Below are positions 1 to 64,000 of a stretch of 64,000 bases of DNA, one piece after another. The notes beneath the pieces were generated by a model. That model saw only the letters and a list, made by a program, of their open reading frames with translations. It did not search any database and was not told the origin of the DNA. The stretch is from a virus. Where the stretch lies: positions 32,001 to 96,000 of IMG/VR virus record IMGVR_UViG_3300037313_001714; one strand, written 5' to 3'. Positions within the stretch are counted from its first letter, which is position 1. Each line of letters begins with the position of its first letter. The translations under genes were made by a program, and so were the position numbers.

Positions 1-276
1 CTGGTGCGCCACCCACTGCGCGTCCGCCTTCGCCTTGAACTCCGGGTCGTTCTTGCGGCGATGATTGACATACGCCTTCATGTATGCGCGACGCGCCGCT
101 TTCTTTTCAGGCGTGTCCGTCTCGCGCCGGTAGCGACTCTTTTGCTTGCAGGCATCTGAGCAGTACAAGCCGTTGTAGCCCATCGGGTCAGGCTCGAACG
201 CCCGTTGGCAAGTGCGACAGATACGCTCGCCAACTTCGCGATCGCCGTAATCCTCGCGACCAGCAGTCTTCGTCAT
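1..276 (-). CDS. Partial ORF (runs off window) with Zn-finger CxxC...YCSDAC, typical of HNH-endonuclease N-termini
   Basis: Hand translation MTKTAGREDYGDREVGERICRTCQRAFEPDPMGYNGLYCSDACKQKSRYRR...; ATG overlaps upstream TGA (TGATG); absent from ORF track. Confidence 0.55.
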   Translation of the reverse strand, partial: MTKTAGREDYGDREVGERICRTCQRAFEPDPMGYNGLYCSDACKQKSRYRRETDTPEKKAARRAYMKAYVNHRRKNDPEFKAKADAQWVAHQ

Positions 277-719
277 CAGTCACACCCTCTGCCAACGGTT
301 CCGCTGTCCGTTATGTCGCAGAAGTCCTTCCAATGGACCCAGCCCTTCGGACACAGGAATCCCCATTGACGATAGCGTGGGCCTGTCACGAACAGGGTCC
401 AACACTCGCCTCGGTCCAGCTCCACGCGATGCGCGAATCGGCCGGAAAGACGCAGACGCCGGTCACCCGCGACGAGGCGTTGAACGCCGGTCCTCGTGTG
501 TTCCAGGTAGCTTCCTTGCAGCAGCCAGCTGGCGTTAATCCACGGGTGGTCATGCATCGCCCTGTCGTCATCGGATCGGAGAAACCGGTGGACGTAGACG
601 TTGAAGAACCGGTTGCGCGGCAGCAGCCAGTGCCGCTCCAGGTACGGGTCGTCCGGCCCGCCGATCACGAAGTCGGGCTTTCTGTTGCGAGCCCAGCGCA
701 GGATGGCCTCGCGGATCAC
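276..719 (-). CDS. Cupin-fold phage protein
   Basis: HRFLRSDDDRAMHDHPW...AHRVEL...WTLFVTGP cupin-like His motifs; GTG start overlapping upstream TGA. Confidence 0.6.
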   Translation of the reverse strand: MIREAILRWARNRKPDFVIGGPDDPYLERHWLLPRNRFFNVYVHRFLRSDDDRAMHDHPWINASWLLQGSYLEHTRTGVQRLVAGDRRLRLSGRFAHRVELDRGECWTLFVTGPRYRQWGFLCPKGWVHWKDFCDITDSGTVGRGCD

Positions 720-1276
720 GCCGCCATCCTTGCCGCGGGCAGCGGCGGCAGGGTGTAGAAACCGCGGTCGACGCCGCGCCAGAAGCACTCCATCATGCGC
801 TCGGTGTCGTAGTCGGCCGCGTGGGCCGCTGCCGGGTCGTACGGCACGCCGAGCGCGAAGCACAGCTCGCCGAGCTTGGGGAACTTGCCGTCGGCGCAGG
901 CCCAGCGCGCGTTCTCCATGGTGCAAAAGCCGATGCCGTGCGGCAGCGTCAGGCCCACGCGCAGCAGCTCGCTGCCGATGAAGGGCAGGTCGAACTCGGC
1001 GTTGTGGGCCACCATGTAGTCGCAGGCGTCGAGCTTGGCGTGGATCGTCCTGGCGACGTCCTCCCACTTCGGGCACCCCACCAGCTCGGTGTAGCTGATG
1101 CCGTGCACGGCCTGGGCGCCGGCGCTGATCGCGCGGTCCGGGTCGATGCGCTGCACGTAGCGATCCACCAGCGCGCGCGTGGACCAGTCATAGGTGAGGA
1201 TGGCGATCTCGATGATCCGGTCGTTCGCCGAAATCTCGAGGCCGGTGGTCTCGGTGTCGATGGCGGCGAGCTTCAT
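716..1276 (-). CDS. DEDDh 3'-5' exonuclease (DNA Pol III epsilon-like)
   Basis: AIDTETTG (ExoI), AHNAEFD (ExoII), HAADYD (ExoIII); ATG at 1276 overlaps upstream stop. Confidence 0.9.
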   Translation of the reverse strand: MKLAAIDTETTGLEISANDRIIEIAILTYDWSTRALVDRYVQRIDPDRAISAGAQAVHGISYTELVGCPKWEDVARTIHAKLDACDYMVAHNAEFDLPFIGSELLRVGLTLPHGIGFCTMENARWACADGKFPKLGELCFALGVPYDPAAAHAADYDTERMMECFWRGVDRGFYTLPPLPAARMAA

Positions 1277-1689
1277 GCGTGCTCCAGCTCGTACGGCACG
1301 GCGGGCGCGCAGCGCGCGTACTCGTTCATGTAGAAGCGCAGCCGCCCGAGCAGCAGCTCCTTGTCCGACAGCGCCGGCAGTTCGGCTTCGCGCGGGCTGC
1401 GCGGGCCGAACAGGATGGCGATCACGCCCACGTCGATGCGAAACAGCGCCGCGAGCGACAGCCGCGCGCCCATGTATCTGCCGCGCAGGTAAATGCCGCC
1501 TACCCGCTCGACGGCCAGGCCGAGCGCCTTGAAGAACGGGTCCTGCGACAGCCAGTAGGCCGCGTCGCCGCAGGACTGGCCATCCTTCTCGCAGACGATC
1601 TGGTCGAGCGTGAAGCGCTCCTTGGGCACCGCGGCGAGGCGCTCGTACGCCAGGTCCAGCAGCTGCCAGTCGGTGTTCGGTCGGTACAT
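1273..1689 (-). CDS. Hypothetical protein
   Basis: GGAGG SD before ATG at 1689 (MYRPNTDW...); stop coupled to next start. Confidence 0.7.
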   Translation of the reverse strand: MYRPNTDWQLLDLAYERLAAVPKERFTLDQIVCEKDGQSCGDAAYWLSQDPFFKALGLAVERVGGIYLRGRYMGARLSLAALFRIDVGVIAILFGPRSPREAELPALSDKELLLGRLRFYMNEYARCAPAVPYELEHA

Positions 1690-1737
1690 TGCGCCTCCTG
1701 AAGTAGCGCGGTTCAAAGATCAGTGTCTCGTGATTGC

Positions 1738-1920
1738 TCAGGCGGGCGGTCGGCCCCGCGAATAGATCCAGCAGGCGCGGCAGAAGACGGTCTCCGGCAG
1801 CCGCCGGCGCGACAGGGTCCGCAGCCACACCCACTTGCGCGTCGCGCAGCCGTCGGGCACCCGCACCGGGCGCCAGGCGAACCAGCGGTGCCATTGCCGA
1901 ATGTCCTGGTCACGCTTCAT
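1738..1920 (-). CDS. Small phage hypothetical protein (WHRWFAWRPV motif)
   Basis: 60-aa ORF, ATGA-coupled to upstream gene. Confidence 0.6.
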   Translation of the reverse strand: MKRDQDIRQWHRWFAWRPVRVPDGCATRKWVWLRTLSRRRLPETVFCRACWIYSRGRPPA

Positions 1921-2801
1921 TGTCGCGTCACTGGTGACTTACATTGTACCTTGTACGAAACCAGCGTCGGGGCGCTCGCCTGCAGGAACCCGGTCATGAG
2001 CTTGCGGCCCTGCGCGACGCCCTCGTCCGTGGCCTTGCCGGAGCGCCGCACGATGTAGGGGACGTCGCCAATGCCCTCGACGTAGGCCTGGCTGAAGGCG
2101 ATCGCCGCGGCGTAGAACGAGTCGCGCAGCCGGATCGCGCCGACCTCGTCGGGCGCGGCGCAGATCATCTGCTGGGCCAGCACCGGCAGCGCCTGCAGCG
2201 GGTTCATGCCGGCCGTCATCTGCGGCGAGTACCAGGCGCGCAGCATCATCTTGTCGATGGCCGTCAGCGGCGCCGTCTGGCGCGGAAAATACGACAGCAC
2301 GGTGTCGCCGCTCGGGTGGCCGCGCAGACCCATCACGTGCATGAACTCGTGGTAGCGGCAGCGCCCCACGTCGGCCTCGCGCATCTGCGTGAGCGTGTGC
2401 GTGACCAGGAAGTCCTTGCTGCCGTAGTCGGTGAAGGTGACGCACGGCTGGTTGTCCGCCAGCGCCTTGTTGGGCAGCACCTCGACGATGACGTTGGCGT
2501 AACGCTTTGCATCCTCCTCGCGCGGCACTTCCACCAGCGGCACGCCCGCGGCGGCCGTCACATCGGCCAGCGCCTGCAGGATCTCGTCATGGTGCCGCTT
2601 GGCGTGCAGCCCGGTGATGTGCACCCGCATCGGCTGCTCCCAGCGGATCACCTCGACCGGCTCGCCCGACTGGTGCCACAGCACTTCCCACATGGTCTGG
2701 AGCTGGGCGCGCTCGGCGGCCAGCGGGGTCTCTTGCGCGCCCAGCCCGCTCGCGAACGCCAGGCCGGCGACGAGGGCAAGGACCGAAGAGCAGGCGCGCA
2801 T
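1917..2801 (-). CDS. Exported zincin-like metallopeptidase (DUF2927-like)
   Basis: N-terminal signal peptide; HEFMHVMGLRGH = HExxHxxGxxGH. Confidence 0.7.
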   Translation of the reverse strand: MRACSSVLALVAGLAFASGLGAQETPLAAERAQLQTMWEVLWHQSGEPVEVIRWEQPMRVHITGLHAKRHHDEILQALADVTAAAGVPLVEVPREEDAKRYANVIVEVLPNKALADNQPCVTFTDYGSKDFLVTHTLTQMREADVGRCRYHEFMHVMGLRGHPSGDTVLSYFPRQTAPLTAIDKMMLRAWYSPQMTAGMNPLQALPVLAQQMICAAPDEVGAIRLRDSFYAAAIAFSQAYVEGIGDVPYIVRRSGKATDEGVAQGRKLMTGFLQASAPTLVSYKVQCKSPVTRQ

Positions 2802-2807
2802 GGTCGG

Positions 2808-2889
2808 ATTATAGTCACCGCTGACTGAAACACCAGACGGTGTCCTGTTTCAGACTGGGGTTGATTGTATGTCACTTGTGACTTACACT
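2808..2889. promoter_or_regulatory. Divergent sigma70-type promoters, each with a palindromic site; both appear leaderless
   Basis: Plus: TTGATT(2861)-17 bp-TACACT(2884), site GTCACTTGTGACTT in spacer, ATG 2897. Minus: TATAAT at 2813-2808 adjacent to site AGTCACCGCTGACT, ATG 2801. Confidence 0.75.
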
Positions 2890-2896
2890 CTGCCAT

Positions 2897-4282
2897 ATGA
2901 AACGACTCAGCCTGCTGGCGCTGGTCGCGGCGTCGGCACTGTCTGCCTGTGGCGGTGGTGGTGGCTCCGGGAACGACCTGCAACCTTCCCCCTCTCCGCA
3001 ACAGACCTCGCCCGAGGTCTACCCGGCCGCATCCACCGACGGCAGCCTGCTGTCGGCGATCGACGCGCGCTTCAAGGTCCATCCGCGCCCTGCCCCGGCC
3101 CCGGCACCCGCGCCGGCACCCGCCCCGAGCTGCAGCGCGCCCGCGTGGAGCACCACGACGCGCTACATGGGCGGCGAGCTGGTCACGGACCCCGGCAACG
3201 GCCAGGTCTACGTGGCGGTGGTGCTCGACCCGTCCATCTGGAATGTCAACAGCGAGCCGATGTGGACGCCGCAGTACTGGACGCCCGCGCCTGGCTGCGT
3301 CACACCGGCCCCGGCGCCAGCGCCAGCGCCCAGCCCCGCCCCCGCGCCGACTCCTGCGCCGACCCCGGCGCCCGCGCCTGGCGGCATTCCGTCGATCAGC
3401 GTCAGCTCCAACCCGAACGTGTGGCTGCAGACCGGCCCCGACGCCGCGGGCGCGGCCTACTGGGCCTCCAGCGACCCGTGGGGCGCCACCGGCCTCACCG
3501 CCGGCACCTACACCGGCATCACCGGCACGACCTACGAGCAGGCGCTGGGCATCGCGACCGATGCCTCCAACGGCGCGGCCGCGCGCTTCACCTGGAAGTG
3601 GCCCACCGGCCAGACCGAGGTGAAGGCCTACCCGTCGATCCTGGCCGGCGACAAGCCGGGTGAGGCCAACAGCGGCCCCGCCCCGGGTGGCCTGCCCGTG
3701 ATCCTGCCGGACGGCAGCACGTCGCAGACGGCGCCGTCTGGCGCCACGCCGGGGACGATCTTCCCGATGCAGCTGCCGCTGCCGCCGGTCTACAGCTCGT
3801 TCGCCTACTCGAGTGCGCTGCCCACCGGCCACGGCCACCTGTCCTACGACATCTGGCTGCAGAACACGCCCACTCAGTGCCACGGCTGGGACGCCTGCGG
3901 CGAGATCACGCACGAGATCATGATCCCGCTGGAGTACTGGGGCGGCTATGGCGCGTACCCGAACGGGCGCAACCCCGGCTGGTACGTCAAGGACGACATC
4001 ATCGATGGGCGCCTGTGGCACATCTACATCGCCAAGGACGGCTCGGGCAACTTCGTGCCGTTCGGCAGCGGCTGGAAGTTCATCGTCTTCGAGCCGGACG
4101 GCCCGGTCGCGCCTGGCACGCTGAACATCGGCGCCTTCATCAACTACCTGACCACGCAGTCCACGCCGAACGGCACCAAGTGGGCCAACGGCAACGAGTG
4201 GCTGGTGAGCGCCGAACTCGGCATCGAGCCGGTGGACGGTGAAGGCGACCTGACGATCTACGACTACCGCGTGTGGAAGTGA
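2897..4282 (+). CDS. Lipoprotein: Pro/Ala linkers, CBM5/12-like module and GH12-like endoglucanase domain
   Basis: Lipobox LSAC; AWSTTTRYMGGELV...QYW CBM-like; KAYPSI, YDIWL, HEIMIP (nucleophile), ELGIEP (acid/base) GH12 motifs. Confidence 0.75.
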   Translation: MKRLSLLALVAASALSACGGGGGSGNDLQPSPSPQQTSPEVYPAASTDGSLLSAIDARFKVHPRPAPAPAPAPAPAPSCSAPAWSTTTRYMGGELVTDPGNGQVYVAVVLDPSIWNVNSEPMWTPQYWTPAPGCVTPAPAPAPAPSPAPAPTPAPTPAPAPGGIPSISVSSNPNVWLQTGPDAAGAAYWASSDPWGATGLTAGTYTGITGTTYEQALGIATDASNGAAARFTWKWPTGQTEVKAYPSILAGDKPGEANSGPAPGGLPVILPDGSTSQTAPSGATPGTIFPMQLPLPPVYSSFAYSSALPTGHGHLSYDIWLQNTPTQCHGWDACGEITHEIMIPLEYWGGYGAYPNGRNPGWYVKDDIIDGRLWHIYIAKDGSGNFVPFGSGWKFIVFEPDGPVAPGTLNIGAFINYLTTQSTPNGTKWANGNEWLVSAELGIEPVDGEGDLTIYDYRVWK

Positions 4283-4304
4283 CGTTCGGTTTTCGCGAAA
4301 ACCG

Positions 4305-4329
4305 AAAAGGGGCCATCAGGCCCCTTTTT
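4305..4329. terminator. Bidirectional intrinsic terminator between convergent genes
   Basis: AAAAGGGGCC-ATCA-GGCCCCTTTTT. Confidence 0.85.
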
Positions 4330-4648
4330 CATGACTGTCTTGCGAAGCGCTTCCGCTAGAGGACAGGGCGGCGCAGAACTTGGTCCATGCCTCGTCGCCG
4401 AATGCGACGGCCGGTTGATGTGGGGACGCACGGTTGCGGTACACGGTCGCGCCGCACTCCTGCGCCAACTTCAGCACGTCGGGCTCGCTTGCTGCGGCTG
4501 CCTGGGGTGCGACGACCTCAGCCTCGAACGCTGGATGGATGTGCGCATCCTCCAGAACCAGCTGTGGATGTACGTCTTCGTAGCCTTCTGGGCGCTTCAG
4601 GCGCACCAGCACATCGCTTGCTGCGGCTGCTTCTCGCTCAGTCGTCAT
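4316..4648 (-). CDS. Hypothetical protein
   Basis: ORF MTTEREAA..., last gene of the leftward small-ORF operon. Confidence 0.6.
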   Translation of the reverse strand: MTTEREAAAASDVLVRLKRPEGYEDVHPQLVLEDAHIHPAFEAEVVAPQAAAASEPDVLKLAQECGATVYRNRASPHQPAVAFGDEAWTKFCAALSSSGSASQDSHEKGA

Positions 4649-4883
4649 GGGGCACCTCCACGCCAATACGACGCGCCAGTTCTTGACGCGATCGCAGCGG
4701 GCCAGACGAATTGGCAATGTCCCAGAGCGCGGCCTTTCGGAAGTCGCGCCTCCACTTCCACCACCAGATACGGTTTAGCAGACGCTTAATCGGTGCGCGA
4801 ATCAGCGAGGCTAACAAGATCAGGACGGCGATGGCTGGTGGAATGAGGATGCAAGCGAGAGGGGAGAGCGTGTCAGTCGCCAT
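4638..4883 (-). CDS. Small membrane protein
   Basis: One hydrophobic N-terminal segment followed by basic residues. Confidence 0.55.
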   Translation of the reverse strand: MATDTLSPLACILIPPAIAVLILLASLIRAPIKRLLNRIWWWKWRRDFRKAALWDIANSSGPLRSRQELARRIGVEVPHDD

Positions 4884-4910
4884 GACGCTCTCCTTGAAGG
4901 GCGGCGTCGA

Positions 4911-5126
4911 TCATGACCTGTCTCCATTCATGCGTTGCCGGTACAGCGCCACGGGCGACATCTTGCACGCCTTGTCCGGCACCTTGCCGCCATCGCGGCA
5001 GATCCACAGCGTCACGCACGGCAGCACATTGATGCACCAGCGCCGGCTGAAGCCGCTGTAGTGCGCGCCGATCCACAGCGCGAGCGGCTGGAACAGAACG
5101 CCCCAGCGCGTGCCGTAGCCCTTCAT
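4911..5126 (-). CDS. Hypothetical protein
   Basis: MKGYGTRWGVLFQP...; ATGA-coupled. Confidence 0.55.
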   Translation of the reverse strand: MKGYGTRWGVLFQPLALWIGAHYSGFSRRWCINVLPCVTLWICRDGGKVPDKACKMSPVALYRQRMNGDRS

Positions 5127-5491
5127 GCCAGCAGCTCCTCCGGCACGTCCACCTCCTCGCCCAGCTTGCTGGCCACGAAGCAGCGCATGGCGGCAATGAG
5201 GGGCGTGGGCGCGTCGGGACCGAAGTTGCCGTACTCGGTCGAGTCGCTTGCCATCCACGCGCCATGACGCAGGCGGCGAATAGCGATGCCTTCGCGCTCG
5301 ATGATCGGCCCGCACAGCGCCCAGTCCAGGGCGCTCACCTGGCGCGTGCGGCAGCGAACCACGTGCGCGACCGTGACGACGCCGGCGGCGTCCTTTGACT
5401 CGATCGTCCTGACGAAAGGCTCCCAGCCCTCGGCCAGGCACGCCGTCCACAGCAGGGCCTGACCGGTCAGCTCCGTGGCCTGAATCTTCAC
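5123..5491 (-). CDS. NinX/DUF2591-family phage protein
   Basis: DWALCGPIIERE...PTPLIAAMRCFVASKLGEEVDVPEEL signature; GTG start. Confidence 0.8.
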   Translation of the reverse strand: MKIQATELTGQALLWTACLAEGWEPFVRTIESKDAAGVVTVAHVVRCRTRQVSALDWALCGPIIEREGIAIRRLRHGAWMASDSTEYGNFGPDAPTPLIAAMRCFVASKLGEEVDVPEELLA

Positions 5492-5643
5492 AGTCTCACC
5501 TCGATGGCTTTGCCGGACAGCGTGGGCACCTTGCAGCCAGTCGTGTCTTCCGGCGTCAGGGTGAACGCGAGCCACAACGTGTACGCGCCGATCAGGGCGA
5601 ACGCCACGCCAAACGTCTTGAGCAAGAATCTGAAGAACTTCAT
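5488..5643 (-). CDS. Small membrane protein (not in ORF track)
   Basis: MKFFRFLLKTFGVAFALIGAYTLWLAFTL...; coupled at both ends. Confidence 0.55.
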   Translation of the reverse strand: MKFFRFLLKTFGVAFALIGAYTLWLAFTLTPEDTTGCKVPTLSGKAIEVRL

Positions 5644-5864
5644 TGCAGCCTCCCATGCAACAGCATGTCCAGGCGCGGCGCATCGTCGCCCAGCAGCCCG
5701 AACGCCTTCTTGCGCCGGCGCAGCTCCACACCCTTGAGCGCTGCGGCGCGGGCCTGCTCATGGTCGAACTGGTGCGCGCGGCGCAGCGCGTGCGCCTTCT
5801 TGCCCGCCGCCGACGAGATCTCCTGCAGCTGCGGCGTGCCTTCGATGTCGGCGAAGTAGCTCAT
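5640..5864 (-). CDS. KGG/stress-induced repeat-like small protein
   Basis: QEISSAAGKKAHALRRAHQFDHEQARAAALKG resembles REIASKGG..AHEF..EEAR.AGRKG repeats. Confidence 0.55.
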   Translation of the reverse strand: MSYFADIEGTPQLQEISSAAGKKAHALRRAHQFDHEQARAAALKGVELRRRKKAFGLLGDDAPRLDMLLHGRLQ

Positions 5865-6037
5865 GCGGCAAACGACAGTTGGTAGGCGACATACAGGAGC
5901 GTGACGCTGGCCACCACGATGCCCAGCAGGATCAGCAGGCCGCCGTAACCCTTGGCGGTGTCGGTGCCGCCGATCACGCCGACGAGGATGCCCCACACGA
6001 CGAGCATCACCGCCGTCACAAAACTGAAAATCATCAT
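5861..6037 (-). CDS. Two-TM small membrane protein
   Basis: Two hydrophobic segments; coupled starts and stops. Confidence 0.6.
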   Translation of the reverse strand: MMIFSFVTAVMLVVWGILVGVIGGTDTAKGYGGLLILLGIVVASVTLLYVAYQLSFAA

Positions 6038-6516
6038 TTCCCTTTCGAAAACCCGCCGCAGAGCAGGCGGGTGACATCCATGGTCTTGTCCGCGAAGCCG
6101 GGTGCGTCCAGCTTGGGCAATTCCCACGACAACGGGCCGCGATCCGGCTCGCGTTGTTTCTTGCGTGACGCGGACGCCTCGAGCACGCCCACGCGGCGCG
6201 CCCAGGCATCCAGGTGGTCGCGCGTTTCAGCCTGGCTCTCGCCGATCCACTGGCCCTGCTCGATCAGGCGTGCGCAGGTGTCGTAGAACCGGCGAAAGAC
6301 GTCCATTTCGTTCTCGTCGTCATCGAACGTCACCGGCCCGGCGATCGCGTCCGTTTCCTGCCAGCTGTCGGAGGCGCACCAGGCGATCATTCGCGCGCTG
6401 GTCCTTGCGGCCCATGCGGCGACCTGCTCCTTCGCGTCCACGTCGGATAAGGTCCAGGAAGCGGGGCGGTCCGTCCCGACGCCGAAGCCGAATCCGCGGA
6501 TGTGTCCAACTTGCAT
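6034..6516 (-). CDS. Hypothetical protein
   Basis: 160-aa ORF in a tightly packed operon. Confidence 0.65.
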   Translation of the reverse strand: MQVGHIRGFGFGVGTDRPASWTLSDVDAKEQVAAWAARTSARMIAWCASDSWQETDAIAGPVTFDDDENEMDVFRRFYDTCARLIEQGQWIGESQAETRDHLDAWARRVGVLEASASRKKQREPDRGPLSWELPKLDAPGFADKTMDVTRLLCGGFSKGK

Positions 6517-6517
6517 T

Positions 6518-6709
6518 TCAAGGCTCCCAGCAGTCGATCTCGTCCTGCACGGCCTGCTTGGGGTCGTCCCAGCGCAGCAGGTCCGGACCCCACAGGTCTT
6601 CCTGCATGCGCGCAGCCTCCTCAGAGGCAGCCAGCGCCGTGTCGTAGCCGCAGTCCGTGCACTCGACGAACTCCATGAAGTAGGCGGCGATCCATTGGTG
6701 GCGGTTCAT
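6518..6709 (-). CDS. Hypothetical acidic protein
   Basis: MNRHQWIAAY...; TGATG coupling. Confidence 0.6.
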   Translation of the reverse strand: MNRHQWIAAYFMEFVECTDCGYDTALAASEEAARMQEDLWGPDLLRWDDPKQAVQDEIDCWEP

Positions 6710-7215
6710 CAGAAGGTCCCCCAGCCGTGCAGCGTGGCGGTGCGCTCGGCATCGAGCGCCCGTGCCTGTTCTTCCAGCTCGCGCTGGCGGGCCTCGCGCT
6801 CGGCGAGCTTTTCCGGCGAGTTGTCGGGCATGTCCTTCACCCGGAAGTCGCCGACGAAGCTCGGGTAGTAGTCGTCGGTGTTGTGCGTGCCGACCTCGAG
6901 GACGACCTTGTCGTTCTCCAGACACACGAACTGCACGGCGTCGTGCGTCGTGCTACCGACCTCTGGCGTCTTCTGCCCGCGCACCCGCACGGGGTGGAAG
7001 CGGTTGATCTGCGGCACGTACGGCACCACCACGATCTCCTTCATGCAGCTGCGGTAGCCGTCCTCCGGGTCCTCGATCGCCTGGTAGCAGACGCCGTCCA
7101 GCTCGAAGGTGATCGTGCTGGCGTCGCCGCCACCGTAGTCGTTTGTGTTGGCGATCTGGGCGGTGTCCACGCCGGTCAGATCGAACTCCTTGCCGACGAA
7201 ATCGTCCAGCGTCAT
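6709..7215 (-). CDS. Hypothetical protein ending GWGTF
   Basis: MTLDDFVGKEF...; TGATG coupling at both ends. Confidence 0.75.
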   Translation of the reverse strand: MTLDDFVGKEFDLTGVDTAQIANTNDYGGGDASTITFELDGVCYQAIEDPEDGYRSCMKEIVVVPYVPQINRFHPVRVRGQKTPEVGSTTHDAVQFVCLENDKVVLEVGTHNTDDYYPSFVGDFRVKDMPDNSPEKLAEREARQRELEEQARALDAERTATLHGWGTF

Positions 7216-7559
7216 CAGAAGGTCCCCCAGCCCTGTTCCACGCGCTCGGCCTGCACGCGGGCTGCTGCCCGCGCCACCTCGCAGCGCGAGGTCGCCAGCG
7301 CGCACAGGGCGCGCGCCACGTCGGTCACGCCTTGTTGGCGGCCGGTGAGCGTGTCGGCGGGCGTGATGACCAGGCCCAACTCCTTCGTGAACCAGCCCTC
7401 CTGCGGTCCGGCCAGGACGTCGTCGTCCGGCGGGTTGGTGTCGAACGGCCAGGGCTTGCGCTTGGACAGCCCTGCCTTGAGGGCCGCGCGGTCGGCGGCC
7501 GCGCGCTGGGCTTCCCCGAACTGCATCAACGCCTCGATGTCATCGGCGAGCTTGCCCAT
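7215..7559 (-). CDS. Hypothetical protein ending GWGTF
   Basis: MGKLADDIEAL...; TGATG coupling. Confidence 0.7.
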   Translation of the reverse strand: MGKLADDIEALMQFGEAQRAAADRAALKAGLSKRKPWPFDTNPPDDDVLAGPQEGWFTKELGLVITPADTLTGRQQGVTDVARALCALATSRCEVARAAARVQAERVEQGWGTF

Positions 7560-7963
7560 CACAGCTCCCTCCAGCCGTTCTCGATCAGCCTGGTGCAGAA
7601 GCTGTCCATCATTTCCTTCGCGTGGGCGGGCGAGGCGCAGCCGCCGTGACTGCGAAAGCCGCGCAGCGGCTTGCTCACGTAGAAGCTCGACTCCTGCATC
7701 TGGCGCTCCACCACCATCGGTTCCTTCTTCCAGAAGAAGCGTCGCTCCATCGGCGGCTTCTCGCGGGCGATGCGGCCCGCCTCGCACATCAGCTCGCTGA
7801 CGTCCTCGCTCACCAGCCCGCTGACGGCCTTCCAGGTCGCGGCGATGCCGGTGGAGAACTGGCTGTCGGTCAGCAGCCCGTTGCGCACGGCCGCCATCAG
7901 CCAGTCGAGCGTTTCGACGGTCTTGCGGTCCAGCTCTTCGCGCACGCTCGGCAGTTGAGTCAC
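7559..7963 (-). CDS. Hypothetical protein, first gene of the leftward small-ORF operon
   Basis: GTG start with GGAAG-like SD; promoter at about 8011-8052. Confidence 0.7.
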   Translation of the reverse strand: MTQLPSVREELDRKTVETLDWLMAAVRNGLLTDSQFSTGIAATWKAVSGLVSEDVSELMCEAGRIAREKPPMERRFFWKKEPMVVERQMQESSFYVSKPLRGFRSHGGCASPAHAKEMMDSFCTRLIENGWREL

Positions 7964-8060
7964 GGGTTACTCTTCCCTGAAAGCGGGCGATACCGCCCGC
8001 GAATGAACGCATCATAGAGAGTTGCGTCAGGAAAGCAAGTCAGCGGTGACTATTGCCGCA

Positions 8061-8699
8061 TCAGTGCACGAGGTGGCTCGAGTGCAGGAAGCCGGAGATG
8101 TTGCTCAACACCTGCATGGTGCGGCCGCAGGCGTTGTCCACGGCCTGCACGCGCTCGTCCAGGTCGGTGAGCAGCCGCGGCAGGTAGAAGTGCGCGCACT
8201 CCAGGCGCGGGTCCACCGTCAGGCCCAGGTACAGGCTGTTCAGGTGCTCGATGAACGCCGGGTTGGCCACCGCCTTGCCGTCGCGGCTCTCCTGCAGCGG
8301 GATGCCTGGCTGCACCAGGATCACGGTGGAGAACCACTTGTTGGTGGCGTCGAAGCAGGCCTGCACGTAGCAGGTGAAGCGGTCCTGCAGCTCCGGCGGC
8401 ACGCTGTCGCCGATCGCCTCGGCCATCGTGTAGCCCAGCATGTCGAGCGGCGTGCGGTCGGTGATCACCGTCAGGCCCGGCGGCGCCTGCGCGTAGAGCT
8501 GCTGCACGCCCGCCAGCACGATCTCTTGCAGCTGCAGGCGCGTGGCGAAGTCATAGCGGCCGGCCGCCGCAGGGTCGTAGCCCGCCGCGCGGATGATCTT
8601 GGACACCGAGGCGTCCAGGTAGACGCCTTCGATGAACTCCGCGTACTTCTTGGCGAGCGTGGTCTTGCCAACGCCCTGCGCGCCGACCAGGCCGATCAC
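8061..8699 (-). CDS. P-loop NMP-kinase-like protein (AAA_28/NadR type)
   Basis: GLVGAQGVGKTT Walker A; ITDRTPLD motif; next to dut and thyX. Confidence 0.75.
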   Translation of the reverse strand: MIGLVGAQGVGKTTLAKKYAEFIEGVYLDASVSKIIRAAGYDPAAAGRYDFATRLQLQEIVLAGVQQLYAQAPPGLTVITDRTPLDMLGYTMAEAIGDSVPPELQDRFTCYVQACFDATNKWFSTVILVQPGIPLQESRDGKAVANPAFIEHLNSLYLGLTVDPRLECAHFYLPRLLTDLDERVQAVDNACGRTMQVLSNISGFLHSSHLVH

Positions 8700-8851
8700 G
8701 ACGTGACCTCGCGCGCCTCGATCACGGCGTTGTCGCCGTGGTAGGAGGCCTTGTAGAGCTTTGCGCGGGCGAAGCTGATGGCCGAATCCGCGCTGTTCGC
8801 GCGGACCGTCGCCACCTTGTGGCCGTTGATGAAGATGGCCCACTCGATCAT
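8696..8851 (-). CDS. Small hypothetical protein
   Basis: MIEWAIFINGHKVATV...; coupled at both ends. Confidence 0.55.
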   Translation of the reverse strand: MIEWAIFINGHKVATVRANSADSAISFARAKLYKASYHGDNAVIEAREVTS

Positions 8852-9291
8852 GTGCCGGTACTCCCGAATCCATTCGTGCCGCGCACGGTGTTCAGGTCGA
8901 AGTCCTCGACCTCCTCGAACTGCGCGCGCAGCACCGGCTGCACCACGCCCTGGCAGATGCGGTCGCCGTGGTTCACGACGAAGGGGTGGCTGTTGCGGTT
9001 GATCAGGACCGCGTTCAGCTCGCCTTGGTAGTCGCTGTCCACCAGGCCCGCGCCCAGCCCGATGCACTTCACCGCGTCCATCCCCGAGCGCGGCCACAGG
9101 CACAGGCCGTAGTCGGCGTCGGCCAGGTGCAGCGCGATGCCGGTGGGCACCATCGCCGTCGCGCCCGGCGCGATCGTCAGCGGCTCGTCCAGGCAGGCGT
9201 GCAGATCGAACGCGGCAGCGCCGGGGCTGTGGTACTGCGGCACGATCGCGCCGGGGCGCAGCCGGCGCAGCTTGACGCGGATCTCCGTCAT
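8848..9291 (-). CDS. dut: Trimeric dUTPase
   Basis: AFDL, PRSG, GLVDSDYQGE, GDRICQ, RGTNGFGSTG motifs. Confidence 0.95.
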   Translation of the reverse strand: MTEIRVKLRRLRPGAIVPQYHSPGAAAFDLHACLDEPLTIAPGATAMVPTGIALHLADADYGLCLWPRSGMDAVKCIGLGAGLVDSDYQGELNAVLINRNSHPFVVNHGDRICQGVVQPVLRAQFEEVEDFDLNTVRGTNGFGSTGT

Positions 9292-9701
9292 GCCGAAGCG
9301 CTCGCGCTGCCGTCGGCCGGCTGGGCGGCCTGGTTCTGCACGGGCGCGCTGGTGTCCGCGGCGGCGCACACCACGCAGGCCGGGTCGTCACAGCTCGTCG
9401 CGGTCGTCGGCTGGGCGGCCTCTTCGGGCTGGGCGGCCGGTTCGTCGGGCGTGAGCAGGCCGGCGATCTTGCTGCCGATCGCCTTGGCCGCGGTGGACTC
9501 GGCGACGGAGTCGTAGGCCTTGCCGAGCGACACGCCGGCGTCGGTGAAGTGCTGCTGCGCCAGCTGCTCGTGGTGCTCGGCCACGGTCTTCAGCTGGCCG
9601 AGCGCGTCCTGGAACATGCCGAGGGCCGACATGACGGTCAGCTCCTCCTTCTTGAACAGGGCCTTGATGCGCGCCCACAGCGCGGCGATCGATGCAAACA
9701 T
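9288..9701 (-). CDS. Hypothetical protein
   Basis: 137-aa ORF with SD GGAG; low-complexity C-terminus. Confidence 0.65.
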   Translation of the reverse strand: MFASIAALWARIKALFKKEELTVMSALGMFQDALGQLKTVAEHHEQLAQQHFTDAGVSLGKAYDSVAESTAAKAIGSKIAGLLTPDEPAAQPEEAAQPTTATSCDDPACVVCAAADTSAPVQNQAAQPADGSASASA

Positions 9702-9731
9702 GGGAAGCTCCTTTGGGTGACAGGAAAGGGA

Positions 9732-10568
9732 TCAGGCGAACTGGGCCTCGACGTCCGCCCGGAACTGGTGGAAGCCGCGGAAGTTCTTGCACCACGTCGC
9801 CTCTGGCAAGGCGTACGCGGGGTGCTCGGTGGGGCTGGCGTGCAGCGGCGCGCTGCCGACCAGCTTGTCGAAGAGGCCCAGGTCCTTCTGCGGGTCCGGG
9901 GTCGTGCCGTCGTGGTTCAGGTAGCTGACGCGCGCATTGCGCGCCGTCGAGAGCTTGGCCAGGAAGCGCGGGTCGTCGAAGTGCTCCCAGCGCTCGGCCT
10001 GCGTGATCCACGGCAGGTGCCAACCGGAGGCATTCACGGCGTTGCGCGAGAGCAGGATCTGCGGGTTGGTCGAAGCGGCCCGCGCGTCACTCATCAGGCC
10101 CGCCAGCTTCTTCATGTTCGGGTCCGCGTCCTCGTGGTCGCGCAGCGCGAAGAAGTTGGCCCACTCCGTCGCGGTGACGATCACGTTGATCCACTGGAAC
10201 GGCTCGAGGATGCGGTTGGCCACCTGCTTGTGCAGGCCCATGTCCATCATGCGTTGCGCGGTGTCGGCCGCGTCGCGCGCAGCCTGCAGCCACAGGGCCT
10301 TCGCCCGCTCGATGTCCTCGACTTCGGCGCGCGCCTGCATGCCAGGCTGGTTCTTGCCCCAGTGCACGGGCATGGCCGGCTCGTTGCGGACCTGCTCGAT
10401 CATCTTGGCGACCGGGATGGCGCGCGAACTCGAGGCGTTGCGGCTGAAAACGCGGTGCGTCATGAACTCCGCATGGACGAAGCGCGGGTAGCGCAGCTGG
10501 AACGTGATCAGCTCCTCGCCGTGCTCGGCCGAGACGCTGTGTTCGACGACTTTGGCGAGCCAGCTCAT
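9732..10568 (-). CDS. thyX: Flavin-dependent thymidylate synthase (phage type)
   Basis: PRFVHAEFMTHRVFSRNASSSRAIP ThyX motif; HASPTEH. Confidence 0.93.
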   Translation of the reverse strand: MSWLAKVVEHSVSAEHGEELITFQLRYPRFVHAEFMTHRVFSRNASSSRAIPVAKMIEQVRNEPAMPVHWGKNQPGMQARAEVEDIERAKALWLQAARDAADTAQRMMDMGLHKQVANRILEPFQWINVIVTATEWANFFALRDHEDADPNMKKLAGLMSDARAASTNPQILLSRNAVNASGWHLPWITQAERWEHFDDPRFLAKLSTARNARVSYLNHDGTTPDPQKDLGLFDKLVGSAPLHASPTEHPAYALPEATWCKNFRGFHQFRADVEAQFA

Positions 10569-10867
10569 TGCGCGCCTACCTTTCGCTTACCCTTCTCCAG
10601 AAAGCGCATGGACACGAAGTGCATCAGCACGCTGCCGGTGACGGTGCTGGCCACGTAGATCGCACCCAGCTTGAGCAGGTCGGCCAGATGCAGGCCCTGC
10701 AGCGTCACCAGCCGAATCAGGAACAGGTTGCAGGCGAAGAACACGCCGTTGCTGAACACGCTCGCGATGGCGTGGTAGCCCAGGCTGCCGCTGTTGCGAG
10801 CGCGGCTGACCCATGTGAATGCGGCGTTCTGCAGGATCAGCAGCACCGCCCAAAGAAAAAGACTCAT
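10565..10867 (-). CDS. Small multi-pass membrane protein
   Basis: 3-4 hydrophobic segments; ATGA-coupled to thyX. Confidence 0.65.
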   Translation of the reverse strand: MSLFLWAVLLILQNAAFTWVSRARNSGSLGYHAIASVFSNGVFFACNLFLIRLVTLQGLHLADLLKLGAIYVASTVTGSVLMHFVSMRFLEKGKRKVGAQ

Positions 10868-11028
10868 GGTGTTCCAGGGATCGGGTGGCTTCCGTCCTGG
10901 TCGTCGTCATCGTCCTCGTCGTCGTGCCAGCCGGCCCAGCCCAGGAAGGCCAGGATCACCAGCACGCCGGAGACGGCGCCCAGGATGAAGAAGAACAAAG
11001 GGGTGTCGGTGAAGGCGACGTCGGTCAT
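10864..11028 (-). CDS. Single-TM peptide with acidic tail (not in ORF track)
   Basis: MTDVAFTDTPLFFFILGAVSGVLVILAFLGWAGWHDDEDDDDD... Confidence 0.55.
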   Translation of the reverse strand: MTDVAFTDTPLFFFILGAVSGVLVILAFLGWAGWHDDEDDDDDQDGSHPIPGTP

Positions 11029-11285
11029 GCCAGGCCTCCGTCGTTGGCCGCGAGCACGCTGGACATGCCGCGCAGGGCCCGGCGGGCCGTGTCGCCGCGG
11101 TCCTCGCCGCCGGCGGCGTAGAACTGCAGCGCGCGCACCACGTCGACCGCCGCGGTGGTATCCACCGACGGATAGCCGCCGTGCGCGGGCCGCTCAGCAG
11201 CAGGTGACTCTGCGCGTGCATTGAAGCCGTCGCGCACGACGACGGTGCGCACGCGCGCTCCAGTGAAAGGGACGATGGTTGCCAT
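11025..11285 (-). CDS. Hypothetical protein
   Basis: MATIVPF...; downstream of TATAAT (11306-11301) with adjacent palindromic site. Confidence 0.6.
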   Translation of the reverse strand: MATIVPFTGARVRTVVVRDGFNARAESPAAERPAHGGYPSVDTTAAVDVVRALQFYAAGGEDRGDTARRALRGMSSVLAANDGGLA

Positions 11286-11327
11286 AGCTGCCTCGCGGTG
11301 ATTATAGATCACCGCTGACTTACTCCA

Positions 11328-11654
11328 TCAACCCGCAGATGGCACTGCCGACTGCACCTTGAGCTTGCCGTGCAGCTCGGTGAGGTGGATCACGCCGTCC
11401 GGGTCGGTGAAGCCCGGACAGCCTTCCAGCTTCTCGGTGTGCACGACGGAGCCCTTGAAGACGAACTGCGCGGCCATGCAGCCGTAGGTGGGGTGCATGG
11501 CGATGGTCATCTCGTCGTACATCAGGTAGACGTCGCCGCTTGCCTCCTCGACCCACCACGGCTCGCCGAGCTTGCGCGCGTCGATCTGGATCTTGGGCGG
11601 CTCGGGCGGCGCCTGCATCCGCTGGAACAGGTCGGCCAGGTTGCCGTGGGCCAT
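11328..11654 (-). CDS. Hypothetical protein
   Basis: 108-aa ORF with SD GGAG. Confidence 0.65.
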   Translation of the reverse strand: MAHGNLADLFQRMQAPPEPPKIQIDARKLGEPWWVEEASGDVYLMYDEMTIAMHPTYGCMAAQFVFKGSVVHTEKLEGCPGFTDPDGVIHLTELHGKLKVQSAVPSAG

Positions 11655-11708
11655 CTGCTTTCTCCCTATAAGGATTGGTTGAAAATTCCCGAAAAACGCG
11701 GCGTCGAT

Positions 11709-14168
11709 TTAGCTCGCCGCGGAGTTCTCGTTGAACGAGATCGGGCAGGCCCCGCCGGCGCAGCCCACGTGCTCGAAGCCCACGTCCTCCTTTTCGAGCG
11801 CGTCGGCCGCGATCGCCGCGGCGATCTGCTCGTACTCCTGCTTGGTGACGGGTTCCTCGGGCAGGTACTCGTAGGCGCTGGTGTCGGCCTGCGGCATCAC
11901 GCTGCAGCAGCGGATCGTCGACTGGCCGGCCAGCAGCGTGCGCTTGAACTCTTCGAAGGACACCCGCGCCGGGTCGTACTTCAGCGTGTAGGAGACCTGA
12001 TTGCCGCTCTCGCGCAGCGGCGTGACGCCGTCCTCTTCCACGCCCGTGATCCAGTATTTCTCGAGCAGCCGCAGCCACTGGTACTGCTCCTCGGGCGTCG
12101 CCTCCGCCGCGGTGACGAGCTTGTCGCCCATCCCGAGATCGCAGATGGTCGGGCGGGTCGGGAAACCCACGATGGTCGTGCCAGCGTAGACGCGCAGCTT
12201 GCGCACCGGGTAGCCCTTGGCGCGGTACTCTTCGATCAGCGGGTCGTCGTTGCGAAACTGCACCCAGCGCAGGAACTCGCGCATGGTCGGCAGGTGCGCG
12301 CCCTCGGTCAGCATGAACAGCTTGGAGGTGGTGCCGGCCGGCTTCATGGTGGTGTCGGTGTGCGGCACCGTGACGCCCAGCTCGGCGGCGTACCTGCGCG
12401 CCTCGTCCTGCACCGCGCGCTTGAAGCGCGACAGCATCAGCCAGAACGGCAGCGAGGCCTGCTCGTCGATCAGGTCGCGAAAACCGTATCCAAAGCGCGC
12501 CCAGGCGTACTCGTGAATGCCGGTCATGCCGACACCGATGCGGTTGGTGCGCTGGACCTCCTTCTTGTAGAGGGAGTCCATGAGATTCGTGCGCATCAGC
12601 GCACGCGTGGCCACCCGGAAGGCGTCCTCACAGTCGGCGTCGGCCGCCCACATCAGCTCGCACAGCTCCTCGCCGTCGTCCTCCTCGAGCGCGCGCTGCA
12701 CCGCGTGGTACGGCACCACGTCGGCGATCACGCAGTAGCCGCCCAGCATGTTCAGCACAATCTCGCCGCACGGGTTGGTGATGACCTTGTAGCGCTGGTG
12801 CTGCCAGCGCTCGCCCAGCACGCGCATGAGCGCATTGCCGCCCTCGTCCAGCTGGTAGCGCTCGGAGCGCGCGAAGTCGCCATCGAACAGGGCTTCGGTG
12901 CCTTCGTCGCTGTGCGTGAGCCGGTCCACCGTGATGAAACCCGGTTCGCCCGTGCCATCGAAGTAGGCCGCCTTGCAGACCGCCTCGAAGACGCGCCAGG
13001 CGTGCTCGGCCAGCGGATGGTCGACGGCGTTGCCGTCGAACTGCAGCTGCACCAGACGCCAGAACTCGCGGTCCACCGTGACGCTGTTGTTGCTCGACCA
13101 GAGAAAGCCACCGCGCTTGAGCTGGATGAAGCCGAAGATGGTCGGGTCGCGCCAGTCCTTGGTGGCCATGCGCGCGGCGCGCCGCGCCCCGCCCACCAGC
13201 ACGCACTCGGCCAGGTAGTGGTCGGCGAACATCGCCGCGCGCCAGGGCTCCATGCCCGCATCGCGCAGCTTGGCTACGTGGTTGATGGCGGTCATGAGCG
13301 GCCCCGGTCCGCTGGCGGGCCGGCCCTGCATGCCGCCGATCGGCGCGCCGCGCGGGCGCACCTTGCTGAAGTCGATCACGAGGACGCGGTCGCGCGCGCG
13401 CTGGTGCGCCATCACCTCCATCTGCTCGACCGCCTTGGCCCAGCCCTCGCGCGAATCGGGCACCTCGTAGACCACGGTCTGCGCCTGCGCGTACAGGTGC
13501 AGCGCGGTGCGCCGGTCCAGGCAGTGGATCTCCCCGGACAGCACGTCCGGGTGACTCTGGTCGCACACCGTCACCACCACCGGCAGCCAGTTCAGGTCGG
13601 CGACGATCATGTTGTCGTCGTAGGCGCGGCCCACGCCCGAGCCGTTCAGCAGCAGGTAGAACGACAGGAAGCTGGTCGCCGCGGTCGCGCAGTTGGTGAA
13701 CACCTCCATGTTGCGCTTGGGCTGGTCCTCGTCGCCGTGCTGCAGGTGGCGCCCCGACATCAGCAGGCTCGCCTGGCGCAGGTGGTGGTTGAGCGCTTCG
13801 AACTCGCGGGCGCGCCGCTGCATCGCGGTGACGTCCATGTCGCGGATCGGGTGCAGCAGGCTGTTGCCCATCGCCACCCGGTACGCCACGTCCTCCCAGC
13901 GCTCGACCTGAACTTCGCCGATCACGTTCAGCTGCACCTCCACCGCCAGGCCGTCGCCGTGCGGCACGTGGTAGCCGTCGATCACCAGCCCGAGGTGCTT
14001 GGCCTCGGCGGCGACCAGATCATCGAGGGCCGTGTCGTCCTGGCGCGGCACGACGATGGTCTTGACGTACTGCGGCACGGGCCGGGTGATCTTGCGGTTG
14101 ATGGTGCGGTCCGCGACCGCCTGGCCCATGCCAGGGGCGTACTCGCGTGCGGGGGTGACGGACGTCAT
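11709..14168 (-). CDS. nrdJ: Class II (adenosylcobalamin-dependent) ribonucleotide reductase, monomeric NrdJ/RTPR-like
   Basis: NC, GSGVG, VPDSREGWA, DFSKVRPRG, ASGPGPL, TNPCGE, TMKPAGTTS motifs; no nrdB/nrdG nearby; AAGGA SD before ATG 14168. Confidence 0.9.
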   Translation of the reverse strand: MTSVTPAREYAPGMGQAVADRTINRKITRPVPQYVKTIVVPRQDDTALDDLVAAEAKHLGLVIDGYHVPHGDGLAVEVQLNVIGEVQVERWEDVAYRVAMGNSLLHPIRDMDVTAMQRRAREFEALNHHLRQASLLMSGRHLQHGDEDQPKRNMEVFTNCATAATSFLSFYLLLNGSGVGRAYDDNMIVADLNWLPVVVTVCDQSHPDVLSGEIHCLDRRTALHLYAQAQTVVYEVPDSREGWAKAVEQMEVMAHQRARDRVLVIDFSKVRPRGAPIGGMQGRPASGPGPLMTAINHVAKLRDAGMEPWRAAMFADHYLAECVLVGGARRAARMATKDWRDPTIFGFIQLKRGGFLWSSNNSVTVDREFWRLVQLQFDGNAVDHPLAEHAWRVFEAVCKAAYFDGTGEPGFITVDRLTHSDEGTEALFDGDFARSERYQLDEGGNALMRVLGERWQHQRYKVITNPCGEIVLNMLGGYCVIADVVPYHAVQRALEEDDGEELCELMWAADADCEDAFRVATRALMRTNLMDSLYKKEVQRTNRIGVGMTGIHEYAWARFGYGFRDLIDEQASLPFWLMLSRFKRAVQDEARRYAAELGVTVPHTDTTMKPAGTTSKLFMLTEGAHLPTMREFLRWVQFRNDDPLIEEYRAKGYPVRKLRVYAGTTIVGFPTRPTICDLGMGDKLVTAAEATPEEQYQWLRLLEKYWITGVEEDGVTPLRESGNQVSYTLKYDPARVSFEEFKRTLLAGQSTIRCCSVMPQADTSAYEYLPEEPVTKQEYEQIAAAIAADALEKEDVGFEHVGCAGGACPISFNENSAAS

Positions 14169-14254
14169 GAGGCGTGCTTTCCTTGTGCTTTTCGGGAGGG
14201 GGAGCGTGAGTCTAGCCAAGTCACCGATGACTTACTATAAGCGGCGGAATTAAT

Positions 14255-14923
14255 TCACCACGCCTGCTCGTCGCTGCCCTCCGGGATGTCATTGGTCGTG
14301 GACTTCTCAACGGTTTCGGCCTTTTTCGCGGACGACAGCAGACCGGCGCCGGTGATCACCCAGGCGCCCTCGAGAAAGGTGTATTCGGTGCCGGTGTTGG
14401 CGTCGTAGAAGCGCGCGCCTTTCACCAGCGTCACGCCGGGCGGCAGCTGGGGCTCCGGCGGCATCGAAACGATCGAGCCGATCCCGCTACCGAGCACTCC
14501 CTTGAAGGCCTCCTTCATGGCCTTTTCGTCGAATTCATCTGTGGAGATGGTCAGCGACGGCATGGTCGGCGCGGCCGCGGTGAGCCTCGGATCGTTGGGC
14601 TCCAGAAACCTATAAGGATTGATGGCCGGCCTCGAAAAAGCCGGCGACGGAATGTCGTGTTTGCAAACGACGCGGTCCTTGCAGGCCGCGCGGATCGTGA
14701 TGACGCGCTGGTCGCGGTGGTAGATGGGCGGATGTTCGTGCTTCGTGATCTCCATGTGCTCGCAGCCTGCACACCCGGGTCGCTCTTCGGCCACCGCGTC
14801 CCGCAGACGCTCTTCGTGGGCCTTCACGCGCTTGGCGAAGTAGTCGCTGCCCTTGAACATGCGCTCGAGGCTTGACTGCGTCACGTCCACCCGCAGGTCT
14901 TGGTCAATCAGTCGCTTGCCCAC
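14255..14923 (-). CDS. Hypothetical protein
   Basis: 222-aa ORF; CxxC; G..FYD..TG..Y.F..GAW module. Confidence 0.65.
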   Translation of the reverse strand: MGKRLIDQDLRVDVTQSSLERMFKGSDYFAKRVKAHEERLRDAVAEERPGCAGCEHMEITKHEHPPIYHRDQRVITIRAACKDRVVCKHDIPSPAFSRPAINPYRFLEPNDPRLTAAAPTMPSLTISTDEFDEKAMKEAFKGVLGSGIGSIVSMPPEPQLPPGVTLVKGARFYDANTGTEYTFLEGAWVITGAGLLSSAKKAETVEKSTTNDIPEGSDEQAW

Positions 14924-14956
14924 GGTCTGACTCTATCTCACGGGTGACTTAGCCAC

Positions 14957-15535
14957 TCAGGCAGCAGCAATCACACCGAAGCGGCTTCCCCGCAGCACCG
15001 ACACCAGCCGGCGGAATTCATCCGTGTTGACGCCCGCCTGGATCGCCGCCACGGCGTCGGCCAGGTGCTCGTTCTTGCCGGTGATCGCGCCGCGGTGCAG
15101 CAGCCATGGCGCCGCCGGGAAGCGCGTGGTGGCCCACTCGATCATCTCCTCCTTCGTGGCGGTCTTCTTGCCGAAGCCACCGAGCTTCACCTCGGTTGGC
15201 GTCACCTCGATCATCGGGATGCCGCAGCTGGCGAGCACGCCCACGCAGATGCCGTAGCTGGCCATGGCGCGCGCGCTCTGGCTGCCCACAGGCACCTCCA
15301 CGAAGGCGATGGCCGCGCCCGTGCAAGCCAGCTGCAGCCCGCCGTACAGGATGCGGGCGCGCGCCAGGTCCTGGCAGTTCTTGCGAATCACCTTGCGGGC
15401 CGCCTTGTCGGGCTCCGTGGACACGAGCTTCAGACCCGTGATCTTGAACTCCAGCGTGTCCAGGTCCAGGTCCGCGTGGGCGAACCCCCAGTTGTTCAGG
15501 GACGGGTCCATCCCCACGACTTTCACAGTGCTCAT
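14957..15535 (-). CDS. ruvC: RuvC-like Holliday junction resolvase
   Basis: VGMDPSLNNWG, FVEVP, TPTEVK, TATKEEMI, EHLADA motifs. Confidence 0.85.
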   Translation of the reverse strand: MSTVKVVGMDPSLNNWGFAHADLDLDTLEFKITGLKLVSTEPDKAARKVIRKNCQDLARARILYGGLQLACTGAAIAFVEVPVGSQSARAMASYGICVGVLASCGIPMIEVTPTEVKLGGFGKKTATKEEMIEWATTRFPAAPWLLHRGAITGKNEHLADAVAAIQAGVNTDEFRRLVSVLRGSRFGVIAAA

Positions 15536-15771
15536 GGTTTCATCTTTCCGAACAGCGACTTGCCGCTGCGTTTGTTGAGGTAGTGGTCGGCGACCACCAT
15601 CGTGACGAACAGGCCCACGCAGCACAGGCCGGCGAGCACGCCGTAGCCGACGACCAGCATGGGCGGCAGCCACAGCGGCATGGCAACCATCCACCAGGCG
15701 CAGGTAATCAGGCCCTGCACCTTCAGCACGGCCAGCAGGGCCGTCAGGATCACACCGGGGTAGAGGCGCAT
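15532..15771 (-). CDS. Small membrane protein
   Basis: Hydrophobic, WWMVAMPLW motif common in phage membrane ORFs. Confidence 0.6.
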   Translation of the reverse strand: MRLYPGVILTALLAVLKVQGLITCAWWMVAMPLWLPPMLVVGYGVLAGLCCVGLFVTMVVADHYLNKRSGKSLFGKMKP

Positions 15772-15774
15772 GGC

Positions 15775-16413
15775 TCAGAACATCCCGAAGTTGTCGTAGT
15801 CGTCGAACTTGGAGCGGTTGCGCTCCTTCTCTTTGATCTCGCTGGCCTTGCGCGCGAGCGCGTGCAGCTTGTCGGACAGCGTGCTGCCGTCCTCGAACCA
15901 CGTGAGCTGGTCGAAGCCATGCATGTGCGCCAGCGCGTCGTCCACGAACATCTCCATGTGGGCGTACTCGGCGGCCTGCAGCGGCTGGAACTTGATCAGC
16001 ATGCGCTTGCGCTTGCCGATGTAGGCCTCGACCGGCTTGAAGTCCTCGCCGCCCACGTGCGAGACCTTGTGGTAGGTGCCGTTGACGCGGCAGCAGGTCA
16101 GCACCTCCGGGCCGGCCAGCGTGCAGGTGGTGATCGCCTGGTCGGGTTGCGCCGCGAAGTAGGTCGTCAGCTCCTGTGCCAGGTCGGTCAGCTCGGCCTC
16201 CAACAGCATGGCGTCGTCGATGTCGTCGTCGGGTTGAGGTTCGTCCATGGGATTGCTCTTCCATTGAGGGCCGTGAGATGTTTGGACCTTGCGCGACGGC
16301 GCGGGCCGTCGCGGGGCGGCAGCGACCAGCGCCTGGTACTCCGGGTCGTTGGTCGTCATGCCAGGGGTGTTGAGGAACACCTCGAAGGGCGACCTGCCTG
16401 CTGCGCCGGCCAT
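15775..16413 (-). CDS. Hypothetical protein ending NFGMF (start uncertain)
   Basis: Long minus-strand ORF between sbcC and ruvC. Confidence 0.65.
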   Translation of the reverse strand: MAGAAGRSPFEVFLNTPGMTTNDPEYQALVAAAPRRPAPSRKVQTSHGPQWKSNPMDEPQPDDDIDDAMLLEAELTDLAQELTTYFAAQPDQAITTCTLAGPEVLTCCRVNGTYHKVSHVGGEDFKPVEAYIGKRKRMLIKFQPLQAAEYAHMEMFVDDALAHMHGFDQLTWFEDGSTLSDKLHALARKASEIKEKERNRSKFDDYDNFGMF

Positions 16414-16414
16414 G

Positions 16415-18361
16415 TCAGAACGTCGCCACCGTGGCGCCCGTGACGGTGGACTTGCCACCGGACTTCGTGACCGTCACCGTCTGGTCGATCCAGTCGCTCA
16501 GCGAGTTGTGGCTGATCACCAGCACCGTGCCGCGCTCCTTCGCCTTGCGGTCGAGCACGCCCATCAGACGCTCCAGCCCGCTCTCGTCCAGCGCGTGGTC
16601 CACCTCGTCGGCGATGAAGATGTTGATCGGCTTGCTGGCGCGCGAGGCCACCAGGTCCTGCAGCGCCAGCGCGGTGGCGATGCGCACCTTGCGCTTTTCG
16701 CCGCCCGACTGCAGCCCGAAGCTGGCGCCGCCGGTGTCGTTGGCGACGGCGATCGAGAACTTCTCCTTCAGCTCACCCTTCGCGTTGGCGGTGAGCGTGC
16801 TCCAGGTCGCGTGCAGGTTCCCGTCGGCCAATGCACCGAGGTACTCACCGGTCTGGTGGTTCAGAAATGGCGTGACGGTGTCGAGAATGTGCGCGCGCAC
16901 GCCCGCAGGCCCGAACACCGCGCATGCGTCTTTGAGCAGCGCGTGGCGCGCTTCGAGCGCGGCGACGGCGCTGATGGCGAGGTTCAGCTTGCCCTCCAGA
17001 TCCTTCACCGCCTTCTCGCGTGCCGGCAGGTGCGGCGTCCACGGGTTGGGCTCGGTGAGCTTGGCCTTCGCATTGGCTTTGGCAGCGGCGATGGCCTCCA
17101 GATGACGCTTGTGCAGGCGCTCCAGGTCGGCGCGCTCGCCCAGCTGGCGGTTGATGTCGGCCAGCTCCGCGGTGGCCGCGCTCACGTCGGTCATGGTTGC
17201 CTTGTGGTCGTCCAGCGCCTTCTGCGCAGCCGCCACTTCCGCCTTCGCAGTGCGTGCAATGCCCACGAAATACCGCAGGTTCGCCTCGATCGCCTTCAGG
17301 TGCTTGGCGCGGTGCTCGCGCAGGCCATCGAGGTCGTGCTCGCTGTACGGCTTGCCGCACTCCGAGCACGCCGTGCCAACCTTGTCGGCGACATACGCCA
17401 GCGCCTGTTTGGCGTCGTCGTAGTTCATCTTGGCGTTGCGCGCGTCACTGCTCGCGACGGCGTCGTGCATGTGGGCCTTACCCAGCGCCCTTTGCAGGCG
17501 CTCCAGCTCGTCCTGCTCGCCCTTCACGCCGGCGATCTGCGCTTCCAGATCGAGCTTGCGCCGCCCGAGCGGCAGCGCCGCGATCGCGGCGATCTTGACT
17601 TGCAGGTCGTTCGCGTTGGCCGTCAGCGCCGGCACGTTGCCAACCTCCGCAGCCGCCCTGCCCTTGCGTCCCGCTTCGAACTCCTTCGCCTGGTCCTGGT
17701 AGTTGGCCAGCGTGTCGCGCGCTGCGTCCAGCTGGATCTGCAGGTGGTCGCGCTCGTTGTAGGCCACCGCCAGGTTCTTCTCGACGGCCGTCGCCTGCTT
17801 GCCCGCTTCGGCGTACGCCGCGGCCAGCTCCTCGACGCCGGCGGCCTCCTCGACCAGGAGCTTGAGGAACTTGTCCGTCATGCCAGGCAGGTCGGGCATC
17901 TGTTCCTGGCCGGCGTAGACGCTGCCCTTGAAGACTTCCAGCGAGCAGCCCATCACCTTGGCGATGACCTCCTGCGTTTCGCGCTCGGTGCCCTTGTGCA
18001 GCGGCGTGCTGGTGCCGCTGGCGTCGATCTGGTGGACAAACAGCGCGTTCTTGTGGACGTTGTGCTTGCGAAAGCGCCAGATTTGGTACGTGATGCCGCC
18101 GTCCTCCAGCAGCACCTTGACGGCGCAGTCCTTCTTGGCCTTGCTGTTGACGATGGCGTCCCCGCTCTCGCCGCGCGCGGTGGTGCCGTACAGGCACCAG
18201 CACAGCGCGTCCACGATCGAGGACTTGCCCGCGCCGTTGGACTTCGCGCTCGAGTCGTCGGCGTTGACACCCTGCACCAGGATCAGGCCACGGTTGTCCA
18301 GCTCCAGATGGGCGTCGCCGATGGCGCAGAAGTTGTGGATGTCCAGTGCCTTGATGTCCAT
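16415..18361 (-). CDS. sbcC: SbcC/Rad50/gp46-like SMC ATPase
   Basis: NGAGKSS Walker A; CSECG Zn hook; QSGGE signature; IADEVD Walker B; coiled coils. Confidence 0.92.
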   Translation of the reverse strand: MDIKALDIHNFCAIGDAHLELDNRGLILVQGVNADDSSAKSNGAGKSSIVDALCWCLYGTTARGESGDAIVNSKAKKDCAVKVLLEDGGITYQIWRFRKHNVHKNALFVHQIDASGTSTPLHKGTERETQEVIAKVMGCSLEVFKGSVYAGQEQMPDLPGMTDKFLKLLVEEAAGVEELAAAYAEAGKQATAVEKNLAVAYNERDHLQIQLDAARDTLANYQDQAKEFEAGRKGRAAAEVGNVPALTANANDLQVKIAAIAALPLGRRKLDLEAQIAGVKGEQDELERLQRALGKAHMHDAVASSDARNAKMNYDDAKQALAYVADKVGTACSECGKPYSEHDLDGLREHRAKHLKAIEANLRYFVGIARTAKAEVAAAQKALDDHKATMTDVSAATAELADINRQLGERADLERLHKRHLEAIAAAKANAKAKLTEPNPWTPHLPAREKAVKDLEGKLNLAISAVAALEARHALLKDACAVFGPAGVRAHILDTVTPFLNHQTGEYLGALADGNLHATWSTLTANAKGELKEKFSIAVANDTGGASFGLQSGGEKRKVRIATALALQDLVASRASKPINIFIADEVDHALDESGLERLMGVLDRKAKERGTVLVISHNSLSDWIDQTVTVTKSGGKSTVTGATVATF

Positions 18362-18729
18362 CAGAACTCCCCGCTCATTTCCGCCTGCTCCTCGCGCAGA
18401 GCGTCGATGGCGCGTTGCGGCACGCGGTAACCCATGGCGCGCATCTGCTCGAGGCGGTCCGCCATCTCACCGGGCGTTGCTGTGATGAAGTCGTCCACGT
18501 GCGGCACGCCCAGTGGCACCATCGTCTCGTGGTCCAGCATCGCCGACACCTTCTGGTGGCGCTCGAGCCATTCCGCCATGTGCTCCTGGTCGAACGACAC
18601 CTCGGGCGGCAGCGGCTCCTTGAAGACGTACTTCAAGCCCGCGACGTGGCACTGCCAGCCGCCCATGCAGCTTTCGTACACGTACACGTCGCACTGGAAG
18701 TCGTCGGTGGAAAAGCGGCAGTAGCTCAT
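18361..18729 (-). CDS. Hypothetical protein ending SGEF
   Basis: MSYCRFSTDDFQCDVYVY...; inserted between sbcD and sbcC with coupled ends. Confidence 0.7.
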   Translation of the reverse strand: MSYCRFSTDDFQCDVYVYESCMGGWQCHVAGLKYVFKEPLPPEVSFDQEHMAEWLERHQKVSAMLDHETMVPLGVPHVDDFITATPGEMADRLEQMRAMGYRVPQRAIDALREEQAEMSGEF

Positions 18730-19817
18730 GCAACACTCCTGACGGTGGTGAGGATGTCCTGGCACAGCGTCTGCAGCTCCGCGGGCTTCGCGAAGTGCGG
18801 CTGCGCCTTGATGTAGTCGCCGATCGACTGCTCGATGCTGGTGCCGGCCTTGTAGGTGGCCCCGGTGCGGGTCGCGCCGGTGGTCGTCTTCTCGCTCAGG
18901 ACCACCACGCCCAGTGCGCCCGCGTCCATCAGGAACTGGCGGGTCGCTTCGACGTCGGCGCTCTTGCTGCTGTTGATCGTGATGCGCACGTAGTTGCCGT
19001 CGGCCACCAGCGGGATGTCGGCGGGCGGCACACTGCCGTCGATCTCGACGAAGCGCGGCGCGTTGGTGCTGTGCCACTTCACCTCGTCGTCATCGACGAT
19101 GAGAAAGCCCGCCTGGCTGCCGATGTCGCTCCAGGTCTGGTGGGTGGTCGCGCCGATCGAGTAGACGCTGCGCGCCACGCTTCCCGGCTTGAGGTCCACC
19201 GCCATCTGCTTGTGGTGGTGGTAGTGGCCCGCGAGCACCCGCCGGAAGCCGCGCGCGAGCAGCCAGTCGGCGTCCAGCCCGTGGTCCGGCAGACCCTTGA
19301 TGACGCCGTCCACCGGCGCGTGGATGATGAGGTCGGTCTCCACCGGGTCGGTGCAGTGCGCCGCCACCTCGTCGATCGTGTCCTTCAGCTCATTGATGGC
19401 GGCGTGCCAGGGCACCAGCACGACGTCGCCGACGCGCTCACCGCTGGGCGTGTTCACCACCTGGCAGCCGATGCCGCGCATCGCGGTGATGGCGCTGGAG
19501 ACGTCTTCGGCGGTGCGGCCTTCCAGGTCGTGGTTGCCCGCAAGCAGGATCGTCTGCACGCCCAGCTTGTCGTGGATGTCCCGATACAGGTCCATCGTGG
19601 GGTTCAGCACCGAGGGGGCCAGGTTGCCGCGCACGTGAAACAGGTCGCCCGCGTGGAAGAGCCGGTAGCCGCCGGCAGCCTTCACCGCTTCGGCGGCGCG
19701 CCAGGTCTCGTCCAGGATGGTCTGCAGCCGGCTGTTTACGCCGCTGGGCAGCGTGGTGGCGAAGGCAGACCACGCATGGTTATGGCTGTCCGAAATGACG
19801 CCGTACGGCTTGCTCAT
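18726..19817 (-). CDS. sbcD: SbcD/Mre11/gp47-like nuclease
   Basis: SDSH, GDLFH, GNHD, GHYH metallophosphoesterase motifs; upstream of sbcC. Confidence 0.92.
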   Translation of the reverse strand: MSKPYGVISDSHNHAWSAFATTLPSGVNSRLQTILDETWRAAEAVKAAGGYRLFHAGDLFHVRGNLAPSVLNPTMDLYRDIHDKLGVQTILLAGNHDLEGRTAEDVSSAITAMRGIGCQVVNTPSGERVGDVVLVPWHAAINELKDTIDEVAAHCTDPVETDLIIHAPVDGVIKGLPDHGLDADWLLARGFRRVLAGHYHHHKQMAVDLKPGSVARSVYSIGATTHQTWSDIGSQAGFLIVDDDEVKWHSTNAPRFVEIDGSVPPADIPLVADGNYVRITINSSKSADVEATRQFLMDAGALGVVVLSEKTTTGATRTGATYKAGTSIEQSIGDYIKAQPHFAKPAELQTLCQDILTTVRSVA

Positions 19818-19909
19818 GTCGCTCCTGAAGTCATCGGTGACTTTGCATCATGGGCGCACGAATCCCGCGCGCCCGGTTTGTTCATTATACGCAGTAAGTC
19901 AGGCGTGAG

Positions 19910-20290
19910 TCACCTGACGGGGAACGCCAGATCAATCTTCCTGGGATCGTTCGCGGGGTCGACGGCGAAGTGCGTGCAACGCACGCCCCGCTCCAGGCCC
20001 AGCGGCGTGCGCGTGACGAAGCTCTTCTCGGGATGGAAGAAGTCCTCCAGCGGCGACAGCCACACGCACTTCTTGCCGCCCCGCCTGGCCACCACGCCCA
20101 CGTGCAGGAAGCCCTGCTCGCGGCAGCGCGCCAGCGTGCCGGTGTCGATGCTCCAGCCGTTGAATTTGCGATTGAGGTGGCGCATCTGCCGGTGCGCCAG
20201 GTAGATCCGGTGGCCGCCCTCGGTCTCGTAGTAGATGCCCAGCAACTTGCCATTGAGCGTGTGCCGTGTGCGCGCTACACGATGGGCCAT
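19910..20290 (-). CDS. Hypothetical protein
   Basis: 126-aa basic ORF. Confidence 0.65.
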   Translation of the reverse strand: MAHRVARTRHTLNGKLLGIYYETEGGHRIYLAHRQMRHLNRKFNGWSIDTGTLARCREQGFLHVGVVARRGGKKCVWLSPLEDFFHPEKSFVTRTPLGLERGVRCTHFAVDPANDPRKIDLAFPVR

Positions 20291-20292
20291 GA

Positions 20293-20607
20293 TCAGAACT
20301 CACCCCAGTCGGCGTAGTGGGTGAGCGTCGTGTTCTCTTGCGCAGTGGCCTGCGCCTGCGTCACCGGGCCGTCGGCCACCGGCGGCGCCCACGGCTGATA
20401 CTTTCGCTGGAGCTGCCTGCTTTTTCGAATTTCGTTGTCCAAAAGAATCGAGACTTCCGGACTAAAGAAACGCGCATCTCCGTTTTCATCCTTGCGCGTC
20501 TGCCGCAGCCACACCAAATACCCCGGCGCCTCCTTGAGCAAACTCCCCACCGTCTGGCCCTTGTGCTTCCCGAAGGGCATGGTGTCCGTAAGATGTAGCA
20601 ATCCCAT
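20293..20607 (-). CDS. DUF3820-like protein (MPFGKHKG module) ending DWGEF
   Basis: MPFGKHKG...GYLVWL motif. Confidence 0.7.
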   Translation of the reverse strand: MGLLHLTDTMPFGKHKGQTVGSLLKEAPGYLVWLRQTRKDENGDARFFSPEVSILLDNEIRKSRQLQRKYQPWAPPVADGPVTQAQATAQENTTLTHYADWGEF

Positions 20608-20959
20608 TTGGCAGTCGCTGTAAGTAAACGACTGTGGTCCTCTTAGTCTCTGTGGCTATCTGTGGGCCATAGAGTTTCTGGAGATACTCAAACAGTCTTT
20701 GGCAGGCGTGATCCGGGTCCGGCTTTCCTTTTTCCCGATGGTTCTCTTTGGCGTGCAAAAGACAAAGCTGCATTAGCGTGCCGGTATGAACCGCCTTCAC
20801 TAAGGCCCGGCCGAAGACGATCTTTGCCTTTTCCTCCATCAAGAAAACCTCCTGACCAGGCCGCAAGCGCTTCGACAGCGCAATGCCTAATCGGAAGGTG
20901 TTGAATTCGCCGTCGACTCCCTCGATCGGCGGGGCGAATCCAATCAGCTGAACGTGCAT
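20486..20959 (-). CDS. Low-GC hypothetical protein (possible ASCH/PUA-like fold); 3' end overlaps next gene by 122 nt
   Basis: FNTFRLG...L.PGQEVFL...FGRA.V pattern; own upstream AT-rich promoter region. Confidence 0.5.
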   Translation of the reverse strand: MHVQLIGFAPPIEGVDGEFNTFRLGIALSKRLRPGQEVFLMEEKAKIVFGRALVKAVHTGTLMQLCLLHAKENHREKGKPDPDHACQRLFEYLQKLYGPQIATETKRTTVVYLQRLPNGIATSYGHHALREAQGPDGGEFAQGGAGVFGVAAADAQG

Positions 20960-21049
20960 GCCTAAACCCCCAACAGACTGCCTTAAATGAGACTATTTAA
21001 GAGCAGAGTGTAGCGGTCTAAGCTACGTTAGTCGGATTAAAACAGTCGC

Positions 21050-22063
21050 TTACGAGCCCAACAAAGCTGTCAGTTTAGGCATAAGAGAGTCGGCCCTAAT
21101 CAGCTCGGCGAAGGCCTTTTTGCTCAACTGTTTGCCGTCCCACTTAACGAAGCCTTTGGTCGGCACTTCGATCTTGCCGGCCTCCATCAAGGATTCAACC
21201 ATCGAATATTCACGGTCGAAATAAGCAGTGCCGTTTTCATCAAAGGACATCCGCATGGCGGTCTCCTTGAACGGCTTAGTGAACTTGGTTTTCACCACCT
21301 GGATGCCGATCTTCTGTGCAACAAATTCCTTGCTGCCATTGACCTGCTGCATGACCTTTTCGCGACCGAGCGCCAGGCGGGCCGACGCATAGAACTCCAT
21401 CGCCTTGCCGCCGGGCGTGGTGCGCGGGTCGCCGTAGACGACACCCGGCTTCAGACGCATCTGGTTGAGGTAGATGAACATGGCGTTGTAACGCTCGGCG
21501 TACATCGCCATCGCTTTGAGCGTCGTGGAGGTGACACGGGCCAGCGCCGTCGTGTCATTCATGTTGTAGTCGGCGAACGGTTTGGTGCCGATGCTGTCGG
21601 GAATGGCTGAGGCGATCGAATCGAAGCCGACCACGATCGGCGCCTCGGGCGCAATCACCTTCTTCTCGCGCAGCCAGTGGCAATACAGCGCAGCGCGGGT
21701 GTTGCCCTGCTCCCACGAATTGTTGGGCGGCCGGTGGTAGTACCAGTAGGGCCGCTCGTCCGACATCTTGTAGCCGTCCTTGGCCAGATCGATGTTGAAG
21801 GTGCGCTCCCAGTCGATGAAGGCGGCCGCGCCACCCATGCGCTGGGCCTGCGCCATCACGTCGGTGAGGATCGCGGTCTTGCCGGTGCCGCTCTCGCCGA
21901 AGATTTCATACATGCGGCCGAACACCCAGCCGCCGTCGTATTTCCCGGTCATCGCCTCGTTGAGCGGCGGGAAGCCGGTGTCCAGATAGACGAGGTTCAA
22001 CCCGTCGTCCTCTTCGGGAAAGGCCTTGTCGAAGTCGGCAATCAATGCTGCGCTGGCACTCAT
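21050..22063 (-). CDS. recA: RecA/UvsX-like recombinase
   Basis: DTGFPPLN, EIFGESGTGKT, FIDWE, FDSIA, LNQMR, TTPGGKAMEFYAS motifs. Confidence 0.93.
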   Translation of the reverse strand: MSASAALIADFDKAFPEEDDGLNLVYLDTGFPPLNEAMTGKYDGGWVFGRMYEIFGESGTGKTAILTDVMAQAQRMGGAAAFIDWERTFNIDLAKDGYKMSDERPYWYYHRPPNNSWEQGNTRAALYCHWLREKKVIAPEAPIVVGFDSIASAIPDSIGTKPFADYNMNDTTALARVTSTTLKAMAMYAERYNAMFIYLNQMRLKPGVVYGDPRTTPGGKAMEFYASARLALGREKVMQQVNGSKEFVAQKIGIQVVKTKFTKPFKETAMRMSFDENGTAYFDREYSMVESLMEAGKIEVPTKGFVKWDGKQLSKKAFAELIRADSLMPKLTALLGS

Positions 22064-23082
22064 GTGGAAAGTTCCTTTGGTTTGAAATGGTCGAGGTAGG
22101 CGTCGAGCTGCTTGAGGATCGAGGCGAAGGCCAGCTCCTCGCAGATCGCGGCGAAGGCCTCGGGATCGAAGCAGCCCTTGTCGACATGGATGTCGGCGGG
22201 GTTGGGTGGCGTGACCTTCAGCAGCTGCATGAGCTGGAAGTTGCGCCGGAAGATGGCGCGACCCTGGCCGGGCCAGGCGTCCTGGTGTTTCTTGAGCGCC
22301 TTCGCGTCGGTCGGGTCGCCCGCATACAGCGCGGCCCAGGCCTCCTTGTCGTGCTCGCACTCGCCCCGCCACAAGCTCTTTTCGGCCTTGCTCTTGGGCT
22401 TGTACGCGCCGCTGTCGCACTGACGCCAGAACTCGCGCACGCTGCCGAAGGTGGCGATCAGCTCGATCGCGCCCTTCTCGCCGATGCCGCCCACGCCGCT
22501 GATGACGTCCGAGCTGTCGCCCATGAGACATTTGCGCTCGAGGAACTGCAGCGGCGTGCGGCAGCCCGTCCATTCGTAGAAGTTGCGGGCCGTGACCAGG
22601 CGCGAGCCGTCGCGCATGTCGCGCCAGAAGACGTTGCGCCGCACGAACTGCAGCCAGTCACCGTCGCCGGTGATGCAGCCGATGCGGTGACGCGGATCGA
22701 CGCTGAGCTTGCGCACGAAGTGGCCGGCCAGGTCGTCGGCCTCGTGAGTGAACGCCGTGATCTGGCGGATGCCCAGGTGCCGCAGCAGACCCTGGATGTA
22801 GGGCTTCTGGCTGGCGTAGGCCTCCTTCATGGCCACCCGCTCGGGCGTCGAGCGCCGGTTGCTCTTGTAGTCCGGGTGCAGCGCGAAGCGCCACTCGGCG
22901 CGGCCGTCCCACAGCACCAGCGGCGTCGCGCCGGGATAGTCCTGGCGCAGCGTGCGCATGTCGATCAGCATCCCGTAGGCGGCCTGCGTGGGCTGGCTGC
23001 CCGAGGTCAGCTTGGTGGCTTGCTGCCAGGCGTAGCCCAGCGCATTGCCGTCCACCAGCAACGTGAACTTGTCGTAGTTCAT
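22060..23082 (-). CDS. 5'-3' exonuclease / flap endonuclease (T4 RNase H-like)
   Basis: VDGN, EADD, TGDGD, MGDSSD.I.GVGGIGEKGA (H3TH). Confidence 0.9.
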   Translation of the reverse strand: MNYDKFTLLVDGNALGYAWQQATKLTSGSQPTQAAYGMLIDMRTLRQDYPGATPLVLWDGRAEWRFALHPDYKSNRRSTPERVAMKEAYASQKPYIQGLLRHLGIRQITAFTHEADDLAGHFVRKLSVDPRHRIGCITGDGDWLQFVRRNVFWRDMRDGSRLVTARNFYEWTGCRTPLQFLERKCLMGDSSDVISGVGGIGEKGAIELIATFGSVREFWRQCDSGAYKPKSKAEKSLWRGECEHDKEAWAALYAGDPTDAKALKKHQDAWPGQGRAIFRRNFQLMQLLKVTPPNPADIHVDKGCFDPEAFAAICEELAFASILKQLDAYLDHFKPKELST

Positions 23083-23088
23083 GAACAA

Positions 23089-23170
23089 GGAGGTCGCGTG
23101 TGGGACTCGAACCCACCTGGCGGAGCGAAGCGGGAAGCTCCGCGGGCCTCACCCGAAGCCGAACGCGACC
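23089..23170 (-). ncRNA. tRNA-like RNA with tRNA-Sec-type 8/5 fold, 6-bp D stem, possible UCC (Gly) anticodon, U discriminator
   Basis: GGTCGCGT/ACGCGACC 8-bp acceptor; GTGGG-TTCGAGT-CCCAC T arm; GGCTTC-GGGT-GAGGCC D arm; GCGGAG-CTTCCCG-CTTCGC anticodon arm; ends ...ACC-T-CC(T); fills the SSB-exonuclease intergenic gap. Confidence 0.7.
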
Positions 23171-23179
23171 GTGTCCGCT

Positions 23180-24022
23180 TTACGCGGTCGTGTCGATGTC
23201 GCCCAGCAGGTCGTCCAGCTCGGCGTCGAGGGCGACACCGGCGTCCGGTGCAGTGCGGGCGGCGCCCGCGGCGCCGTTGCCGTTCACGCGCGCGCCGATC
23301 GGGGCGGCCGCCGGACGCGGCAGGGCCGTGGTCGGGGTCGCGGGCGCTGCGCCCGGTGCCGGCAGCAGGCCAGCGACCGTGTTCAGGGCCGCCAGGGCGC
23401 GCTGCTCGCCCTCGGTGCTGTCCTGCTTCACGTAGTCATCCAGGTCCGTCACCTTGTCCTGCACAGCCTTCGGGATCGGCGTGCCAGGCTTCATGCTCAT
23501 GGTGGTGGTGTAGCGCGTGTTCAGACCCGTGCCTTCGCGGTTCACGACGATTTCGTGCCCCTTCTCGGGGTCCAACACGGCTTCCGCGCCGTTCTCGATG
23601 ATCATTTCGAAGATTTGCGTCAGCACCTGCTGCGCCACTTTCGTCACCTTCGGCGTGTTGGGCTCGGACGAGTCCAGGTGCAGCGCGTTGACGAGGTGTT
23701 CCTTGCTGGACTTGGACTTCGCGAGGACTTCGGTTGTGGTGTCGTCCGGGGCGCTGGCGATCAGCGCGCGCAGCGCGTTGCAGGTGTTGCACGGCTTGCC
23801 GTCGGTGGCAGCGGCGCAGACATAGACGGCCTGGAGTTCATCGGCCGCGTTCTTGATGAAGTGCTGGCCGAAGTCGCGCCAGAACTGCTCGGGGTTCTTC
23901 GGGTTCCAGCCGGCGAACAGCCGGATGCGGTTCTTGCCTTGGTTGAAGCCGGCGGCGCGCTCGATGCGCTTCATGGCTTGTTTCTTGGAGGCGATCAGGG
24001 CAGCGATTTTTGCGGCGTCCAT
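23180..24022 (-). CDS. T4 gp32-like single-stranded DNA-binding protein
   Basis: RIRLF..W, QHF, C..CNTC Zn site, REGTGLNTRY, acidic tail DAELDDLLGDID; sits in recA/exonuclease module. Confidence 0.7.
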   Translation of the reverse strand: MDAAKIAALIASKKQAMKRIERAAGFNQGKNRIRLFAGWNPKNPEQFWRDFGQHFIKNAADELQAVYVCAAATDGKPCNTCNALRALIASAPDDTTTEVLAKSKSSKEHLVNALHLDSSEPNTPKVTKVAQQVLTQIFEMIIENGAEAVLDPEKGHEIVVNREGTGLNTRYTTTMSMKPGTPIPKAVQDKVTDLDDYVKQDSTEGEQRALAALNTVAGLLPAPGAAPATPTTALPRPAAAPIGARVNGNGAAGAARTAPDAGVALDAELDDLLGDIDTTA

Positions 24023-24157
24023 GTGGTGTGTGACAGCAGTAAAGAGGTTGAAGAGATGGCAGGTTTGCAGGTGCTTCTCGACGCGGTCGCCCGCGTCAAT
24101 CGCACCCGACATTATACCTCACCGGTGACTTACTGACGAGCCCGAGTCCGCGGGCCT

Positions 24158-25288
24158 TCAGGAGCCCGCGCGGGCTGCGTGCAAGGCCTGCACCACGCGC
24201 ACCGGCCCCTTGCTTTCCTCGCGCCGGTCGGCGCCGATCTGGATCAGCATGTCGCGCCGGTCGTTGAGCGACGCCACCAGGCTCTTGTTGATGCTGGCGA
24301 TGGTCTCGGCCTCCACCACCCGGTTCTTGATCGCGAGCCACAGCGGGTCTGTCTTGACGGCGCTCTCCACCGCCTTCTCGGTGACCTTCTCGCCGCCCGC
24401 GGCAGCCTTCGCGGCCAGGATCTTGCGGTGCTTCTCGTACAGCTGCGCCTCCTTCACTTCGGCCTGCAGCTTCACGCGGTCGGCCTGGGCCTCCGCGTTG
24501 GCCGCGAACTGCCCGTAGGTGGCGCGCAGGCTGTTCTGCTGCATCATGGCGTCGCTCAGGTTGGTGTCGCTGATCGCCGTCTCGCGCTTGAACTCGTCCA
24601 CGTCGATGGAAAAACGCAGGCCCGGGGCGACGCGCGGGTTGTGCGTGTCGGGTTCGGCGGGCGGCTTGCTGGCTTCGCTCGCCAGGCCGGTGCCCTCGTC
24701 CTTCTCGATCTCCGCGATGGCAGCGGCCGCTTCGGCCGCCTCGTTCGCTGCGGCCACCGGGGTAGCCGGGGCGGCGGGCGTTGCTGCAGCCGCCTTGCGC
24801 GTGCGCACGATGGTCTGCACCGCGACGAACGCCGACTGGTACTCGCTGCTCGCCTGGCCGTAGATGCCGGCGATGTCCTTGAGCTTGGCCTTCATCTGCT
24901 CGCCGGTCATCGGCGACCAGTCGGGCATCGTGAAAGCCGGCAGGCCCAGCGCTTCGCCGGTGCTCGGATCGTCCTCCCACGGCAGCGGGTCGGCGATGGG
25001 TGTGACCTTCTCGGGCACGACGAAGTTGGAGGGCTCGGGCGCGGCATGGGCGGCGTCGGCGATGATCGCGTCCACCTTCTGCGCGGCCGTCACGCGCTGC
25101 GACTTCAGCGCCTCGGGCGGCAGCTCGGGCTGCTCGCGCTTGGCCGGCGCGGCGACGGCAGCGGCCGCCTCCTCGACGACCACCGCGGCCGGTGCCGCGG
25201 GCGCATCGACCGCGCCGGCAGTCTCGAGTTCCAGCTCCGCCATGATGGCGTCCAGCTCCGGGTCGTTCATTTCGATTTCGCGTGCCAT
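24158..25288 (-). CDS. UvsY-like recombination mediator with long low-complexity N-terminus
   Basis: Helical C-terminal domain (TEKAVESAVKTDP...R.DML.Q.G...R.E) upstream of SSB and RecA. Confidence 0.5.
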   Translation of the reverse strand: MAREIEMNDPELDAIMAELELETAGAVDAPAAPAAVVVEEAAAAVAAPAKREQPELPPEALKSQRVTAAQKVDAIIADAAHAAPEPSNFVVPEKVTPIADPLPWEDDPSTGEALGLPAFTMPDWSPMTGEQMKAKLKDIAGIYGQASSEYQSAFVAVQTIVRTRKAAAATPAAPATPVAAANEAAEAAAAIAEIEKDEGTGLASEASKPPAEPDTHNPRVAPGLRFSIDVDEFKRETAISDTNLSDAMMQQNSLRATYGQFAANAEAQADRVKLQAEVKEAQLYEKHRKILAAKAAAGGEKVTEKAVESAVKTDPLWLAIKNRVVEAETIASINKSLVASLNDRRDMLIQIGADRREESKGPVRVVQALHAARAGS

Positions 25289-25392
25289 GTTGCGTGTGCT
25301 CCGTGTTGCGTGTGCAGGTTGCAGGTTTGAGGGTCTGACTGTAGCCCGAATGGGCAGGAAAAGATGCGTCACGGGTGACTGAGTGAAACTGC

Positions 25393-28300
25393 CTAAGAAA
25401 CGATCTCGTGAACGGTCTTGAACACCTCCTTCAAGGCGTCGTACTTGCTCGGGTCGAAGTTGATCTGTTGCGGGTTCAGGCCGCACACGATGGTGGCGGC
25501 CAGCGCCGCGTCGTAGATGGTCTTGCCCACCATCTCCGCGCCCTTGGCGCCCGGGATGAAGCGGCGGATCGCTGCTGAGCCCAGCGCCACGATCACCGGC
25601 GGCTTGATGACTTCCAGCTCGCGGGTGAGGAACTGGCTGCAGCCGTTGATCTGGTCGTTGGAGAGGAACTTGTCGTTCTTCTTGGCCTTCACGAGCGTGG
25701 TGTAGTAGCCGTCACCGGGCTGCAGGCCGGCATCGCGGATGGCTTCCTTCACCCAGCCGGCGGCCTCGCCCTCCAGCAGCTTGTCGGCCTTTTCCTCTTC
25801 CCAGCTCGGGCAGTCGGCCACCACCATGAACTTCACGTTGGACTTCATGCGCGCCTGCGGATGCGGCCGGCCGGCCAGGTCGCAGTCGCCGCACTTGCGG
25901 TACTCCTGCACGATGTGGATCACCTTCGCGCGCACGAACTTGTCGGTGACGTCCGTGGTGCGGTCGGCCTTGACGTTGTCGATGATCAGGCCTGGCATCA
26001 GCTCGGTCTGGTCGCGCCGGCGGTCCGGGTGGCGCGCCGGCTTCTCGGTCGGGTCGATGCTGGCCAGTGCGCCGACGAGTTTGAGGCGCTCGCGGTGCGT
26101 GATCGTGATCTTGCTGCCCTTGACGCTGGTCACTGCCTCGAAGTGCGCGGCGCTGGTGAAGCGGCCGCCGGCGGCGGCGCGGTGGGCCATGAGCTTGTGC
26201 GCCGTGTTGTCGCTCAGGCCCTTGACGGCGCTGAACGGTGCCAGGATGTGCGTGTCGTCGGGAATGGTGAAGCGCTCGGTGGACAGGTTGATGTCCGGCG
26301 GCAGGATCTCGATGCCCGCCTCGCGCGCGTCCTTGACCAGGCCCGCGAGCTTGTCCTCCTTGACGATCGACAGGCAGGCAGCGAAGTATTCGGCCGGGTA
26401 GCGCACGCGCAGCCACATGGTCCAGTAGCTGATGATGGAATACTCGACCGCGTGCGAGCGGTTGAAGCCGTAGCCGGCGAACGCCTCGATCTTGTCGAAC
26501 AGCGCGCCCGCGATCGCGGCATCCATGCCCGAGTGCTTCTCGCAGCCCTCCACCCAGGCCTTGCGCTGCTCGGCCATCTTGACCTTGTCCTTCTTGCCCA
26601 TCGCCTTGCGCAGGTGGTCGGCGCCGGCGCGGGAAAAGCCGGCCAGGTCGATCGCCAGCTGCATCACCTGCTCCTGGTAGACGATGACCGAGTAGGTGGA
26701 CTCGAGCGCCGCCTCCATGTTCGGGTGCTCGTAGCTGGGCGTGAGCATGCCCTGTTTGATCGCCACGAAGTCGTCCATCAGGCCCGAGTCCATCGGGCCG
26801 GGCCGGTACAGGGCGGTGGCCGCGGTGATGTCCTCGAAGGTGAGCGGTCCACCCTTGCGCAGCTCGCGCAGCAGCTTGCGCATGCCAGGCGACTCGAACT
26901 GGAAGACGCCCGTGGTGTCGCCGCGCCCGAAGGCGTCCATCACGTCCGGGTCCTCGAGCGGCAGATCGGTGTAGGTGACGTCGACGCCGTGCCGGCCCTT
27001 GATGTACTGCCGTGCGATCTCCAGCACGTCGAGCGTGGACAGGCCCAGCACGTCCATCTTGACCAGGCCCCAGTCCTCCACCGTGCGCTTGTCCCAGGAC
27101 ACCACCGGCAGGCCTTCATCCGTCTCGCTGCGCGTCTCCACGACCGCGCGCTCGTGCAGCGGCACGCCGCCGATCACCACGCCCCCGGCGTGCTGGCCGA
27201 ACGAGCGCATCACGCCTTCGAGCTTCAGCGCGTGGCCCCAGATGTGCGGATGGTTCAGGCGGAACTTGTCGATCTCGGGGATCGCTTTGGCGGCTTCCTC
27301 GAGGGTGGCCGACACGCCCTGCTCCTTTGGCACCAGCTTGGTCGGACTCAGCTCCAGGTTGGACAGCTCGTGCACCCGGCCCGCGTCCCTCAGCGCCGAT
27401 GCGGAGGCGAGCGTCGAAAAGTTGCTGACACCGGCCACCCGGTCGGCACCGTGGCGGCCGACCAGGTACTGGAAGACCTCGTGCCGCCGGCTCGTCTGGA
27501 AGTCCAGGTCCGCGTCCGGGAGGTCGAGGCGTTCAGGGTTAATGAACCGCTCGAACAGCAGGTTGAAACGGATAGGGTCCACCTCGGTGATCCCAAGGAG
27601 GTAGGCAACGAGACTGCCACCAACCGATCCCCGACCGGGACCAACAATGATGCCATTGGCTTTGCTCCAGTTCACGAGGTCCGCGACCAGCAGGAAGTAG
27701 CCGGCGAAGCCCATCTTTTTCAGGACCGCCAGCTCGTAGTTCAAGCGCTCGCGGTACTTGGGCAGGTCGGCGATCGACGGCTGGTGGCCCATGACGCGGC
27801 GGCCGAAGCGCCTACCCCAGCCCGCGATGCACAGCCTGCCCAGCTCCATGAACTCGTTGGTCGCCATGGTGGGCAGCGACACCGGCAGCTTCGCGAACTC
27901 CCACCTGCAGGCGTCGGCCAGGTGCTGGGTGTTGACCAACCCCCTGGCGAACAGGGTGGCGATCTCATGCTTGCTCAGACCCGTGTTTCCCCACTTCTCC
28001 GCACGGTCCACCGCGCCGCTCAGACGTAGTCGCAGCGTCGCAGCCGGCTTGAAGCCGAAGTCGCGCACGAACTGGCGCGGGCGGTGCCGCGTGTCCATCT
28101 TGTACTGCCCCGACGAGCAGATCGTCTGCAAGACCTCCAGCGTGGGTGCGTCTGCGTCGTCGCGGTACAGAAACGGATAGGTGACAAGGGTGCGCGCAGC
28201 GTGCGTGTGCGCTGCCTTCAGCGCGCGCGCGTTGAGCGTGTCGAACAGCGGCGTGTCGATCGGCGCCAGTTCGACATAGACGCGCTCGCGGCTGAACTTC

Positions 28301-28788
28301 GCGATCAGCCGCTGCAGGATCGCGTCGGCCTCCTGGTGGTGCCACAGGCTGTTGAAGTCGCCGGTGGACACAAGCACGTCCTCGAGCGCGAACACCTGCT
28401 CCCAGCCGGTGCGCGCGTGGTAGTAGAACTGCTCGCGCGAGTTGGCCGCCGACAGCAGCTTCATCAGGCTCGTGATGCCGCGCTCGCCCGCCACGTAGAC
28501 CTTGATGCACACGTGCGGGTTCGGCTTGTCCTCGATGCCGCTGTTCTTGGCCGGCTTCTTCCACAGCGGGTCGTCGTAGACGCGCAGGCGGCAGCCGACG
28601 ATCGGCTTGATGCCGGCTTTCTTGCACTTCGTGGTGAAGTCCACCAGCGAGTGGATCGACATCGTGTCCACCAGCGCGACCGACTCGTAGCCGTGCCGCT
28701 GGGCCTCCTCGATGATGTGGTCCGTCTGCAGCAGCGACTCGCCGATGCTGAAGTCGCTGCGCACGGACAGCGCGTGGTTGATGCTCAT
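25393..28788 (-). CDS. dnaE: DNA polymerase III alpha subunit (C family) with C-terminal family-4 UDG-like domain
   Basis: PHP domain; GPGRGS, FERFINPER.DLPDADLDF, HAGGVV, KMDVLGL, GVFQFES, ALYRPGP, GYGFNRSH; C-term CGDCDL...VVADCPS...VKAK...C...E...IKP.VIVALG. Confidence 0.95.
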   Translation of the reverse strand: MSINHALSVRSDFSIGESLLQTDHIIEEAQRHGYESVALVDTMSIHSLVDFTTKCKKAGIKPIVGCRLRVYDDPLWKKPAKNSGIEDKPNPHVCIKVYVAGERGITSLMKLLSAANSREQFYYHARTGWEQVFALEDVLVSTGDFNSLWHHQEADAILQRLIAKFSRERVYVELAPIDTPLFDTLNARALKAAHTHAARTLVTYPFLYRDDADAPTLEVLQTICSSGQYKMDTRHRPRQFVRDFGFKPAATLRLRLSGAVDRAEKWGNTGLSKHEIATLFARGLVNTQHLADACRWEFAKLPVSLPTMATNEFMELGRLCIAGWGRRFGRRVMGHQPSIADLPKYRERLNYELAVLKKMGFAGYFLLVADLVNWSKANGIIVGPGRGSVGGSLVAYLLGITEVDPIRFNLLFERFINPERLDLPDADLDFQTSRRHEVFQYLVGRHGADRVAGVSNFSTLASASALRDAGRVHELSNLELSPTKLVPKEQGVSATLEEAAKAIPEIDKFRLNHPHIWGHALKLEGVMRSFGQHAGGVVIGGVPLHERAVVETRSETDEGLPVVSWDKRTVEDWGLVKMDVLGLSTLDVLEIARQYIKGRHGVDVTYTDLPLEDPDVMDAFGRGDTTGVFQFESPGMRKLLRELRKGGPLTFEDITAATALYRPGPMDSGLMDDFVAIKQGMLTPSYEHPNMEAALESTYSVIVYQEQVMQLAIDLAGFSRAGADHLRKAMGKKDKVKMAEQRKAWVEGCEKHSGMDAAIAGALFDKIEAFAGYGFNRSHAVEYSIISYWTMWLRVRYPAEYFAACLSIVKEDKLAGLVKDAREAGIEILPPDINLSTERFTIPDDTHILAPFSAVKGLSDNTAHKLMAHRAAAGGRFTSAAHFEAVTSVKGSKITITHRERLKLVGALASIDPTEKPARHPDRRRDQTELMPGLIIDNVKADRTTDVTDKFVRAKVIHIVQEYRKCGDCDLAGRPHPQARMKSNVKFMVVADCPSWEEEKADKLLEGEAAGWVKEAIRDAGLQPGDGYYTTLVKAKKNDKFLSNDQINGCSQFLTRELEVIKPPVIVALGSAAIRRFIPGAKGAEMVGKTIYDAALAATIVCGLNPQQINFDPSKYDALKEVFKTVHEIVS

Positions 28789-29060
28789 ACTGGGATGTAG
28801 TCCTGGTCCACCCGTTCGGGAATGGTTCGCTCCCACAAGATGACGAGGTTATGCATGCGCGTGCGGCTGATGGTTCTGGATGGTGAAGTTGCCGTGCACC
28901 CCGGCGACGGCGACACGAACGAGCTGCCCGGATCGAACTCGCTCTCGTTGTGCTCCTGCAGGTAGCTCGCGCGCACCCGCCAGCCCGACTCCGTTGTGGG
29001 CGGCAGCAGCGTGCCGGAGAACGGCAGCGTCACTGTGTGGACGTGATATTCGAACCTCAT
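28785..29060 (-). CDS. Hypothetical protein
   Basis: MRFEYHVHTV...; coupled to dnaE start. Confidence 0.55.
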   Translation of the reverse strand: MRFEYHVHTVTLPFSGTLLPPTTESGWRVRASYLQEHNESEFDPGSSFVSPSPGCTATSPSRTISRTRMHNLVILWERTIPERVDQDYIPV

Positions 29061-29713
29061 GCCAGCACGAACCTGTCGCCGTCCAGGCGCACGATGCCGA
29101 AGGTCTGCAGGATGGCCATCGCCTGCGCCATCTGGCTGCGCGCGGTGCCCTCGGTCCAGCCGAGGTCGGCCATCAGGCGGGCCAGCATCTCGGCGCGGGT
29201 GAAACCGCCGGTCAGCAGCAGCTCGCAGGCGATGCGCATGTGCTTCCACTCGCCGATCTCGGCAAACGGGTTGTTGCCTTCGTGCAGCTTGTCGCGCAGC
29301 CCGGTGATCAGGTTCGCCTTGCACAGCGACACCGCCATCGCCTGCGCCTTGGTGTTGGCGATCTTCATGATGAGCGTGCTCTGGTCGCCGCTCAGGTCGA
29401 AGGAGACCTTCACCACGCGCGTGGTGCGCTCGATCGGCTTGGCCACCGGCTTGGGCTGGGATGCCGGCACCGCCGGCGTGGCCACCGACTCGGGCGGGCA
29501 GGCCGCAGCGCGCGCCTTCTCGTGACGCTTGAGCAGGTCGTTGACGTTGACCCGGTCGCGGATCGCCTGCAGCGTCGCCCAGCTCGCGTCCTTGCAGGCC
29601 GCGTAGGCCGGGCAGTCCTGGCAGACCTTGCCGTCCACCGCGAACACGCTGGCCGCGCCGAAGCAGCCTGGCGCCAGAATCTGGCGCCCATCACTGGCGT
29701 TGACGATGGTCAT
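29057..29713 (-). CDS. Hypothetical protein with Cys cluster (GCFG...CQDC...C) and C-terminal winged-helix-like region
   Basis: Translation; coupled ends. Confidence 0.65.
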   Translation of the reverse strand: MTIVNASDGRQILAPGCFGAASVFAVDGKVCQDCPAYAACKDASWATLQAIRDRVNVNDLLKRHEKARAAACPPESVATPAVPASQPKPVAKPIERTTRVVKVSFDLSGDQSTLIMKIANTKAQAMAVSLCKANLITGLRDKLHEGNNPFAEIGEWKHMRIACELLLTGGFTRAEMLARLMADLGWTEGTARSQMAQAMAILQTFGIVRLDGDRFVLA

Positions 29714-30468
29714 GCTGTCTCCACTTGCCGCACCAGCTCGCCCAGCTCGGCGTGCACCAGCGCCAGGTCGGTGTCGTCCACCGGTGCGCCCGCGAGCTGC
29801 AAGAAGCGGCCAATGCTGTCGATGCTCACATCGGGGTCGCGCATGATGGTGGCGGCCCGCGCGCCCTGCTCTTTCGCGTGCTGGTAGTGCGCCGACTGCT
29901 TGCCCAGCTCGCACACCAGCTCGGGCGGCGGCTCGCGCAGCCAGCTCACCACCAGCTGCGTGAGCGGCGACATGCGCTGCAGCTGCTTGTCCACCCATTC
30001 CAGGCGCTCCACCTTCTGCTCGGGCGACTCGCTGTCGGCCTCCAGCAACTCCTCGAAGGGCAGGCCCTCCTCGTGGGAGCGCAGCCGGCTGAACGGCACC
30101 GGGCGCAGGCCCCACTGGGGCGGATCGAGCAACTTCTCGCCGGCGATGGCGCGCCGCTTGTTCTCGTCGCGCACGAGCTGGATCTGCTCGCGCTGGCCGG
30201 TGTTCAGGTTCTTCACCCCCGACATCACGCCGATCACCTTCTGGAAGTGGTTGCGGGCATAGCGCGAGTAGATCGCCGAGAACTTGAAGCCGGACTCCGG
30301 GTCGTAGTTCTCCGCGGCTTTCAGGAAGGCGATCGACGCCTCCTGAAAGCAGTCGTCGTATTCGAAGCCGGCGTGGTTCAGGTTGGCCATCTTCAGGCAC
30401 TGCTGGGCCTGCAGGTGGATCAAGCCCTGGTGGTCCTCGAAGCGCGGCGGGTTGGTGTTCTTGGCCAT
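29710..30468 (-). CDS. Sigma-70 region-2-containing phage sigma-like factor
   Basis: DDCFQEASIAFLKAAENYDPESGFKFSAIY matches DLIQEG.IGL.KA.EKFDP..G.KFSTY. Confidence 0.7.
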   Translation of the reverse strand: MAKNTNPPRFEDHQGLIHLQAQQCLKMANLNHAGFEYDDCFQEASIAFLKAAENYDPESGFKFSAIYSRYARNHFQKVIGVMSGVKNLNTGQREQIQLVRDENKRRAIAGEKLLDPPQWGLRPVPFSRLRSHEEGLPFEELLEADSESPEQKVERLEWVDKQLQRMSPLTQLVVSWLREPPPELVCELGKQSAHYQHAKEQGARAATIMRDPDVSIDSIGRFLQLAGAPVDDTDLALVHAELGELVRQVETA

Positions 30469-30470
30469 GG

Positions 30471-30608
30471 TCACGCTCCGAAGAAGAACAGCCAGGACCA
30501 GTCGCGCAGGCCGTAGCCGCACGGGCAGCACTTGTAGGCCTCGCAGCTGGCGGACCAGGCGTAGGCCAGGTCCACATCCAGCACGCTCACGTCGTCGTGG
30601 ATGAACAT
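30471..30608 (-). CDS. Small Cys/aromatic-rich peptide (not in ORF track)
   Basis: MFIHDDVSVLDVDLAYAWSASCEAYKCCPCGYGLRDWSWLFFFGA; TGATG coupling. Confidence 0.45.
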   Translation of the reverse strand: MFIHDDVSVLDVDLAYAWSASCEAYKCCPCGYGLRDWSWLFFFGA

Positions 30609-31174
30609 CACGCCTCCGCGGTCTCGGGTTCGGGCTGCTTGTCCTTGGGCCAGCCCGCCTTCGTGAGGTCGGCCATCAGGTTGGCCAGGGCCGGCACGCT
30701 GCGCGAGGGCGGCGCGGTTTCATCGGGCAAGTACTTCGCGAGTTCCGGCAGCGCCTCTTTGGCTGTCTTCACCGTGCTGTAGCCGCGAATTGTGGCGTTG
30801 AGCTTTTGCTCCATCTCGCCGCGCGCGGTGTTCTGCTCTCCTTCCTTGTCGTACAGCGCCTGGATCTTCGCCTCGAGGTCCTTGTCCTTGATGTAGCCGT
30901 CGTCCAGGTCGCTCAGGTACACGTGGAAGTTGATGTTGGTCGTGTAGCTGCGACCCGATGAAACGGAATAGACGACGCTGACGTGCACCTGCTGGATCGG
31001 AAAATACTGCGGATGCGCCTTGCGCGCACGCTTGATGATGTCGGGCGCCTTGTTCAGGAAATAGTCCTGGACGATCTTTTGCATCTGCTCGCGGTAGTCG
31101 ACGCGCGGGATGTCCTGCATGACCGCCCGCACGAAGGCGTTGCGGATCGATTCGGTGATGCGCATGCTGCTCAT
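30608..31174 (-). CDS. Nmad5-like phage protein
   Basis: MRIT..IR..F...M...; ..YSTVK.A...LPEL.KYLP...ANL...L...GWP pattern. Confidence 0.55.
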   Translation of the reverse strand: MSSMRITESIRNAFVRAVMQDIPRVDYREQMQKIVQDYFLNKAPDIIKRARKAHPQYFPIQQVHVSVVYSVSSGRSYTTNINFHVYLSDLDDGYIKDKDLEAKIQALYDKEGEQNTARGEMEQKLNATIRGYSTVKTAKEALPELAKYLPDETAPPSRSVPALANLMADLTKAGWPKDKQPEPETAEA

Positions 31175-31188
31175 GTTCCGCTCTCCCT

Positions 31189-32406
31189 TCAGCCGAAGAT
31201 GCGCTGCGCCAGGCCATCGGCCACTTCGCGGTCGACCTTGGACAGCTTGTTGATGAAGGCCAGGTTCAGACCCTGGCGGAAGCTCGCGCGCATGACACCG
31301 ATGCGCGCCGCGTTGATCAGGGTGCGCGGCGAGATCGTGTCGCTGATCTTGGCGCCGTCGTACGACTGACGGATCAGCGAGGCGAACTCCACCATCTTGT
31401 CGGCGTCGGCCTTCGTGAGCTTGCAGTGGTTGATCAGGATCTGGCTCTCGGCCGCCTTGTCCATGTACTTCTTGTGGATCACCATCCCGAAGCGGTCGTA
31501 GTTGGCGCTGTTCTGGATCAGCGTGCCTTGGTACAGGCCGGTCTCGTCGCCGCTGCCGTTGGTGTTGCCCGTGGCGACGAAGCGGAACATCGGGTGCGGC
31601 TTGACGATCCGCATGTCTTCCGGCGCTTCTTTAATCACCAGTGACTTACCCTCCAAGACCGGCTGATAGACCGCCAGGACGCTCGGCATGCCGAAGTCGT
31701 ATTCGTCGGCGCAGTACACCCAGCCATTGAGCATGGCGAGCGGCAACGGCCCGAGCTGGAACTCGGTCTGGCCGCCCTTGACGATCCACTGCCCGAGGAT
31801 GTGGCTCTCTTCGGTGTTCACCGTGTGCTGCACCCGGATGAACGGCCGGTTGGTGCGCGCGGCCACCTGCTCGAGCATCTCGGACTTGCCCGAGCCCTTG
31901 TGGCCCCACAGCAGCGTCGGGATGTTCAGCTCCATCGCGAGGATCACGTTCTTCAGCTCGTCGATGTCGTAGACATAGTTGTCCGACACCGCCGGCACCA
32001 TGTCCTGCTGGTCGTGGGCGCTGATGGTGGAGATGTTGATCGGGTCGCCGCGGGCGGACAGCGCCGCCTTCACCTTGCCCAGTTCGAACACCTCGTGGAG
32101 GTGCTTTTTCACCACCGAGCCCTTCGGGATCAGCTCCACGACCTTGGCTGCGGTGGCGGTGCCGCTCATGGCCATCACCGGTTCGACAGCCGCGGGCTGC
32201 GCTTCGCCCTGCGTGGCCTGGGCCTGTGCGGCTTGCTGGCGCTTTTGCTCCAGCAGCTGCTTGGCCATCTCCGACAGAAGCGGCTGGCCGGGGTGCTTCG
32301 CCTGGTAGTCGGCGATCGTCATGCCCGGGTGCGCTTCCTTGAGGTGACGCTGGATGGCGTGCTCCAGCGCCCCGCATTCAGCGCAGCGAATCTTTCCGTT
32401 GCTCAC
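31189..32406 (-). CDS. MoxR/CobS-like AAA+ ATPase with N-terminal C2H2-like Zn finger
   Basis: CAECG...HL...H; GHKGSGKS Walker A; ADEYD Walker B; ATGNTNG; DRF; SPRTL. Confidence 0.88.
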   Translation of the reverse strand: MSNGKIRCAECGALEHAIQRHLKEAHPGMTIADYQAKHPGQPLLSEMAKQLLEQKRQQAAQAQATQGEAQPAAVEPVMAMSGTATAAKVVELIPKGSVVKKHLHEVFELGKVKAALSARGDPINISTISAHDQQDMVPAVSDNYVYDIDELKNVILAMELNIPTLLWGHKGSGKSEMLEQVAARTNRPFIRVQHTVNTEESHILGQWIVKGGQTEFQLGPLPLAMLNGWVYCADEYDFGMPSVLAVYQPVLEGKSLVIKEAPEDMRIVKPHPMFRFVATGNTNGSGDETGLYQGTLIQNSANYDRFGMVIHKKYMDKAAESQILINHCKLTKADADKMVEFASLIRQSYDGAKISDTISPRTLINAARIGVMRASFRQGLNLAFINKLSKVDREVADGLAQRIFG

Positions 32407-32522
32407 GTGCTGCTCTCCTGATGGTGCGGGCACCGCGCCCGCGTTCGATGGTTTGAATTATCGTCAGCGCGTGCAGGAAAATAAGTCAGCGGTGACTTGT
32501 TCTTACACATCGCCGACACGGC

Positions 32523-34496
32523 TTACTTGGCGCCCTGGACGATCAGGCCGCGCAGCGTCTTCATGACAGCGGCCGGCAGCTCCTCGACGTTGTTCAGGAC
32601 CATGTTCTTCGGATAGAACTCCTGCACGGCCTCCGACTGGATGCCGATGCCCACCACGCTCACGCCGGTGTGCATCAGGTCCTTGACCACCCGCTTCAAG
32701 TGGCCCTTGAGCGCTGCCGGGTCGCCGTGCGCGGCGGGGTAGCCGTCGCTCAGCACGATCATCACCTTGCCGCTCTCGCGGCGCGCCAGCAGCATGCGCC
32801 CGGCGATCATCACGCTCTCGCCGTCGACGTTGCTGTTCATGGCGCTGGAGTTGGGCATCCAGCCGAAGCGCTTTTTCACCTCCGTGCCCATGCGCTCGTT
32901 GAAGCCTTTGAGGATCGGCATGTAGAGCGACTCCATGCGGCTGTAGCGCACGCTGTGCGCCTTCTTGCCCTTGCGCGCGGCGCTGATCTTCTCGGCTTCT
33001 TCCTCGAGTTCGGTGTAGCTGGCGACCATCGGCCCGGTCGTGAAGCACACGCACATGCTGGGGATGCCGATGCGCTCCAGGGTGCTGGCAAGCGCGTACG
33101 CCGCCTGCACCGCAGTGTGGACCTTGCTGCCGTGCATCGAGCCGGAGATGTCCACCACCAGCATCGCTGCGACGTCCTTGCTGGACGACTCGTGCTTCTT
33201 GCGGAAGACCCGGTCGTCGTAGCCGGCGGGCGTGTGGATCGCCAGACGCGACAGGTTCGCCGGGTGCAGCCGGCCGCTGCGCAGCCCCGACGACCACGTC
33301 GCCAGCGAGCGGGCGCTGATGGCGCGCTCCAGGTCCTTCTGCATGGGCCCCACCATGTGGTCCACCTTGTCCTGCAGATTGGTGAGCATCTCCGGCTTGT
33401 AGCCCGAGCCGATGTGCAGCGGCTCGATGACGTCCTTGTCGGTGGAGTAGACGAGGTAGTCGGCGTCGGCCGCCGCTGCGGCGCTGACGTCGGTGATCTC
33501 GGCGGAGACGCTGGCGTCGAAGTCGTTGGCGGTTTCCTTGTCGATCGCCTTCCAGGTCGCCGGGTCCATCCCGACGGTCATCTCCTCTGCGCCCGCGCCG
33601 GTGTCCTCGTCTTCGTCACCGTCCTCGCCGTCATCGTCCTTGTCGGCGTCGTCGTCCTTGTCCTTGTCGTCCGCGTCGTCCTCGGGCGGCGGGGGCGGCG
33701 CGTCGTCATCGTCGGGTGCGGCCGCCTTGGTCTTCAGGTCGCCGTCCTCGTCGTCATCCTTCGGCGGCGCAGCGGGACGCCGGCCCTTGCCCTTGCCGCC
33801 GGCGCGGCCACCGCGGCCGCTGCCCTTGGCTGGCTTGCCGCTCTCCTCCTCGTCGTCGTCGTCGCTGCCGCGCAGGCGCTTCACGACCTCCCGCGCCAGC
33901 GCCAGGGCCTCCGCGGTGTCGGCGCAGTTCTCGATCTTGCCGGCCAGGTCCTTGAGCTTGTCGTACAGCGGCTGCACGATCCCGCTGTGGCCGTCGATGA
34001 AGTCCTTCATCTCGTCCTGGCCTGCCAGCGCACGCACCAGCGGCACCGTGAGCACGCCGATCGCCGTGTCGGTGTCGCCGCCGGCGATGGCGGCCTCCAG
34101 CTTGGGGGTGATGTACTTGTCGAGGAAGAAGCGCCGCGTCTGGCTCAGGTTGTGGGCGCTGCCCTCGAAGCGCTTCGCCATCTCGCGCTCGATGCGGCAG
34201 TCCTCGACGATGTTGAGCATGTTGGCCACGCTCGCATCGCCGATCGTGGGCATCACCTTGAAGTCGGTGAACAGGATGTGCGCGACCTCGTGGTCGAGGA
34301 AGCCCTGCAGCGCGTTGATCAGCTGCTCGGTGGCGTTGTCGGGCAGATACGGCAGGTTGACCTGGACCGGACGGCCATCTGGGTCACTGCGTACATACGC
34401 GGAAACTCCCTGCTGAGTTACTTGGACCCCCTTGCCGGCCAGCATTTGTGTCAATTTGACAATGGACTGGCGCAGCACGAACACGCGATCGTTCAT
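32523..34496 (-). CDS. CobT-like vWA-domain protein (partner of MoxR AAA+)
   Basis: FLDHEVAH, VEDCRIE N-domain; acidic linker; VDISGSM MIDAS, VDGES, VLSDG.P. Confidence 0.88.
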   Translation of the reverse strand: MNDRVFVLRQSIVKLTQMLAGKGVQVTQQGVSAYVRSDPDGRPVQVNLPYLPDNATEQLINALQGFLDHEVAHILFTDFKVMPTIGDASVANMLNIVEDCRIEREMAKRFEGSAHNLSQTRRFFLDKYITPKLEAAIAGGDTDTAIGVLTVPLVRALAGQDEMKDFIDGHSGIVQPLYDKLKDLAGKIENCADTAEALALAREVVKRLRGSDDDDEEESGKPAKGSGRGGRAGGKGKGRRPAAPPKDDDEDGDLKTKAAAPDDDDAPPPPPEDDADDKDKDDDADKDDDGEDGDEDEDTGAGAEEMTVGMDPATWKAIDKETANDFDASVSAEITDVSAAAAADADYLVYSTDKDVIEPLHIGSGYKPEMLTNLQDKVDHMVGPMQKDLERAISARSLATWSSGLRSGRLHPANLSRLAIHTPAGYDDRVFRKKHESSSKDVAAMLVVDISGSMHGSKVHTAVQAAYALASTLERIGIPSMCVCFTTGPMVASYTELEEEAEKISAARKGKKAHSVRYSRMESLYMPILKGFNERMGTEVKKRFGWMPNSSAMNSNVDGESVMIAGRMLLARRESGKVMIVLSDGYPAAHGDPAALKGHLKRVVKDLMHTGVSVVGIGIQSEAVQEFYPKNMVLNNVEELPAAVMKTLRGLIVQGAK

Positions 34497-34673
34497 GCGT
34501 TCTCTCCTGATCTCATGCGAGACTGATTTAAGTCATTCGTGACTTGATGCCCGAAGCATAGAAACGCCCGTCAGGCGGGCGCGCGGCAATATTGCAGTTG
34601 CCTGCAATGCGAAGCGGCCCATCGGGCCGCCGCATGCGAATAGGGTCGAGGCGAAAGTAGATCGCGGCGCGAC

Positions 34674-34880
34674 CTACGCTTCCACCAGGGTGCAGAAGTC
34701 CTCGATCGAGCTGGTCAGGTACAGGAATCCACGCTTCGGGTGCTGGATGTAGTGCGTGATCGACGATTTCCGGTCCTGCGAGTCGATGATCTCCGACTCT
34801 TCCAGGAGGTCCGCGAATTCCTCGTGGGAAATCTGCTTGGGGGTGCGAGCCTGGACAGCGCTCATGTGATCTATCTCCAT
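34674..34880 (-). CDS. Small hypothetical protein (start uncertain)
   Basis: Acidic 68-aa ORF divergent from the XRE gene. Confidence 0.5.
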   Translation of the reverse strand: MEIDHMSAVQARTPKQISHEEFADLLEESEIIDSQDRKSSITHYIQHPKRGFLYLTSSIEDFCTLVEA

Positions 34881-35086
34881 CAGTCTTCGTGCATGAAACC
34901 CTGACAAGCGCGTGAGGCGCGTCTGACAGGATGTGAGTATAGCGGAGAGTCAGTCACCGCTTATGTCGCATTTCGGGCGGTTTTGCTCATCGTGTCTTAT
35001 CTCTCCCGGCGATTTGATAGGCGTTACCTATCCAATTGTTCAGGTAGCAGTGACTTGGACTCCTGACAAACCCTCGAACCTGTCGC

Positions 35087-35115
35087 TATAATTTCAACTA
35101 AGTCACTGCTGATTA
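35087..35115 (+). promoter_or_regulatory. Promoter -10 (TATAAT) of the XRE gene with palindromic site over the predicted start site
   Basis: TATAAT 35087-35092; AAGTCACTGCTGATTA 35100-35115. Confidence 0.6.
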
Positions 35116-35177
35116 TTTCCACAGCTGCTGGCTTCAACAGCTCCGCAATCGGGGCACTGAAAGAGGAACGCAAACTG

Positions 35178-35627
35178 ATGAACGCCACCAAGACCAAGGC
35201 CGGCGCCACGAACAAGAACAAGGTGACGGTCGCCGAATATCTGTCGCAGCAGTTCGACCTGTGCGGCAAGACCCAGCTGGAGATCGCGCGGGAATGCGGC
35301 TTCGAGAAGCCCAACGTCCTCACGATGTTCAAGCAGGGCAAGTCCAAGCTGCCGATCGCTCGCGTCGGCCGCATGGCCCGCGCCATCGGCGTCGATCCGC
35401 TGTTCCTGTTCCAGCTGGTCATGTCCGAGTACGAACCCGAAACCTGGGCCGAGATCGAGAAGCTCGTCCTACAGCAGCCCTACGTCAGCCAGAACGAGAT
35501 GGAGATCGTCCAGCTGCTGCGCATGACCGGCGTGCCGAACCCGAAGGTGCGCACCCAGGAGGAGCGCGAGCGCATCATGTCCGCCTTCAGCCGGCTGCGG
35601 CCTGATAACGCGGTAAGTGGTGACTGA
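35178..35627 (+). CDS. XRE/Cro-CI-type HTH transcriptional regulator (candidate phage repressor)
   Basis: KTQLEIARECGFEKPNVLTMFKQGKSKLP...ARAIGVDP HTH; one of few plus-strand genes, near att/int. Confidence 0.8.
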   Translation: MNATKTKAGATNKNKVTVAEYLSQQFDLCGKTQLEIARECGFEKPNVLTMFKQGKSKLPIARVGRMARAIGVDPLFLFQLVMSEYEPETWAEIEKLVLQQPYVSQNEMEIVQLLRMTGVPNPKVRTQEERERIMSAFSRLRPDNAVSGD

Positions 35628-35654
35628 AACCATACGTGCCTTCCTGACCATTCG

Positions 35655-35676
35655 AGGCGCCTTCGGGCGCCTTTTT
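35655..35676 (+). terminator. Intrinsic terminator after the XRE gene
   Basis: AGGCGCC-TTCG-GGCGCCT-TTTT. Confidence 0.85.
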
Positions 35677-36184
35677 CATGTCCGTTCTCTGCGGGTCGGA
35701 TCATTATCCACAGGTTCAAGCGAACAGGGTCCCGGATGTTCTTACGTAAGTCCACGTAGTCACGGTCTCGTCCGGCGTCGTATGCATACTAACGGTGTCA
35801 TTGAACCTGACCGCCTCTTCTTCGCACAAAAGTAAGCGCTTAGTGAATGCATTTGAGGCCATGCATTTGCCCAACCACAGCCGTTTTACTGGTCATGCAT
35901 ACAGACCAGCACGAAAACCCAATAAGATCAATGGCTTACACGGTTGAGCTAGGGTTGGACGTGCGAGGGATTTCGTATGACATCGTTTCAGCGCGCACTG
36001 AAGGGCCTCAGCTGACTCGACAGGCTGATTGTGTCCGTGCACACACAAAGCCGTGTCGATGCGTGACAACAGAAAAGGTTTTCACTGACGCCGGTCCGGG
36101 GCCCTGTCCTACAGGGAATAGCCATTGTCGTGAGGCGGCGACGGCGGCGTGCTCCTGGTCGCCGCGGGGCCAGCAGTGAGCATG

Positions 36185-36474
36185 TGGCCCCCAAACTGGC
36201 CCCCAAGCCGGGCCTGATGCGGAAACGGGTTACGCCATCACTGACGTAACCCGTTGATTTCCTTTGGTTTTTCTTGGTCGGCGTGGCGGGATTCGAACTC
36301 GCGACCCCTTGCACCCCATGCAGCGGGCCATCCATTTTCATGGATAAACATCCAGTATCAACTGGTCCCCAAATTCCGTAGCCTTCAGAGGGAGACCCCT
36401 TGCAAACCGGACTCGGGCGCTACCATTCGATCTCTTTTCAGCTCGCCAAAAGTGGCCCCCAAATCGGCCCCCAA
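36185..36474 (+). repeat. Five direct (T/C)GG(C/T)CCCCAA repeats: integrase arm-type binding sites flanking the att core
   Basis: Copies at 36185, 36197, 36363, 36453, 36465; two left and three right of the core. Confidence 0.75.
36275..36322 (-). other. attP core: 3' half of tRNA-Pro(GGG) from the anticodon arm to CCA
   Basis: Minus strand TGCATGGGGTGCAAGGGGTCGCGAGTTCGAATCCCGCCACGCCGACCA; 5' half of tRNA absent; 180 bp upstream of integrase. Confidence 0.85.
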
Positions 36475-36502
36475 CGCGACCCCTTGCTGAAAAACCGTAG
36501 GC

Positions 36503-37738
36503 ATGCTTACCGACAACGCCATCAAGAACCTGAAGCTCGCGGAGTTCCAGCGCGAGAAGGTCGTCGCCGACGGCCTGGGCCTGGTGCTGCGCCTTCGCGA
36601 CGATGGTAGCCGCACCTGGATTTTCCGCTATACCTACAACGGCCAGCGCAAGAAGGTGGCGCTGGGTGCCTATCCGCAGATGTCGCTCAAGGAAGCCCGC
36701 ATCGCCCGCGACGGCCAGGCCAAGGTCCTGGAGGGCGGCCGCGACCCGGTGCTGCACAAGCAGCAGGCCACCCAGGCCAAGCGCGAGGCGATCACCGTGG
36801 GCGAGCTGGCCGAGGAATTCCGCAAGCGCTTCCTCGCGCCGCGCTACGAGCGCCCCGACGAGGCCTATGCCGCGCTCAAGCGCGATCCGGTGCGCGCGCT
36901 CAAGGCCTCGACGCTGGCGCAGGACGTGACGCCGGAGATGCTCACCAAGGTCTTCAACGCCATGGTCGACCGCGGCTCGAAGGTGGCGGCCAACCGCACG
37001 CTGGCGCTGACCCGCCTGATGTTCCAGTACGGCGTCGACCAGCACTACTTGAAGGCCAACCCCGTCACGATGCGCCCGAAGGCTGTCGGCGGGCGCGAGA
37101 CGGCCAAGAAGACCAACCTGCTGTTCGAGCAGATCCAGGACTTCCTCGCGGTGCTGGGCGACCTGCAGGTGGCGATGCATCCGATCACCAACGCGGCCCT
37201 TCGCTTCATCCTGGGCACCGCCAAGCGCCCGCTGGAGGTGGTGACGCTGGAGTGGTCGCACATCGACCGTGAGCGCAGGCAGTGGCTCAACCCGTGGCAG
37301 CTGACCAAGGACAAGCAGCCTGGCAAGGATCACCTGGTGTTCCTGAGTCAGTGGTCGCTGAATATTCTGGACGAGGTCGCCGCCATGAAGCTGGAGGGCA
37401 AGTACGTCTTTCCGTCGCCCCAACGCCGCGGCGACGAGATCGTGCCGATCGAGCGCCACGCGCTGTCGCGGGCCGTGCTGCGGCTGCACCAGGCAGGCGT
37501 GATCAAGCCGAAGTTCACCCCGCACGATCTGCGCCGCACCTTCGCCACGCGAGCTGGCAGCCTGAAGATTCCGCCGTACGTGGTGGAGAAGTGCCTCGAT
37601 CACGTGATGGAGGGAATGATGGCCGTCTACAACCACGACGACTTCTTCGAGGAGCGCCGCGAGGCCATGGACAGATGGGGCGCCAAGCTCGCGGAACTGG
37701 AGAGCTTGAGTGCAAAATCCCACGTCACTAGTGACTGA
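36503..37738 (+). CDS. int: P4-family tyrosine integrase
   Basis: Arm-binding N-domain (DGLGL.LR...W.FRY...LGAYP.MSLKEAR); catalytic R (TAKR), HDLRRT, LDH, VYN. Confidence 0.95.
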   Translation: MLTDNAIKNLKLAEFQREKVVADGLGLVLRLRDDGSRTWIFRYTYNGQRKKVALGAYPQMSLKEARIARDGQAKVLEGGRDPVLHKQQATQAKREAITVGELAEEFRKRFLAPRYERPDEAYAALKRDPVRALKASTLAQDVTPEMLTKVFNAMVDRGSKVAANRTLALTRLMFQYGVDQHYLKANPVTMRPKAVGGRETAKKTNLLFEQIQDFLAVLGDLQVAMHPITNAALRFILGTAKRPLEVVTLEWSHIDRERRQWLNPWQLTKDKQPGKDHLVFLSQWSLNILDEVAAMKLEGKYVFPSPQRRGDEIVPIERHALSRAVLRLHQAGVIKPKFTPHDLRRTFATRAGSLKIPPYVVEKCLDHVMEGMMAVYNHDDFFEERREAMDRWGAKLAELESLSAKSHVTSD

Positions 37739-37809
37739 TTTCTGACAAGGCCGCCGGCTATAATGGCATCATCGGCTGCCAAGCAGTCTCAGAGGAAAGC
37801 AGTAGCGCC

Positions 37810-38034
37810 ATGAGCCTCGTCGACGACCCCATCATCCGCCCGCGCCAGATCCGCGCGGCCACCGGCCTGTCCAAGCCGACCATCTACCGCATGATGGAAA
37901 AGGGCGAGTTCCCGCGGCCGATGAAGCTGTCGGCCGGCGCGGTGGGCTGGCGCCAGTCGACCATCGAGAAGTGGCGCGAAGAGCGCGGCCTGGCCGGCGG
38001 CGGCGAGCTGCCCGAGGACCCCAAGCAGCACTAG
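37810..38034 (+). CDS. alpA: AlpA-family excisionase / RDF
   Basis: IR...TGLSKPTIYRMM.KGEFPRP.KL...AVGW.QS.I..W. Confidence 0.85.
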   Translation: MSLVDDPIIRPRQIRAATGLSKPTIYRMMEKGEFPRPMKLSAGAVGWRQSTIEKWREERGLAGGGELPEDPKQH

Positions 38035-38270
38035 GCCCAGCGCGCGGCCTTGGGCCGCAGCACGGCCCGTTTCGTGGCCTTGAGCTGCTCCAGGCGCAGC
38101 TTCTCGGCTTTCTCGACCTTCTCTTCCGGGGTCAGCTCGCGCGAACCCCACCCCATCGGGATGCGTTCGGTCACCGTGCCGACGTTGCTGTTGATGGCCG
38201 TGGAGATCGTGACCGTGCCGATCACCACCACGTTGTGACAGGCGCACGTGGTGTCAGTATCTGGCGCCAT
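38031..38270 (-). CDS. Hypothetical protein
   Basis: Coupled ORF; last of leftward operon. Confidence 0.5.
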   Translation of the reverse strand: MAPDTDTTCACHNVVVIGTVTISTAINSNVGTVTERIPMGWGSRELTPEEKVEKAEKLRLEQLKATKRAVLRPKAARWA

Positions 38271-38488
38271 CACTGCAGCAGCGGCGAGCGCGGCGTGCGA
38301 CCGGAGCCGTTGCACTTCGAACAGCGGCAGCCGGTCTCGAAGTCCTCGCCCATGCCGCCGCACTGGTCGCACGGGCCGCGCAGGTTCTCGTACAGGCGCT
38401 CGAGGGCTTCCACCTTGCGCAGCGCCGTCTCCAGCTGGGCGCGGTCCTTCCAGTCCCAGGCGTTGCGGACGTCTTGCGCCAGGCTCAT
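38270..38488 (-). CDS. Small protein with DnaJ-type CxxCxGxG Zn finger
   Basis: CDQCGGMG...CSKCNGSG. Confidence 0.6.
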   Translation of the reverse strand: MSLAQDVRNAWDWKDRAQLETALRKVEALERLYENLRGPCDQCGGMGEDFETGCRCSKCNGSGRTPRSPLLQ

Positions 38489-39102
38489 GACCGCACCGCC
38501 TCGAGGACTTCCAGCGCCAGCTCGCGCGGGGTGCTGTGGTCGGCGCTGTCGATCTTGTGGTCGTAGAGGAACTCGCTGCTGCCGATCCAGCCCTCGTCGG
38601 CCATCAGGCGCCAGCCCACTTCGGTGGACAGCATCAGCGCCAGGCGTTCGGCATGGGCCTGCACGGCGGACTGGCCGATCAGCAGGTCCTCGGTCACGCG
38701 CTTCATGAAGCGCTCGGCCTGCTGCAGCGGGCCGCAGTCGACCCACACCGAACGCACCGGGATGCTGTTGGCGAGACAGTAGCTGCGAATCTGCGCCGCG
38801 CCCTTGGGTTCCACGACGATCACCGCATGCCCGGTCACCGCGTCGCGCTGCGCGATCTCCAGCGCCCGCTTGCTCATGCCGTAGCGCCTGCTGCCGAGGT
38901 TGATCACTTCGACAAAGTCGCCCTGCTCCTCCATGAACTCGAAGGCACGCCGGTCCACGAAATGGTAGTGGTTGCCGTTCTCCTCGCCGATGCGCGGGTG
39001 GCGCGTGGTGTGGCTGATGGCGCGGCCGCAGCCGAGGGCCTGCAGCTCGCGCTCGATAGTGGACTTGCCGGCGCCAGACGGGCCGGTCAGGGTGATGATC
39101 AT
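38485..39102 (-). CDS. gmk: Guanylate-kinase-like NMP kinase
   Basis: TGPSGAGKST, SHTTRHPR.GE.NG.HYHFV, YG motifs. Confidence 0.85.
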   Translation of the reverse strand: MIITLTGPSGAGKSTIERELQALGCGRAISHTTRHPRIGEENGNHYHFVDRRAFEFMEEQGDFVEVINLGSRRYGMSKRALEIAQRDAVTGHAVIVVEPKGAAQIRSYCLANSIPVRSVWVDCGPLQQAERFMKRVTEDLLIGQSAVQAHAERLALMLSTEVGWRLMADEGWIGSSEFLYDHKIDSADHSTPRELALEVLEAVRS

Positions 39103-39314
39103 GTGGAAGCTCCCGGTTCGGGGTTGGTGGGCGCTGCCGCAGTCTCTCGGGCGAGCTTTTGGGTCACGATGCGCAGCACGCCGCACATGACGGTGAAGGG
39201 CACCTCCTGGCCGTTGCGGTCCAGGATCTGCAGCAGCCCGCCGCGCGGCGTCTGCAGGTAGCGTTCGGTCCAGGGCATGGTGGCTTTCGCCTGCGCGAAC
39301 TGCTCGGGCGTCAC
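39099..39314 (-). CDS. Small hypothetical protein
   Basis: GTGA-coupled to ligase stop. Confidence 0.5.
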   Translation of the reverse strand: MTPEQFAQAKATMPWTERYLQTPRGGLLQILDRNGQEVPFTVMCGVLRIVTQKLARETAAAPTNPEPGAST

Positions 39315-40705
39315 GCCGACACCGCCGCTTCGAACTGCTCGCGGATGCGCTCCAGCGTGTCGGCGACGCTCTTGTCGTCGCGGATCTCCACCAGCACCGG
39401 CAAATACAGCGAGTGGTCCGGGTTGCTGTCGCTGGGCGCGCAGATCGCATTGCCCTCCACGGTGGCCACCTTGTCCAGGAACTTGTCGCGGTTGGCCCAG
39501 ACGTGCGCGCGCTGGGCGTCGCCGCGGGCGTTCACGTCCACCTTCAACGCGCCGCACTCGCTGCGCATCTTGAAGGCGCCCAGCATGCCGGTGTACTTGC
39601 CGTTGCCCTCGATGAAGCCTTCGATGCGCAGCTCCACCGGCACCTTCAGCTTCAGCTTGATCTGCTCGCGGCTGGTGCCGTCCTTCCAGATGGCGTGGTA
39701 TTTCTTCACCACGCTGCCCTCCAGGCCGCGCGCTAGGTTGGCCTTGTAGTGGGCCATCGCCTCGTCCATGTTCTTGACGAAGCGGCTCTCCACGATGCCG
39801 AGGTACTGGCCTTTGGCCGGCTGCTTGAGCACCTCGTTCATGCTCTTGAGACCGGCGCAGCCTTGCAGCAGCTGCAGGCACAGCCCCACCAGCCGATGGG
39901 CATAGGATTTCTTGTAGCTGCCCTTGGGCACGGCCGCCTCGAGCGGAATCTGGTCCCACGCCAGGAACAGCGGGCGCTCGTTGGCGGCGAAGTCGCCGCC
40001 CTCGCGAATGTGGGTGAACACGCCGTTGCCGTCGGCGCGGTCGATGATCTGACCGTCGCGCAGCAGCAGCAGCTCGCCGTGCAGCTGGGTGCCTTTCCTC
40101 ACGTACTGGCGGATCTCCGCGAGCAGCGGCTCGAGCGCCGTGAGCGGGTACTCGTTGCCCTGCCGGGTGCTGATGCGAATCTCGCCGTCGGCAGTGATGT
40201 CGATGTTCGCGTAGGTGCCGTCGGCCTTGACCTGGCTGATCGCGCCGTGCTCGAAGAACTCGTCCAGCTTGACGTGCTTCGGCAGCGAGCAGCGCATGTA
40301 GGGGAAGTCGGGCACGAGGCCCTTCCACACCTTGTTGACGGTCTCGGCGTCGAAGCCCGCGCGCATGTCCTTCGTGATGATCCGGTGCAGAAGCGATGCG
40401 CTCTTGGGCGTCAAACGCGTCTGCTCGGCCTCGATGGCGTCCAGCGCCGCGGTGCCGGACAGTCTGCGGCTGGCCAGCTTCTCGAGCATCAGCCAGGTGT
40501 TCTCGGCGGTGAAGTGACCGGTGCCGTGCCGCGTGACCGCGCGCATCTTGCGCACGCCGTAAGTGGTGAGCGGGTGGTAGGCGTGCTTCAACACCGTCAT
40601 GAGGTGGTCATCCTCCTCGTACGCCGCGAGCAGCGCGATCTTGACGTTCTTGCCGCTGTTGGCGGCCACCTGCTCGATCAGATCGAAGATTTCGTCCGAT
40701 GTCAT
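39311..40705 (-). CDS. lig: ATP-dependent DNA ligase (phage type)
   Basis: QVKADG (KxDG), LHGEL, EGSVVK, KLK motifs; OB-fold C-terminus. Confidence 0.92.
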   Translation of the reverse strand: MTSDEIFDLIEQVAANSGKNVKIALLAAYEEDDHLMTVLKHAYHPLTTYGVRKMRAVTRHGTGHFTAENTWLMLEKLASRRLSGTAALDAIEAEQTRLTPKSASLLHRIITKDMRAGFDAETVNKVWKGLVPDFPYMRCSLPKHVKLDEFFEHGAISQVKADGTYANIDITADGEIRISTRQGNEYPLTALEPLLAEIRQYVRKGTQLHGELLLLRDGQIIDRADGNGVFTHIREGGDFAANERPLFLAWDQIPLEAAVPKGSYKKSYAHRLVGLCLQLLQGCAGLKSMNEVLKQPAKGQYLGIVESRFVKNMDEAMAHYKANLARGLEGSVVKKYHAIWKDGTSREQIKLKLKVPVELRIEGFIEGNGKYTGMLGAFKMRSECGALKVDVNARGDAQRAHVWANRDKFLDKVATVEGNAICAPSDSNPDHSLYLPVLVEIRDDKSVADTLERIREQFEAAVSA

Positions 40706-41319
40706 TTGCCTTCCTTCTTGAGTGCGGCGAGCCGCATGGCGCGGGCGCGCGGGGTTTCACCTGGCAGCGCGGCCAGTGGTGCGAATGCCTTGTGGGCGCC
40801 TTCCTTCGAGAAGGCGGGTTCGGTCGCAATCGCCGTGTGCAGGTCGATCTCCTCTTTCGAGAGGCCCGACGCGGCCTGGGCCTGCTTCAGCTCGGCGTTG
40901 ATCGCGTCCGCGAAGCCGCCGGTGTCGATGTGTCCGGTGCGCTTGTCGGGCACCTTCACGTGCTCGCTGTGGTACGGGTCCGCGCGCTGCGCGATGTCCT
41001 TTTCTGCGCGGTTCGCATCGGTGGGCTCGCGACTCCAGGCGGGCGCACGCACCGCGTTGCCGGCGGTGTCGCGCGGCAGAAAGTACAGCGCCTCGCCAGC
41101 GAGTTCTTCGGTCTGGCGCATGGTCACGGCCTGGCAGGTGCCCAGCCGGATCGCTTCGTTGCAGGCGGGCCAGACCTCGCGCGCCCTGCCCTCCTTGACC
41201 AGGCGCATCTTGTCCAGGCACGCGGCGTAGGCCGGGTTGTGCTCGGTGATGCGGCAGTGCCCGAGGTAGTAGGCGTTCTTGCCGGACAGCGACGCCGAGA
41301 GTGGGTGCTTGTCGCTCAT
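40702..41319 (-). CDS. Hypothetical protein with Cys/His N-domain
   Basis: MSDKHPLSAS...GKNAYY..HC...C...C...C. Confidence 0.65.
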   Translation of the reverse strand: MSDKHPLSASLSGKNAYYLGHCRITEHNPAYAACLDKMRLVKEGRAREVWPACNEAIRLGTCQAVTMRQTEELAGEALYFLPRDTAGNAVRAPAWSREPTDANRAEKDIAQRADPYHSEHVKVPDKRTGHIDTGGFADAINAELKQAQAASGLSKEEIDLHTAIATEPAFSKEGAHKAFAPLAALPGETPRARAMRLAALKKEGK

Positions 41320-41498
41320 AGCAGTCCCGCCAACGTGAGCGCCTTCTCGACCACCAGATACAGCGACCAAAGGCCGCCCGTGAAGATGGCGAAGGTGGTC
41401 GACCAGAAGCCGTGTGCGAGCACGATGCCCGCCACCCACATGACGAGGTAGGCCACACTGAGCACGCTCTCCACGAGCACAGTTGCAAATCGAATCAT
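41316..41498 (-). CDS. Small membrane protein
   Basis: MIRFATVLVES...; TGATG coupling. Confidence 0.6.
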   Translation of the reverse strand: MIRFATVLVESVLSVAYLVMWVAGIVLAHGFWSTTFAIFTGGLWSLYLVVEKALTLAGLL

Positions 41499-41992
41499 CA
41501 GAAAGTCCCCCATGCATCGCCGCGGTCGACGGTCTCGTCGAACACGGGTTCAGCCTTCGTCACCGGTGACGTATCCGTAGCGGCCATAGTGATGCCGCCA
41601 ATCCATTTCGTGATCTGGTTCACCAAGTCCGAGCTGGCGTAGTGATGCTGAACTTTCTCCAGCACCTCGGACGGCTTGTGCACGTTGTCGCCCGACATCT
41701 GGTGCAGGCTATGGGTGGTGGGCACCACCTTGTAGCCCTTGGTCGAGGACATCTTTTGCTTGAGGATCTTCTTGCGCTCGCCTTCGCACAGCATCAGCGT
41801 GCCGCTGTGAACTTGGCAGTCCTTGCCGCCAGTGTTGGCATGGGCCCACGGGCCCCAGCGCTTGATCAGCATGGCGCCGGTGCACTCACTCTCGCCTCTG
41901 AAGTTGATCTCGATCTTCTTCAGCAGGACGGTCTCGTAGAACTTCGTGCCGCCTTCGTGCCGCAGAAAGTAGGTCTCGACTTGGATGCCCAT
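41498..41992 (-). CDS. WGR-domain-like protein ending AWGTF
   Basis: TKFYE...LIKRWG......G...........K...KM..TKGY pattern. Confidence 0.6.
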   Translation of the reverse strand: MGIQVETYFLRHEGGTKFYETVLLKKIEINFRGESECTGAMLIKRWGPWAHANTGGKDCQVHSGTLMLCEGERKKILKQKMSSTKGYKVVPTTHSLHQMSGDNVHKPSEVLEKVQHHYASSDLVNQITKWIGGITMAATDTSPVTKAEPVFDETVDRGDAWGTF

Positions 41993-42080
41993 GGGGGTGT
42001 CTGGTGCGTGCGCGATGCCCGCGCGTGATGGTTGAATTTTACTGAGACCGTCAGGAAAAACAAGTCATCGGTGACTCTTC

Positions 42081-43178
42081 CTATGAGGCAGACGCAGCGA
42101 GCTTGGCGCAGCGCATGCGCAGCTCGATGGCGCTGGTCGGGTTGATCACCCGGGCCTTCCAGTAGGCGTCGCGCACCACCTGCGGGGCGACCTCGTTGGG
42201 GTCCTTGTCCGCGGGCAGCTCCGCCAGGCGCGCCTTCAGGCCGATGCCGTGACACAGCAGGCCCGCGCTGATCGCCGCTTCCAGCGCCGCGGGCTCGCCG
42301 TCCCACATGAAGGTGATGATCTGCAGCCCGAGCGCCTGCAGCTGCTGCAGCTTGGCGAGCTGGCTGTCGGCATCGCCGCTCGACAGGTGCTTGCCGAAGG
42401 TGCCGATCGGCACCACGTGGCGCGTCTGCAGGCTGCCGTCCAGCGCGAACTTGATGGCCGCCACGTCGAACACGCCCTCGCCCGCGCAGACCTCGCGCGC
42501 GCCGACCGCGTTGTGGCCGTTGTAGAGGATCGAGCCGGTGCTGGCGAACCCCGGCGGGAACAGGTACTTCTTGTCGGCGCTGCCGGTGATGTCGCGCCCC
42601 TGGAATGAGGCGAGCTGGCCGTCCAGGTTGAACACCGGGATGATGACGCGCCGGCTGTAGTCCTGGAAGCGCTTGCGCCCGCCCTCCTCCCACCAGAACT
42701 TGCCGTCATGGCAGTAGCGCAGCCCGAAGTAGCGCGCCAGCTCGCCGCCGATGTTGCGGTTGTCCAGGTACTTCAGGTTTCGGCCATTCACTGGCAGCGC
42801 GACCGACTTGGGCAGTTTCAGCGGACCATGCTCGACCGTCGGGGCGGCAGCCAGTTTCGGCGGCTGCCAGCCCTGCTCGCGCGCGGAGGCCTTGACGTTC
42901 TCCACCGTGGCACGGTTGTCGCCGCCCATGTAGGCCTTCATGAAGCTCCACTTGTTGAAGCCCTGGCCATCGCAGTCGCCTGAGAAGCAGTTGCCAAAGC
43001 CTGTGTCCAGCCCGAAGTAGACCTTCCACTTGGTGCTGCCGCAGCGGGGGCACTCGCGGATGTTGGCCTGCCGGCCGTGGTGGCCGCGTGTGACCTTGTA
43101 GCGGATGCCCTCGCGATCGAGCCACTGCTCGAAGTCCAGGGTGTCCAGCGCCTCCTGCAGCTCGGCGTTGCCGCTCAT
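42081..43178 (-). CDS. dnaG: DNA primase (Zn-binding + TOPRIM)
   Basis: CPRCG...C...C Zn finger; RVIIP, QGR, KYL; AGEGVFDVA and MWDGE TOPRIM. Confidence 0.85.
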   Translation of the reverse strand: MSGNAELQEALDTLDFEQWLDREGIRYKVTRGHHGRQANIRECPRCGSTKWKVYFGLDTGFGNCFSGDCDGQGFNKWSFMKAYMGGDNRATVENVKASAREQGWQPPKLAAAPTVEHGPLKLPKSVALPVNGRNLKYLDNRNIGGELARYFGLRYCHDGKFWWEEGGRKRFQDYSRRVIIPVFNLDGQLASFQGRDITGSADKKYLFPPGFASTGSILYNGHNAVGAREVCAGEGVFDVAAIKFALDGSLQTRHVVPIGTFGKHLSSGDADSQLAKLQQLQALGLQIITFMWDGEPAALEAAISAGLLCHGIGLKARLAELPADKDPNEVAPQVVRDAYWKARVINPTSAIELRMRCAKLAASAS

Positions 43179-43336
43179 AGCCGGTGCTGCTCCAGAATTT
43201 CGCGCAGATGCCGCGACAGCGCGATCAGCTCGGTGACGCACCGCGCGCGCCGCACCAGCGTGCGCATGCACTCATGCCACAGCAGCAGCATGGCTGCGAA
43301 CCAGCAGAAAACGCCCAGCATGAACAGCGGCAGCAT
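43175..43336 (-). CDS. Small membrane peptide (not in ORF track)
   Basis: MLPLFMLGVFCWFAAMLLLWHEC...; ATGA-coupled to primase. Confidence 0.5.
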   Translation of the reverse strand: MLPLFMLGVFCWFAAMLLLWHECMRTLVRRARCVTELIALSRHLREILEQHRL

Positions 43337-43339
43337 CGT

Positions 43340-44797
43340 CTACTCCACCTTGATGATCGAGCGGATGAACACCATCCGCGCGATGTCCTGCTTCACGTGC
43401 ACCGTGAAGCCCGACTCCTGGTTGCGGCTGGCCATGAAGTACAGGCGCGCCTCGTTGTTGGCGCGTTCCTCGTCGGTGATGTTGATGCCGATCATCAGGT
43501 CCACCGTGCGCACCTTGTTGATGTCGTCGGCGATGTCGCCCATCTTGGCCACCGTGGCCTTGATGCCGTCGCGGTTGATGGCCGTGGCTGTGAGCATCGC
43601 GACGTCTTCGTCGTTGGCGATCGCGCGCAGGTCGATCCAGATCCAGGTCATGCGGCCCTTGTCGCCGTCGTAGGGCCGGTCGCTGTCCATGATGTCGGCG
43701 TAGTCGACCACCACGAGGTCGAACTTGATGGCGGGAATCGTCTCGCCGTTGACGACCTGCGGCGCCTTGTAGCGCTCGATCAGCGCGCGCAGCATGGAGG
43801 GCTTCAGCGTGCCGCTCGAGTATTCGTGGATCTGCAGCGCGCCGGCCTTGGCGGCCAGCGCCCGCACCTTGGACTCGACGTCGTGGATGCGGGTGCCGAC
43901 CTCCTTCATCAGGGTGTCGGTGACGCTCGCGTCGGCGCGGTCGGCGATGATGTCCTTCGCGACCTCGCAGGTGGCGTACAGCACGTTGTGGCCACCCAGG
44001 CTGGCGGCCTTCGCGAAGTTCAGCAGGGCCGTCGTCTTGCCCACCTTGGGGCCACCCGACAGCGCCGACAGCTCGCGCTTGCCCCAGCCCTTGTGATACA
44101 GCAGCTGGTCGAGCTGGTAGATGCCGGTGGTCACGCCCGTGGGCGGCAGCACCCCGGCGAGCCGATCCTGGCGGCGCTTGGTGCGCTCGCCGATCTTGGT
44201 CCAGTAGTTGTAGCTCTCGCCGTCGGCGTTCACCGCGACAGCCATCGCCGCCTGCATGTCACGCTCGATCAGGTCGAAGCGCCCCTTCTCGCGGTGCCCC
44301 ACCGCGCGCAGCAGCGCCTCGCCCATCGCCTGGTAGCGCGCGAAGGTGGCGACCTCCTGCGCGAAGTAGTCGCCGTTGGACAGGTCCGGGTTGTCGATGT
44401 AGACCGCGAGCACCGCGTCCTTCAGGGGCTGCTGCACCTCCGCGCGCAGCCGCTTCTTGGCTTTCCAGTCGCGGATCACCTGATACAGCGCGACCTTGTT
44501 GGGCTGGCTGCCGTAGGTCTTCCAGAACTCCAGCACCATCGCGACCAGCGCCGCCTCGCCCACGTTCTCGAAGTATTCGGGCCGCAGGATGTGGCCGACC
44601 TTGCGCATGAACGAAGCGTCGCGCGCGACGTGGCGCACGATCTGGGTCTGGAAGTCCGCGTCGAAGCTGAAGTGATCGACCTCGCCATCAGCGGGCGTCG
44701 CCGGCGCGGGTGCAGAGGCAGCAGGAGCGGCCGCAGCCGCTCCGGTGTAGGTCTCGCCGATCAGCGTCGCAACCGACGCTTCAGCAGCCGAGGTCAT
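43340..44797 (-). CDS. dnaB: Replicative DnaB/gp41-like SF4 helicase
   Basis: GGPKVGKT Walker A; VVVDYAD; TATAINR; SRN. Confidence 0.88.
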   Translation of the reverse strand: MTSAAEASVATLIGETYTGAAAAAPAASAPAPATPADGEVDHFSFDADFQTQIVRHVARDASFMRKVGHILRPEYFENVGEAALVAMVLEFWKTYGSQPNKVALYQVIRDWKAKKRLRAEVQQPLKDAVLAVYIDNPDLSNGDYFAQEVATFARYQAMGEALLRAVGHREKGRFDLIERDMQAAMAVAVNADGESYNYWTKIGERTKRRQDRLAGVLPPTGVTTGIYQLDQLLYHKGWGKRELSALSGGPKVGKTTALLNFAKAASLGGHNVLYATCEVAKDIIADRADASVTDTLMKEVGTRIHDVESKVRALAAKAGALQIHEYSSGTLKPSMLRALIERYKAPQVVNGETIPAIKFDLVVVDYADIMDSDRPYDGDKGRMTWIWIDLRAIANDEDVAMLTATAINRDGIKATVAKMGDIADDINKVRTVDLMIGINITDEERANNEARLYFMASRNQESGFTVHVKQDIARMVFIRSIIKVE

Positions 44798-45165
44798 TGG
44801 ATGGTTTCCTCACCGGTGACTTTAGAAGCCGGACGCACTGCGGGCCGGAACTCGCTGATGTCATGCTTGAAGATGACGCGGTCGGCGCCGGTGGCCTGGC
44901 AGCGCAGGGTCACGGTGTACTTGTCGCTGCACTTGACGGTGCCGCGCAGCAGGGTGCGGCTGCCGATCTTCTCGATGATGATTTCCGTCCCGCTCGCTTC
45001 CAGCTGTTTCAGGAACGCCTCGTGCCCCTTGGGCTTGACTTTGTCCTTCGGTGCCCCGCGCGTGAGGATCGGGCGCCTGGTGCGCTCCTCGCGGGCCATG
45101 CGCGCGCCCTCCTGCTGCTGCTCGCGTCGCACGTTCTGAAAATCGTCGGAGATTCGGTCTTGCAT
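44794..45165 (-). CDS. Hfq/Sm-like protein with basic N-terminal extension
   Basis: HEAFL..L...L.G.V...DKYTVTL...VIFKHDIS aligns with Hfq Sm1/Sm2 (QDPFL...L.G.I..FDQFVILL...VYKHAIS). Confidence 0.7.
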   Translation of the reverse strand: MQDRISDDFQNVRREQQQEGARMAREERTRRPILTRGAPKDKVKPKGHEAFLKQLEASGTEIIIEKIGSRTLLRGTVKCSDKYTVTLRCQATGADRVIFKHDISEFRPAVRPASKVTGEETIQ

Positions 45166-45225
45166 GGGGCATCGTCCTTGTGGCGGGGCCGCGGTGCCCG
45201 AATAACTCGGGCTGATCGCGACTCA

Positions 45226-45951
45226 TTATAGGTCACGGGTGAGTGAGTTCTGCAGGCTGAAATCGATTGCCTCGTCGAGGTCGTCGGACGCGAAGGCGGC
45301 CAGCGCGGCCTCAAGCCGCAGGTGGCCCACCGTGTGCAGCGCGGCGCTGAGCGCAAAGCGCCGCACCGGGCGACGCCGGATGGCCTCGATCAGGTGCACC
45401 TCGTAGGCGCGCTGGTCGGGCGCGGCGCACCAGTTCTCCACCCGGAATCGGCTGGACGCGGCCCACTGGATCTTCTCGCGGCCCTCCAGCGTCCAGGCGT
45501 TGCACACCGCCACGATCAGGTCGTTGTCCGCGGTCAAGTGGGCCGGCCGCGGCGGGTGCGGAACGCCCTTGCCCCAGCCCTGCTCGATCAGGTAGCTCAT
45601 CGCCTCGCGCAGAAAGAACTCGTAGCGCATGCCGAGCCGGTCGATCAGCTGGCGCAGCTTCCAGAAGCTCTTGCGCTCGTGGTGCTCGAAGAAGTCGCCG
45701 CCCTTGATCGCCTTGGTGAAGCGCAGCTTGTGGTCCAGCGCGCGGCCGATGAAGTCGCCGTACGCCAGGTTGTAGTGGTGCACCAGCAGGTGGGTGGCCA
45801 CCGCCGGGTGCAGCTGGCGGTAGTCGAACCACTTCGACTGCATCAGGGCCGGCTCCTCCGCGAGCAGCGTGCGGTCGATCCGCGCCACCGTGAGGATCTC
45901 GGCGCTCTCCAGATCCAGGCCCGATCCGTAGAAGTCCGGAAGGTCCTTCAT
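45226..45951 (-). CDS. Conserved hypothetical protein upstream of helicase/primase
   Basis: 241-aa ORF with SKWFDY motif; AT-rich upstream region. Confidence 0.7.
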   Translation of the reverse strand: MKDLPDFYGSGLDLESAEILTVARIDRTLLAEEPALMQSKWFDYRQLHPAVATHLLVHHYNLAYGDFIGRALDHKLRFTKAIKGGDFFEHHERKSFWKLRQLIDRLGMRYEFFLREAMSYLIEQGWGKGVPHPPRPAHLTADNDLIVAVCNAWTLEGREKIQWAASSRFRVENWCAAPDQRAYEVHLIEAIRRRPVRRFALSAALHTVGHLRLEAALAAFASDDLDEAIDFSLQNSLTRDL

Positions 45952-46087
45952 CGGGTCCGCGGATTGGGGCCGCCTCGTTCCGCCGTAATGAATTCAATGT
46001 GTCCCATGTGAGACCAATATAGAAAGAATCTTATGAAGCGAGGTGGCGGCCCCACACGTCCGCCCCAAGTCCAAGAGGACCGGAAAA

Positions 46088-46207
46088 CTACGGGCTCGGG
46101 AACAGGAAGTTCAGGTGCCAGATGACCTCGGCGACGCCAGCAATCCAGCCCCACCACTTCGAGCGCGGGCGTGGCCTCTTGTCGCGCGGGTGAATCTTTG
46201 CGCTCAT
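46088..46207 (-). CDS. 39-aa basic/hydrophobic peptide (not in ORF track)
   Basis: MSAKIHPRDKRPRPRSKWWGWIAGVAEVIWHLNFLFPSP, 7 nt after phoH stop. Confidence 0.4.
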   Translation of the reverse strand: MSAKIHPRDKRPRPRSKWWGWIAGVAEVIWHLNFLFPSP

Positions 46208-46214
46208 GCTCGTC

Positions 46215-46919
46215 TCATTTCTCGTACGCCTCCACCACGTCCTGCACGAAGCCGTGCCGCACGATGTCCTCGACGCCGAACTCGATGAAGCCGCAGCGGC
46301 GCACGTGCTTCATGCGGCGCAGCGCGTCCGGCAGGCCCGAGTTCTCGATGTCCACCTGCTTGAGGTCGCCGCACACCACCACCCGGCAGTTCGGCCCGAC
46401 GCGGGTGAGGAACATCAGCATCTGCTTGGGGGTGACGTTCTGCGCCTCGTCCAGGATGACGAACGCGTCGCGGAAGGTGCGCCCGCGCATGAAGGCCAGC
46501 GGCTGGCCCACGATCTGGCCGGCCTTGACGGCGTACTCGTACTCGCTCGCGCCCATCGTGTCGTGGAAGATGTCGATGAACGGGCCGAGGTAGGGCTCGT
46601 ACTTCTCGTCCAGCTCACCGGGCAGGAAGCCCAGGTCTTCCTCGGCGCCGACGGCGGGCCGGGTGAGGATGATCTTCTTCATGACGCCGGCGTCCAGGGC
46701 CGCGGCCGCCAGCGCCGTCGGGATGTGCGTCTTGCCGGTGCCTGCCGGGCCGGTGGCGAAGGTGACCACGTTGTCGCCGATGGTGTGGATGTAGCGCGCC
46801 TGCATCTCGTTGCGCGGGGCCAGCGGCTTTTTCACCTTCGGGAAGCGCGGGTCATGGTTCTCGATCAGTTCCATCTGTTCCTGTTCTTCGCGCTGCCGGC
46901 GGCTTCGTTTGGTCATCAC
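46215..46919 (-). CDS. phoH: PhoH-family ATPase
   Basis: GPAGTGKT, LTRP, LGFLPG, FMRGRTF, ILDEAQN, LTRVG, GDLKQVD, DIVRH. Confidence 0.95.
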   Translation of the reverse strand: MMTKRSRRQREEQEQMELIENHDPRFPKVKKPLAPRNEMQARYIHTIGDNVVTFATGPAGTGKTHIPTALAAAALDAGVMKKIILTRPAVGAEEDLGFLPGELDEKYEPYLGPFIDIFHDTMGASEYEYAVKAGQIVGQPLAFMRGRTFRDAFVILDEAQNVTPKQMLMFLTRVGPNCRVVVCGDLKQVDIENSGLPDALRRMKHVRRCGFIEFGVEDIVRHGFVQDVVEAYEK

Positions 46920-46978
46920 GGCTCCGTTGAAAACTACATGCTAACTCACCGGTGACTGATCGCCTATAAGCGACGGCG

Positions 46979-48304
46979 TCACCGCATCGACAATCGGGGC
47001 AAGACCGTGTGATCGTGCTCGTGCGGCTCGCGCAAATGCATCTTCCCGCCCGCCACCGCGAAGTCGCTGACCGTGACGTAGTCGTGCGCGGTGGCGCGCG
47101 TGGCGGTGTCGACGTGCACGATGTCAAAGCCCAGGTGCCACTTCTCGCCCTCGCAGTAGCTGGCGCTCCTCTTGTGGCCTGAGCCCAGCTGGTGCCACTC
47201 GTAGGCGCCGTAGATCGGGCTGAACTCGTTGTAGACGAGGTGCCGGTGGTGGTGGCCGTTCACGCCTGGCAGGCCCATGTCGCGCGCATGCGGGAAGTGG
47301 TGCGCCAGCACGCAGTCCCAGTAGACCTTGTAGTTGGCCGCCAGCTCGCGCTCGAAGTCGCGCTTGGTGAAGGCGGCCAGGTCGGCCTTGGCCACGTAGT
47401 TCATCTCGAAGCGGTCCAGCCCGAGCAGCTTGGGCACGGTCCAGCCGTGCAGGTCCGCCAGCACCGCGCGCAGCGCCGGCGTCTGGTCGGCCAGGTGCTT
47501 CAGCAGTCGCGCCTCGTGGTTGCCCTCCAGCAGGTCCATCTGGGCGTTGGGCACCGCCTCGCGCAGCGGCCCCAGGATCTTGTCGTGCACGAAGCGGATG
47601 CGCTCGACGACGTTCCACTCGCGCGGGTCCACCGTGTACTTGCCGAACTCGGGCAGGTCGAACACGTCGCCGACCAGGCAGACCACGTCCGGCTGCAGGC
47701 GGGCCGCCGTGTCGATGAGCACGCGCAGATAGAACGGGTCGATCTCGATGTCGTGCAGGTCGCTGGCGAACAGGATGGTCTTGAAGCGGCCGTCGCGGCG
47801 CACCTCGTAGCGGTCGCCGTAGTCCTTGCGATCGCAGTTCAGCTGCCGGTAGTGATCGACGCTGGCGTGCTTGGCGATCGCGCGCTCGTGGGCGTGCTGC
47901 TGGCGCGAGAGCTTGATGCCGGCTTGCTTCTTGAACTCCTCGAAGGTGCCGAAGTAGCGGTTCCAGGTCGACTCGGAGATCGCGCTGTGCACGCGGAAGT
48001 AATTGCGCGAGACCACCCGATCGGGGTCGAGCTTGGCGACGCGCTGCAACTCCTCGATGCACTCCGCGGGGCCCCAGTCGGCCATGAAGCGGCCCGGGTC
48101 CTCGGACATGGGCGCCTCGGCGGTGGTTGCCCGGTAGATGATCCGGATCGACGGATCGCTCTTGGCCAGCGTGCGCAGGAACCCGGCCTTGTTCCTGATC
48201 GTCTTGGCCGAGATTCCGAGCGCGCGCTCGACATCGGCAACGGTGGGATAGGTGTCGCGGTCGTTGTAGACCGCGAGGAAGCGGCCGTGGTCGGCGGGAA
48301 TCAC
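46979..48304 (-). CDS. Calcineurin-like metallophosphoesterase with N-terminal HTH and HNH-associated repeat
   Basis: SDLH, GDVFD, GNHE, GHHH; TWNRYFGTF...AG repeat. Confidence 0.8.
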   Translation of the reverse strand: MIPADHGRFLAVYNDRDTYPTVADVERALGISAKTIRNKAGFLRTLAKSDPSIRIIYRATTAEAPMSEDPGRFMADWGPAECIEELQRVAKLDPDRVVSRNYFRVHSAISESTWNRYFGTFEEFKKQAGIKLSRQQHAHERAIAKHASVDHYRQLNCDRKDYGDRYEVRRDGRFKTILFASDLHDIEIDPFYLRVLIDTAARLQPDVVCLVGDVFDLPEFGKYTVDPREWNVVERIRFVHDKILGPLREAVPNAQMDLLEGNHEARLLKHLADQTPALRAVLADLHGWTVPKLLGLDRFEMNYVAKADLAAFTKRDFERELAANYKVYWDCVLAHHFPHARDMGLPGVNGHHHRHLVYNEFSPIYGAYEWHQLGSGHKRSASYCEGEKWHLGFDIVHVDTATRATAHDYVTVSDFAVAGGKMHLREPHEHDHTVLPRLSMR

Positions 48305-48612
48305 GCCCACCACTCGGCGGAGACGGCGTTGGTCGTCGCCGAGATCACGCTGACGGCGGTGCAGCCCGGGGCGATCGCCATCAGGTGCTCGTACTGCACG
48401 TAGACACTGCCGGTGCCGTCGGTGAGGTCGGCTGCCGGAATCGCCGCGTTGTTGCGGTCGTTGAGCCAGAACGGATTGGTGGCGCGCAGGCGCAGGAAGT
48501 GCGCGCCGGCCGGCACCGTGAACGGCTCGGCGATGTTGGCCGCGAGCACGCGGTTGTCCACCTGGTTGCTGGGGCTGTACGCCGTGGATGCCTTGCTGTT
48601 GGCATCGGGCAT
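48301..48612 (-). CDS. Small probable virion/structural protein
   Basis: Beta-rich, VPAGA...TDGTGS; follows lysis cassette. Confidence 0.55.
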   Translation of the reverse strand: MPDANSKASTAYSPSNQVDNRVLAANIAEPFTVPAGAHFLRLRATNPFWLNDRNNAAIPAADLTDGTGSVYVQYEHLMAIAPGCTAVSVISATTNAVSAEWWA

Positions 48613-48643
48613 GGCTGCAAATTGGCGCATGGGTGACTCTCCT

Positions 48644-48919
48644 TCAGGGGTGCTTGGCTTGTTGCTTCAGGACGCTGTCGACCCAATCGACCAGCGCGTT
48701 GTGGCGCGTCATCAGCTCGTTGTAGCGAGCCGCGGCGTCGATGTCGGCGTCGACCAGCTGGGCGACGTCAACGGGCGGCTTCAGCGGCGGCAGGCGCTGG
48801 GCCTTTTGCATCGCCGCTTGCGGCGGCACCAGCTGCGTCGCCGGCACGCGCAGCGTTGAGCAGCCGCACAGTGTCATCGTCGAGCCGAGCAGCAGGATCG
48901 ACAGTAGCGTTTTGCGCAT
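48644..48919 (-). CDS. Outer-membrane spanin (Rz1-like lipoprotein)
   Basis: Lipobox LCGC; Pro-rich; overlaps i-spanin in another frame. Confidence 0.8.
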   Translation of the reverse strand: MRKTLLSILLLGSTMTLCGCSTLRVPATQLVPPQAAMQKAQRLPPLKPPVDVAQLVDADIDAAARYNELMTRHNALVDWVDSVLKQQAKHP

Positions 48920-49250
48920 CGGTGGGAACCTCCGGTTGTTCGTCGGGATGGGCCGCGGCATAGGCGCGCGCCTCCTCGCGGGCGGCCGCTTCCGCGGCCA
49001 GGTGTTCTGCCGCGGCGTTGCGCACGCTGGCGGCCTTCTGGTTGCCGCGCGTGACAGCCGCATCGATGCGGTCGCTGCCCTTGCGGGCGTTGATGATGTT
49101 CTTGCCGGTGGTCTTGGCCGAGTCCATCGCCAGGTGCGCGTTGGCGCGCATGTGCAGCCACTGCTGGATGCCCCAGGCGCCGCCGACCCCGAGCAGCAGC
49201 CCGAAGAACAGCATCACCATCCAGAATTTGATGTGCTCCAGAATCGTCAT
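48768..49250 (-). CDS. Inner-membrane spanin (Rz-like)
   Basis: N-terminal TM then Ala-rich helical region; follows endolysin. Confidence 0.8.
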   Translation of the reverse strand: MTILEHIKFWMVMLFFGLLLGVGGAWGIQQWLHMRANAHLAMDSAKTTGKNIINARKGSDRIDAAVTRGNQKAASVRNAAAEHLAAEAAAREEARAYAAAHPDEQPEVPTDAQNATVDPAARLDDDTVRLLNAARAGDAAGAAASGDAKGPAPAAAEAAR

Positions 49251-49804
49251 GCGCTGGCCTTCACTTGCGGTTGCGGGGCGGCCAGCGGCTCCAGGCACCA
49301 GGCGCGCTCGAACAGGCGCCGGTTGTAGAGACCGCGCACGAAGCGCGCGCCGTGGTTGGTGTAGCTCCAGACCGGCGTGCCGTCGGGGCCTTGGGCGATG
49401 GCGTCGCAGCCGGCGGCAGCGTCACCGGCCTTGATCAGCGCCATGGCGCGCGAGCCGCAGGCGTTGGCCACGCCCACGTTGATGGCGAACAGGGTCAGCG
49501 CGTCGAACTGGTGCTGGTTGAGCACCGGGTGATCGGCGGTGTGGCCCGAGCACTGGATGATCGCGAGGCCGTACTTGGCGGCGTCGGCCGCGCGGATGTG
49601 ACTGCACTCGTCCTCGCTGACCTGCGAGCCGACCTTCATCTTCCAGTCGGTGTGGCCCGAGCAGACGGTGGGCAGGCCGCCGGCGAGCTTGTCGGCGTAG
49701 ACGGTGGTCTCGTCGCCCTCCCACTGGGACATGGCGCCGAGGATGGAGGCGCTGGCCACCACCAGCCCGGCGACCACCTTGGTGCCGCGGCTGATGTCAG
49801 GCAT
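49247..49804 (-). CDS. GH24 lysozyme, SAR-type endolysin
   Basis: Weakly hydrophobic N-terminus; WEG...YAD...PTVC.GHT catalytic E/D/T; GL.NRR..ER..C. Confidence 0.9.
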   Translation of the reverse strand: MPDISRGTKVVAGLVVASASILGAMSQWEGDETTVYADKLAGGLPTVCSGHTDWKMKVGSQVSEDECSHIRAADAAKYGLAIIQCSGHTADHPVLNQHQFDALTLFAINVGVANACGSRAMALIKAGDAAAGCDAIAQGPDGTPVWSYTNHGARFVRGLYNRRLFERAWCLEPLAAPQPQVKASA

Positions 49805-50045
49805 CCTGGTTCGCCTTCACCTGCAGGGCCTCTTCGATCTTGCCTTCCTTGACCAGGATCTGGCGCAGCTTGCGTCGCTCGAGCCAGTCCCAGAAGCGCA
49901 CGCCGTACCAGGCGATCGAGACGAGGGCCGCCAGGCCCGGCAGCCAACCGAAGATGGCGGCGATGATGCCGGCGAAGGCGGCATGATCGGTGTGACCCTT
50001 GACCGAGTCGCTGAGACCGCCGATGAAACTGGAGAGGAGCGTCAT
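49797..50045 (-). CDS. Holin/pinholin candidate
   Basis: 82 aa, hydrophobic core, charged C-terminus, directly upstream of endolysin. Confidence 0.7.
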   Translation of the reverse strand: MTLLSSFIGGLSDSVKGHTDHAAFAGIIAAIFGWLPGLAALVSIAWYGVRFWDWLERRKLRQILVKEGKIEEALQVKANQDA

Positions 50046-50156
50046 GCTGGAACCTGCAGAGGTGGTCCTTCAGCGGTCGCTCGCCTCGGGGGTATCTTGG
50101 TTGCGGCAGTCTAGCTGAAACCCGACCGGAAATCAAGTCACTGCTGACTTATCTGG

Positions 50157-53100
50157 TCAGAAGTTGCTGCCGGTGAACAGTGCGTCGGCAATGCCTCGGA
50201 TCACCACCAGATCCAGGTGGAGGAGGTCGAACGCCTCGCTGGCCGTCAGGGCGCCGGCCACCAGCACGCTGCCGGTGATCTGGGTGCTGTCCGGGTCTTC
50301 CGTCGCGACGAGGTCGACCAGCCCGCCGTGCTCGAGCACGCCCGCGAAGCCGTCGGCCAGCTGCTCGATCGCGGCGACCACGCCGGCCACCAGCACGTGC
50401 AGGTCGCCCACCAGGGTGTCGGCATCCTCGGTGGCGGCCGCGCTGCCCTGCACCAGCACGCTGGCGCTGATGTTGGCGCGGTCCAGGCCCGGGTCTTCGG
50501 CGCCGGCCAGGTCGCCCGAGACGAGCACCGAGACGCTCGCGCTCGCGCTGTCGGGGGCTTCGGTGAGCGCCATGCCACCGTCGACGATCACCTGCGCCGT
50601 CACCGGGCCGAAGGTGTCGGCGCCGCTCTCGCCGGCGGCCAGGTCGGCCGTGACATAGACGGTGGCGGCCGCGGCCGCGGTGTCGCTCGCCTCGGTCGCC
50701 GCCAGCGCCCCGCTCACCAGCACCGACGCTGCGATGGCGGCCGCATCGGGCGCTTCGGTCGCGCCCACGCTGCCCGTGACCAGCACACCCAGCGTGCCGC
50801 TTGCGCTGTCCGCGCCCTCGGTGGCGGCCAGGCTGGCGCCGATCCAGCCGGTGGCGCTGGCGGCGAAGGTGTCGTTGGCTTCGCTGGCGGCCAGGCTGGC
50901 CTGGACCAGCACGCTGCCGGCGATCTGGGCCGTGTCGGGCGCTTCGGTGACGTCCAGCAGGCCCTGCACCAGCACGCTGGCAGCGAAGGCCGCGACGTCT
51001 GGCGCCTCGGTGGCGGCGAAGCTCGCGTTGTCCAGCAGGACCACGCTGGCCGCGAAGGTGTCGGCGCCCTCGCTCGCCGCGAGTGTGCCTTGCACCAGCA
51101 CGCTGACGCTGGCTGCCGCGCTGTCGGCGTTCTCGGTGGCTGCCAGCGTGCTGTTGATGGTCTGCAGGCCGGTGCAGTCGATCGCGGCGGTGTCGGCCCC
51201 GCTCTCGCTGGCGGCCAGGCTGGCATTCCACCAGGGCCCGGCCGCGCTCATCGCCGCGCTGTCGAAGCCGCCTTCCACCGCGCCCAGGCTGCCTTGCACC
51301 AGCACGCTGGCCGCCAGGCTGGCCGTGTCGGCGCCGCTTTCGCTGCTCGTCAGGTCGCCGGACACCAGCACGCCGGCGCTGAAGCTCGCGCTGTCGCTGG
51401 CCTCGGTGGCGGCCAGGCTGACGTTGGTGAAGTTGCTGACCTGGATGCTGGCGCTGTCCGCGCCCTCGGTGGCGGCCAGCGCGCCTTGCACCAGGACGGC
51501 CGCGCTCAGGCTGGCCGTATCGGCGTCTTCGGTGGCCGCCAAGCTGGCGTTCCAGTACGGCCCTTCCGCGGTGGCGGCCGCGGTGTCGGGGCCGCTCTCG
51601 GTGGCAGCGAGGGAACCCTGCACCAGCACGCTGACACTGGCCGCGGCGCTGTCGTTGCCTTCGGTCGCAGCCAGGCTGGCGTTCCAGTACGGGCCACTGG
51701 CCGTGATGGCCGCGCTGTCGGCCGCTTCCGTGACCGCCAGGCTGCCCTGCACCAGGACGGCGCCGGTCATCGCGGCGGTGTCGGCCGCTTCGGTGACGGC
51801 CAGGCTGGCATTCCACCACGGGCCCGTCAGGGTGCCACTGGCGGTGTCGCTGCCCGACTCGGTGGCCGCCAGCGAGGCGTTCCACCAGGGACCGGCAACC
51901 GTCACGGCGGCCGTGTCGGCACCTTCGGTCGGGGCGAAGCTCGTGACCTGGACCAGCACGCTGGCCGACAGGGATGCCGTGTCGCTGCCCGACTCGGTGG
52001 CCGCCAGCGTGGTGTTGTCGGCCGTGGACAGGATGTTGAAGTTGTCCCACAGCGCGGTGGTGGCGCTGGCGCCGGTGGTCGCGCCGGCGTCGCCGGTGAC
52101 CAGGCCCTGGTAGAGGTTGCTGACCGGGAAATTCAGGCTGCTGGTGGCCAGCGTCGCGAAGGTGCTCCACGAGCCGGCCGACCCGCTGCCGTTGTCCGCC
52201 GCGGTGGAGAGCGTCAGCGTGCCGCCGGACTCGCTGATCTGCAGCCACTGGTGGTTGGTCGCATCGTACGTGGCGTCCGTGCCGATCGTCGTGTACGTGC
52301 CGTTGTTGGCGTACTCGGCGTGCAGCACGCCGTTGCTGGTGCCGTCCGAGTTCCAGCCGAAGCTGATGACGTTGCCGTCGTCGAACACCTGACTGGACGG
52401 CAGCAGCTGGATGTGCGCGGTGGCGCCGCTGCTGATGCTGCCTTGCGGCTTCTGGGCCAGTCGGACGGTGACGCTGCTGCCGGTGAGGTCGAACGGCGTC
52501 GTCGTCATGACGCGGGCATAGCCCGCTGCCGAGGCGTTGTACGTCTGCTGCAGGACTGTCAGGCTGCCCGAGGTGGTGCCCGGGGTGTTGCTGCAGCTGG
52601 CGTCGTTGGCCTCGGCCCAGTGGGTGGCCAGCGTGGCGCTGTCGAAGGTGTCGGTGAGGGTCGCGGCCTTGTTGGACGCCGTCGTCGTGGTGAACGTCGG
52701 CGTCGTGATCGTGCAGTTGGTGCCGACCTTGAACAACCAGTCGGCGCTGTTGCTGCCGCCGGCCGTCACCGTCTCCATCGCCACCGAGACGAACAGGTAT
52801 TCGCCTTCGAGGGTGAGGGAGCCTGGCGACCACGTGACCGAGGCGTTCTGGACCGTCGAGGTGTTGCCGGTGATGTTGCCGGTCTGCAGCGTGGCGCTGG
52901 TCAGCTCGCGCAGGCTGATCCCGCCGCCTTCATCGATCGACGCGAAGACGCGCACCCGGATCGCATCCACCTGGCTCGAAGCCAGCGTGGAGATCATCCC
53001 GAAGTTGAACGTCCAGTTGGTGGCGGCAAAGGTGCCGCTGTAGACCTTCTGGGTGCGAAAGGCGTTGCCGTTGGTGTCGTCGATCGTCGCCGCCGGCAAC

Positions 53101-53297
53101 ACCGTCGTGCCGAACGAAGTGGAGGCCTGCTTGGTGCCTTTCTTGAACGGCGCGTAGCGGCTGGCCGCGGTCTTGGCGACGGTCCAGCCGGCCGTCGAGT
53201 TGGCCGTGGTGGGCGCGGTGCCGCCATCCTGGATCGACGCGCAGTGGCCCGCGCCCGGCGCGAGCGTGTCTGGCAGCAGATACCAGGTGGTGGACAT
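50157..53297 (-). CDS. Virion fibre-like protein with about 28 tandem ~21-aa repeats
   Basis: Ala/Ser/Thr-rich; repeat (A/G)SLAATE-x2-3-D(T/S)A-x3-(SVLVQ|GPWWN); in tail module. Confidence 0.75.
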   Translation of the reverse strand: MSTTWYLLPDTLAPGAGHCASIQDGGTAPTTANSTAGWTVAKTAASRYAPFKKGTKQASTSFGTTVLPAATIDDTNGNAFRTQKVYSGTFAATNWTFNFGMISTLASSQVDAIRVRVFASIDEGGGISLRELTSATLQTGNITGNTSTVQNASVTWSPGSLTLEGEYLFVSVAMETVTAGGSNSADWLFKVGTNCTITTPTFTTTTASNKAATLTDTFDSATLATHWAEANDASCSNTPGTTSGSLTVLQQTYNASAAGYARVMTTTPFDLTGSSVTVRLAQKPQGSISSGATAHIQLLPSSQVFDDGNVISFGWNSDGTSNGVLHAEYANNGTYTTIGTDATYDATNHQWLQISESGGTLTLSTAADNGSGSAGSWSTFATLATSSLNFPVSNLYQGLVTGDAGATTGASATTALWDNFNILSTADNTTLAATESGSDTASLSASVLVQVTSFAPTEGADTAAVTVAGPWWNASLAATESGSDTASGTLTGPWWNASLAVTEAADTAAMTGAVLVQGSLAVTEAADSAAITASGPYWNASLAATEGNDSAAASVSVLVQGSLAATESGPDTAAATAEGPYWNASLAATEDADTASLSAAVLVQGALAATEGADSASIQVSNFTNVSLAATEASDSASFSAGVLVSGDLTSSESGADTASLAASVLVQGSLGAVEGGFDSAAMSAAGPWWNASLAASESGADTAAIDCTGLQTINSTLAATENADSAAASVSVLVQGTLAASEGADTFAASVVLLDNASFAATEAPDVAAFAASVLVQGLLDVTEAPDTAQIAGSVLVQASLAASEANDTFAASATGWIGASLAATEGADSASGTLGVLVTGSVGATEAPDAAAIAASVLVSGALAATEASDTAAAAATVYVTADLAAGESGADTFGPVTAQVIVDGGMALTEAPDSASASVSVLVSGDLAGAEDPGLDRANISASVLVQGSAAATEDADTLVGDLHVLVAGVVAAIEQLADGFAGVLEHGGLVDLVATEDPDSTQITGSVLVAGALTASEAFDLLHLDLVVIRGIADALFTGSNF
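50200..52015 (-). repeat. Coding tandem repeat array (about 28 units)
   Basis: E-x2-4-D units counted in translation; exact 31-bp DNA repeat at 51844-51874 and 51979-52009. Confidence 0.85.
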
Positions 53298-53298
53298 C

Positions 53299-53598
53299 TC
53301 AGCTCACGCGCGTGAAGACGTAGGTGCAGTCCGGCTTGTCGGCGATGTGCTCGGGCACCGAGGGCCAGACGTTGCAGCCGTTGAGGTACGCGGCGCTCGC
53401 GCGGCCGGTGCACTGCAGCACCCCGTTGGCATCCGTGGCGAGGTAGTGGCAAGCGCCGGCCGCGCCGGTGTCAACGTCGGCCTGGCAGCAGGCGCCGCAG
53501 TGACAGCAGTAGCCGGTGCGGCGCCAGGTGACGCCGGCAGCGTCGGTGTAATCGACCGGGTCTTCGGCCTGGACGATCGCAATGAACGGCTGGGCCAT
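53299..53598 (-). CDS. CxxCxxCC (YkgJ-like) Cys-cluster protein
   Basis: YCCHCGACC plus 4 more Cys (9 in total). Confidence 0.65.
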   Translation of the reverse strand: MAQPFIAIVQAEDPVDYTDAAGVTWRRTGYCCHCGACCQADVDTGAAGACHYLATDANGVLQCTGRASAAYLNGCNVWPSVPEHIADKPDCTYVFTRVS

Positions 53599-53615
53599 GT
53601 CTGCCCGCCGCGCGC

Positions 53616-53993
53616 TTAGGCGTGGGTGATGGTGGCGCTCGAGAGCTTGATGCTCTGGCCCGAAGTGATCGAGGTGGAGTCGACCACGATGTCGGTGCCG
53701 CTCGTGCCCACCGTCAGCCCGGTGACGATGTCGGTGCCGCCGGTGGCGGTGCGGATGCGGCCGGCCGCCGCGGTGCCGGTGGCGGCAGCCGTCACCGTCT
53801 GCGGGAATGCCGGCGAGCCGGCGAAGGTGAGCACGCCGCCCGAGGCGGTGCCGGCGGTGGACGCCAGCGTGAAGGTGGCGAGCACGGTGGCCATCGCGCT
53901 CGTGCCGATCTCGATGACGCCGGTGGCGCCGATGGCCGTCACCACGGCGCTCAGGCGCGAGTTCTTGACGGCAGTGGTGTAAGTGACAGCCAT
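53616..53993 (-). CDS. Small virion structural protein
   Basis: MAVTYTTAVKNSRL...; Gly/Thr/Ala-rich; in tail module. Confidence 0.7.
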   Translation of the reverse strand: MAVTYTTAVKNSRLSAVVTAIGATGVIEIGTSAMATVLATFTLASTAGTASGGVLTFAGSPAFPQTVTAAATGTAAAGRIRTATGGTDIVTGLTVGTSGTDIVVDSTSITSGQSIKLSSATITHA

Positions 53994-54072
53994 TTCTGGT
54001 TCCTAGGTTGTGCGCGAAGTCACCAGTGACTTAGTGCGCGGGTTGCAAAACGGGTGGTCTTTCGGATGCGGG

Positions 54073-54570
54073 TCAGACGTCGCCGACCTTGGACAGCGAC
54101 TGGATGAAGCGGCTGCCGCTCCAGTACAGCGACAGCAGCGACTCGCCGTTGGCGGCCTGGTTGATCTGCGGCACGGCGGCCGAGGCGAGCCAGCGGCCCG
54201 TCTCGAGATTGGCGAAGGTGAGCTGGTGGCCGCCGCTGGCGTCCTGGGCGATGCGGACTTGGTAGTTGCCGCAGCCGGCGGCGGTGGGGTCGATCGTGAG
54301 CGCCAGGTCGCCGCTGAGGGTGATCGCCTGCTTCTGACCGTTGGACAGCGCCAGGGTGTAGGCGCCGGCGTGGCTGCCGTTGTCGATCTCGTCGGCAAAG
54401 CCCACCGTCAGCGCGTGGTACAGCGGCGCGCCGTGCATGTCGATCGGCCCGCCCGCGTAGGCTGGGCCGGCCGGCCCCGGGATGCCGATCTCCAGCAGCT
54501 CGGGGGAGCTTTCGGTGACCACCAGGACTTCGGTCGGCGTCACCAGGAATTCTTGGATCGGGTCGCTCAT
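54073..54570 (-). CDS. Tail-associated structural protein
   Basis: GPAGPA; QDASGGHQLTF...SLLSLYWSG beta module shared with fibre proteins. Confidence 0.65.
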   Translation of the reverse strand: MSDPIQEFLVTPTEVLVVTESSPELLEIGIPGPAGPAYAGGPIDMHGAPLYHALTVGFADEIDNGSHAGAYTLALSNGQKQAITLSGDLALTIDPTAAGCGNYQVRIAQDASGGHQLTFANLETGRWLASAAVPQINQAANGESLLSLYWSGSRFIQSLSKVGDV

Positions 54571-54574
54571 GGCC

Positions 54575-54940
54575 TCAGTGCTCCACCACCACGTCGCCCT
54601 TGAGCAGCTTGTGCGCGTAGCCGGCGGGGAAGTCGGCGCTGACCGGGTAGCGCACGAAGCACACGTAGTCGGCGCCCTCCTCGTCGTCCCAGCTGAACTT
54701 GGCGCTCTGGCTGTCCTGGATCAGGATGCGGATCGAGCCGTTGGCCAGCTGCAGGCCACCGCCCGCCTTGTCCAGCCGCAGCACCTGGGTGCGCTTGGCG
54801 TCCTTGCGCCGGATCACCAGCCAGGCGTCGGTGCACGTCGACAGGTCCACCGGCGTGCGCTCGGCCCCGCTGCTGTAGTAGAGCGTGCGGTCGAAGCTGG
54901 CGCCCTGTTGCAGCGTGAGGTCGTACTGGAAGGTGAGCAT
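54575..54940 (-). CDS. BppU-N/LtfC-like tail adaptor protein
   Basis: LTLQQGASF......PVDLS...A.L.IR...G.I.I.I...S......YV......L.KG.V pattern. Confidence 0.6.
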   Translation of the reverse strand: MLTFQYDLTLQQGASFDRTLYYSSGAERTPVDLSTCTDAWLVIRRKDAKRTQVLRLDKAGGGLQLANGSIRILIQDSQSAKFSWDDEEGADYVCFVRYPVSADFPAGYAHKLLKGDVVVEH

Positions 54941-55003
54941 GGCGGATCAGGCTGAACTGTAGCGGCAAACGCCCCGGAAATCAAGTCACCGATGACTTAT
55001 GCA

Positions 55004-58000
55004 TCAGGGCAGCCACCAGCAGCCCGCGGCCACCACCAGGCACAGCAGCTGGATTTCGCTGTCGTAATAGCCGGTCGTGAGGTGGCGCAGGTTCCAGTCG
55101 AACAGCGAGTTGAGCATCGACTGATAACTGGAGTCGGTCATCATCGCCAGCATCGCCGGCGCGACGAACGAGGGGCTGGAGCTGCCGTCGGTGTTGCCGG
55201 TGCCCTGGCGGTTGCCGCTCATGTCGTAGCCGTCGCGGATGCCGATCAGCCAGTCGTTGGTGCCGGTGACGGTGCCGTTGGCCTGCGACTGGAAGAAGTT
55301 CGCCATTCGCATGGTGTAGGTCTTCAGCGTCGCGTCCGCGGAGAACACGTAGTCGGTGCCGAAGCGCCACGGGTCGCGGCAGGCGTTCCAGTAGTAGTAC
55401 ATCTCCGTGGGCGTGCCGTCGCCGATGCCGCCCGGCGACAGCCCGGGGCTGTTGCCGTCGCAGTTGATGGCGAAGTCCGGCAGCAGGCCGGTGGACGGGC
55501 TGTAGGTGGTCTGCAGCTCGTTGATCAGGCTCTCGCACTTCGTGACGCAGGTGTCCCAGAAGGTGTCGCCGGTGGCCTTCTTGAACGATCGGAAGTGGCC
55601 CAGCATCCAGTCCGAGGTGCGGCTGTTGACGGCGCTCTGGATGCGCGGGAAGCCCAGCGCGTTGAAGTTGGCCGACTTCATCGCGTTGATCTTGCCGATC
55701 GCCTCAGCGCGGTAGTTCCACTGGCCGCTGGTGCTGCCCCACTGGGCGTCGGCCATCAGCAGCGCCAGCGCCATGTCCAGGTCGCCATCCACCGCGTTCC
55801 AGCCGCCGCCGGCGCTGCTGCCGTTGGCGTACAGCCGCCAGTCCATCAGGTACTGGCTCACGCCCGGGATGTAGGGGTCGTAGGCGTACGCGGGGCGCGC
55901 CTTGACGGTGGCGTACAGGCCGTCGAAATACTGGCGCGCGGTGCCGTCGTGGCCGGCGAACAGCACGCACATCAGCATGGCGTAGCCCATGCCCTCAGAG
56001 ACCGTGCAGTAGGTCGGGTCGGAGAACTGGTCGAGGTAGCCGCCGGCGACCACCTGCGAGGCCGAGACGATGCGCGCGAGCTTCCAGGCGTCGTACTGGG
56101 CGGTGAGCTTGGTGTCCATCGCCGAGTTGGTGTAGTTGGTCGGCTTGATGCCGGCCGCGTACGTCTGGATGCGGTTGCCGTAGGGCATGCTCACCGTGCC
56201 CGGTGCCGGCGCCGGCGCAGGTCCCGGGGCGGGCGCGGGGCCGGGTGCCGGGGCGGGGGCCGCGGCGCCCATGGTGGCGTCGGCGTAGCCGGCCTGCTGG
56301 GCGACATAGTTGGCGGCGTTGACGCGGTCGGTCGGCGTGCCTGCATTGTTCTTGCGCAGGATCATCGCGTACATGTAGCCGTACCAGTCGTTCGACTCGG
56401 CCACGCCCTGGTCGCCGTCGATCATGAAGCCGCTCGAGCCGGCTGTGGCGGTGCCGCAGGCGAGCGTCTCGATGGTGCCGCCGTTGATCCGCACGCCCAG
56501 CGAGCCGCCGTCGTGGTAGCACACCACCGTGTTGTCCTGGCCGAAGCGGATCTGCGCGGCGGTGGTCAGCGTCACCCGCGTGTTGCCGATGCCGACGGAG
56601 AACTCGACGTTGTTGTTCGGCGTGATGCGGATGCGGTAGCCGGCGTTGGCGGTATTGGCGTCGCTGTAGAGCGTGCGGGTGATGCCATTGCCCGAGTAGT
56701 CCTGCGAGCACCAGGCGAACATGAAGCCCGAGGTCGAGCCACCGCCGCCGATCGTGCAGGGGAAGTTGGCGTAGATGTTCAGGTAGTCGACCCCGGCGTT
56801 GGTGGTGTTCCACACCGGGTTGCTCTGGAGATTGTTCTGGGTGATGTCGTTGCCGCGGCCCGACTTGTCCTTCCAGGTGCGCACGCCGCTGCCGGGGCCG
56901 GCCGCTTGCGCGCCCGTGCCGGTGTTGCCGATCAGCGTGGTGTGGTCCTTGGCGGTGTACCAGCCGCCCTGCGCGCTGTTGGCGAAGAAGGCGGCGATGG
57001 TGGCGTCCGAGACCGGCGTGCCGGTGCCCGGGGCCGGGGCGGGGGTCGGCGCCGGCGTGGGAGACGGTGCCGGGGCGGCCCCGGACAGCGTCGCGCCCGA
57101 CAGCGACGCCATGTACTTCTCCAGCACGTTCAGCTCGGAGGTGCTGGGCGTGCCGGTGCCGACGATCGCGCCGTAGAATTGGCCGAGCGGCGCCGCAGTC
57201 TCGAAGAAGTTCACGTAGCCGCCCAGCAGGTGCATCGCGTTGTAGGGCGAGGCGGCGAAGGTGCTGGCGCCGCTGGCGACCTGGGCGCCGTTCTGGCGCA
57301 GCACCTGCGCGCCCTGCGCGTGCGTGAGCGCGAACACCTGCGGCGTGTTGACCGGCGGCGGCGTGCCCTTGAGCGTCACCGACAGGCCGTTCACGTCGTT
57401 GATCACCGCCTGCGGCGTGCCCGAAGCGAAGCCCAGCTCGGTGCGCTGCTGGCCCTCGTCATTGCCGGCGGCAAAGATGATGCCGCCCGAGGACGAGGCC
57501 GTCAGCGCGTAGCCCGCCACCACGAAGTGCGCATTGGTCAGGTCGAAGGCCATCTTGTCCTTCGGCAGCGGGATCACGCCGGTCTGCGGCACCGTCTTGC
57601 GGCACCAGAAGCCGCGCTGCGGGTAGACCGAGGTGTCCAGCACGTACTTGCCGGCGCTGTCCTGCTGCAAGGTGGGCCGCTGGAACAGCTCGGAGCCTTC
57701 GTTGACGTCCGTGTTGTACCAGTTCAGCATCTCCATCGGGTTGGTGTTGCTGGACATCGCGCCGGTGTCGCAGATCGCGCGCACCGGCCCCTTGAGCGTT
57801 GCCACCTGCGGGGTGGGCAGGTAGTCGGCCACCGCGTCCTGGGCGCGCCACAGCGCGCAGCTGTACTTGCCCACGACGGTCATCGCCGCGTCGGTCAGAT
57901 TGGTCGCGGCGAGCGTCACCGGGTCGGTGTAGGTGTAGATCGTGCGGATCGGGGGCACCTGGCCGCCGTCGGCGCGGGTGTACTGCACCGTGCACTTGGC

Positions 58001-61000
58001 ATTGGCCACCGGCGTGACGGTGTAGGTCGCGGCGCTGTTGGGGCCGGCCGGCAGCGTGATCGAGCCGGCGCTGGTCGAGCCGTTCGAGGCCGTCAGGGTG
58101 ATGGTGAGCGGGCTGGTCAGGTTGCCGCGCGCCTCCACCGTCACGGTGTAGTTGGAGCCGCCGGTGCCGTACATCGGGCCGGCGTCGACGATGGTGGCCT
58201 GGTTGATGCCGGCCACGAACTTCATCACCCCGCCCACCGCCGGCTCGAGCGTCTGGCGCTGGTAGAACTGCGGCGTGTGGTTGATCGGGTAGCCGTGGAT
58301 CGGCCAGTGGTTGCCGCCCATCCAGGTGTAGACCTCGATGCCCTGGCCGAAGGCGTACGTGACGCCGTTCTTGAACTGGGTGAGCCAGTTGGCATTGCCC
58401 GAGTCGTTGGACAGCGGCATGCCGGTCTCGGTCCAGGCGAGGCTCGCGCCGGTGAGGCCCTTGCCGGTGGCCCAGGTCACCACTGGCGTGATGCGGTTGG
58501 TCAGCGTGCTGGTGCTGATCGCGCCGGCCTCGCCGGCGGAGGTGCCCTTGGCGACCTCGACGCTCCAGTCGAAGTGGGCGCCGTCGCTGGCGGCGTCGCC
58601 GTAGCAGTGGAAGTCGTAGATCAGGTTGGGCATCGCCGAGCCCGACGCCGCGCTCTTGTAGTTGGCGATCTGGGTGGTGGTGAGCCAGCCCTTGCTGGTG
58701 ACGATGTTCTGCTCGGCCGCCGACAGCGTGCCGCCCGCGAACGCCGTCACGAGGTACAGGTCCTCCTTGGGCGTGGTGAGCGTCTTCATCAGGCCGAAGC
58801 GGTTCTCCGGGGCCGACTGGCTCGTCTCGTCCAGCAGCTCGTAGACGCAGATCGAGTCGATCGTGCAGTTGGTCGTCGAGACCAGCTCCTGCATGTGCAC
58901 GGCCAGCGACTGGTAGCCCTCCTCGGTGTAGGTCGCGCCGTCGGTGTTCTCGTAGGTGCCGGGGTTGCCGTTGGCGACGTCCCAGTAGATTTCGCCGGCG
59001 TTGAACTCATTGACCGTGACCGGCTTGCCGAAGGTGCCCAGCATGCCGGTGGCGCCGCCCGTGCCGTACCAGGGGTCCGTGTTCAGCGAGTCGTTGGCCA
59101 GGATCGGGTAGACGTGAAAGCCGGTGACGTCCCAGTGCACGCCGGCGTTCTTCATGTACGTGAGGAAGCCGAAGTCGCGGCCGATTTCCGTCAGGATCAC
59201 CCGCAGCGGCACGCCCTGCGCGTTGGTGCCGATCGCGTGCACGGCGTCGGCGATGCCGCGCGCCACGTACGAGATGCTGGTCATCGCCGTGGAGGCGTTG
59301 TAGTTGGTCAGGTCGGTGCCCTGGCCGTTCCAGTCGATCTGGCCGCTCACGTCGGGGCGGATCTGGATCTCGTTCAGGATCTCGAAGTCCTGCACCAGGT
59401 CCTTCATCGCGTTGACGAGCTGGATGGTCTGGTTGTAGGAGTCCGTGTAGACCTGCTGCAGCGTCATCGACGCCGTCGGGTAGATCGTGTAATCCCACTG
59501 GTAACTGTTCTGCAGCACCGCCTGGATCTTGCAGCCGTTGGCCACCAGCTTGCCGCAGACGTCGCGCAGCAGCGTGAGGTCGGCGCCGGCGCCGAACAGG
59601 TCGACCCGCACGTTGCGGAAGTTGCGCGCCTGGCAGATGCTGGCGATCGAGGCGTTGTTGTTCGTCGAGCCGCCGCCGGTGTGGATGTTCACGCCGACCG
59701 GGATCGCGGTGGTGGCAGCGGTGGTGAGCGGGAAGCTCGTGTTGTTGGAGGACCAGCCCACCGGCGACTGCCAGGCGTTGCCGCCGACGTAGACCTTGCC
59801 GCTCCAGCCGGCCGCACGAATCGCGTTCACGGCCGCCTTGGCGAACGACGGCCAGATCGTCATGTCCTCGACGTTGCCGCTGACGAACGGGCTGTTCCAC
59901 GGCGTCGTGCCCGTGCTCGTGGGCATGTCGTGCGGCTCGTTCATCAGCGAGAAGCCGGCCAGCGCCGCGTGCCCCTTCCACAGGTTGGTGACGCGCGTCC
60001 AGAAGTCGGTGAAGTCGGCGACCGTCAGCGTCGCGCCGGTGGCCTTGGCGAAGATGCGGGTGGTGACGGCGCCGGTGCTCGAGTATGGCGGGTAGCGCTT
60101 GTCCGACGGCACCGTGAAGCCGTTGACGGTGCCGTCGGCGTTGTAGATGAAGTCCTGGTAGCGGCAGGAGTTGTGCAGGTCCAGCACCACCTTCACGCCG
60201 GCCGTCAGCGCGTTGTCCAGGCAGGACTGGATGTAGCTCTGGTAGAAAACGTCCAAGCCGCCCTTGACGCCGCCGATGTTGTGCGCGTTCACCACGCTGG
60301 TCGCGGCCGGCGAGGACGCCAGGATCGGCTGCAGGCGCTCCCAGATGATCGGCAGGCGCACCTTGGACACGCCGGTCTGGCGCAGAAACTGGAAGTCCTC
60401 CAGCCGCGGCACCGTGAAGTTGCGGTTCGGGTAGGTGGAGGTGCCGAAGCGGAAGTTGGGCTGGGCCCACTCCATGCCCGACAGGTTGACCCCGAACAGG
60501 TTGTTGCTGGCCGCCTGCTGGGCGATCACGTTGGCCAGGCCGGCGAAGGTGTCGCGCGCCTCGCTGGCGGCGACGCTGGCGTTCACCGTACCCGGCTGGC
60601 TGGCCGCGCTGTTGGCGGTCTTGGCGAACAGCTGGCCGTACAGCGCGCTGCCGTCGGACATGAAGACAAAGGTGTCGCGCGCGTCCGCCGTGGTCGAGGG
60701 CGTCCAGCTCTGGATGTTGTAGCCCGCCGCGAAGCTGTAGCTGTAGGGGCCACCGGTGTGCGGCTGGATCACGTACAGCGTGTACTGGCCGGTCTTCAGA
60801 TTGGTCGGCAGCTGGATGACGTGGTTGTTGCCGGTGAGCGTGAGGGTGGCGATCGAGCCCTTGCTCGCGTCCCAGGCCACCGAGGCGGCGTCGATCAGGA
60901 TCTGCTGCGTGATGCTTGGGTTGAGCAGGTCCTTGTTGGTCAGCTGCTGGGTGCCGGTGGTGGTGACGTTGCCCAGCAGAAGCACCCAGCCGACGCCGTT

Positions 61001-61075
61001 GTAGGTCCAGGTCGAACCGCCGGACGAGAAGATCTGGCCGTTGGTCGGGTTGTTCGGGAAATTGATTGCTGCCAT
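55004..61075 (-). CDS. 2023-aa multi-glycanase tail-region protein: GH5 (split) + nested clan GH-A barrel + two ConA-like domains + GH8
   Basis: GVNLSG, RLP..WERLQP, LDLHN, MNEP, ...YDFHCY, TETG, WMGG (GH5); insert GVNIH, VRVD, ILNE, GFHVYP, VNEF, YELLDE; C-term SEGMGY, DGDLD, WNACR (GH8). Confidence 0.8.
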   Translation of the reverse strand: MAAINFPNNPTNGQIFSSGGSTWTYNGVGWVLLLGNVTTTGTQQLTNKDLLNPSITQQILIDAASVAWDASKGSIATLTLTGNNHVIQLPTNLKTGQYTLYVIQPHTGGPYSYSFAAGYNIQSWTPSTTADARDTFVFMSDGSALYGQLFAKTANSAASQPGTVNASVAASEARDTFAGLANVIAQQAASNNLFGVNLSGMEWAQPNFRFGTSTYPNRNFTVPRLEDFQFLRQTGVSKVRLPIIWERLQPILASSPAATSVVNAHNIGGVKGGLDVFYQSYIQSCLDNALTAGVKVVLDLHNSCRYQDFIYNADGTVNGFTVPSDKRYPPYSSTGAVTTRIFAKATGATLTVADFTDFWTRVTNLWKGHAALAGFSLMNEPHDMPTSTGTTPWNSPFVSGNVEDMTIWPSFAKAAVNAIRAAGWSGKVYVGGNAWQSPVGWSSNNTSFPLTTAATTAIPVGVNIHTGGGSTNNNASIASICQARNFRNVRVDLFGAGADLTLLRDVCGKLVANGCKIQAVLQNSYQWDYTIYPTASMTLQQVYTDSYNQTIQLVNAMKDLVQDFEILNEIQIRPDVSGQIDWNGQGTDLTNYNASTAMTSISYVARGIADAVHAIGTNAQGVPLRVILTEIGRDFGFLTYMKNAGVHWDVTGFHVYPILANDSLNTDPWYGTGGATGMLGTFGKPVTVNEFNAGEIYWDVANGNPGTYENTDGATYTEEGYQSLAVHMQELVSTTNCTIDSICVYELLDETSQSAPENRFGLMKTLTTPKEDLYLVTAFAGGTLSAAEQNIVTSKGWLTTTQIANYKSAASGSAMPNLIYDFHCYGDAASDGAHFDWSVEVAKGTSAGEAGAISTSTLTNRITPVVTWATGKGLTGASLAWTETGMPLSNDSGNANWLTQFKNGVTYAFGQGIEVYTWMGGNHWPIHGYPINHTPQFYQRQTLEPAVGGVMKFVAGINQATIVDAGPMYGTGGSNYTVTVEARGNLTSPLTITLTASNGSTSAGSITLPAGPNSAATYTVTPVANAKCTVQYTRADGGQVPPIRTIYTYTDPVTLAATNLTDAAMTVVGKYSCALWRAQDAVADYLPTPQVATLKGPVRAICDTGAMSSNTNPMEMLNWYNTDVNEGSELFQRPTLQQDSAGKYVLDTSVYPQRGFWCRKTVPQTGVIPLPKDKMAFDLTNAHFVVAGYALTASSSGGIIFAAGNDEGQQRTELGFASGTPQAVINDVNGLSVTLKGTPPPVNTPQVFALTHAQGAQVLRQNGAQVASGASTFAASPYNAMHLLGGYVNFFETAAPLGQFYGAIVGTGTPSTSELNVLEKYMASLSGATLSGAAPAPSPTPAPTPAPAPGTGTPVSDATIAAFFANSAQGGWYTAKDHTTLIGNTGTGAQAAGPGSGVRTWKDKSGRGNDITQNNLQSNPVWNTTNAGVDYLNIYANFPCTIGGGGSTSGFMFAWCSQDYSGNGITRTLYSDANTANAGYRIRITPNNNVEFSVGIGNTRVTLTTAAQIRFGQDNTVVCYHDGGSLGVRINGGTIETLACGTATAGSSGFMIDGDQGVAESNDWYGYMYAMILRKNNAGTPTDRVNAANYVAQQAGYADATMGAAAPAPAPGPAPAPGPAPAPAPGTVSMPYGNRIQTYAAGIKPTNYTNSAMDTKLTAQYDAWKLARIVSASQVVAGGYLDQFSDPTYCTVSEGMGYAMLMCVLFAGHDGTARQYFDGLYATVKARPAYAYDPYIPGVSQYLMDWRLYANGSSAGGGWNAVDGDLDMALALLMADAQWGSTSGQWNYRAEAIGKINAMKSANFNALGFPRIQSAVNSRTSDWMLGHFRSFKKATGDTFWDTCVTKCESLINELQTTYSPSTGLLPDFAINCDGNSPGLSPGGIGDGTPTEMYYYWNACRDPWRFGTDYVFSADATLKTYTMRMANFFQSQANGTVTGTNDWLIGIRDGYDMSGNRQGTGNTDGSSSPSFVAPAMLAMMTDSSYQSMLNSLFDWNLRHLTTGYYDSEIQLLCLVVAAGCWWLP

Positions 61076-61078
61076 GGG

Positions 61079-61885
61079 TTAGCCGTAGTTCACCCACTCG
61101 GCCGAATCGGCGTCGACCGTGTACGTGTAGCGGATGCCGGTGGTGGTATCGAGCCATTCCTGGCCATGCACCGGGTTGGCGGGCGCGGTGGGGCCCACGG
61201 TGAGCGCGACCCCGCCGCTGCCGCCCCCGGGCGGGATGCCATCGAGCTTGGCCTTGTCGGAGGCCGACATGAAGCCGTGCGTGGCCGGCGTGGCCAGCGC
61301 GTGCTGGGTGTCGCCCTGCCCGATGTGCCCGGCCACCAGCGCGTTGATCTTGCCCAGCGCGTCCAGCACCGTGTCGCTGGGCGTCACCAGCTGGCTGGCC
61401 GTCAGGAAGTTGTTGGGCGAGGCGGCCTGCGTCACGCCGGTCAGGGGCGTCGCGCGCACCCGGGTGGCGGTGAAGTACAGGTTGGACAGGCCCTCCATCA
61501 GGCCGTCGGTGCTGGTGATGCCGGCGCCGCCGCCTCCGGACAGGCCGCCGTTGAGCAGCGACTCGATCTGGTACATGGCGGCGGTGAAGATCGCCGCGGT
61601 GCCGACGTCGCCGTTGTTGATCAGCGGAATCTTGTTCGTGTTGGTCTCGTCGCGCACCACCACCGCCGGCGTGAGCGCAGCGCTCACGTCCTGGTAGGCG
61701 CCACTCAGCATGAAGGTGGTGTCGGTGCCGTTGAAGACGGCGTTGGTGGCGACGAAGTACGGCACCTTGTAGGGCGTCGCCAGGAAGATCTGCGACGCCT
61801 TGATGTCGGCCGAGACGTCCTGGCCCGGCACCGTCACGAGCTGCGAGCCGTTGCTGACGTTGCAGGAGAGTTTGAGCTGTGCCAT
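61079..61885 (-). CDS. Tail fibre proximal/adaptor protein
   Basis: STDGLMEGLSNLYFT, HALAT...GFMSASDKAKLDGI, GPTAP.NP..GQEWLD motifs. Confidence 0.75.
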   Translation of the reverse strand: MAQLKLSCNVSNGSQLVTVPGQDVSADIKASQIFLATPYKVPYFVATNAVFNGTDTTFMLSGAYQDVSAALTPAVVVRDETNTNKIPLINNGDVGTAAIFTAAMYQIESLLNGGLSGGGGAGITSTDGLMEGLSNLYFTATRVRATPLTGVTQAASPNNFLTASQLVTPSDTVLDALGKINALVAGHIGQGDTQHALATPATHGFMSASDKAKLDGIPPGGGSGGVALTVGPTAPANPVHGQEWLDTTTGIRYTYTVDADSAEWVNYG

Positions 61886-61956
61886 GCCTACCGGGTCCGG
61901 AATGTCCAGTGTATCACAGTCACCAGTGACTTATGTATAAGGATCGGGAATGCGGA

Positions 61957-62526
61957 TCAGGGATGGCCACCCTGCGCTTGCGGCGGCGGGCTCGGGCTGG
62001 GCGTCGGTGGCTGGGTCGGCGACGGCGGCGCGGGCGTCGGTGCCGGTGGCTGCGCGGGCGTGGGTGCCGGGGTGGTCGCCGGCGGCGGCCCCATCTTGAA
62101 GGCCAGCTTGGGCGTGGGCCGGACCGGCACCGGCGGCTGGCTCGCCGGCAGCGGGTGGGCGTTCTTCACCGCCTTGATCGCGTCGTAGAAGCCCGTCACC
62201 TGCGGCAGCTGGCCGGCGTCCATCGCCTTGAACAGCGCGTCCAGCTGGTCACCCACGCTCGGGTAGGCGTTGCGCCGTGCCACCTGGATGGCCACGTAGT
62301 CGTCATAGGCCTGGGTCTGCGCGTCGCGCAGGTCCTCCCAGGCGCCGCTGGTCACGTTGAACTGGTGGTGGATCGATGGCCGCGGGTTGCCCAGCGTCGG
62401 GTCCTCGCCGAGCACCAGCGTCAGGCCGTCGGTCAGGTTCTGGCGCGCGTGGGCGAGCTGCCCGACCGGCATCACGCCGGTCGACACGAGGTGCGTGCCG
62501 TCATGGACGTAATATTTGAGATTCAT
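61957..62526 (-). CDS. Tail fibre assembly/chaperone-like protein with Pro-rich tail
   Basis: RRNAYPSVGDQLDALFK motif; PAPT repeats. Confidence 0.7.
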   Translation of the reverse strand: MNLKYYVHDGTHLVSTGVMPVGQLAHARQNLTDGLTLVLGEDPTLGNPRPSIHHQFNVTSGAWEDLRDAQTQAYDDYVAIQVARRNAYPSVGDQLDALFKAMDAGQLPQVTGFYDAIKAVKNAHPLPASQPPVPVRPTPKLAFKMGPPPATTPAPTPAQPPAPTPAPPSPTQPPTPSPSPPPQAQGGHP

Positions 62527-62552
62527 ATGTCACTGGTGACTTTTGGATTCGG

Positions 62553-64000
62553 TCAGCGCTTGACGCCCTGCACCAGCACGCTGGCGATCGAAATGCTGGC
62601 CTGCGAGCTGGCCGCGAGGAAGGTCAGGTAGGCCACCACGGTGCCGGGGCCCAGCCGGATGTAGCCCGAGGGGTTGATGTTGATCATGCCGTTGCCAGTC
62701 TGCTGGCACAGCACCAAGCCCTGGATCGAGGGCGTCTGCGACCCCGGCGGGTAGTAGTCCAGTCGCAGGTTGACCGTCACCGGGATGAAGCCCGAGCCGT
62801 AGCCGATCTCGCCCACCGCCGAGATCACCAGGCCGACGTCCGGCACGTTCGGCGGCAGGCTGAGGTCGAGGCTGTTCACCACCACGATCTGCTCGAAACC
62901 GTTGCCGTAGAAGGCGCCGCCAATCGTGGCATAGCTCGGGATGATGACGGCATTGCCCTGGATCTTCTCGGTGAGCACTGCCAGGTCGCCGATGCGCGCG
63001 CTGTTGATCGCCGCGTCGCCGATGATGGCGTTGTTCATGCACACGGTGGGCACGCCGTTGACGAAACCGACCACGAACGGCGTGACGGCCGGCGAGCCCG
63101 GGTAGGTGGGCATCGCCACGAAGAAGGTCTCGGCCTGCACGCCGAACGCCGAGTGGCCCTGCTTGGGGTCGTAGGCGTCGGGTGTGATGGCCAGCCCGAA
63201 GCCGGAGGCAAGCAGCCGGCCGTCGGCCGAGTTGTAGCCGATCTTGACGGTGTACTCGTTCTGCAGGTTCTGGATCTGCGCCGTCTGGTCGGCCGCCAGC
63301 CCGATCGTGGTCTGCAGGTCGGTGGTGAGCTTGGTCTTGTCCAGGATGCCGTCCTGGATCGCCTGCACGTTCAGGTAGGTGGTCTTGAACGCGATCGCGC
63401 CGGAAGGCTGCAGCTCGGTCAGGCCGAACTGGTCGTAGGCGGCCACCCGCACCCAATAGTTCGAGTTGAACATCAGGTTGTTCAGGACCACCTGCGTGCC
63501 CGAGCCGCGGTACACCTCGTACAGCGTGCCCAGCAGCGCCGTGTAGTCGCCGGCGATCAGGGTGCCGTCGGCGTCGGTGAGGAACACCACCAGGCCGGCG
63601 AAGTCCGCATCGTCGCTGTGCTGGATGTTCACGACCGCCGTCTCCCAGTCGGGCGTCACCTGCATACCGGTGATGGTCGGCGGCGGGTTGTAGGCGGTGA
63701 GCAGCGCCGGCTCGCCGAGGTTGTTGAAGATGTCGCGCATGCGGATGCGAAAGCGCAGCCGGCGCGTGATGCCGTCCTCGGCGTTCTTGCCGTAGGTGTA
63801 GACGTAGCCGTTGACCGTGGTGTACTCGACGCGGCGCGGCGCGGCCGCGGGGTCGTCGTCGTAGTGCCAGACCTCGATCTGGTAGTCCTTGAAGTGCGGA
63901 TCGAGCGCGCCGGCGTTGGCGCCCACGTTGTCCGGTTCGCTGCCGAAGTCGTAGCTGTGGGTGACCGAGTTGTAGCGCCAGGCCAGGTGGCAGTCCGGTC
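62553..64000 (-). CDS. Partial central tail fibre / host-specificity protein J-like (5' end outside window)
   Basis: FnIII-like repeats (Y.VRVAAYDQFG); EYTVKI...ASGFGL...FGVQAE.F...PFVV...MNNAIIGDAAINSARIG (DUF1983-like). Confidence 0.85.
   Translation of the reverse strand, partial: PDCHLAWRYNSVTHSYDFGSEPDNVGANAGALDPHFKDYQIEVWHYDDDPAAAPRRVEYTTVNGYVYTYGKNAEDGITRRLRFRIRMRDIFNNLGEPALLTAYNPPPTITGMQVTPDWETAVVNIQHSDDADFAGLVVFLTDADGTLIAGDYTALLGTLYEVYRGSGTQVVLNNLMFNSNYWVRVAAYDQFGLTELQPSGAIAFKTTYLNVQAIQDGILDKTKLTTDLQTTIGLAADQTAQIQNLQNEYTVKIGYNSADGRLLASGFGLAITPDAYDPKQGHSAFGVQAETFFVAMPTYPGSPAVTPFVVGFVNGVPTVCMNNAIIGDAAINSARIGDLAVLTEKIQGNAVIIPSYATIGGAFYGNGFEQIVVVNSLDLSLPPNVPDVGLVISAVGEIGYGSGFIPVTVNLRLDYYPPGSQTPSIQGLVLCQQTGNGMININPSGYIRLGPGTVVAYLTFLAASSQASISIASVLVQGVKR

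Follow-up and report, generated by a model that had tools for sequence, protein, structure and literature searches.

Dispersed palindromic sites at the promoters of a temperate phage, putative operators of an XRE-family repressor

The window analyzed here is a stretch of 64,000 nt from a 118,453-bp phage genome (G000). This 118-kb genome is that of a temperate siphovirus of the RHEph10/Acinetobacter 'AB'/SSU5-related phage-plasmid superfamily. It carries an integrase-excisionase-XRE module followed by a divergent small ORF and then by CobT. The genes of this module, and a sigma-like gene discussed below, are:

29710..30531, minus strand: Sigma-70 region-2-like protein, 273 aa (Pfam Sigma70_r2 and phrog_351)
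34674..34865, minus strand: small ORF divergent from the XRE gene, about 63 aa from its ATG, with a GGAG RBS, in a Cro-like position
35178..35627, plus strand: XRE-family HTH protein, 149 aa (Pfam HTH_3), proposed binder of the palindrome and master repressor
36503..37738, plus strand: tyrosine integrase (Pfam Arm-DNA-bind_3 and Phage_integrase)
37810..38034, plus strand: excisionase-like protein (phrog_2790 and phrog_66)

A 16-18 bp palindrome with the consensus tAAGTCA-N4-TGACTTa (6-4-6) is found throughout the window. Seven copies match AAGTCA-N4-TGACTT exactly, versus 0.00 expected from dinucleotide shuffles, and 22 match with two mismatches or fewer, versus 0.74 expected; none of the shuffles reached either observed count. 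Three additional copies with three mismatches (25366, 35041, and 45230) are each in promoter geometry. An earlier note on this DNA had counted about 25 copies, which correspond to these 22 and three, at coordinates that are all correct within 1-3 bp. It had also named enrichment over background beforehand as a test, and the window count agrees with it. Between genes or at gene ends are 19-20 of the 22 window sites, with 1925 and 37722 in the last codons of genes. The whole 118-kb genome encodes 43 unique sites, about 39 of them intergenic, in line with the description of the sites as nearly all intergenic. We examined 255 deviating base pairs, of which 246 are one-sided and three compensatory. 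Because base identity is kept while pairing is not, the palindrome appears to be read as DNA by a protein and not as a hairpin. The sites represent a genuine, non-random, promoter-linked regulon.

The sites can be grouped by their position relative to the promoter, as TAnnnT hexamers accumulate at offsets -1, +21, and -22 from the motif in six genomes. In class A, the final TT of the motif and the next G are the TTG of the -35; the motif is centred at -41.5, covers -49 to -34 with a 2-bp overlap with the -35, and is followed by a TAnnnT 16-17 bp after the TTG. The class B -10 begins at the last base of the motif, which overlaps its first T. The motif of class C abuts the -10 on its downstream side and therefore covers +1. 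Class D motifs are immediately before an RBS or ATG. The putative operators in the window, listed without strand, are:

1925..1940: class C, 2 nt after TACAAT
2812..2827: class B (TATAAT) for gene 1917-2801, ATG 6 nt past the -10
2869..2884: class B in both directions, with TACAAT for the minus strand and TACACT for the plus strand
8037..8052: class A, TTGCTT...TATGAT, followed by TCCTGAC
11306..11321: class B (TATAAT)
14218..14233: exact, -10 TAGACT 3 bp downstream, upstream of a class II RNR gene
14935..14950: class B (TAGAGT)
19828..19843: exact, class D, 5' leader of an SbcD-like gene, immediately ahead of the RBS
19896..19911: 7 nt upstream of TATAAT, sharing the intergenic region with 19828
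24116..24131: class B (TATAAT), upstream of a gp32-like SSB gene; class B in five of six genomes
25366..25381: three mismatches, class A-like (TACAGT)
31632..31647: two mismatches, intragenic, inside a CobS-like gene; function doubtful
32483..32498: exact, class A, upstream of a CobS-like AAA gene
34530..34545: exact, class C/D, CobT leader or promoter
35041..35056: weak, three mismatches with a perfect right half, 6 bp upstream of the XRE -35
35100..35115: two mismatches, covers +1 of the XRE promoter
37722..37737: class A on the plus strand, TATAAT 21 nt downstream, upstream of xis
42062..42077: class A, TTGTTT...TAAAAT, followed by TCCTGAC; the G003 orthologue is also class A
45230..45245: three mismatches, class B (TATAAT), upstream of a DnaB-like helicase operon
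46943..46958: class B (TAGCAT), upstream of PhoH
50135..50150: exact, class A, TTGATT-17-TAGACT, upstream of a holin(?)/endolysin/spanin cassette
54017..54032: exact, class D, leader of virion protein gene 53616-53993
54983..54998: exact, class A, TTGATT-17-TACAGT
61917..61932: -10 TACACT 3 bp downstream, upstream of a tail-fibre-like gene
62527..62542: class D, abutting the ATG of 61957-62526 directly

With its ATG only 6 nt after the -10, gene 1917-2801 is probably leaderless; the ATG of 2897-4282 is 7 nt after the plus-strand -10 at 2869. The lysis cassette placed downstream of 50135 in the earlier note does encode an endolysin (49247-49804) and an Rz-like spanin (48644-49063).

Classes A and B, the two geometries recognized earlier, are real and have identical offsets in five distant relatives; classes C and D are additional to them. 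Class A was borne out at 50135, 54983, 8037, 42062, 32483, and 25366, all with a TTG from the motif and a TAnnnT after 16-17 bp. The element said to follow the motif in most of them is present, as TTCC(T/G)G, 3-4 bp downstream in five of these six sites. Class B held at 2812, 2869, 11306, 24116, 45230, and 46943 but not strictly at 14218 and 61917, where the -10 is 3 bp further; 14935 also has its -10 starting at the last base of the motif. Across six genomes, 93 class B sites have the motif and the -10 as their sole common features, with no -35 signal above random. A -35-less arrangement would suit an activator standing in for the -35.

To the G000 genome we compared five complete phage genomes (G001-G005) of 103-118 kb and 44-66% GC, each aligning to it over just 0.2-25 kb of nucleotide sequence, at about 70% identity. 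A scan of the full genome and its relatives had been proposed as a check, and in addition to the 43 sites in G000 it gave 41-51 sites with two mismatches or fewer in each of the five relatives, where the reversed-pattern control had 0-1 matches. In each of the five, AGTCA-N4-TGACT ranks first among the enriched palindromes. Sites are found in all six genomes at the ParB/UvsW divergent region and upstream of CobS (class A in most, class B in G002), in five of six upstream of SSB, and in four upstream of CobT. They also recur upstream of the orthologues of MCP, PhoH, and the TerS-like gene. At the promoter of the major capsid gene, the arrangement is class A in G000, G003, and G005, whereas in G002 and G004 the operator covers +1. 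No enriched palindrome was found in the relatives nickie and ANB28, and JGB6, also a relative, has one near-match to the motif, equal to its reversed-pattern control.

The best candidate for the protein binding the palindrome, judged from comparative evidence, is the XRE protein encoded at 35178-35627, as the earlier note had suggested. It is singled out by its phylogenetic profile and synteny, by co-variation with the half-site, and by the sites at its own promoter. Its Pfam HTH_3 match (E=3e-4) has a score of 21.2, below the gathering cut-off of 23. The AF2 model (pLDDT 88) combines a helical C-domain with a 434 Cro-like HTH (rmsd 1.8 A); the closest whole-chain structures are the repressors Stl, DdrO, and RghR, and by sequence the top match in the PDB is an 'immunity repressor'. 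XRE orthologues are syntenic, adjoining CobT, in all motif-bearing complete genomes. XRE is the one G000 ORF that G001-G005 and RHEph10 all have and that nickie and ANB28 lack, and a profile HMM of the family found no member in nickie, ANB28, or JGB6. The HTH turn also co-varies with the half-site, though this is partly confounded by phylogeny: 'KPN' goes with AGTCA, 'N(P/Q/A)N' with AGTAA, and 'RAN/QSN/KAN' with AATCA or xxTCA. The XRE promoter consists of CTGACA (35063-35068), an 18-bp spacer, and TATAAT (35087-35092). Site 35100 begins 7 nt after this TATAAT and so covers the XRE +1, as reported before. Degenerate sites are found upstream of XRE orthologues as well, and in an Aromatoleum MAG three AAGTCA half-sites precede a non-syntenic KPN-type homologue. 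Counting against XRE, a gammaproteobacterial MAG encodes a 50%-identical homologue without a clear site nearby, and the incomplete relatives G006 and G007 keep sites with no XRE at the syntenic place.

The SSU5-like phage-plasmid Cyrano encodes a protein, CYRAN_45, matching the XRE family profile at E=6e-23. The gene order in Cyrano is Int-XRE, small ORF, CobT, as in G000. CYRAN_45 is annotated as a putative repressor, and its expression in the lysogen is 10-fold above the prophage background (PMC9928086).

We favour, as the reading with a reasonable probability of being correct, that tAAGTCA-N4-TGACTTa is the operator of a phage XRE repressor silencing the genome via about 43 sites. An XRE dimer would bind the palindrome with one reading head per half-site, the half-site centres being 10 bp apart. 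Nearly every transcription unit, whether for replication, nucleotide metabolism, lysis, head, or tail, would open with a sigma-70-type -10. The bound protein would lie over the -35 (class A), over the spacer plus the first -10 base (class B), over the start site (class C), or over the leader or RBS (class D). In the prophage, XRE on these sites would hold the lytic genes off, with the weaker sites flanking its own promoter possibly giving negative autoregulation. That the effect would be repression is suggested by the geometry, the interchange of classes among orthologues, and the Cyrano homologue. Two observations are contrary to an XRE repressor: a -35-less class B is unusual for promoters needing only repression, and the strict register exceeds what steric occlusion requires.

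The earlier note had instead proposed a dual activator/repressor switch. On this reading the XRE dimer would repress from the spacer, -10, or +1 and, at -41.5 in class A, would activate by touching sigma region 4. Lambda cI at PRM and the class II CRP/FNR activators act through sigma region 4. In its favour, class A sites have an exact geometry, found in G000, G001, G003, and G005 alike; a second conserved element, TTCCKG/TCCTGAC, comes after the motif at the class A sites of G000 and G003, which hints at a special type of promoter; and two dual regulators, the XRE-type controller proteins C.AhdI and C.BclI, are among the PDB sequence matches of XRE. This reading is nevertheless unlikely. From one genome to another, the MCP and CobS orthologues switch between class A and class B or C. 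The -35/-10 pairs of class A are already good, some near consensus (TTGACA-17-TACAGT, TTGACA-17-TAGAGT), and should therefore need no activator. Lysis and capsid genes, which the lysogen has to keep silent, and TerS-like genes are driven from class A promoters, and their activation by a lysogeny regulator would be lethal. While the geometry equals that of lambda cI at PRM, nothing requires activation at class A, and we regard it as doubtful.

More improbable is an obligatory activator recruiting RNA polymerase to the -35-less class B promoters, the motif being a positive element; the protein would then resemble MotA at the middle promoters of T4, or a partner to the phage sigma-like protein. 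The lack of a -35 in the 93 class B sites, the exact register with the -10, and the sigma-70 region-2-like gene nearby are in its favour. Sigma regions 2.4 and 3.0 use the groove at this promoter position, however, and a 434-type head centred at -14.5 would probably fill it. In classes C and D this site covers +1 or lies within the leader, where it would be repressive. Further, nickie and ANB28 lost XRE and the motif but keep the same gene set with ordinary-looking -10s, and the Cyrano homologue is expressed in the lysogen. The sigma-like protein is not itself the palindrome binder; it is possibly relevant to the -35-less promoters.

There is a similarly small chance that another protein is the binder, with XRE merely co-inherited: the divergent Cro-like small ORF, another phage factor, or a conserved host regulator. 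Cro shares operators in lambda-type switches, a small ORF is at the Cro position here and in Cyrano (CYRAN_46), and G006 and G007 retain sites without a syntenic XRE. The small ORF has no family match, however, and is conserved in no relative by tblastn. A host factor is unlikely given hosts spanning 44 to 67% GC and half-site variants that differ between close relatives (TAGTAA in G008) and track the XRE sequence. Other phage candidates, namely the ParB_N proteins, a winged-helix 115-aa protein, MucR-CobS, and a phrog_867 DNA-binding protein, are kept in motif-less phages. Close to refuted are parS-like centromere sites for the ParB_N proteins, or hairpins acting as terminators or processing sites: the motif does form a perfect inverted repeat and the core genes include two for ParB_N proteins, but the sites are dispersed, unclustered, and locked to promoter hexamers, nickie, ANB28, and RHEph10-type genomes lack the motif yet keep both ParB_N proteins at about 40% identity, compensatory changes are few, no T-tract follows the motif, and most sites, being upstream of the start site, are not transcribed.

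The putative XRE repressor system may be read as a dispersed-operator global repressor, like P1 C1 or mycobacteriophage L5. The comparison with P1 C1, made earlier, is apt: one repressor has many operators scattered over a plasmid-prophage genome of roughly 100 kb, each at the promoter of a separate lytic unit, with no single lambda-type immunity region or cascade. P1 differs from G000 in having asymmetric 17-mers as operators and a C1 that is not XRE/434-type; the G000 sites are 6-4-6 palindromes, about threefold more numerous, and keep a fixed register to the -10 and -35. The gp71 stoperators of cluster A mycobacteriophages (L5, Bxb1) are similar in being 20-35 genome-wide sites in short intergenic gaps, and specificity variants reportedly define immunity groups. 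Stoperators are asymmetric, orientation-dependent 13-mers that block elongation within operons, whereas the G000 sites are symmetric and on the promoters themselves. KorB and KorA of RK2/RP4 likewise have palindromic operators across a large replicon, with many promoters carrying one at a set position beside the -35 or over the -10, but KorB is of the ParB family and the G000 ParB_N proteins do not track the motif. Like lambda cI and 434 at OR, G000 has a 434-like HTH, a palindromic operator with half-sites one helical turn apart, a repressor gene divergent from a small ORF, operators on its own promoter, and a class A geometry equal to cI-OR2 at PRM. Unlike them, the 149-aa XRE protein has no S24 peptidase domain, its helical C-domain resembling Stl or DdrO, and the operators are not confined to one switch region. 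Cyrano shares the protein family, the synteny, and lysogen expression of CYRAN_45, but in place of AAGTCA-N4-TGACTT its enriched palindromes are TAAGT-N4-ACTTA and AACAA-N1-TTGTT.

The palindrome AAGTCA-N4-TGACTT occurs seven times exactly in the window and 22 times with at most two mismatches, where 0.00 and 0.74 copies are expected from dinucleotide shuffles, none of which approached the observed counts. The coordinates given in an earlier note, made from the sequence alone, agree with the pattern scan to within 1-3 bp. Three copies with three mismatches (25366, 35041 and 45230) have the same promoter geometry as the others. The virus record, of which the window covers bases 32001-96000, is 118,453 bp long with 66.7% GC, and its ends overlap, indicating a circular assembly. 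We found 43 unique sites (≤2 mismatches) spread over the entire 118-kb genome, in line with the genome-wide regulon that the earlier note had proposed. About 39 of them are intergenic, an approximate count as it rests on crude GC3-based gene calls covering about 83% of the sequence. Nearly all genes are on the minus strand. The palindrome itself is a solid observation.

The predicted gene set identifies the phage as a large temperate siphovirus. It includes a fusion of PolIII alpha and UDG, CobT, a CobS-like AAA protein with a MucR-like N-terminus, a class II RNR, SbcCD, a sigma-70 region-2-like protein, a tyrosine integrase and the HTH protein XRE (35178-35627). Also encoded are an excisionase, a gp32-like SSB, FEN, ligase, primase, a DnaB-like helicase, PhoH, two ParB_N proteins, a UvsW-like helicase, the major capsid protein (MCP), scaffold, endolysin and spanin. 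In the PolIII alpha (25393-28836) the C-terminal domain is of the uracil-DNA-glycosylase superfamily, matching the annotation of RHEph10 gp048, and the N-terminal segment of the CobS-like AAA+ protein (31189-32433) resembles a Ros/MucR zinc finger (Pfam E=3.5e-6). By PolIII (about 44% identity), the isolated relatives are the Rhizobium RHEph10 group, Stenotrophomonas ANB28, Pseudomonas nickie and SSU5-like phage-plasmids, groups tied to one another and to Acinetobacter AB phage-plasmids (PMC7969092). Megablast of 20 kb found no near-identical phages. In the searchable literature no description of this element was found, whether for the motif or for RHEph10, Nickievirus or SSU5 operators.

We surveyed IMG/VR with the pattern, and it matched many contigs of 100-118 kb. 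Five complete relatives (G001-G005) with 44-66% GC and almost no nucleotide similarity to the phage carry 23-40 sites each at ≤1 mismatch (0-1 for the reversed pattern) and 41-51 at ≤2 mismatches. In a de novo count of 5-Nx-5 palindromes, AGTCA-N4-TGACT comes top in each of the six genomes and frequently extends to TAAGT-N8-ACTTA. The motif recurs upstream of orthologous genes: at the ParB/UvsW divergent region and at CobS in six of six genomes, at SSB in five of six, and also at MCP, a TerS-like gene, PhoH and portal. Of 255 half-site pairs off consensus, 246 deviate on one side and 3 are compensatory, and positions 4-6 of the half-site (TCA) vary least. As the deviations are one-sided, the conserved feature is base identity read by a protein and not a hairpin; an RNA hairpin is rejected also because most sites are untranscribed.

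Oriented by the downstream gene, the sites fall into four classes. In class A, the final TT of the motif and a following G form the TTG of the -35, with TAnnnT 16-17 bp further on. In class B the -10 hexamer begins at the last base of the motif. Class C motifs lie 0-7 nt after the -10 and thus over +1.

Operator sites by geometry (window coordinates unless marked genome)
50135, 54983, 8037, 42062, 32483, 25366: class A, TTG -35 and TAnnnT
37722, plus strand: class A, upstream of the excisionase-like gene xis
genome 113599, 118362: class A, both with TTGACA
2812, 2869, 11306, 24116, 45230, 46943, 14935: class B, -10 from the last motif base
14218, 61917: class B variants, -10 hexamer 3 bp further downstream
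1925; 35100 (plus strand); genome 109100: class C
19828, 34530, 54017, 62527: class D, motif immediately ahead of the RBS or ATG

Since the class A -10 begins 21 nt past the motif, the motif is centered at -41.5, the class II (CRP/FNR-type) arrangement of a dimer site overlapping the -35. Relative to the motif, TAnnnT hexamers concentrate at three offsets in each of the six genomes, over a background of ≤3: -1 for class B, +21 for class A and -22 for class C. Among the 93 class B sites of the six genomes, nothing common lies upstream of the motif and the best -35 match barely exceeds random. The register between motif and -10 is exact.

To find genes that track the motif, every ORF of the phage was compared by tblastn with G001-G005, nickie, ANB28 and RHEph10. 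XRE is the sole gene present in all motif-bearing genomes yet missing from nickie and ANB28, which have zero motif sites and no enriched palindrome; in 9-mer counts for promoters in these two, coding bias overwhelmed the signal. A profile HMM built from 28 orthologues detects the XRE family in the phage, G001-G005, G009 (a further relative), RHEph10 and the SSU5-like phage-plasmid Cyrano, and does not detect it in nickie, ANB28 or JGB6, another relative without the motif. Two incomplete relatives (G006 and G007) keep sites, some visibly degenerate, and have no XRE at the syntenic place, which in G007 holds an integrase remnant. A third, G008, appeared to be a motif-poor relative without XRE; that absence is an artefact of where its provirus contig is cut, precisely between CobT and the integrase.

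XRE, named as the best candidate in the earlier note, is probably the protein that binds the palindrome, judging from this profile, from sites at its own promoter and from co-variation with the half-site. A host factor is unlikely, because half-site variants differ between close relatives and track XRE. The sigma-like protein had no phage matches by tblastn and was therefore unusable for profiling. The two ParB_N proteins, the MucR-CobS fusion, a winged-helix protein of 115 aa and a phrog_867 DNA-binding protein are each retained in motif-less phages (the ParB_N proteins in nickie and ANB28), which argues against them and against a parS role, in which the sites would be expected to occur together with the ParB that reads them.

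XRE has the five-helix HTH_3 domain (Pfam E=3e-4, 21.2 bits against a cut-off of 23), and its profile matches include 434 repressor and Cro. Its AF2 model (pLDDT 88) superposes on 434 Cro at 1.8 A over 63 residues. The 6-4-6 motif, with half-site centers 10 bp apart, fits a 434-type dimer with about 10-bp half-site spacing. The C-terminal half is modeled as an all-helical domain, and over the whole chain the repressors Stl, DdrO and RghR match best in structure. Among PDB sequences, an "immunity repressor" ranks highest, ahead of 434 repressor and C-proteins. No Peptidase_S24 domain of the LexA/cI self-cleaving type was matched, suggesting that induction is probably via an antirepressor. The XRE promoter carries two predicted operators.

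Features of the XRE promoter
35041-35056: weaker site, directly upstream of the XRE -35
35063-35068, plus strand: CTGACA, followed by an 18-bp spacer
35087-35092, plus strand: TATAAT
35100-35115, plus strand: site at +1

With degenerate sites also found upstream of orthologues, XRE is predicted to be autoregulated.

Operator variants were compared with XRE over about 35 loci, pairing the turn before the recognition helix with the half-site. A K-P-N turn goes with AGTCA, including in lineages as far from the phage as the RHE-like clade (G002, G004, L216 and L218). An N-(P/Q/A)-N turn goes with AGTAA, and R-A-N, Q-S-N and K-A-N turns go with AATCA or xxTCA. Lys, Arg or Gln facing C:G, and Asn facing A:T, would be chemically plausible, though part of the co-variation signal is confounded by phylogeny. 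The predicted specificity determinants, which would set immunity groups, are half-site position 5 and the residue of the turn that lies two positions ahead of the recognition helix. In the RHE-like and low-GC (AB-like) clades, TAAGTAA-N4-TTACTTA has the same frame with C to A at half-site position 5. RHEph10, where the XRE orthologue adjoins CobT, has its own palindrome of about 40 sites with the same core (AGTCA-ATAT-TGACT or AATCA-N4-TGATT), often abutting TACAAT. G008 is a close relative (63-72% identity in PolIII, CobS and MCP), and its nine copies of TCTAGTAA-N4-TTACTAGA (L226-L230) look like a heteroimmune variant, that is, a different immunity type. In G009 (L220, L225), almost all of the 29 sites are AGTCAGAACTGACT, with the central four bases fixed and asymmetric (GAAC/GTTC). 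Cyrano (OV696614.1; L170) is enriched in TAAGT-N4-ACTTA (8 against 0.08 expected) and AACAA-N1-TTGTT (12 against 0.36), candidate operators for SSU5-type phage-plasmids. A single-protein search gave only two XRE homologues, both non-syntenic and in MAGs. The one from Aromatoleum is of the KPN type with three AAGTCA half-sites ≤120 bp upstream of its start; nothing clear as an operator was found near the gammaproteobacterial one.

We lean towards a model in which XRE would be a global repressor acting through these operators. Classes B, C and D place a 434-type dimer on -10/-15, on +1 or on the leader, all occlusive positions. Class A shares the geometry of cI-OR2 at PRM, making activation conceivable, and the earlier note had read the promoter classes as a dual activator/repressor switch. 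That split fares poorly. The MCP promoter is class A in the phage, G003 and G005, but in G002 and G004 its operator immediately follows the -10; for CobS, most genomes have a class A promoter and G002 has a class B one. Such interchange at orthologous genes is comparative evidence against stimulation by the bound protein. Also arguing against the split, class A -35/-10 pairs are strong already, and lysis, capsid and TerS-like genes are among the units with class A promoters. Nickie and ANB28 have lost XRE and all sites while keeping the core genes, a better fit to dispensable operators than to essential activator sites. In Cyrano, a distant XRE-family member, CYRAN_45, lies in the same Int-XRE, small ORF, CobT synteny as in the phage. 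It is annotated as a putative repressor, and its expression in the lysogen is 10-fold over the prophage background (PMC9928086).

Class B is the oddity. Either its -10-only promoters are read by something without need of a -35, with the sigma-like protein of the phage as one candidate, or polymerase is helped by the bound protein, a reading that we consider improbable. Similarly doubtful is a wider proposal, that the palindrome would be the defining upstream promoter element of this phage family, with XRE (alone or with the sigma-like protein) replacing the class B -35, touching sigma at class A and blocking only at +1 and leader sites. If true, the entire 100-120 kb genome would depend on a single small HTH protein as its obligatory, position-dependent transcription factor, and half-site and turn-residue variants would define transcriptional "incompatibility groups".

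The palindrome regulon, with XRE as its putative repressor, has its sites scattered through the genome, as P1 C1 has its numerous operators at the separate lytic promoters of a plasmid prophage, and the likeness to P1 C1 drawn in the earlier note stands on these 43 mostly intergenic sites. P1 C1 is of its own protein family and has an asymmetric 17-bp operator, whereas here the protein is of the XRE type and the operator symmetric; the resemblance is one of mechanism, not homology. No sites in the phage are asymmetric or orientation-dependent, and nothing ties them to ParB. Closest in mechanism are P1 C1 and the repressor of cluster A mycobacteriophages, whose sites are likewise dispersed, and closest in protein fold and local switch layout is 434/lambda.

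Large temperate siphoviruses and phage-plasmids of the AB / RHEph10 / SSU5-related superfamily occur commonly among Proteobacteria, some of them hosts of clinical relevance. To our knowledge, their lysis-lysogeny control is essentially uncharacterized. For one clade there is now a testable model that names a candidate repressor gene and an 18-bp operator and maps about 43 target promoters in each genome. The operator map is also a promoter map in genomes otherwise hard to annotate, and the exact register of operator to -10/-35, which persists from 44 to 67% GC, offers a clean natural data set for the packing of operators with core promoter elements.

We also noted smaller features around these promoters. 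The divergent region 2801-2897 (96 bp) has two operators, and the one at 2869 is flanked by an abutting -10-like hexamer on both strands. Only 6-7 nt separate the -10s from the ATGs of 1917-2801 and 2897-4282, suggesting leaderless mRNAs, as does a GTG at 14923 similarly close behind its -10. A TTCC(T/G)G / TCCTGAC element lies 3-5 bp after the class A motif in the phage and its closest complete relative G003, and is absent from the other four genomes; TCCTGAC occurs three times in the phage and six times in G003 against about 0.1 expected. In the MCP leader, a block of about 21 nt, CGGTGACTAGAGCGACTTAGG, is kept in the phage, G003 and G005 amid unalignable DNA.

Elements near class A promoters and in the MCP leader
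8053-8065, 42078-42090, 32499-32510, 50151-50160, 54999-55008; L134-L139 of G003: TTCC(T/G)G / TCCTGAC element
L148:17530-17580 (genome about 113,530-113,580, beyond the window), with counterparts in G003 and G005: CGGTGACTAGAGCGACTTAGG block

The CGGTGACTAGAGCGACTTAGG block may be a leader RNA element or an additional binding site.

Follow-up and report, generated by a model that had tools for sequence, protein, structure and literature searches.

Short docking tails shared by several proteins organise phage replisomes and phage transcription, the examples being the clamp tails of T4 and the acidic tails of T7. The bacterial beta-clamp motif QL[SD]LF is a related case that also acts internally or at the N-terminus, and C-terminal degrons are an established class that includes the ssrA tag, which targets ClpXP. 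A precedent for tails exchanged between unrelated phage proteins is provided by gp43, gp55 and gp33 of T4, whose C-terminal clamp-binding tails are interchangeable (PMC2988020). In SSB (DDDIPF) and in the acidic Phe tails of T7 gp2.5 and gp4, the docking element used in replication and recombination is likewise an aromatic residue at the very end, with its carboxylate free (PMC9917605, PMC12339929), and in the MoxR AAA+/vWA pairs CobST, CbbQO and NorQD the vWA domains are described as capturing an extended client peptide (PMC7159879; bioRxiv 10.64898/2026.10.09.757910).

The DNA analysed here is a 64,000-nucleotide window (positions 32,001 to 96,000 of the IMG/VR virus record IMGVR_UViG_3300037313_001714) of an SSU5-like phage whose genome is complete at 118,453 bp and has a 172-gene call. 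Six minus-strand ORFs in the window translate to the termini HGWGTF, QGWGTF, DNFGMF, MSGEF, DWGEF and AWGTF, each directly before the stop codon and each where a preliminary description, made from the letters alone, had placed it. That description took the bodies to be unrelated, and BLASTP among the carriers indeed aligns the tails only; the bodies are mutually unalignable. Its pattern [W/F/S]-G-x-F captured a shared tail but not the residue at position -3, which is aromatic, MSGEF being degenerate; a more accurate form of the tag is [W/F/Y]-G-x-[F/W]-COOH. This motif closes six of the roughly 172 proteins, compared with 0.05 expected from composition (P ~2e-11) and 0.07 predicted from its internal rate (172 genes), and the earlier pattern gives 6 against 0.045 (172-gene call); the tails thus lie far above chance expectation, a comparison that the preliminary description had proposed as a check. 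The motif is strictly C-terminal in the 172-gene call, and across 65 related contigs it terminates 85 ORFs on the coding strand and none of the 2,584 on the opposite one. Eight proteins of the genome have a second tail, PE[GTA]S..[DE]AW ([DEGQ]AW termini: 8 versus 0.085 expected, 172-gene call). One of these, p222, lies in the window and was missing from the earlier list, as were the carriers outside the window, which end in KFGGW, VGAF and seven more ...AW tails. Taken as a whole, the analysis shows that the tag is real, selected at the protein level, strictly terminal, modular and specific to the SSU5-like group, with lineage-specific wording.

Table 1. Tag carriers, the excluded SbcC-like ATPase and candidate readers in the window; termini directly precede the stop codon.
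Feature	Positions	Strand	C-terminus	Tag codons	Remarks
p168	6709..7215	-	HGWGTF	6712-6723 (WGTF)	Beta-sandwich domain, residues 1-124; long helix, 134-164
p114	7215..7559	-	QGWGTF	7218-7229	ORFan
p222	14255..14923	-	...NDIPEGSDEQAW / ...PEGSDEQAW		Second-class carrier
p212	15775..16413	-	DNFGMF	15778-15789	Just downstream of SbcC
SbcC-like ATPase	16415..18361	-	ATF		phrog_77, E 1e-119; excluded as carrier
p122	18361..18729	-	MSGEF		phrog_13573, E 6e-38; between SbcD and SbcC
p104	20293..20607	-	DWGEF	20296-20307	Weak ExoX-C/DUF-like N-terminal motif
Replication/recombination core	21050..28788	-			Candidate readers: UvsX-like recombinase, FEN, gp32-like SSB, helical p376, DnaE-UDG fusion
MoxR/vWA pair	31189..34496	-			Candidate reader: CobS-like MoxR AAA+ (31189-32406), CobT-like vWA (32523-34496); Pfam AAA_5/CbbQ_C, CobT_C/VWA
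p164	41498..41992	-	AWGTF	41501-41512	Downstream of primase gene

Orthologues keep the tag while their bodies diverge. For two carriers it is retained at 26-50% body identity in every orthologue: all 30 of p212 end in [FY]G[SAT]W (body identity 26-46%) and all 13 of p104 in WG[ASV][FW], with varying codons. Two further orthologue sets keep it in 2/2 and 1/1 members, and conservation of the tail, the lack of which the preliminary description had named as a refutation, holds in all four sets. Homologues of p164 at 41% and 31% identity end in LWGSF and AWGAF, and its orthologues end in SWGSW (genome G001) and EWGSW (G002). Among 27 distinct DNA tails of p212, Gly is invariant and written with three codons, Ser draws on both of its codon boxes (six codons), each of the three stop codons occurs and the downstream DNA is variable. 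Selection at the tail acts on the protein and not on the DNA, because the peptide is kept with synonymous codons, with all three stop codons and on diverged bodies.

The tag is also portable: in three protein families the tail occurs only on members in this phage or in SSU5-like relatives. The p168 domain is followed in an AlphaFold2 model (pLDDT 92.6) by a projecting 30-residue helix, beyond which the tail forms a coil; 109 of the 120 homologue clusters listed stop straight after the domain, and among 80 family members on viral contigs the linker and tag are found only on those in SSU5-like contigs. The MSGEF end of p122 is a degenerate tag private to this phage: its orthologues in Pseudomonas phages end in EEGIA, EEGSE and EEGEA, and none of the 150 best representatives of the family ends in F or W, whereas the copy here ends in F. 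A 62-amino-acid structural-module protein has the AW tail in this phage alone. A fold search with the p168 domain gave no match at E <= 0.001, p114 matched only itself among 5.8 billion proteins, and an Atlas search with p212 gave no usable match. The proposal of a phage-wide C-terminal peptide code on unrelated proteins is supported, with a selected tail that is conserved in orthologues and added to imported families.

The genome belongs to a supergroup of about 105-120 kb comprising SSU5, RHEph10 and nickie, to which its SbcC and CobT-like matches go and with which an SbcC tree agrees; 39 genes are common to it and to four or five of five complete relatives, and all known hosts are Proteobacteria. 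On the SbcC tree, tails of the form NPx-aromatic-G-x-F make up one well-supported clade and aromatic-G-[SAT]-W and WG[AS]F another, and in G000 two families switch together from W to F. We caution that F- and W-ended tags stand side by side within single genomes (65 related loci), and this mixture makes co-variation with a reader only suggestive.

We lean towards the explanation that the tail is an address label that docks unrelated proteins on one common partner. The tag would then be a short linear motif, transferable between proteins and placed at the tip of a flexible or helical stalk, and its carriers would be accessory proteins, not otherwise related, from the early, replication and recombination region; the partner would recognise the two aromatic side chains flanking the Gly, and probably the free carboxyl terminus as well, and would bring the carriers to one place or handle them as one group. 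The T4 clamp tails (PMC2988020) resemble this arrangement in placing a short interchangeable hydrophobic tail on unrelated phage proteins, behind a flexible linker and directed at one hub (here putative), but differ in that no clamp gene was detectable in this phage, an invariant Gly lies between two aromatics, the carriers are more numerous and most have no assigned function. No published description of such a tail was found in a literature search, and the tag behaves like an apparently undescribed address label. It recurs on 5 to 15 proteins per genome in a group of phages and phage-plasmids of about 110 kb that includes SSU5 relatives of Salmonella, Klebsiella and E. coli. The tagged proteins are otherwise unannotatable, and a known reader would place many of them in one shared pathway at once and would show how newly captured genes are plugged into phage machinery by the addition of a tail; the four-residue peptide is itself a handle for pull-downs.

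An origin of the tag at the DNA level, as a by-product of a ribosome-binding site and stop/start overlap in the 3' end or of a cassette copied between genes, is extremely unlikely. The preliminary description had pointed to a 20-bp identity and to four stops coupled as TGATG to the next gene. Exact copies of the 20-mer were located at 6707-6726 and 7213-7232, with a third copy at 41496-41515 carrying 3 mismatches (0.02 matches expected from shuffles), and reading the DNA recovered the TGATG stops in 4/6 carriers (22/172 genome-wide). The tag Gly codon is GGG in five of six carriers, compared with 8.6% of Gly codons overall, and a stretch of 30 bp is identical between two adjacent genes outside the window (P ~0.01 given the peptide). 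Yet the 20-bp identity coincides with the G-W-G-T-F codons plus the stop and the start that overlaps it, with no homology in the flanks, and two independent G-W-G-T-F tails would share all codons with a probability of 0.14-0.2 given codon bias. In this GC-rich genome the rare GGG (GGA in the second class) doubles as the ribosome-binding site for the gene coupled downstream, and the 20-bp repeat is the same peptide with biased codons and that embedded site rather than a recombination cassette. Because a Phe codon at the end makes a TGATG-type overlap inevitable, the coupling is a consequence of the peptide and not its cause. In orthologues the peptide persists with other codons, other stops and uncoupled downstream DNA, which together with the probability of the identity largely refutes a DNA-level cause and leaves it as an overlay on codon choice. 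Spread by recombination at the tail cassette, as the preliminary description had imagined, is therefore unsupported in the window, and the tags are moreover old and stay with their protein families.

Two other readings accept a protein-level signal. A C-terminal degron, through which an AAA+ protease or unfoldase, of host or phage origin, would remove or remodel early proteins together, is unlikely in our judgement; like the tails of that established class (ssrA/ClpXP) the tag is a terminal, transferable peptide, exposed at the end of a stalk and borne by many small early proteins, but its wording is unrelated to known bacterial C-terminal degrons such as ...LAA, it is kept on proteins conserved across the group, such as the SbcC-adjacent p212 (30 loci), and no protease gene is linked to it. 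A degron would leave the same sequence signature as a docking label. It is likewise improbable that a host hub reads the tag as a mimic of its own docking peptides, whether in the beta sliding clamp, which the phage DnaE needs, or in the pockets for the SSB tip. The DnaE of the phage resembles Pol III alpha, all known hosts are Proteobacteria, and the Pfam DnaN N- and C-terminal and gp45 N-terminal domains were unmatched in the complete genome while DnaN controls were positive, although a very divergent clamp could escape this search. The tag shares with QL[SD]LF, a motif of replication and repair proteins, the property of being a short Phe-ended peptide common to many proteins; however, WGTF, WGEF and FGMF, or FGSW in orthologues, spell neither Q-L-[SD]-L-F nor a related hydrophobic pentapeptide, having no Gln or Leu-Phe pair and an invariant Gly. 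Clamp motifs can also act from within a chain, while the tag occurs at the C-terminus alone, and the clamp pocket is highly conserved across bacteria, yet tag wording differs strongly between phage clades. The comparison with SSB runs similarly: the terminal aromatic is shared and the second class (PEGSDEQAW, SQDAW) is acidic like DDDIPF, but it has no Pro-Phe end, the residue before a main-class tag is H, Q, G, N or A in place of an acidic run, hydrophobic residue and Pro-Phe end, and many tails here would address one presumed reader, whereas the single tail of SSB serves as a hub for many partners. The gp32-like SSB of the phage itself terminates in ...GDIDTTA.

If the tag is a docking label, one partner would read it, and we infer that this partner would be encoded by the phage, as one of its conserved core proteins, and not by the host, the candidates being a part of the replisome or recombination machinery or the CobS/CobT-like MoxR-vWA motor. 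The proteins encoded at 21050..28788 are all core genes in G001-G005. Among them, p376 (376 amino acids, adjoining DnaE) was considered as a phage clamp and rejected as all-helical; its C-terminal hairpin gave generic helical matches only, including T4 UvsY at Z 8.6, within noise. A more specific proposal, to which we assign a low probability, is that the tag is the client label of the MoxR-vWA motor: a dozen unrelated early proteins would be caught by their aromatic-Gly-aromatic carboxyl ends, either at the vWA MIDAS site or in the AAA+ ring, and then remodelled or delivered. The phage resembles the systems described as capturing client peptides in having a CobS/CobT-like pair whose MIDAS site is intact (DxSGS, preserved across six genomes), but the tag has no counterpart among known client peptides. 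All 7 relatives tested have the pair, CobT is absent from 23 phages with untagged p168 relatives (none of the 23 SSU5-like), and CobT-like genes in named phages belong almost exclusively to SSU5-like ones; this co-occurrence is non-discriminating, the pair being core to the group. A recurrent tail is missing from Roseobacter phage CRP-810, which does have CobS/CobT. Were the motor the reader, the widespread and unexplained phage 'cobalt chelatase' genes would acquire a function, as part of a virus-private protein-sorting code. Xanthomonas phage JGB6 looked CobT-poor and was considered as a natural knockout, but it was set aside because its record is fragmented into many broken genes.

The SbcC-like ATPase had been associated with the tag in the preliminary description by its ATF end; the translation confirms that end but not a kinship with the tag, as the F is kept in the nearest relatives only. 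Its orthologues end in RGF or HGF in the closest clade and elsewhere in KAA, VAA and others, and it was rejected as a carrier. NrdB-like proteins of the relatives end in acidic Phe tails (GGALDLDF, ADDEF), which we take to be the ordinary R2-to-R1 tail and which were left out of the tag count.

All six ORFs named in the preliminary description translate to the C-termini given there (SbcC ends in ATF), and BLASTP between the carriers aligned tails only, as expected from the claim that their bodies are unrelated. The tag is taken here as [W/F/Y]-G-x-[F/W] at the extreme C-terminus, of which ...SGEF of p122 is a degenerate case. Among the 172 genes called by codon usage, [WFY]G.[FW] before a stop was counted six times, where composition predicts 0.05 and the pattern's internal rate 0.07, a result that bears out the suspected excess over background; the strict form WG[TE]F had four terminal and no internal occurrences. 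Orthologue tails, obtained as tblastn matches in 65 related loci and extended to their stop codons, likewise conserve the motif: all 30 p212 orthologues end in [FY]-G-[SAT]-W, all 13 p104 orthologues in W-G-[ASV]-[FW] and the single p168 orthologue in RWGSF, with body identities of only 26-50% among these tail-keeping proteins, and both p164 homologues, at 41% and 31% identity, end in LWGSF and AWGAF. At the DNA level the p212 tail came in 27 distinct versions, in which Gly (encoded by GGC, GGA and GGG) and Trp never vary, while six Ser codons from both codon boxes and all three stop codons are used and the downstream DNA differs. Motif endings were found in 85 coding-strand ORFs (≥50 aa) of the 65 loci, and in none of the 2,584 ORFs of the other strand. 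Judged by these sequence comparisons, the tag is under purifying selection at the peptide level.

Coordinates of tag carriers, AW carriers and associated features (window positions unless marked genome)
Feature	Position	Strand	GGG-carrying tag	Remark
p168	6709-7215	-	6712-6723	
p114	7215-7559	-	7218-7229	
p212	15775-16413	-	15778-15789	
p122	18361-18729	-	18364-18375	
p104	20293-20607	-		
p164	41498-41992	-	41501-41512	
20-mer, exact	6707 and 7213			
20-mer, three mismatches	41496			third copy
AW carrier	14255-14923			one of eight
Five AW carriers	genome 9144-11117 (L180:9144-11117)	+		array behind UvsW-like helicase, before window
AW carrier	genome 30372-30812			ends ...GGAW
DnaE-UDG fusion	25393-28788	-		PHP, Pol III alpha, fingers, HhH; UDG-superfamily domain at C-terminus
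Hfq/Sm-like protein	44794-45165	-		123 aa; gene directly adjoins DnaB-like helicase gene

The source is a complete virus record of 118,453 bp (66.7% G+C, direct terminal repeats; window, bases 32001-96000), and the minus strand carries nearly all genes. The tag-bearing stretch forms a replication and recombination module of the T4 style, with a fusion of DnaE (Pol III alpha) and a UDG-like domain, a gp32-like SSB, a 5'-3' exonuclease, a UvsX-like recombinase, SbcD, SbcC, a RuvC-like resolvase, ribonucleotide reductase, ligase, primase, a DnaB-like helicase and a CobS/CobT-like MoxR-vWA pair. For SbcC and the CobT-like protein, relatives lie in the SSU5 / RHEph10 / nickie group of 105-120-kb phages and phage-plasmids (36-46% identity), and 65 uncultured viral contigs also matched (39-55% identity). 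Inspection of the stretch between the DnaE and UDG-superfamily parts of the fusion revealed no canonical clamp-binding pentapeptide. Many relatives among viral records L004-L068 carry ...TAAGTCA... right after the stop of the RuvC-like gene. The public record of Xanthomonas phage JGB6 (OQ436456.1) has its DnaE, helicase, SbcC-like and further genes broken into many short CDS, which looks like an error-rich assembly and not real gene decay.

A second tail, P-E-[GTA]-S-x(1-3)-[DE]-A-W, absent from the preliminary description, ends eight proteins (terminal expectation for [DEGQ]AW, 0.085). Orthologues of the ...GGAW carrier end in VGAW and FGAW, and therefore the AW and aromatic-G-x-F/W classes grade into each other.

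Spread by recombination at a tail cassette had been proposed alongside a 20-bp identity between two carriers. That identity is exact, a third copy carries three mismatches, and shuffles gave 0.02 expected matches. The repeat spans exactly the G-W-G-T-F codons, the stop codon and two bases (TG) of the following ATG; since identical codons have a probability of 0.14-0.2 given the peptide, and no homology flanks the repeat, recombination is not needed within the window and we reject it there. Outside the window, chance is a poorer explanation (P about 0.01 given the peptide) for the 30 identical bp shared by two adjacent AW tails, so that gene conversion may be at work there. Five of the six carriers encode the tag's Gly as GGG, which supplies 8.6% of the genome's Gly codons, and the AW tails use GGA (2.5%); both codons yield a ribosome-binding site, GGGG or GGAG, that lies 5-10 nt upstream of the coupled start codon. 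Four carrier stops do read TGATG, as had been noted, and this excess (4/6 carriers versus 22/172 genome-wide) arises because a terminal Phe codon cannot join the usual ATGA/GTGA overlap (54 cases).

The p168 beta-sandwich domain (residues 1-124) is widespread in phages and prophages, and a fold search with the confident model gave no PDB match at E ≤ 0.001. Among about 120 listed clusters of the family, 109 stop directly after this conserved domain (...YYPSFV..F.PENM..N), and in about a dozen it is followed by a charged helix and then an aromatic tail, including GWGSF, NWGTF, GWASW, GWATW, LFGKF and DWQTW. An AF2 model of p168 (pLDDT 92.6) predicts a beta domain at 1-124, a single helix at 134-164 and coil for the last four residues. 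Tagged viral-contig members lie in three ~110-113-kb contigs with an SbcC relative (L100-L102), the CobT-positive records G006 (112 kb) and G007 (85 kb) (L099, L155) and a 40-kb fragment (L103); the remaining 74 of 80, from many phage types, are untagged. In the p122 family (phrog_13573, 1,203 matches), no F/W terminus occurs among the best 150 representatives, and copies in D3-like Pseudomonas phages end in EEGIA, EEGSE and EEGEA, so that within this comparison ...SGEF occurs only in this phage's copy; a 62-aa structural-module protein similarly has an AW tail only here. Thus, genes entering this phage lineage acquire the tail.

Tail flavour is particular to each of five complete relatives: a 115,042-bp relative has eight NPxFG[RM]F tails, another has NPxWG[IM]F, the two closest have WGSW, FGSW and xDAW, and a 41% G+C relative has LGSW, IESW and IVEW. 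A quick SbcC tree unites the NP-prefixed F-type in a single clade (support 99) and places the source phage with genomes having p212 FG[SA]W and p164 WGSW ends, yet p212 and p164 of the source phage both end in F, unlike these neighbours. Such a joint W/F switch weakly hints at a co-evolving reader, weakly because many genomes contain both F-ended and W-ended tags.

A literature search found no published description of such a tail. T4 gp43, gp55 and gp33 carry interchangeable clamp-binding tails (PMC2988020), to which the tag may be likened by analogy, as it may to the Phe-ended tails of SSB, T7 gp2.5 and gp4. However, it departs from the clamp families in both motif wording and clamp gene, as Pfam clamp families are absent from the genome (DnaN controls positive), and from SSB tips in lacking the acidic Pro-Phe form. 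A 376-aa protein beside DnaE, considered as a clamp, is helical and was set aside. The Hfq-like protein lies outside the 39 genes common to at least four of five relatives, by the gene calls used. The CobS/CobT-like pair is a core gene pair with an intact MIDAS site, and the MoxR-vWA class reportedly captures an extended client peptide (PMC7159879), but in the presence comparison the pair is inseparable from phage-group membership, and Roseobacter phage CRP-810 has CobS/CobT and no recurrent tail. We therefore only rank candidate readers, placing a phage core replication/recombination protein or the MoxR-vWA motor ahead of a host hub, and a protease last. In a CobS/CobT-bearing podovirus, cobavirus T5S1-k141_653015 (L183, PQ867845.1), 14 of the 47 plus-strand early-region proteins (4067-14989) share another recurrent tail. 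This tail reads [ILV]-P-x-E-F-[LFM]-x, and its carriers, of 59-74 aa, are scattered among replication genes; some have a common N-terminus, MKLYDG, and are thus at least partly paralogues.

Follow-up and report, generated by a model that had tools for sequence, protein, structure and literature searches.

Transfer RNAs with an acceptor branch of 13 base pairs (8/5 or 9/4) are known only for selenocysteine according to PMC5389517 and PMC7609411, and in these two sources the 8/5 arrangement is described exclusively for selenocysteine tRNAs, where it always occurs together with a long variable arm. Phages use tRNA-Ser and tRNA-His of the 8/4 type (PMC5389517, PMC7609411), and the allo-tRNAs, which are grouped with (8/4) tRNA-Ser, are described as having a long variable arm (PMC7590224). 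An acceptor stem of 8 bp lowers the binding of EF-Tu about 100-fold (PMC7609411). The tRNA-shaped element discussed here, which is located in the replication operon of a phage, has an 8/5 branch and a short variable region.

The long variable arm of tRNA-Sec is needed for SerRS, and the anticodon loops of the allo-tRNAs and of the (8/4) phage tRNAs are standard. In the stable RNAs species 1 and 2 of phage T4, the acceptor, T and D frame is kept, with variation in the anticodon region. The MALAT1/mascRNA system and mitochondrial tRNA punctuation are examples of non-decoding tRNA-shaped modules whose cleavage by RNase P and a 3' endonuclease sets the ends of the flanking RNAs.

Structure and setting of the element

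The virus record (IMG/VR IMGVR_UViG_3300037313_001714) is complete, with 118,453 bp, direct terminal repeats and 66.7% G+C. All coordinates refer to the window, which is the whole stretch of 64,000 nt that was analysed. The genes around the element, as annotated with Pfam, form a replication module that lies entirely on the minus strand (Table 1). Between the SSB stop codon (23182-23180) and the ATG of the exonuclease gene (23082-23080) there is a gap of 97 nt, which is filled exactly, as had been proposed: the element starts 9 nt past the stop codon, is 80 nt long, and has its discriminator 8 nt before the ATG.

Table 1 Features of the element and of the surrounding replication module (window coordinates)
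Feature	Position	Strand	Basis or remark
tRNA-shaped element, acceptor 5' end to U73, 80 nt	23091-23170	-	ARAGORN; RF01852; strict layout scan
Acceptor stem, 5' strand GGUCGCGU	23163-23170	-	paired with 23092-23099, 8 Watson-Crick pairs
Acceptor stem, 3' strand ACGCGACC	23092-23099	-	
D arm, 6-bp stem (one G-U), 4-nt loop GGGU	23145-23160	-	
Anticodon arm, fold A: 6-bp stem, 7-nt loop CUUCCCG (UCC 34-36, C37, C32/G38)	23125-23143	-	whole RNA -37.8 kcal/mol
Anticodon arm, fold B (MFE): 7-bp all-Watson-Crick stem, 10-nt loop UUCCCGCUUC	23120-23143	-	-43.6 kcal/mol
T arm, 5-bp stem, loop UUCGAGU	23100-23116	-	
Spacer, SSB stop codon to element, 9 nt	23171-23179	-	
3' trailer CCUUGUUC, element to exonuclease ATG	23083-23090	-	contains neither SD nor CCA
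DnaE-type polymerase with UDG domain	25393-28836	-	Pfam
Gene between DnaE-type polymerase and SSB		-	no Pfam match
gp32-like single-strand DNA-binding protein (SSB) gene, upstream neighbour	23180-24112	-	PF08804, E 1e-18
Flap-type 5'-3' exonuclease gene, downstream neighbour, no Shine-Dalgarno	22060-23082	-	PF02739 + PF01367; N-terminus agrees with relatives
RecA-like ORF	21050-22573	-	Pfam RecA

The acceptor stem and the D arm are connected by a 2-nt linker (UC), and a single C separates the D arm, which can also be drawn with a 4-bp stem and an 8-nt loop, from the anticodon stem. The segment table and the layout scan described below bear out the 8-bp acceptor stem, the 5-bp T stem, the 6-bp D stem with its 4-nt loop and the TTCGA loop of the original prediction. 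The same holds for the U discriminator and the missing CCA, since U73 is followed by CC-U and CCA is thus not encoded. The stretch of 28 nt that separates the D arm from the T arm can fold in two ways. Fold A has U33 in its loop and a V region of 8 nt, whereas fold B, already suggested as an alternative stem of 7 bp with a 10-nt loop, leaves a V region of 3 nt and is in fact the MFE structure, being 5.8 kcal/mol more stable (pair probability ~0.93 versus ~0.07 for fold A). When the anticodon arm of fold A is folded in isolation, C32-G38 closes and a loop of 5 nt is left. Extending the RNA on each side by 30-150 nt of flanking transcript leaves the cloverleaf as the MFE structure. A tRNA-His-like reading (G-1:C73 in a 7/5 frame) was rejected, because C73 is followed by UCC instead of CCA and there is no GUG anticodon.

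ARAGORN, one of the programs by which the prediction was to be checked, called a tRNA-Gly(tcc) at 23089-23170 on the minus strand (82 nt, anticodon at position 36), which is its sole tRNA call in the 118,453-bp genome. In 60 dinucleotide-shuffled genomes it made nine false calls, or about 0.15 per genome of the same size and composition, so a lone call in a high-GC phage needs independent support. The strict layout 8/2/6/4/6/1/6/7/6/V/5/7/5/8, with V from 3 to 12 nt and 25/25 pairs, had a single match in the real genome and 0 matches in the 60 shuffled genomes; when relaxed, it gave one match in the shuffled genomes at no more than one mismatch and eight at no more than two. This count leaves out the canonical T loop, the GG of the D loop, the coding-strand orientation and the exact fit to the intergenic gap.

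Some further properties of the locus deserve mention. The DnaE-type polymerase III alpha carries a C-terminal domain of the uracil-DNA-glycosylase superfamily (PF03167, residues 1000-1137), which is an unusual fusion. The RecA-like ORF, as listed, overlaps the exonuclease gene by about 500 nt and contains two Pfam RecA stretches, of which residues 314-446 give the best match; probably the true start is much further downstream, or there is an insertion in the gene. The start of the exonuclease gene sits within the palindrome GTTCATGAAC (23076-23100, both strands). On the plus strand, the GTG of a 111-aa ORF (23100-23435) comes 3 nt after AAGGAGGT; this ORF is antisense to the element and the 3' end of the SSB gene and is probably a spurious product of GC-rich DNA. 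Together with the preceding ACCU, the trailer reads ACCUCCUU, which we take to resemble the 3' end of 16S rRNA.

Comparison with selenocysteine and glycine tRNAs

The best Rfam match of the element is the tRNA-Sec model RF01852, with 39.1 bits and an E value of 5.9e-6, which is below the gathering cut-off of 47 bits. With the same model, the true selC of a Paraburkholderia genome scores 74.9 bits and its ordinary tRNAs cross-match at 30-46 bits, so that the score alone means little. As a reference for structural comparison, 16 genuine Burkholderiales selC genes were used (67-87 bits; the selC of genome G028 was left out). In every segment but one the layout is the same, with an 8/5 branch of 13 bp, a linker of 2 nt and a D stem of 6 bp that closes a 4-nt loop. 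The exception is the variable arm, which is about 20 nt in selC, whereas the element has 8 nt in fold A and 3 nt in fold B. The idea of a Sec-type scaffold without its long variable arm thus stands. The proposed likeness of the D arm to that of selC holds as well, since the layout is the same and the GGU of the D loop is common to the 16 genes. Further common features are the option of a 6-bp anticodon stem and the CUUC with which the anticodon loop starts, and the T arm is one loop base apart from that of Burkholderiales selC. On the other hand, the anticodon loop is of the CUUCAAA type with UCA in selC and CUUCCCG in the element, and the G73 and encoded CCA of Burkholderiales selC are replaced by U73 and CC-U. 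The acceptor stem is unrelated in sequence, with differences at 6 of 8 positions, yet its pairing is perfect.

In global alignments selC is nearest to the element, with 59/80 identical positions. Since unrelated tRNAs reach 53/80, no donor can be named. A blastn search with the element against 301 Burkholderiales genomes, including three unpublished ones (G028, G207 and G296), gave no homolog, the best match being 39 bits. Pattern searches were equally unproductive: the T arm plus acceptor stem gave 0 matches in IMG/VR, the D arm plus anticodon stem gave 18 matches that were all due to chance and located in coding sequence, and the pattern from D loop to T loop retrieved ordinary 7/5 tRNAs only. 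Against GenBank phages, blastn found only 20-nt matches to the T arm. In 2.2 Mb of fetched loci, a scan for the tRNA top half detected selC and the element, and no analog. An ARAGORN search found no tmRNA, and at E values up to 10 there was no Rfam match to tmRNA or YrlA in the region 22500-23800. A possible tRNA-like frame was noticed on a 318-kb viral contig (L283, around 4478, minus strand), in which 85 nt separate a weak D arm from a GTGGG/TTCGAAT/CCTAC T arm; it may be due to chance or may represent a tRNA-shaped RNA with an insert. A role as antisense regulator was considered and rejected, as there is no excess of sites complementary to the loop, and the complement of the tail is enriched only as the SD consensus.

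The element shares with elongator tRNA-Gly(UCC) the UCC triplet, U73, G1-C72 and a T loop of the GGUUCGAGUCC type, and its GGUGAG D-loop junction also occurs in some phage tRNA-Gly(UCC) genes. It differs from these tRNAs by the 13-bp branch, C37, the C32-G38 pair and the lack of a match to RF00005, the general tRNA model (cut-off 29 bits), with which the element was not reported in its own genome at E values up to 10. In a set of 530 distinct tRNAs taken from the fetched loci, C37 occurs in one (0.2%) and C32/G38 in three (0.6%). The codon that would be read, GGA, is the rarest glycine codon of the phage (2.5% of Gly codons; 2 per 1000 codons), and GGG accounts for 9.4% of the Gly codons; supplementation of codon supply was considered and rejected, both codons being rare. 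In view of the preference for fold B, the rarity of C37 and C32-G38, the silence of RF00005 and the scarcity of GGA, decoding is unlikely, and so is the possible Gly(UCC) anticodon of the original prediction; the element is probably not a glycine tRNA.

In E. coli, the glycine identity elements U73, C35 and C36 are part of a set that further includes G1-C72, C2-G71 and G3-C70. Of this set, the element has U73, C35, C36 and G1-C72, but it differs by having G2-C71 and U3-A70, although the rules of the host GlyRS may not be those of E. coli. No phage genes were found for a CCA-adding enzyme (PolyA_pol), an EF-Tu/SelB-type GTPase (GTP_EFTU) or a class II synthetase core (tRNA-synt_2b). A FemAB-type transferase gene is absent as well, which leaves the suggestion of a non-ribosomal glycine donor without a partner.

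The gap in related phages and a possible processing signal

Homologs of the exonuclease are numerous (704 at an E value of 1e-20 or better), and many of them come from contigs of roughly 105-118 kb or from prophages labelled Undibacterium, Duganella, Polaromonas, Herbaspirillum and Ralstonia. Approximately 165 loci were fetched, and in about 150 of these the SSB gene is directly upstream of the exonuclease gene. The closest exonucleases (P0002-P0010, mostly from Logan assemblies) are 64-73% identical; the comparison of gaps covers relatives of which the exonuclease is at most 62% identical. In these ~150 relatives the gap is 43-81 nt and contains one GC-rich hairpin, usually together with a T run and with a GGAG ahead of the start codon. 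The closest relative compared (L106, with a 62% identical exonuclease) has exactly this cassette of hairpin, T run and GGAG, and the element is absent from the SSB-exonuclease gap of all ~150 (exonuclease at most 62% identical). The cassette, which is of the terminator type, and the element are at the same position and on the same strand, but a single GC hairpin with T run and GGAG contrasts with a four-arm cloverleaf that has neither T run nor SD. As judged from these sequences, the element is a lineage-specific replacement of hairpin, T run and SD. The original prediction was to be refuted by a lack of compensatory conservation in homologous phages together with a lack of processed RNA, and the first half of this applies: 0 of the relatives compared carry the element, and there is nothing in which compensatory changes could be counted.

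In this phage family, the gap between the SSB and exonuclease genes is a hot spot for insertions. In L183, a very distant relative with an exonuclease that is 33% identical, it contains an ordinary tRNA-Ile(GAU), preceded by two hairpins. With this exception, ARAGORN detected no tRNA near the exonuclease gene in any of the fetched loci. Among 16 near-complete related records, 13 have no tRNA-like match, two have ordinary tRNA clusters elsewhere and one has a single marginal match. Extra ORFs are present in the gap of L031, L065, L071, L081, L135 and L142 (at about 1900-2500 in each locus), those of L031 and L065 having beginnings like HNH/NUMOD-type homing endonucleases. A distant branch of the same family with an exonuclease that is about 39% identical (L133, L141, L144-L176 and L185) consists of metagenome contigs of ~105-112 kb that are abundant, with some labelled human gut, and in this branch the gap, with its hairpin between the SSB and exonuclease genes, shows almost no variation among dozens of samples.

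In the region 22000-25600, the minus strand has no terminator-like site (a GC-rich hairpin with a T run). The one sigma-70-like site in the region (TCGTCA, 17 nt, TATAAT; 24111-24139, minus strand) lies over the listed SSB start codon at 24112, which has a GAGG 5 nt upstream; either the SSB message is leaderless and translated from a later start, or the match is coincidental. Since there is no minus-strand terminator and the sole sigma-70-like site is at the SSB start, the element, for which no promoter or terminator of its own was found, looks embedded in the SSB-exonuclease transcript. By a crude count, about 57% of the phage genes have a strong SD and about 43% do not, so the SD-less start of the exonuclease gene is not special.

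Our tentative preference, at somewhat less than an even chance, goes to a tRNA mimic without a decoding function that is excised from the SSB-exonuclease transcript. The element would be transcribed within this message, after which host RNase P could cut at its 5' end. Following U73, RNase Z, or RNase E together with exonucleases, may then generate the 3' end, to which the CCA-adding enzyme could add its triplet. Such cleavage would split the replication-gene transcript at the position where relatives have the terminator-type hairpin, releasing an RNA of about 80 nt and leaving the exonuclease message with a very short SD-less leader, and the ratio of SSB to exonuclease expression might be affected.

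That a tRNA mimic is more likely than a decoder, as had been suggested, is indicated by the atypical anticodon loop and the dominance of fold B. The processing reading is favoured because the parts that are read by RNase P, the 3' enzymes and the CCA-adding enzyme are intact while the decoding part is not: the 8/5 coaxial helix of 13 bp, the D arm, and D and T loops that can form the elbow are present. It is also favoured by the position of the element, which coincides with that of an RNA 3'-end or attenuation signal in relatives, and it is supported by the loss of the hairpin, the T run and the GGAG that are found in the ~150 relatives. The tRNA-Ile in the gap of L183 can be counted in its favour as an independent case. 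Of the three functions offered in the original prediction (a decoy for anticodon nucleases, a non-ribosomal Gly donor or an RNase P/Z processing signal), the last thus gives the best contextual fit, with a replaced cassette and neither promoter nor terminator of its own. What counts against a processing mimic is that the element is a singleton among the relatives compared, so that no covariation supports selection. Furthermore, RNase P cleavage would strip the SSB message of a protective 3' hairpin, so that the benefit of such processing is not obvious, and a recently acquired tRNA-like gene that is intact but useless would look the same.

Alternative explanations and described counterparts

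Such a useless gene is the alternative that survives best, although we consider it unlikely. A Sec-type or other tRNA-like gene would have been captured at the insertion-prone gap and have become a neutral relic, with loss of variable arm, anticodon and CCA, its stems being intact only through recency. The absence of the element from all relatives compared, the lack of partner genes and the hot-spot character of the gap, with its ORFs in six loci and the tRNA-Ile of L183, agree with this; more speculatively, a 9-nt deletion between CAG repeats of a selC-like variable arm would yield the present V region. However, a donor is missing, with the best selC at 59/80 hardly separated from unrelated tRNAs at 53/80 and 0 of the 301 Burkholderiales genomes having a homolog. 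Moreover, an acceptor stem that differs from selC at 6 of 8 positions and still pairs, together with identity features that have all changed while 25/25 pairs are kept, is not a pattern of neutral decay. The insertion would also have displaced the terminator and SD of an essential-looking operon without visible damage.

Less probable still is a charged or protein-binding decoy. In that case a host enzyme or defence protein would read the acceptor/T half or the Gly-type end and be titrated, or host tRNA would be protected, and the 8-bp acceptor stem would keep the RNA out of translation. The presence of U73, C35 and C36 in fold A fits this possibility, as does the occurrence of a single tRNA-like gene in the genome. 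It also agrees with an 8/5 shape that disfavours EF-Tu (PMC7609411) and with the proposal that phage tRNAs serve to counter host tRNA nucleases (PMC10264068). On the other side, fold A, at a pair probability of ~0.07, is a minor conformer, G2-C71 and U3-A70 do not match the E. coli Gly set, no candidate target or partner is known to us, and conservation is lacking in relatives whose hosts are presumably similar.

A working elongator tRNA-Gly(UCC), of which the odd anticodon loop and shape provide resistance to host anticodon nucleases, must be regarded as rather improbable. The Gly(tcc) call of ARAGORN and the U73 and CC after the acceptor stem are in line with it, and mutations in the anticodon loop have indeed been proposed as a means of nuclease evasion by phage tRNAs (PMC10264068). 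It is disfavoured by the absence of an RF00005 match at E values up to 10, by the 13-bp branch, with EF-Tu binding ~100-fold more weakly to an 8-bp acceptor stem (PMC7609411), by C37 and a Watson-Crick C32-G38 pair that in the isolated arm closes the loop to 5 nt, by the low demand for GGA (2 per 1000 codons), and by the dominance of fold B.

In a combined scheme, a minimal Sec-scaffold mimic would be excised, provided with CCA and charged, probably with glycine by virtue of U73 and C35-C36. Kept off EF-Tu by its 8-bp acceptor stem, it would act as a sink or a decoy that diverts a host factor directed against charged tRNAs or the ends of tRNAs. This scheme is very unlikely to be correct; if true, it would represent a novel class of counter-defence RNA in phages. 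A cloverleaf that arose by chance in GC-rich intergenic DNA, for which one could invoke the 0.15 false ARAGORN calls per shuffled genome of this composition, can practically be dismissed in view of the one real match to the strict layout versus 0/60 shuffles, the canonical T loop, the D-loop GG, the coding strand, the exact gap filling and the Infernal E value of 5.9e-6.

When the element, read as a processing mimic, is placed next to described RNAs, it falls outside every described family, because it lacks at least one defining feature of each of tRNA-Sec, elongator tRNA and allo-tRNA. With the allo-tRNAs and the (8/4) phage tRNA-Ser and tRNA-His it has the 8-bp acceptor stem and a Sec-like D arm in common (Mukai et al., PMC5389517), and U73 is also found in some (8/4) tRNA-His (PMC5389517). 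However, the branch of that group is 12 bp (8/4 or 9/3) and that of the element 13 bp (8/5), and the short V region and aberrant anticodon region further distinguish the element from allo-tRNA. Unlike the T4 stable RNAs, which have large inserts and are located close to tRNA clusters, the element is minimal, with 28 nt between D and T arms, and lies by itself within a replication operon. The occurrence there of an 8/5 RNA whose V region is short indicates that the scaffold is reusable outside selenocysteine decoding, and we take the label "tRNA-Gly" that a tRNA finder (ARAGORN) gave here as a mislabel of a mimic.

We know of no bacterial or phage case of a processing signal with a Sec-type scaffold. 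The mascRNA and mitochondrial punctuation systems are eukaryotic or organellar whereas the element is from a phage, and the likeness concerns the proposed mechanism only. Should the proposed processing take place, the element would represent a natural exchange of a terminator for a tRNA-shaped processing site, and a counterpart in a bacterial virus of tRNA punctuation or of mascRNA-type 3'-end formation.
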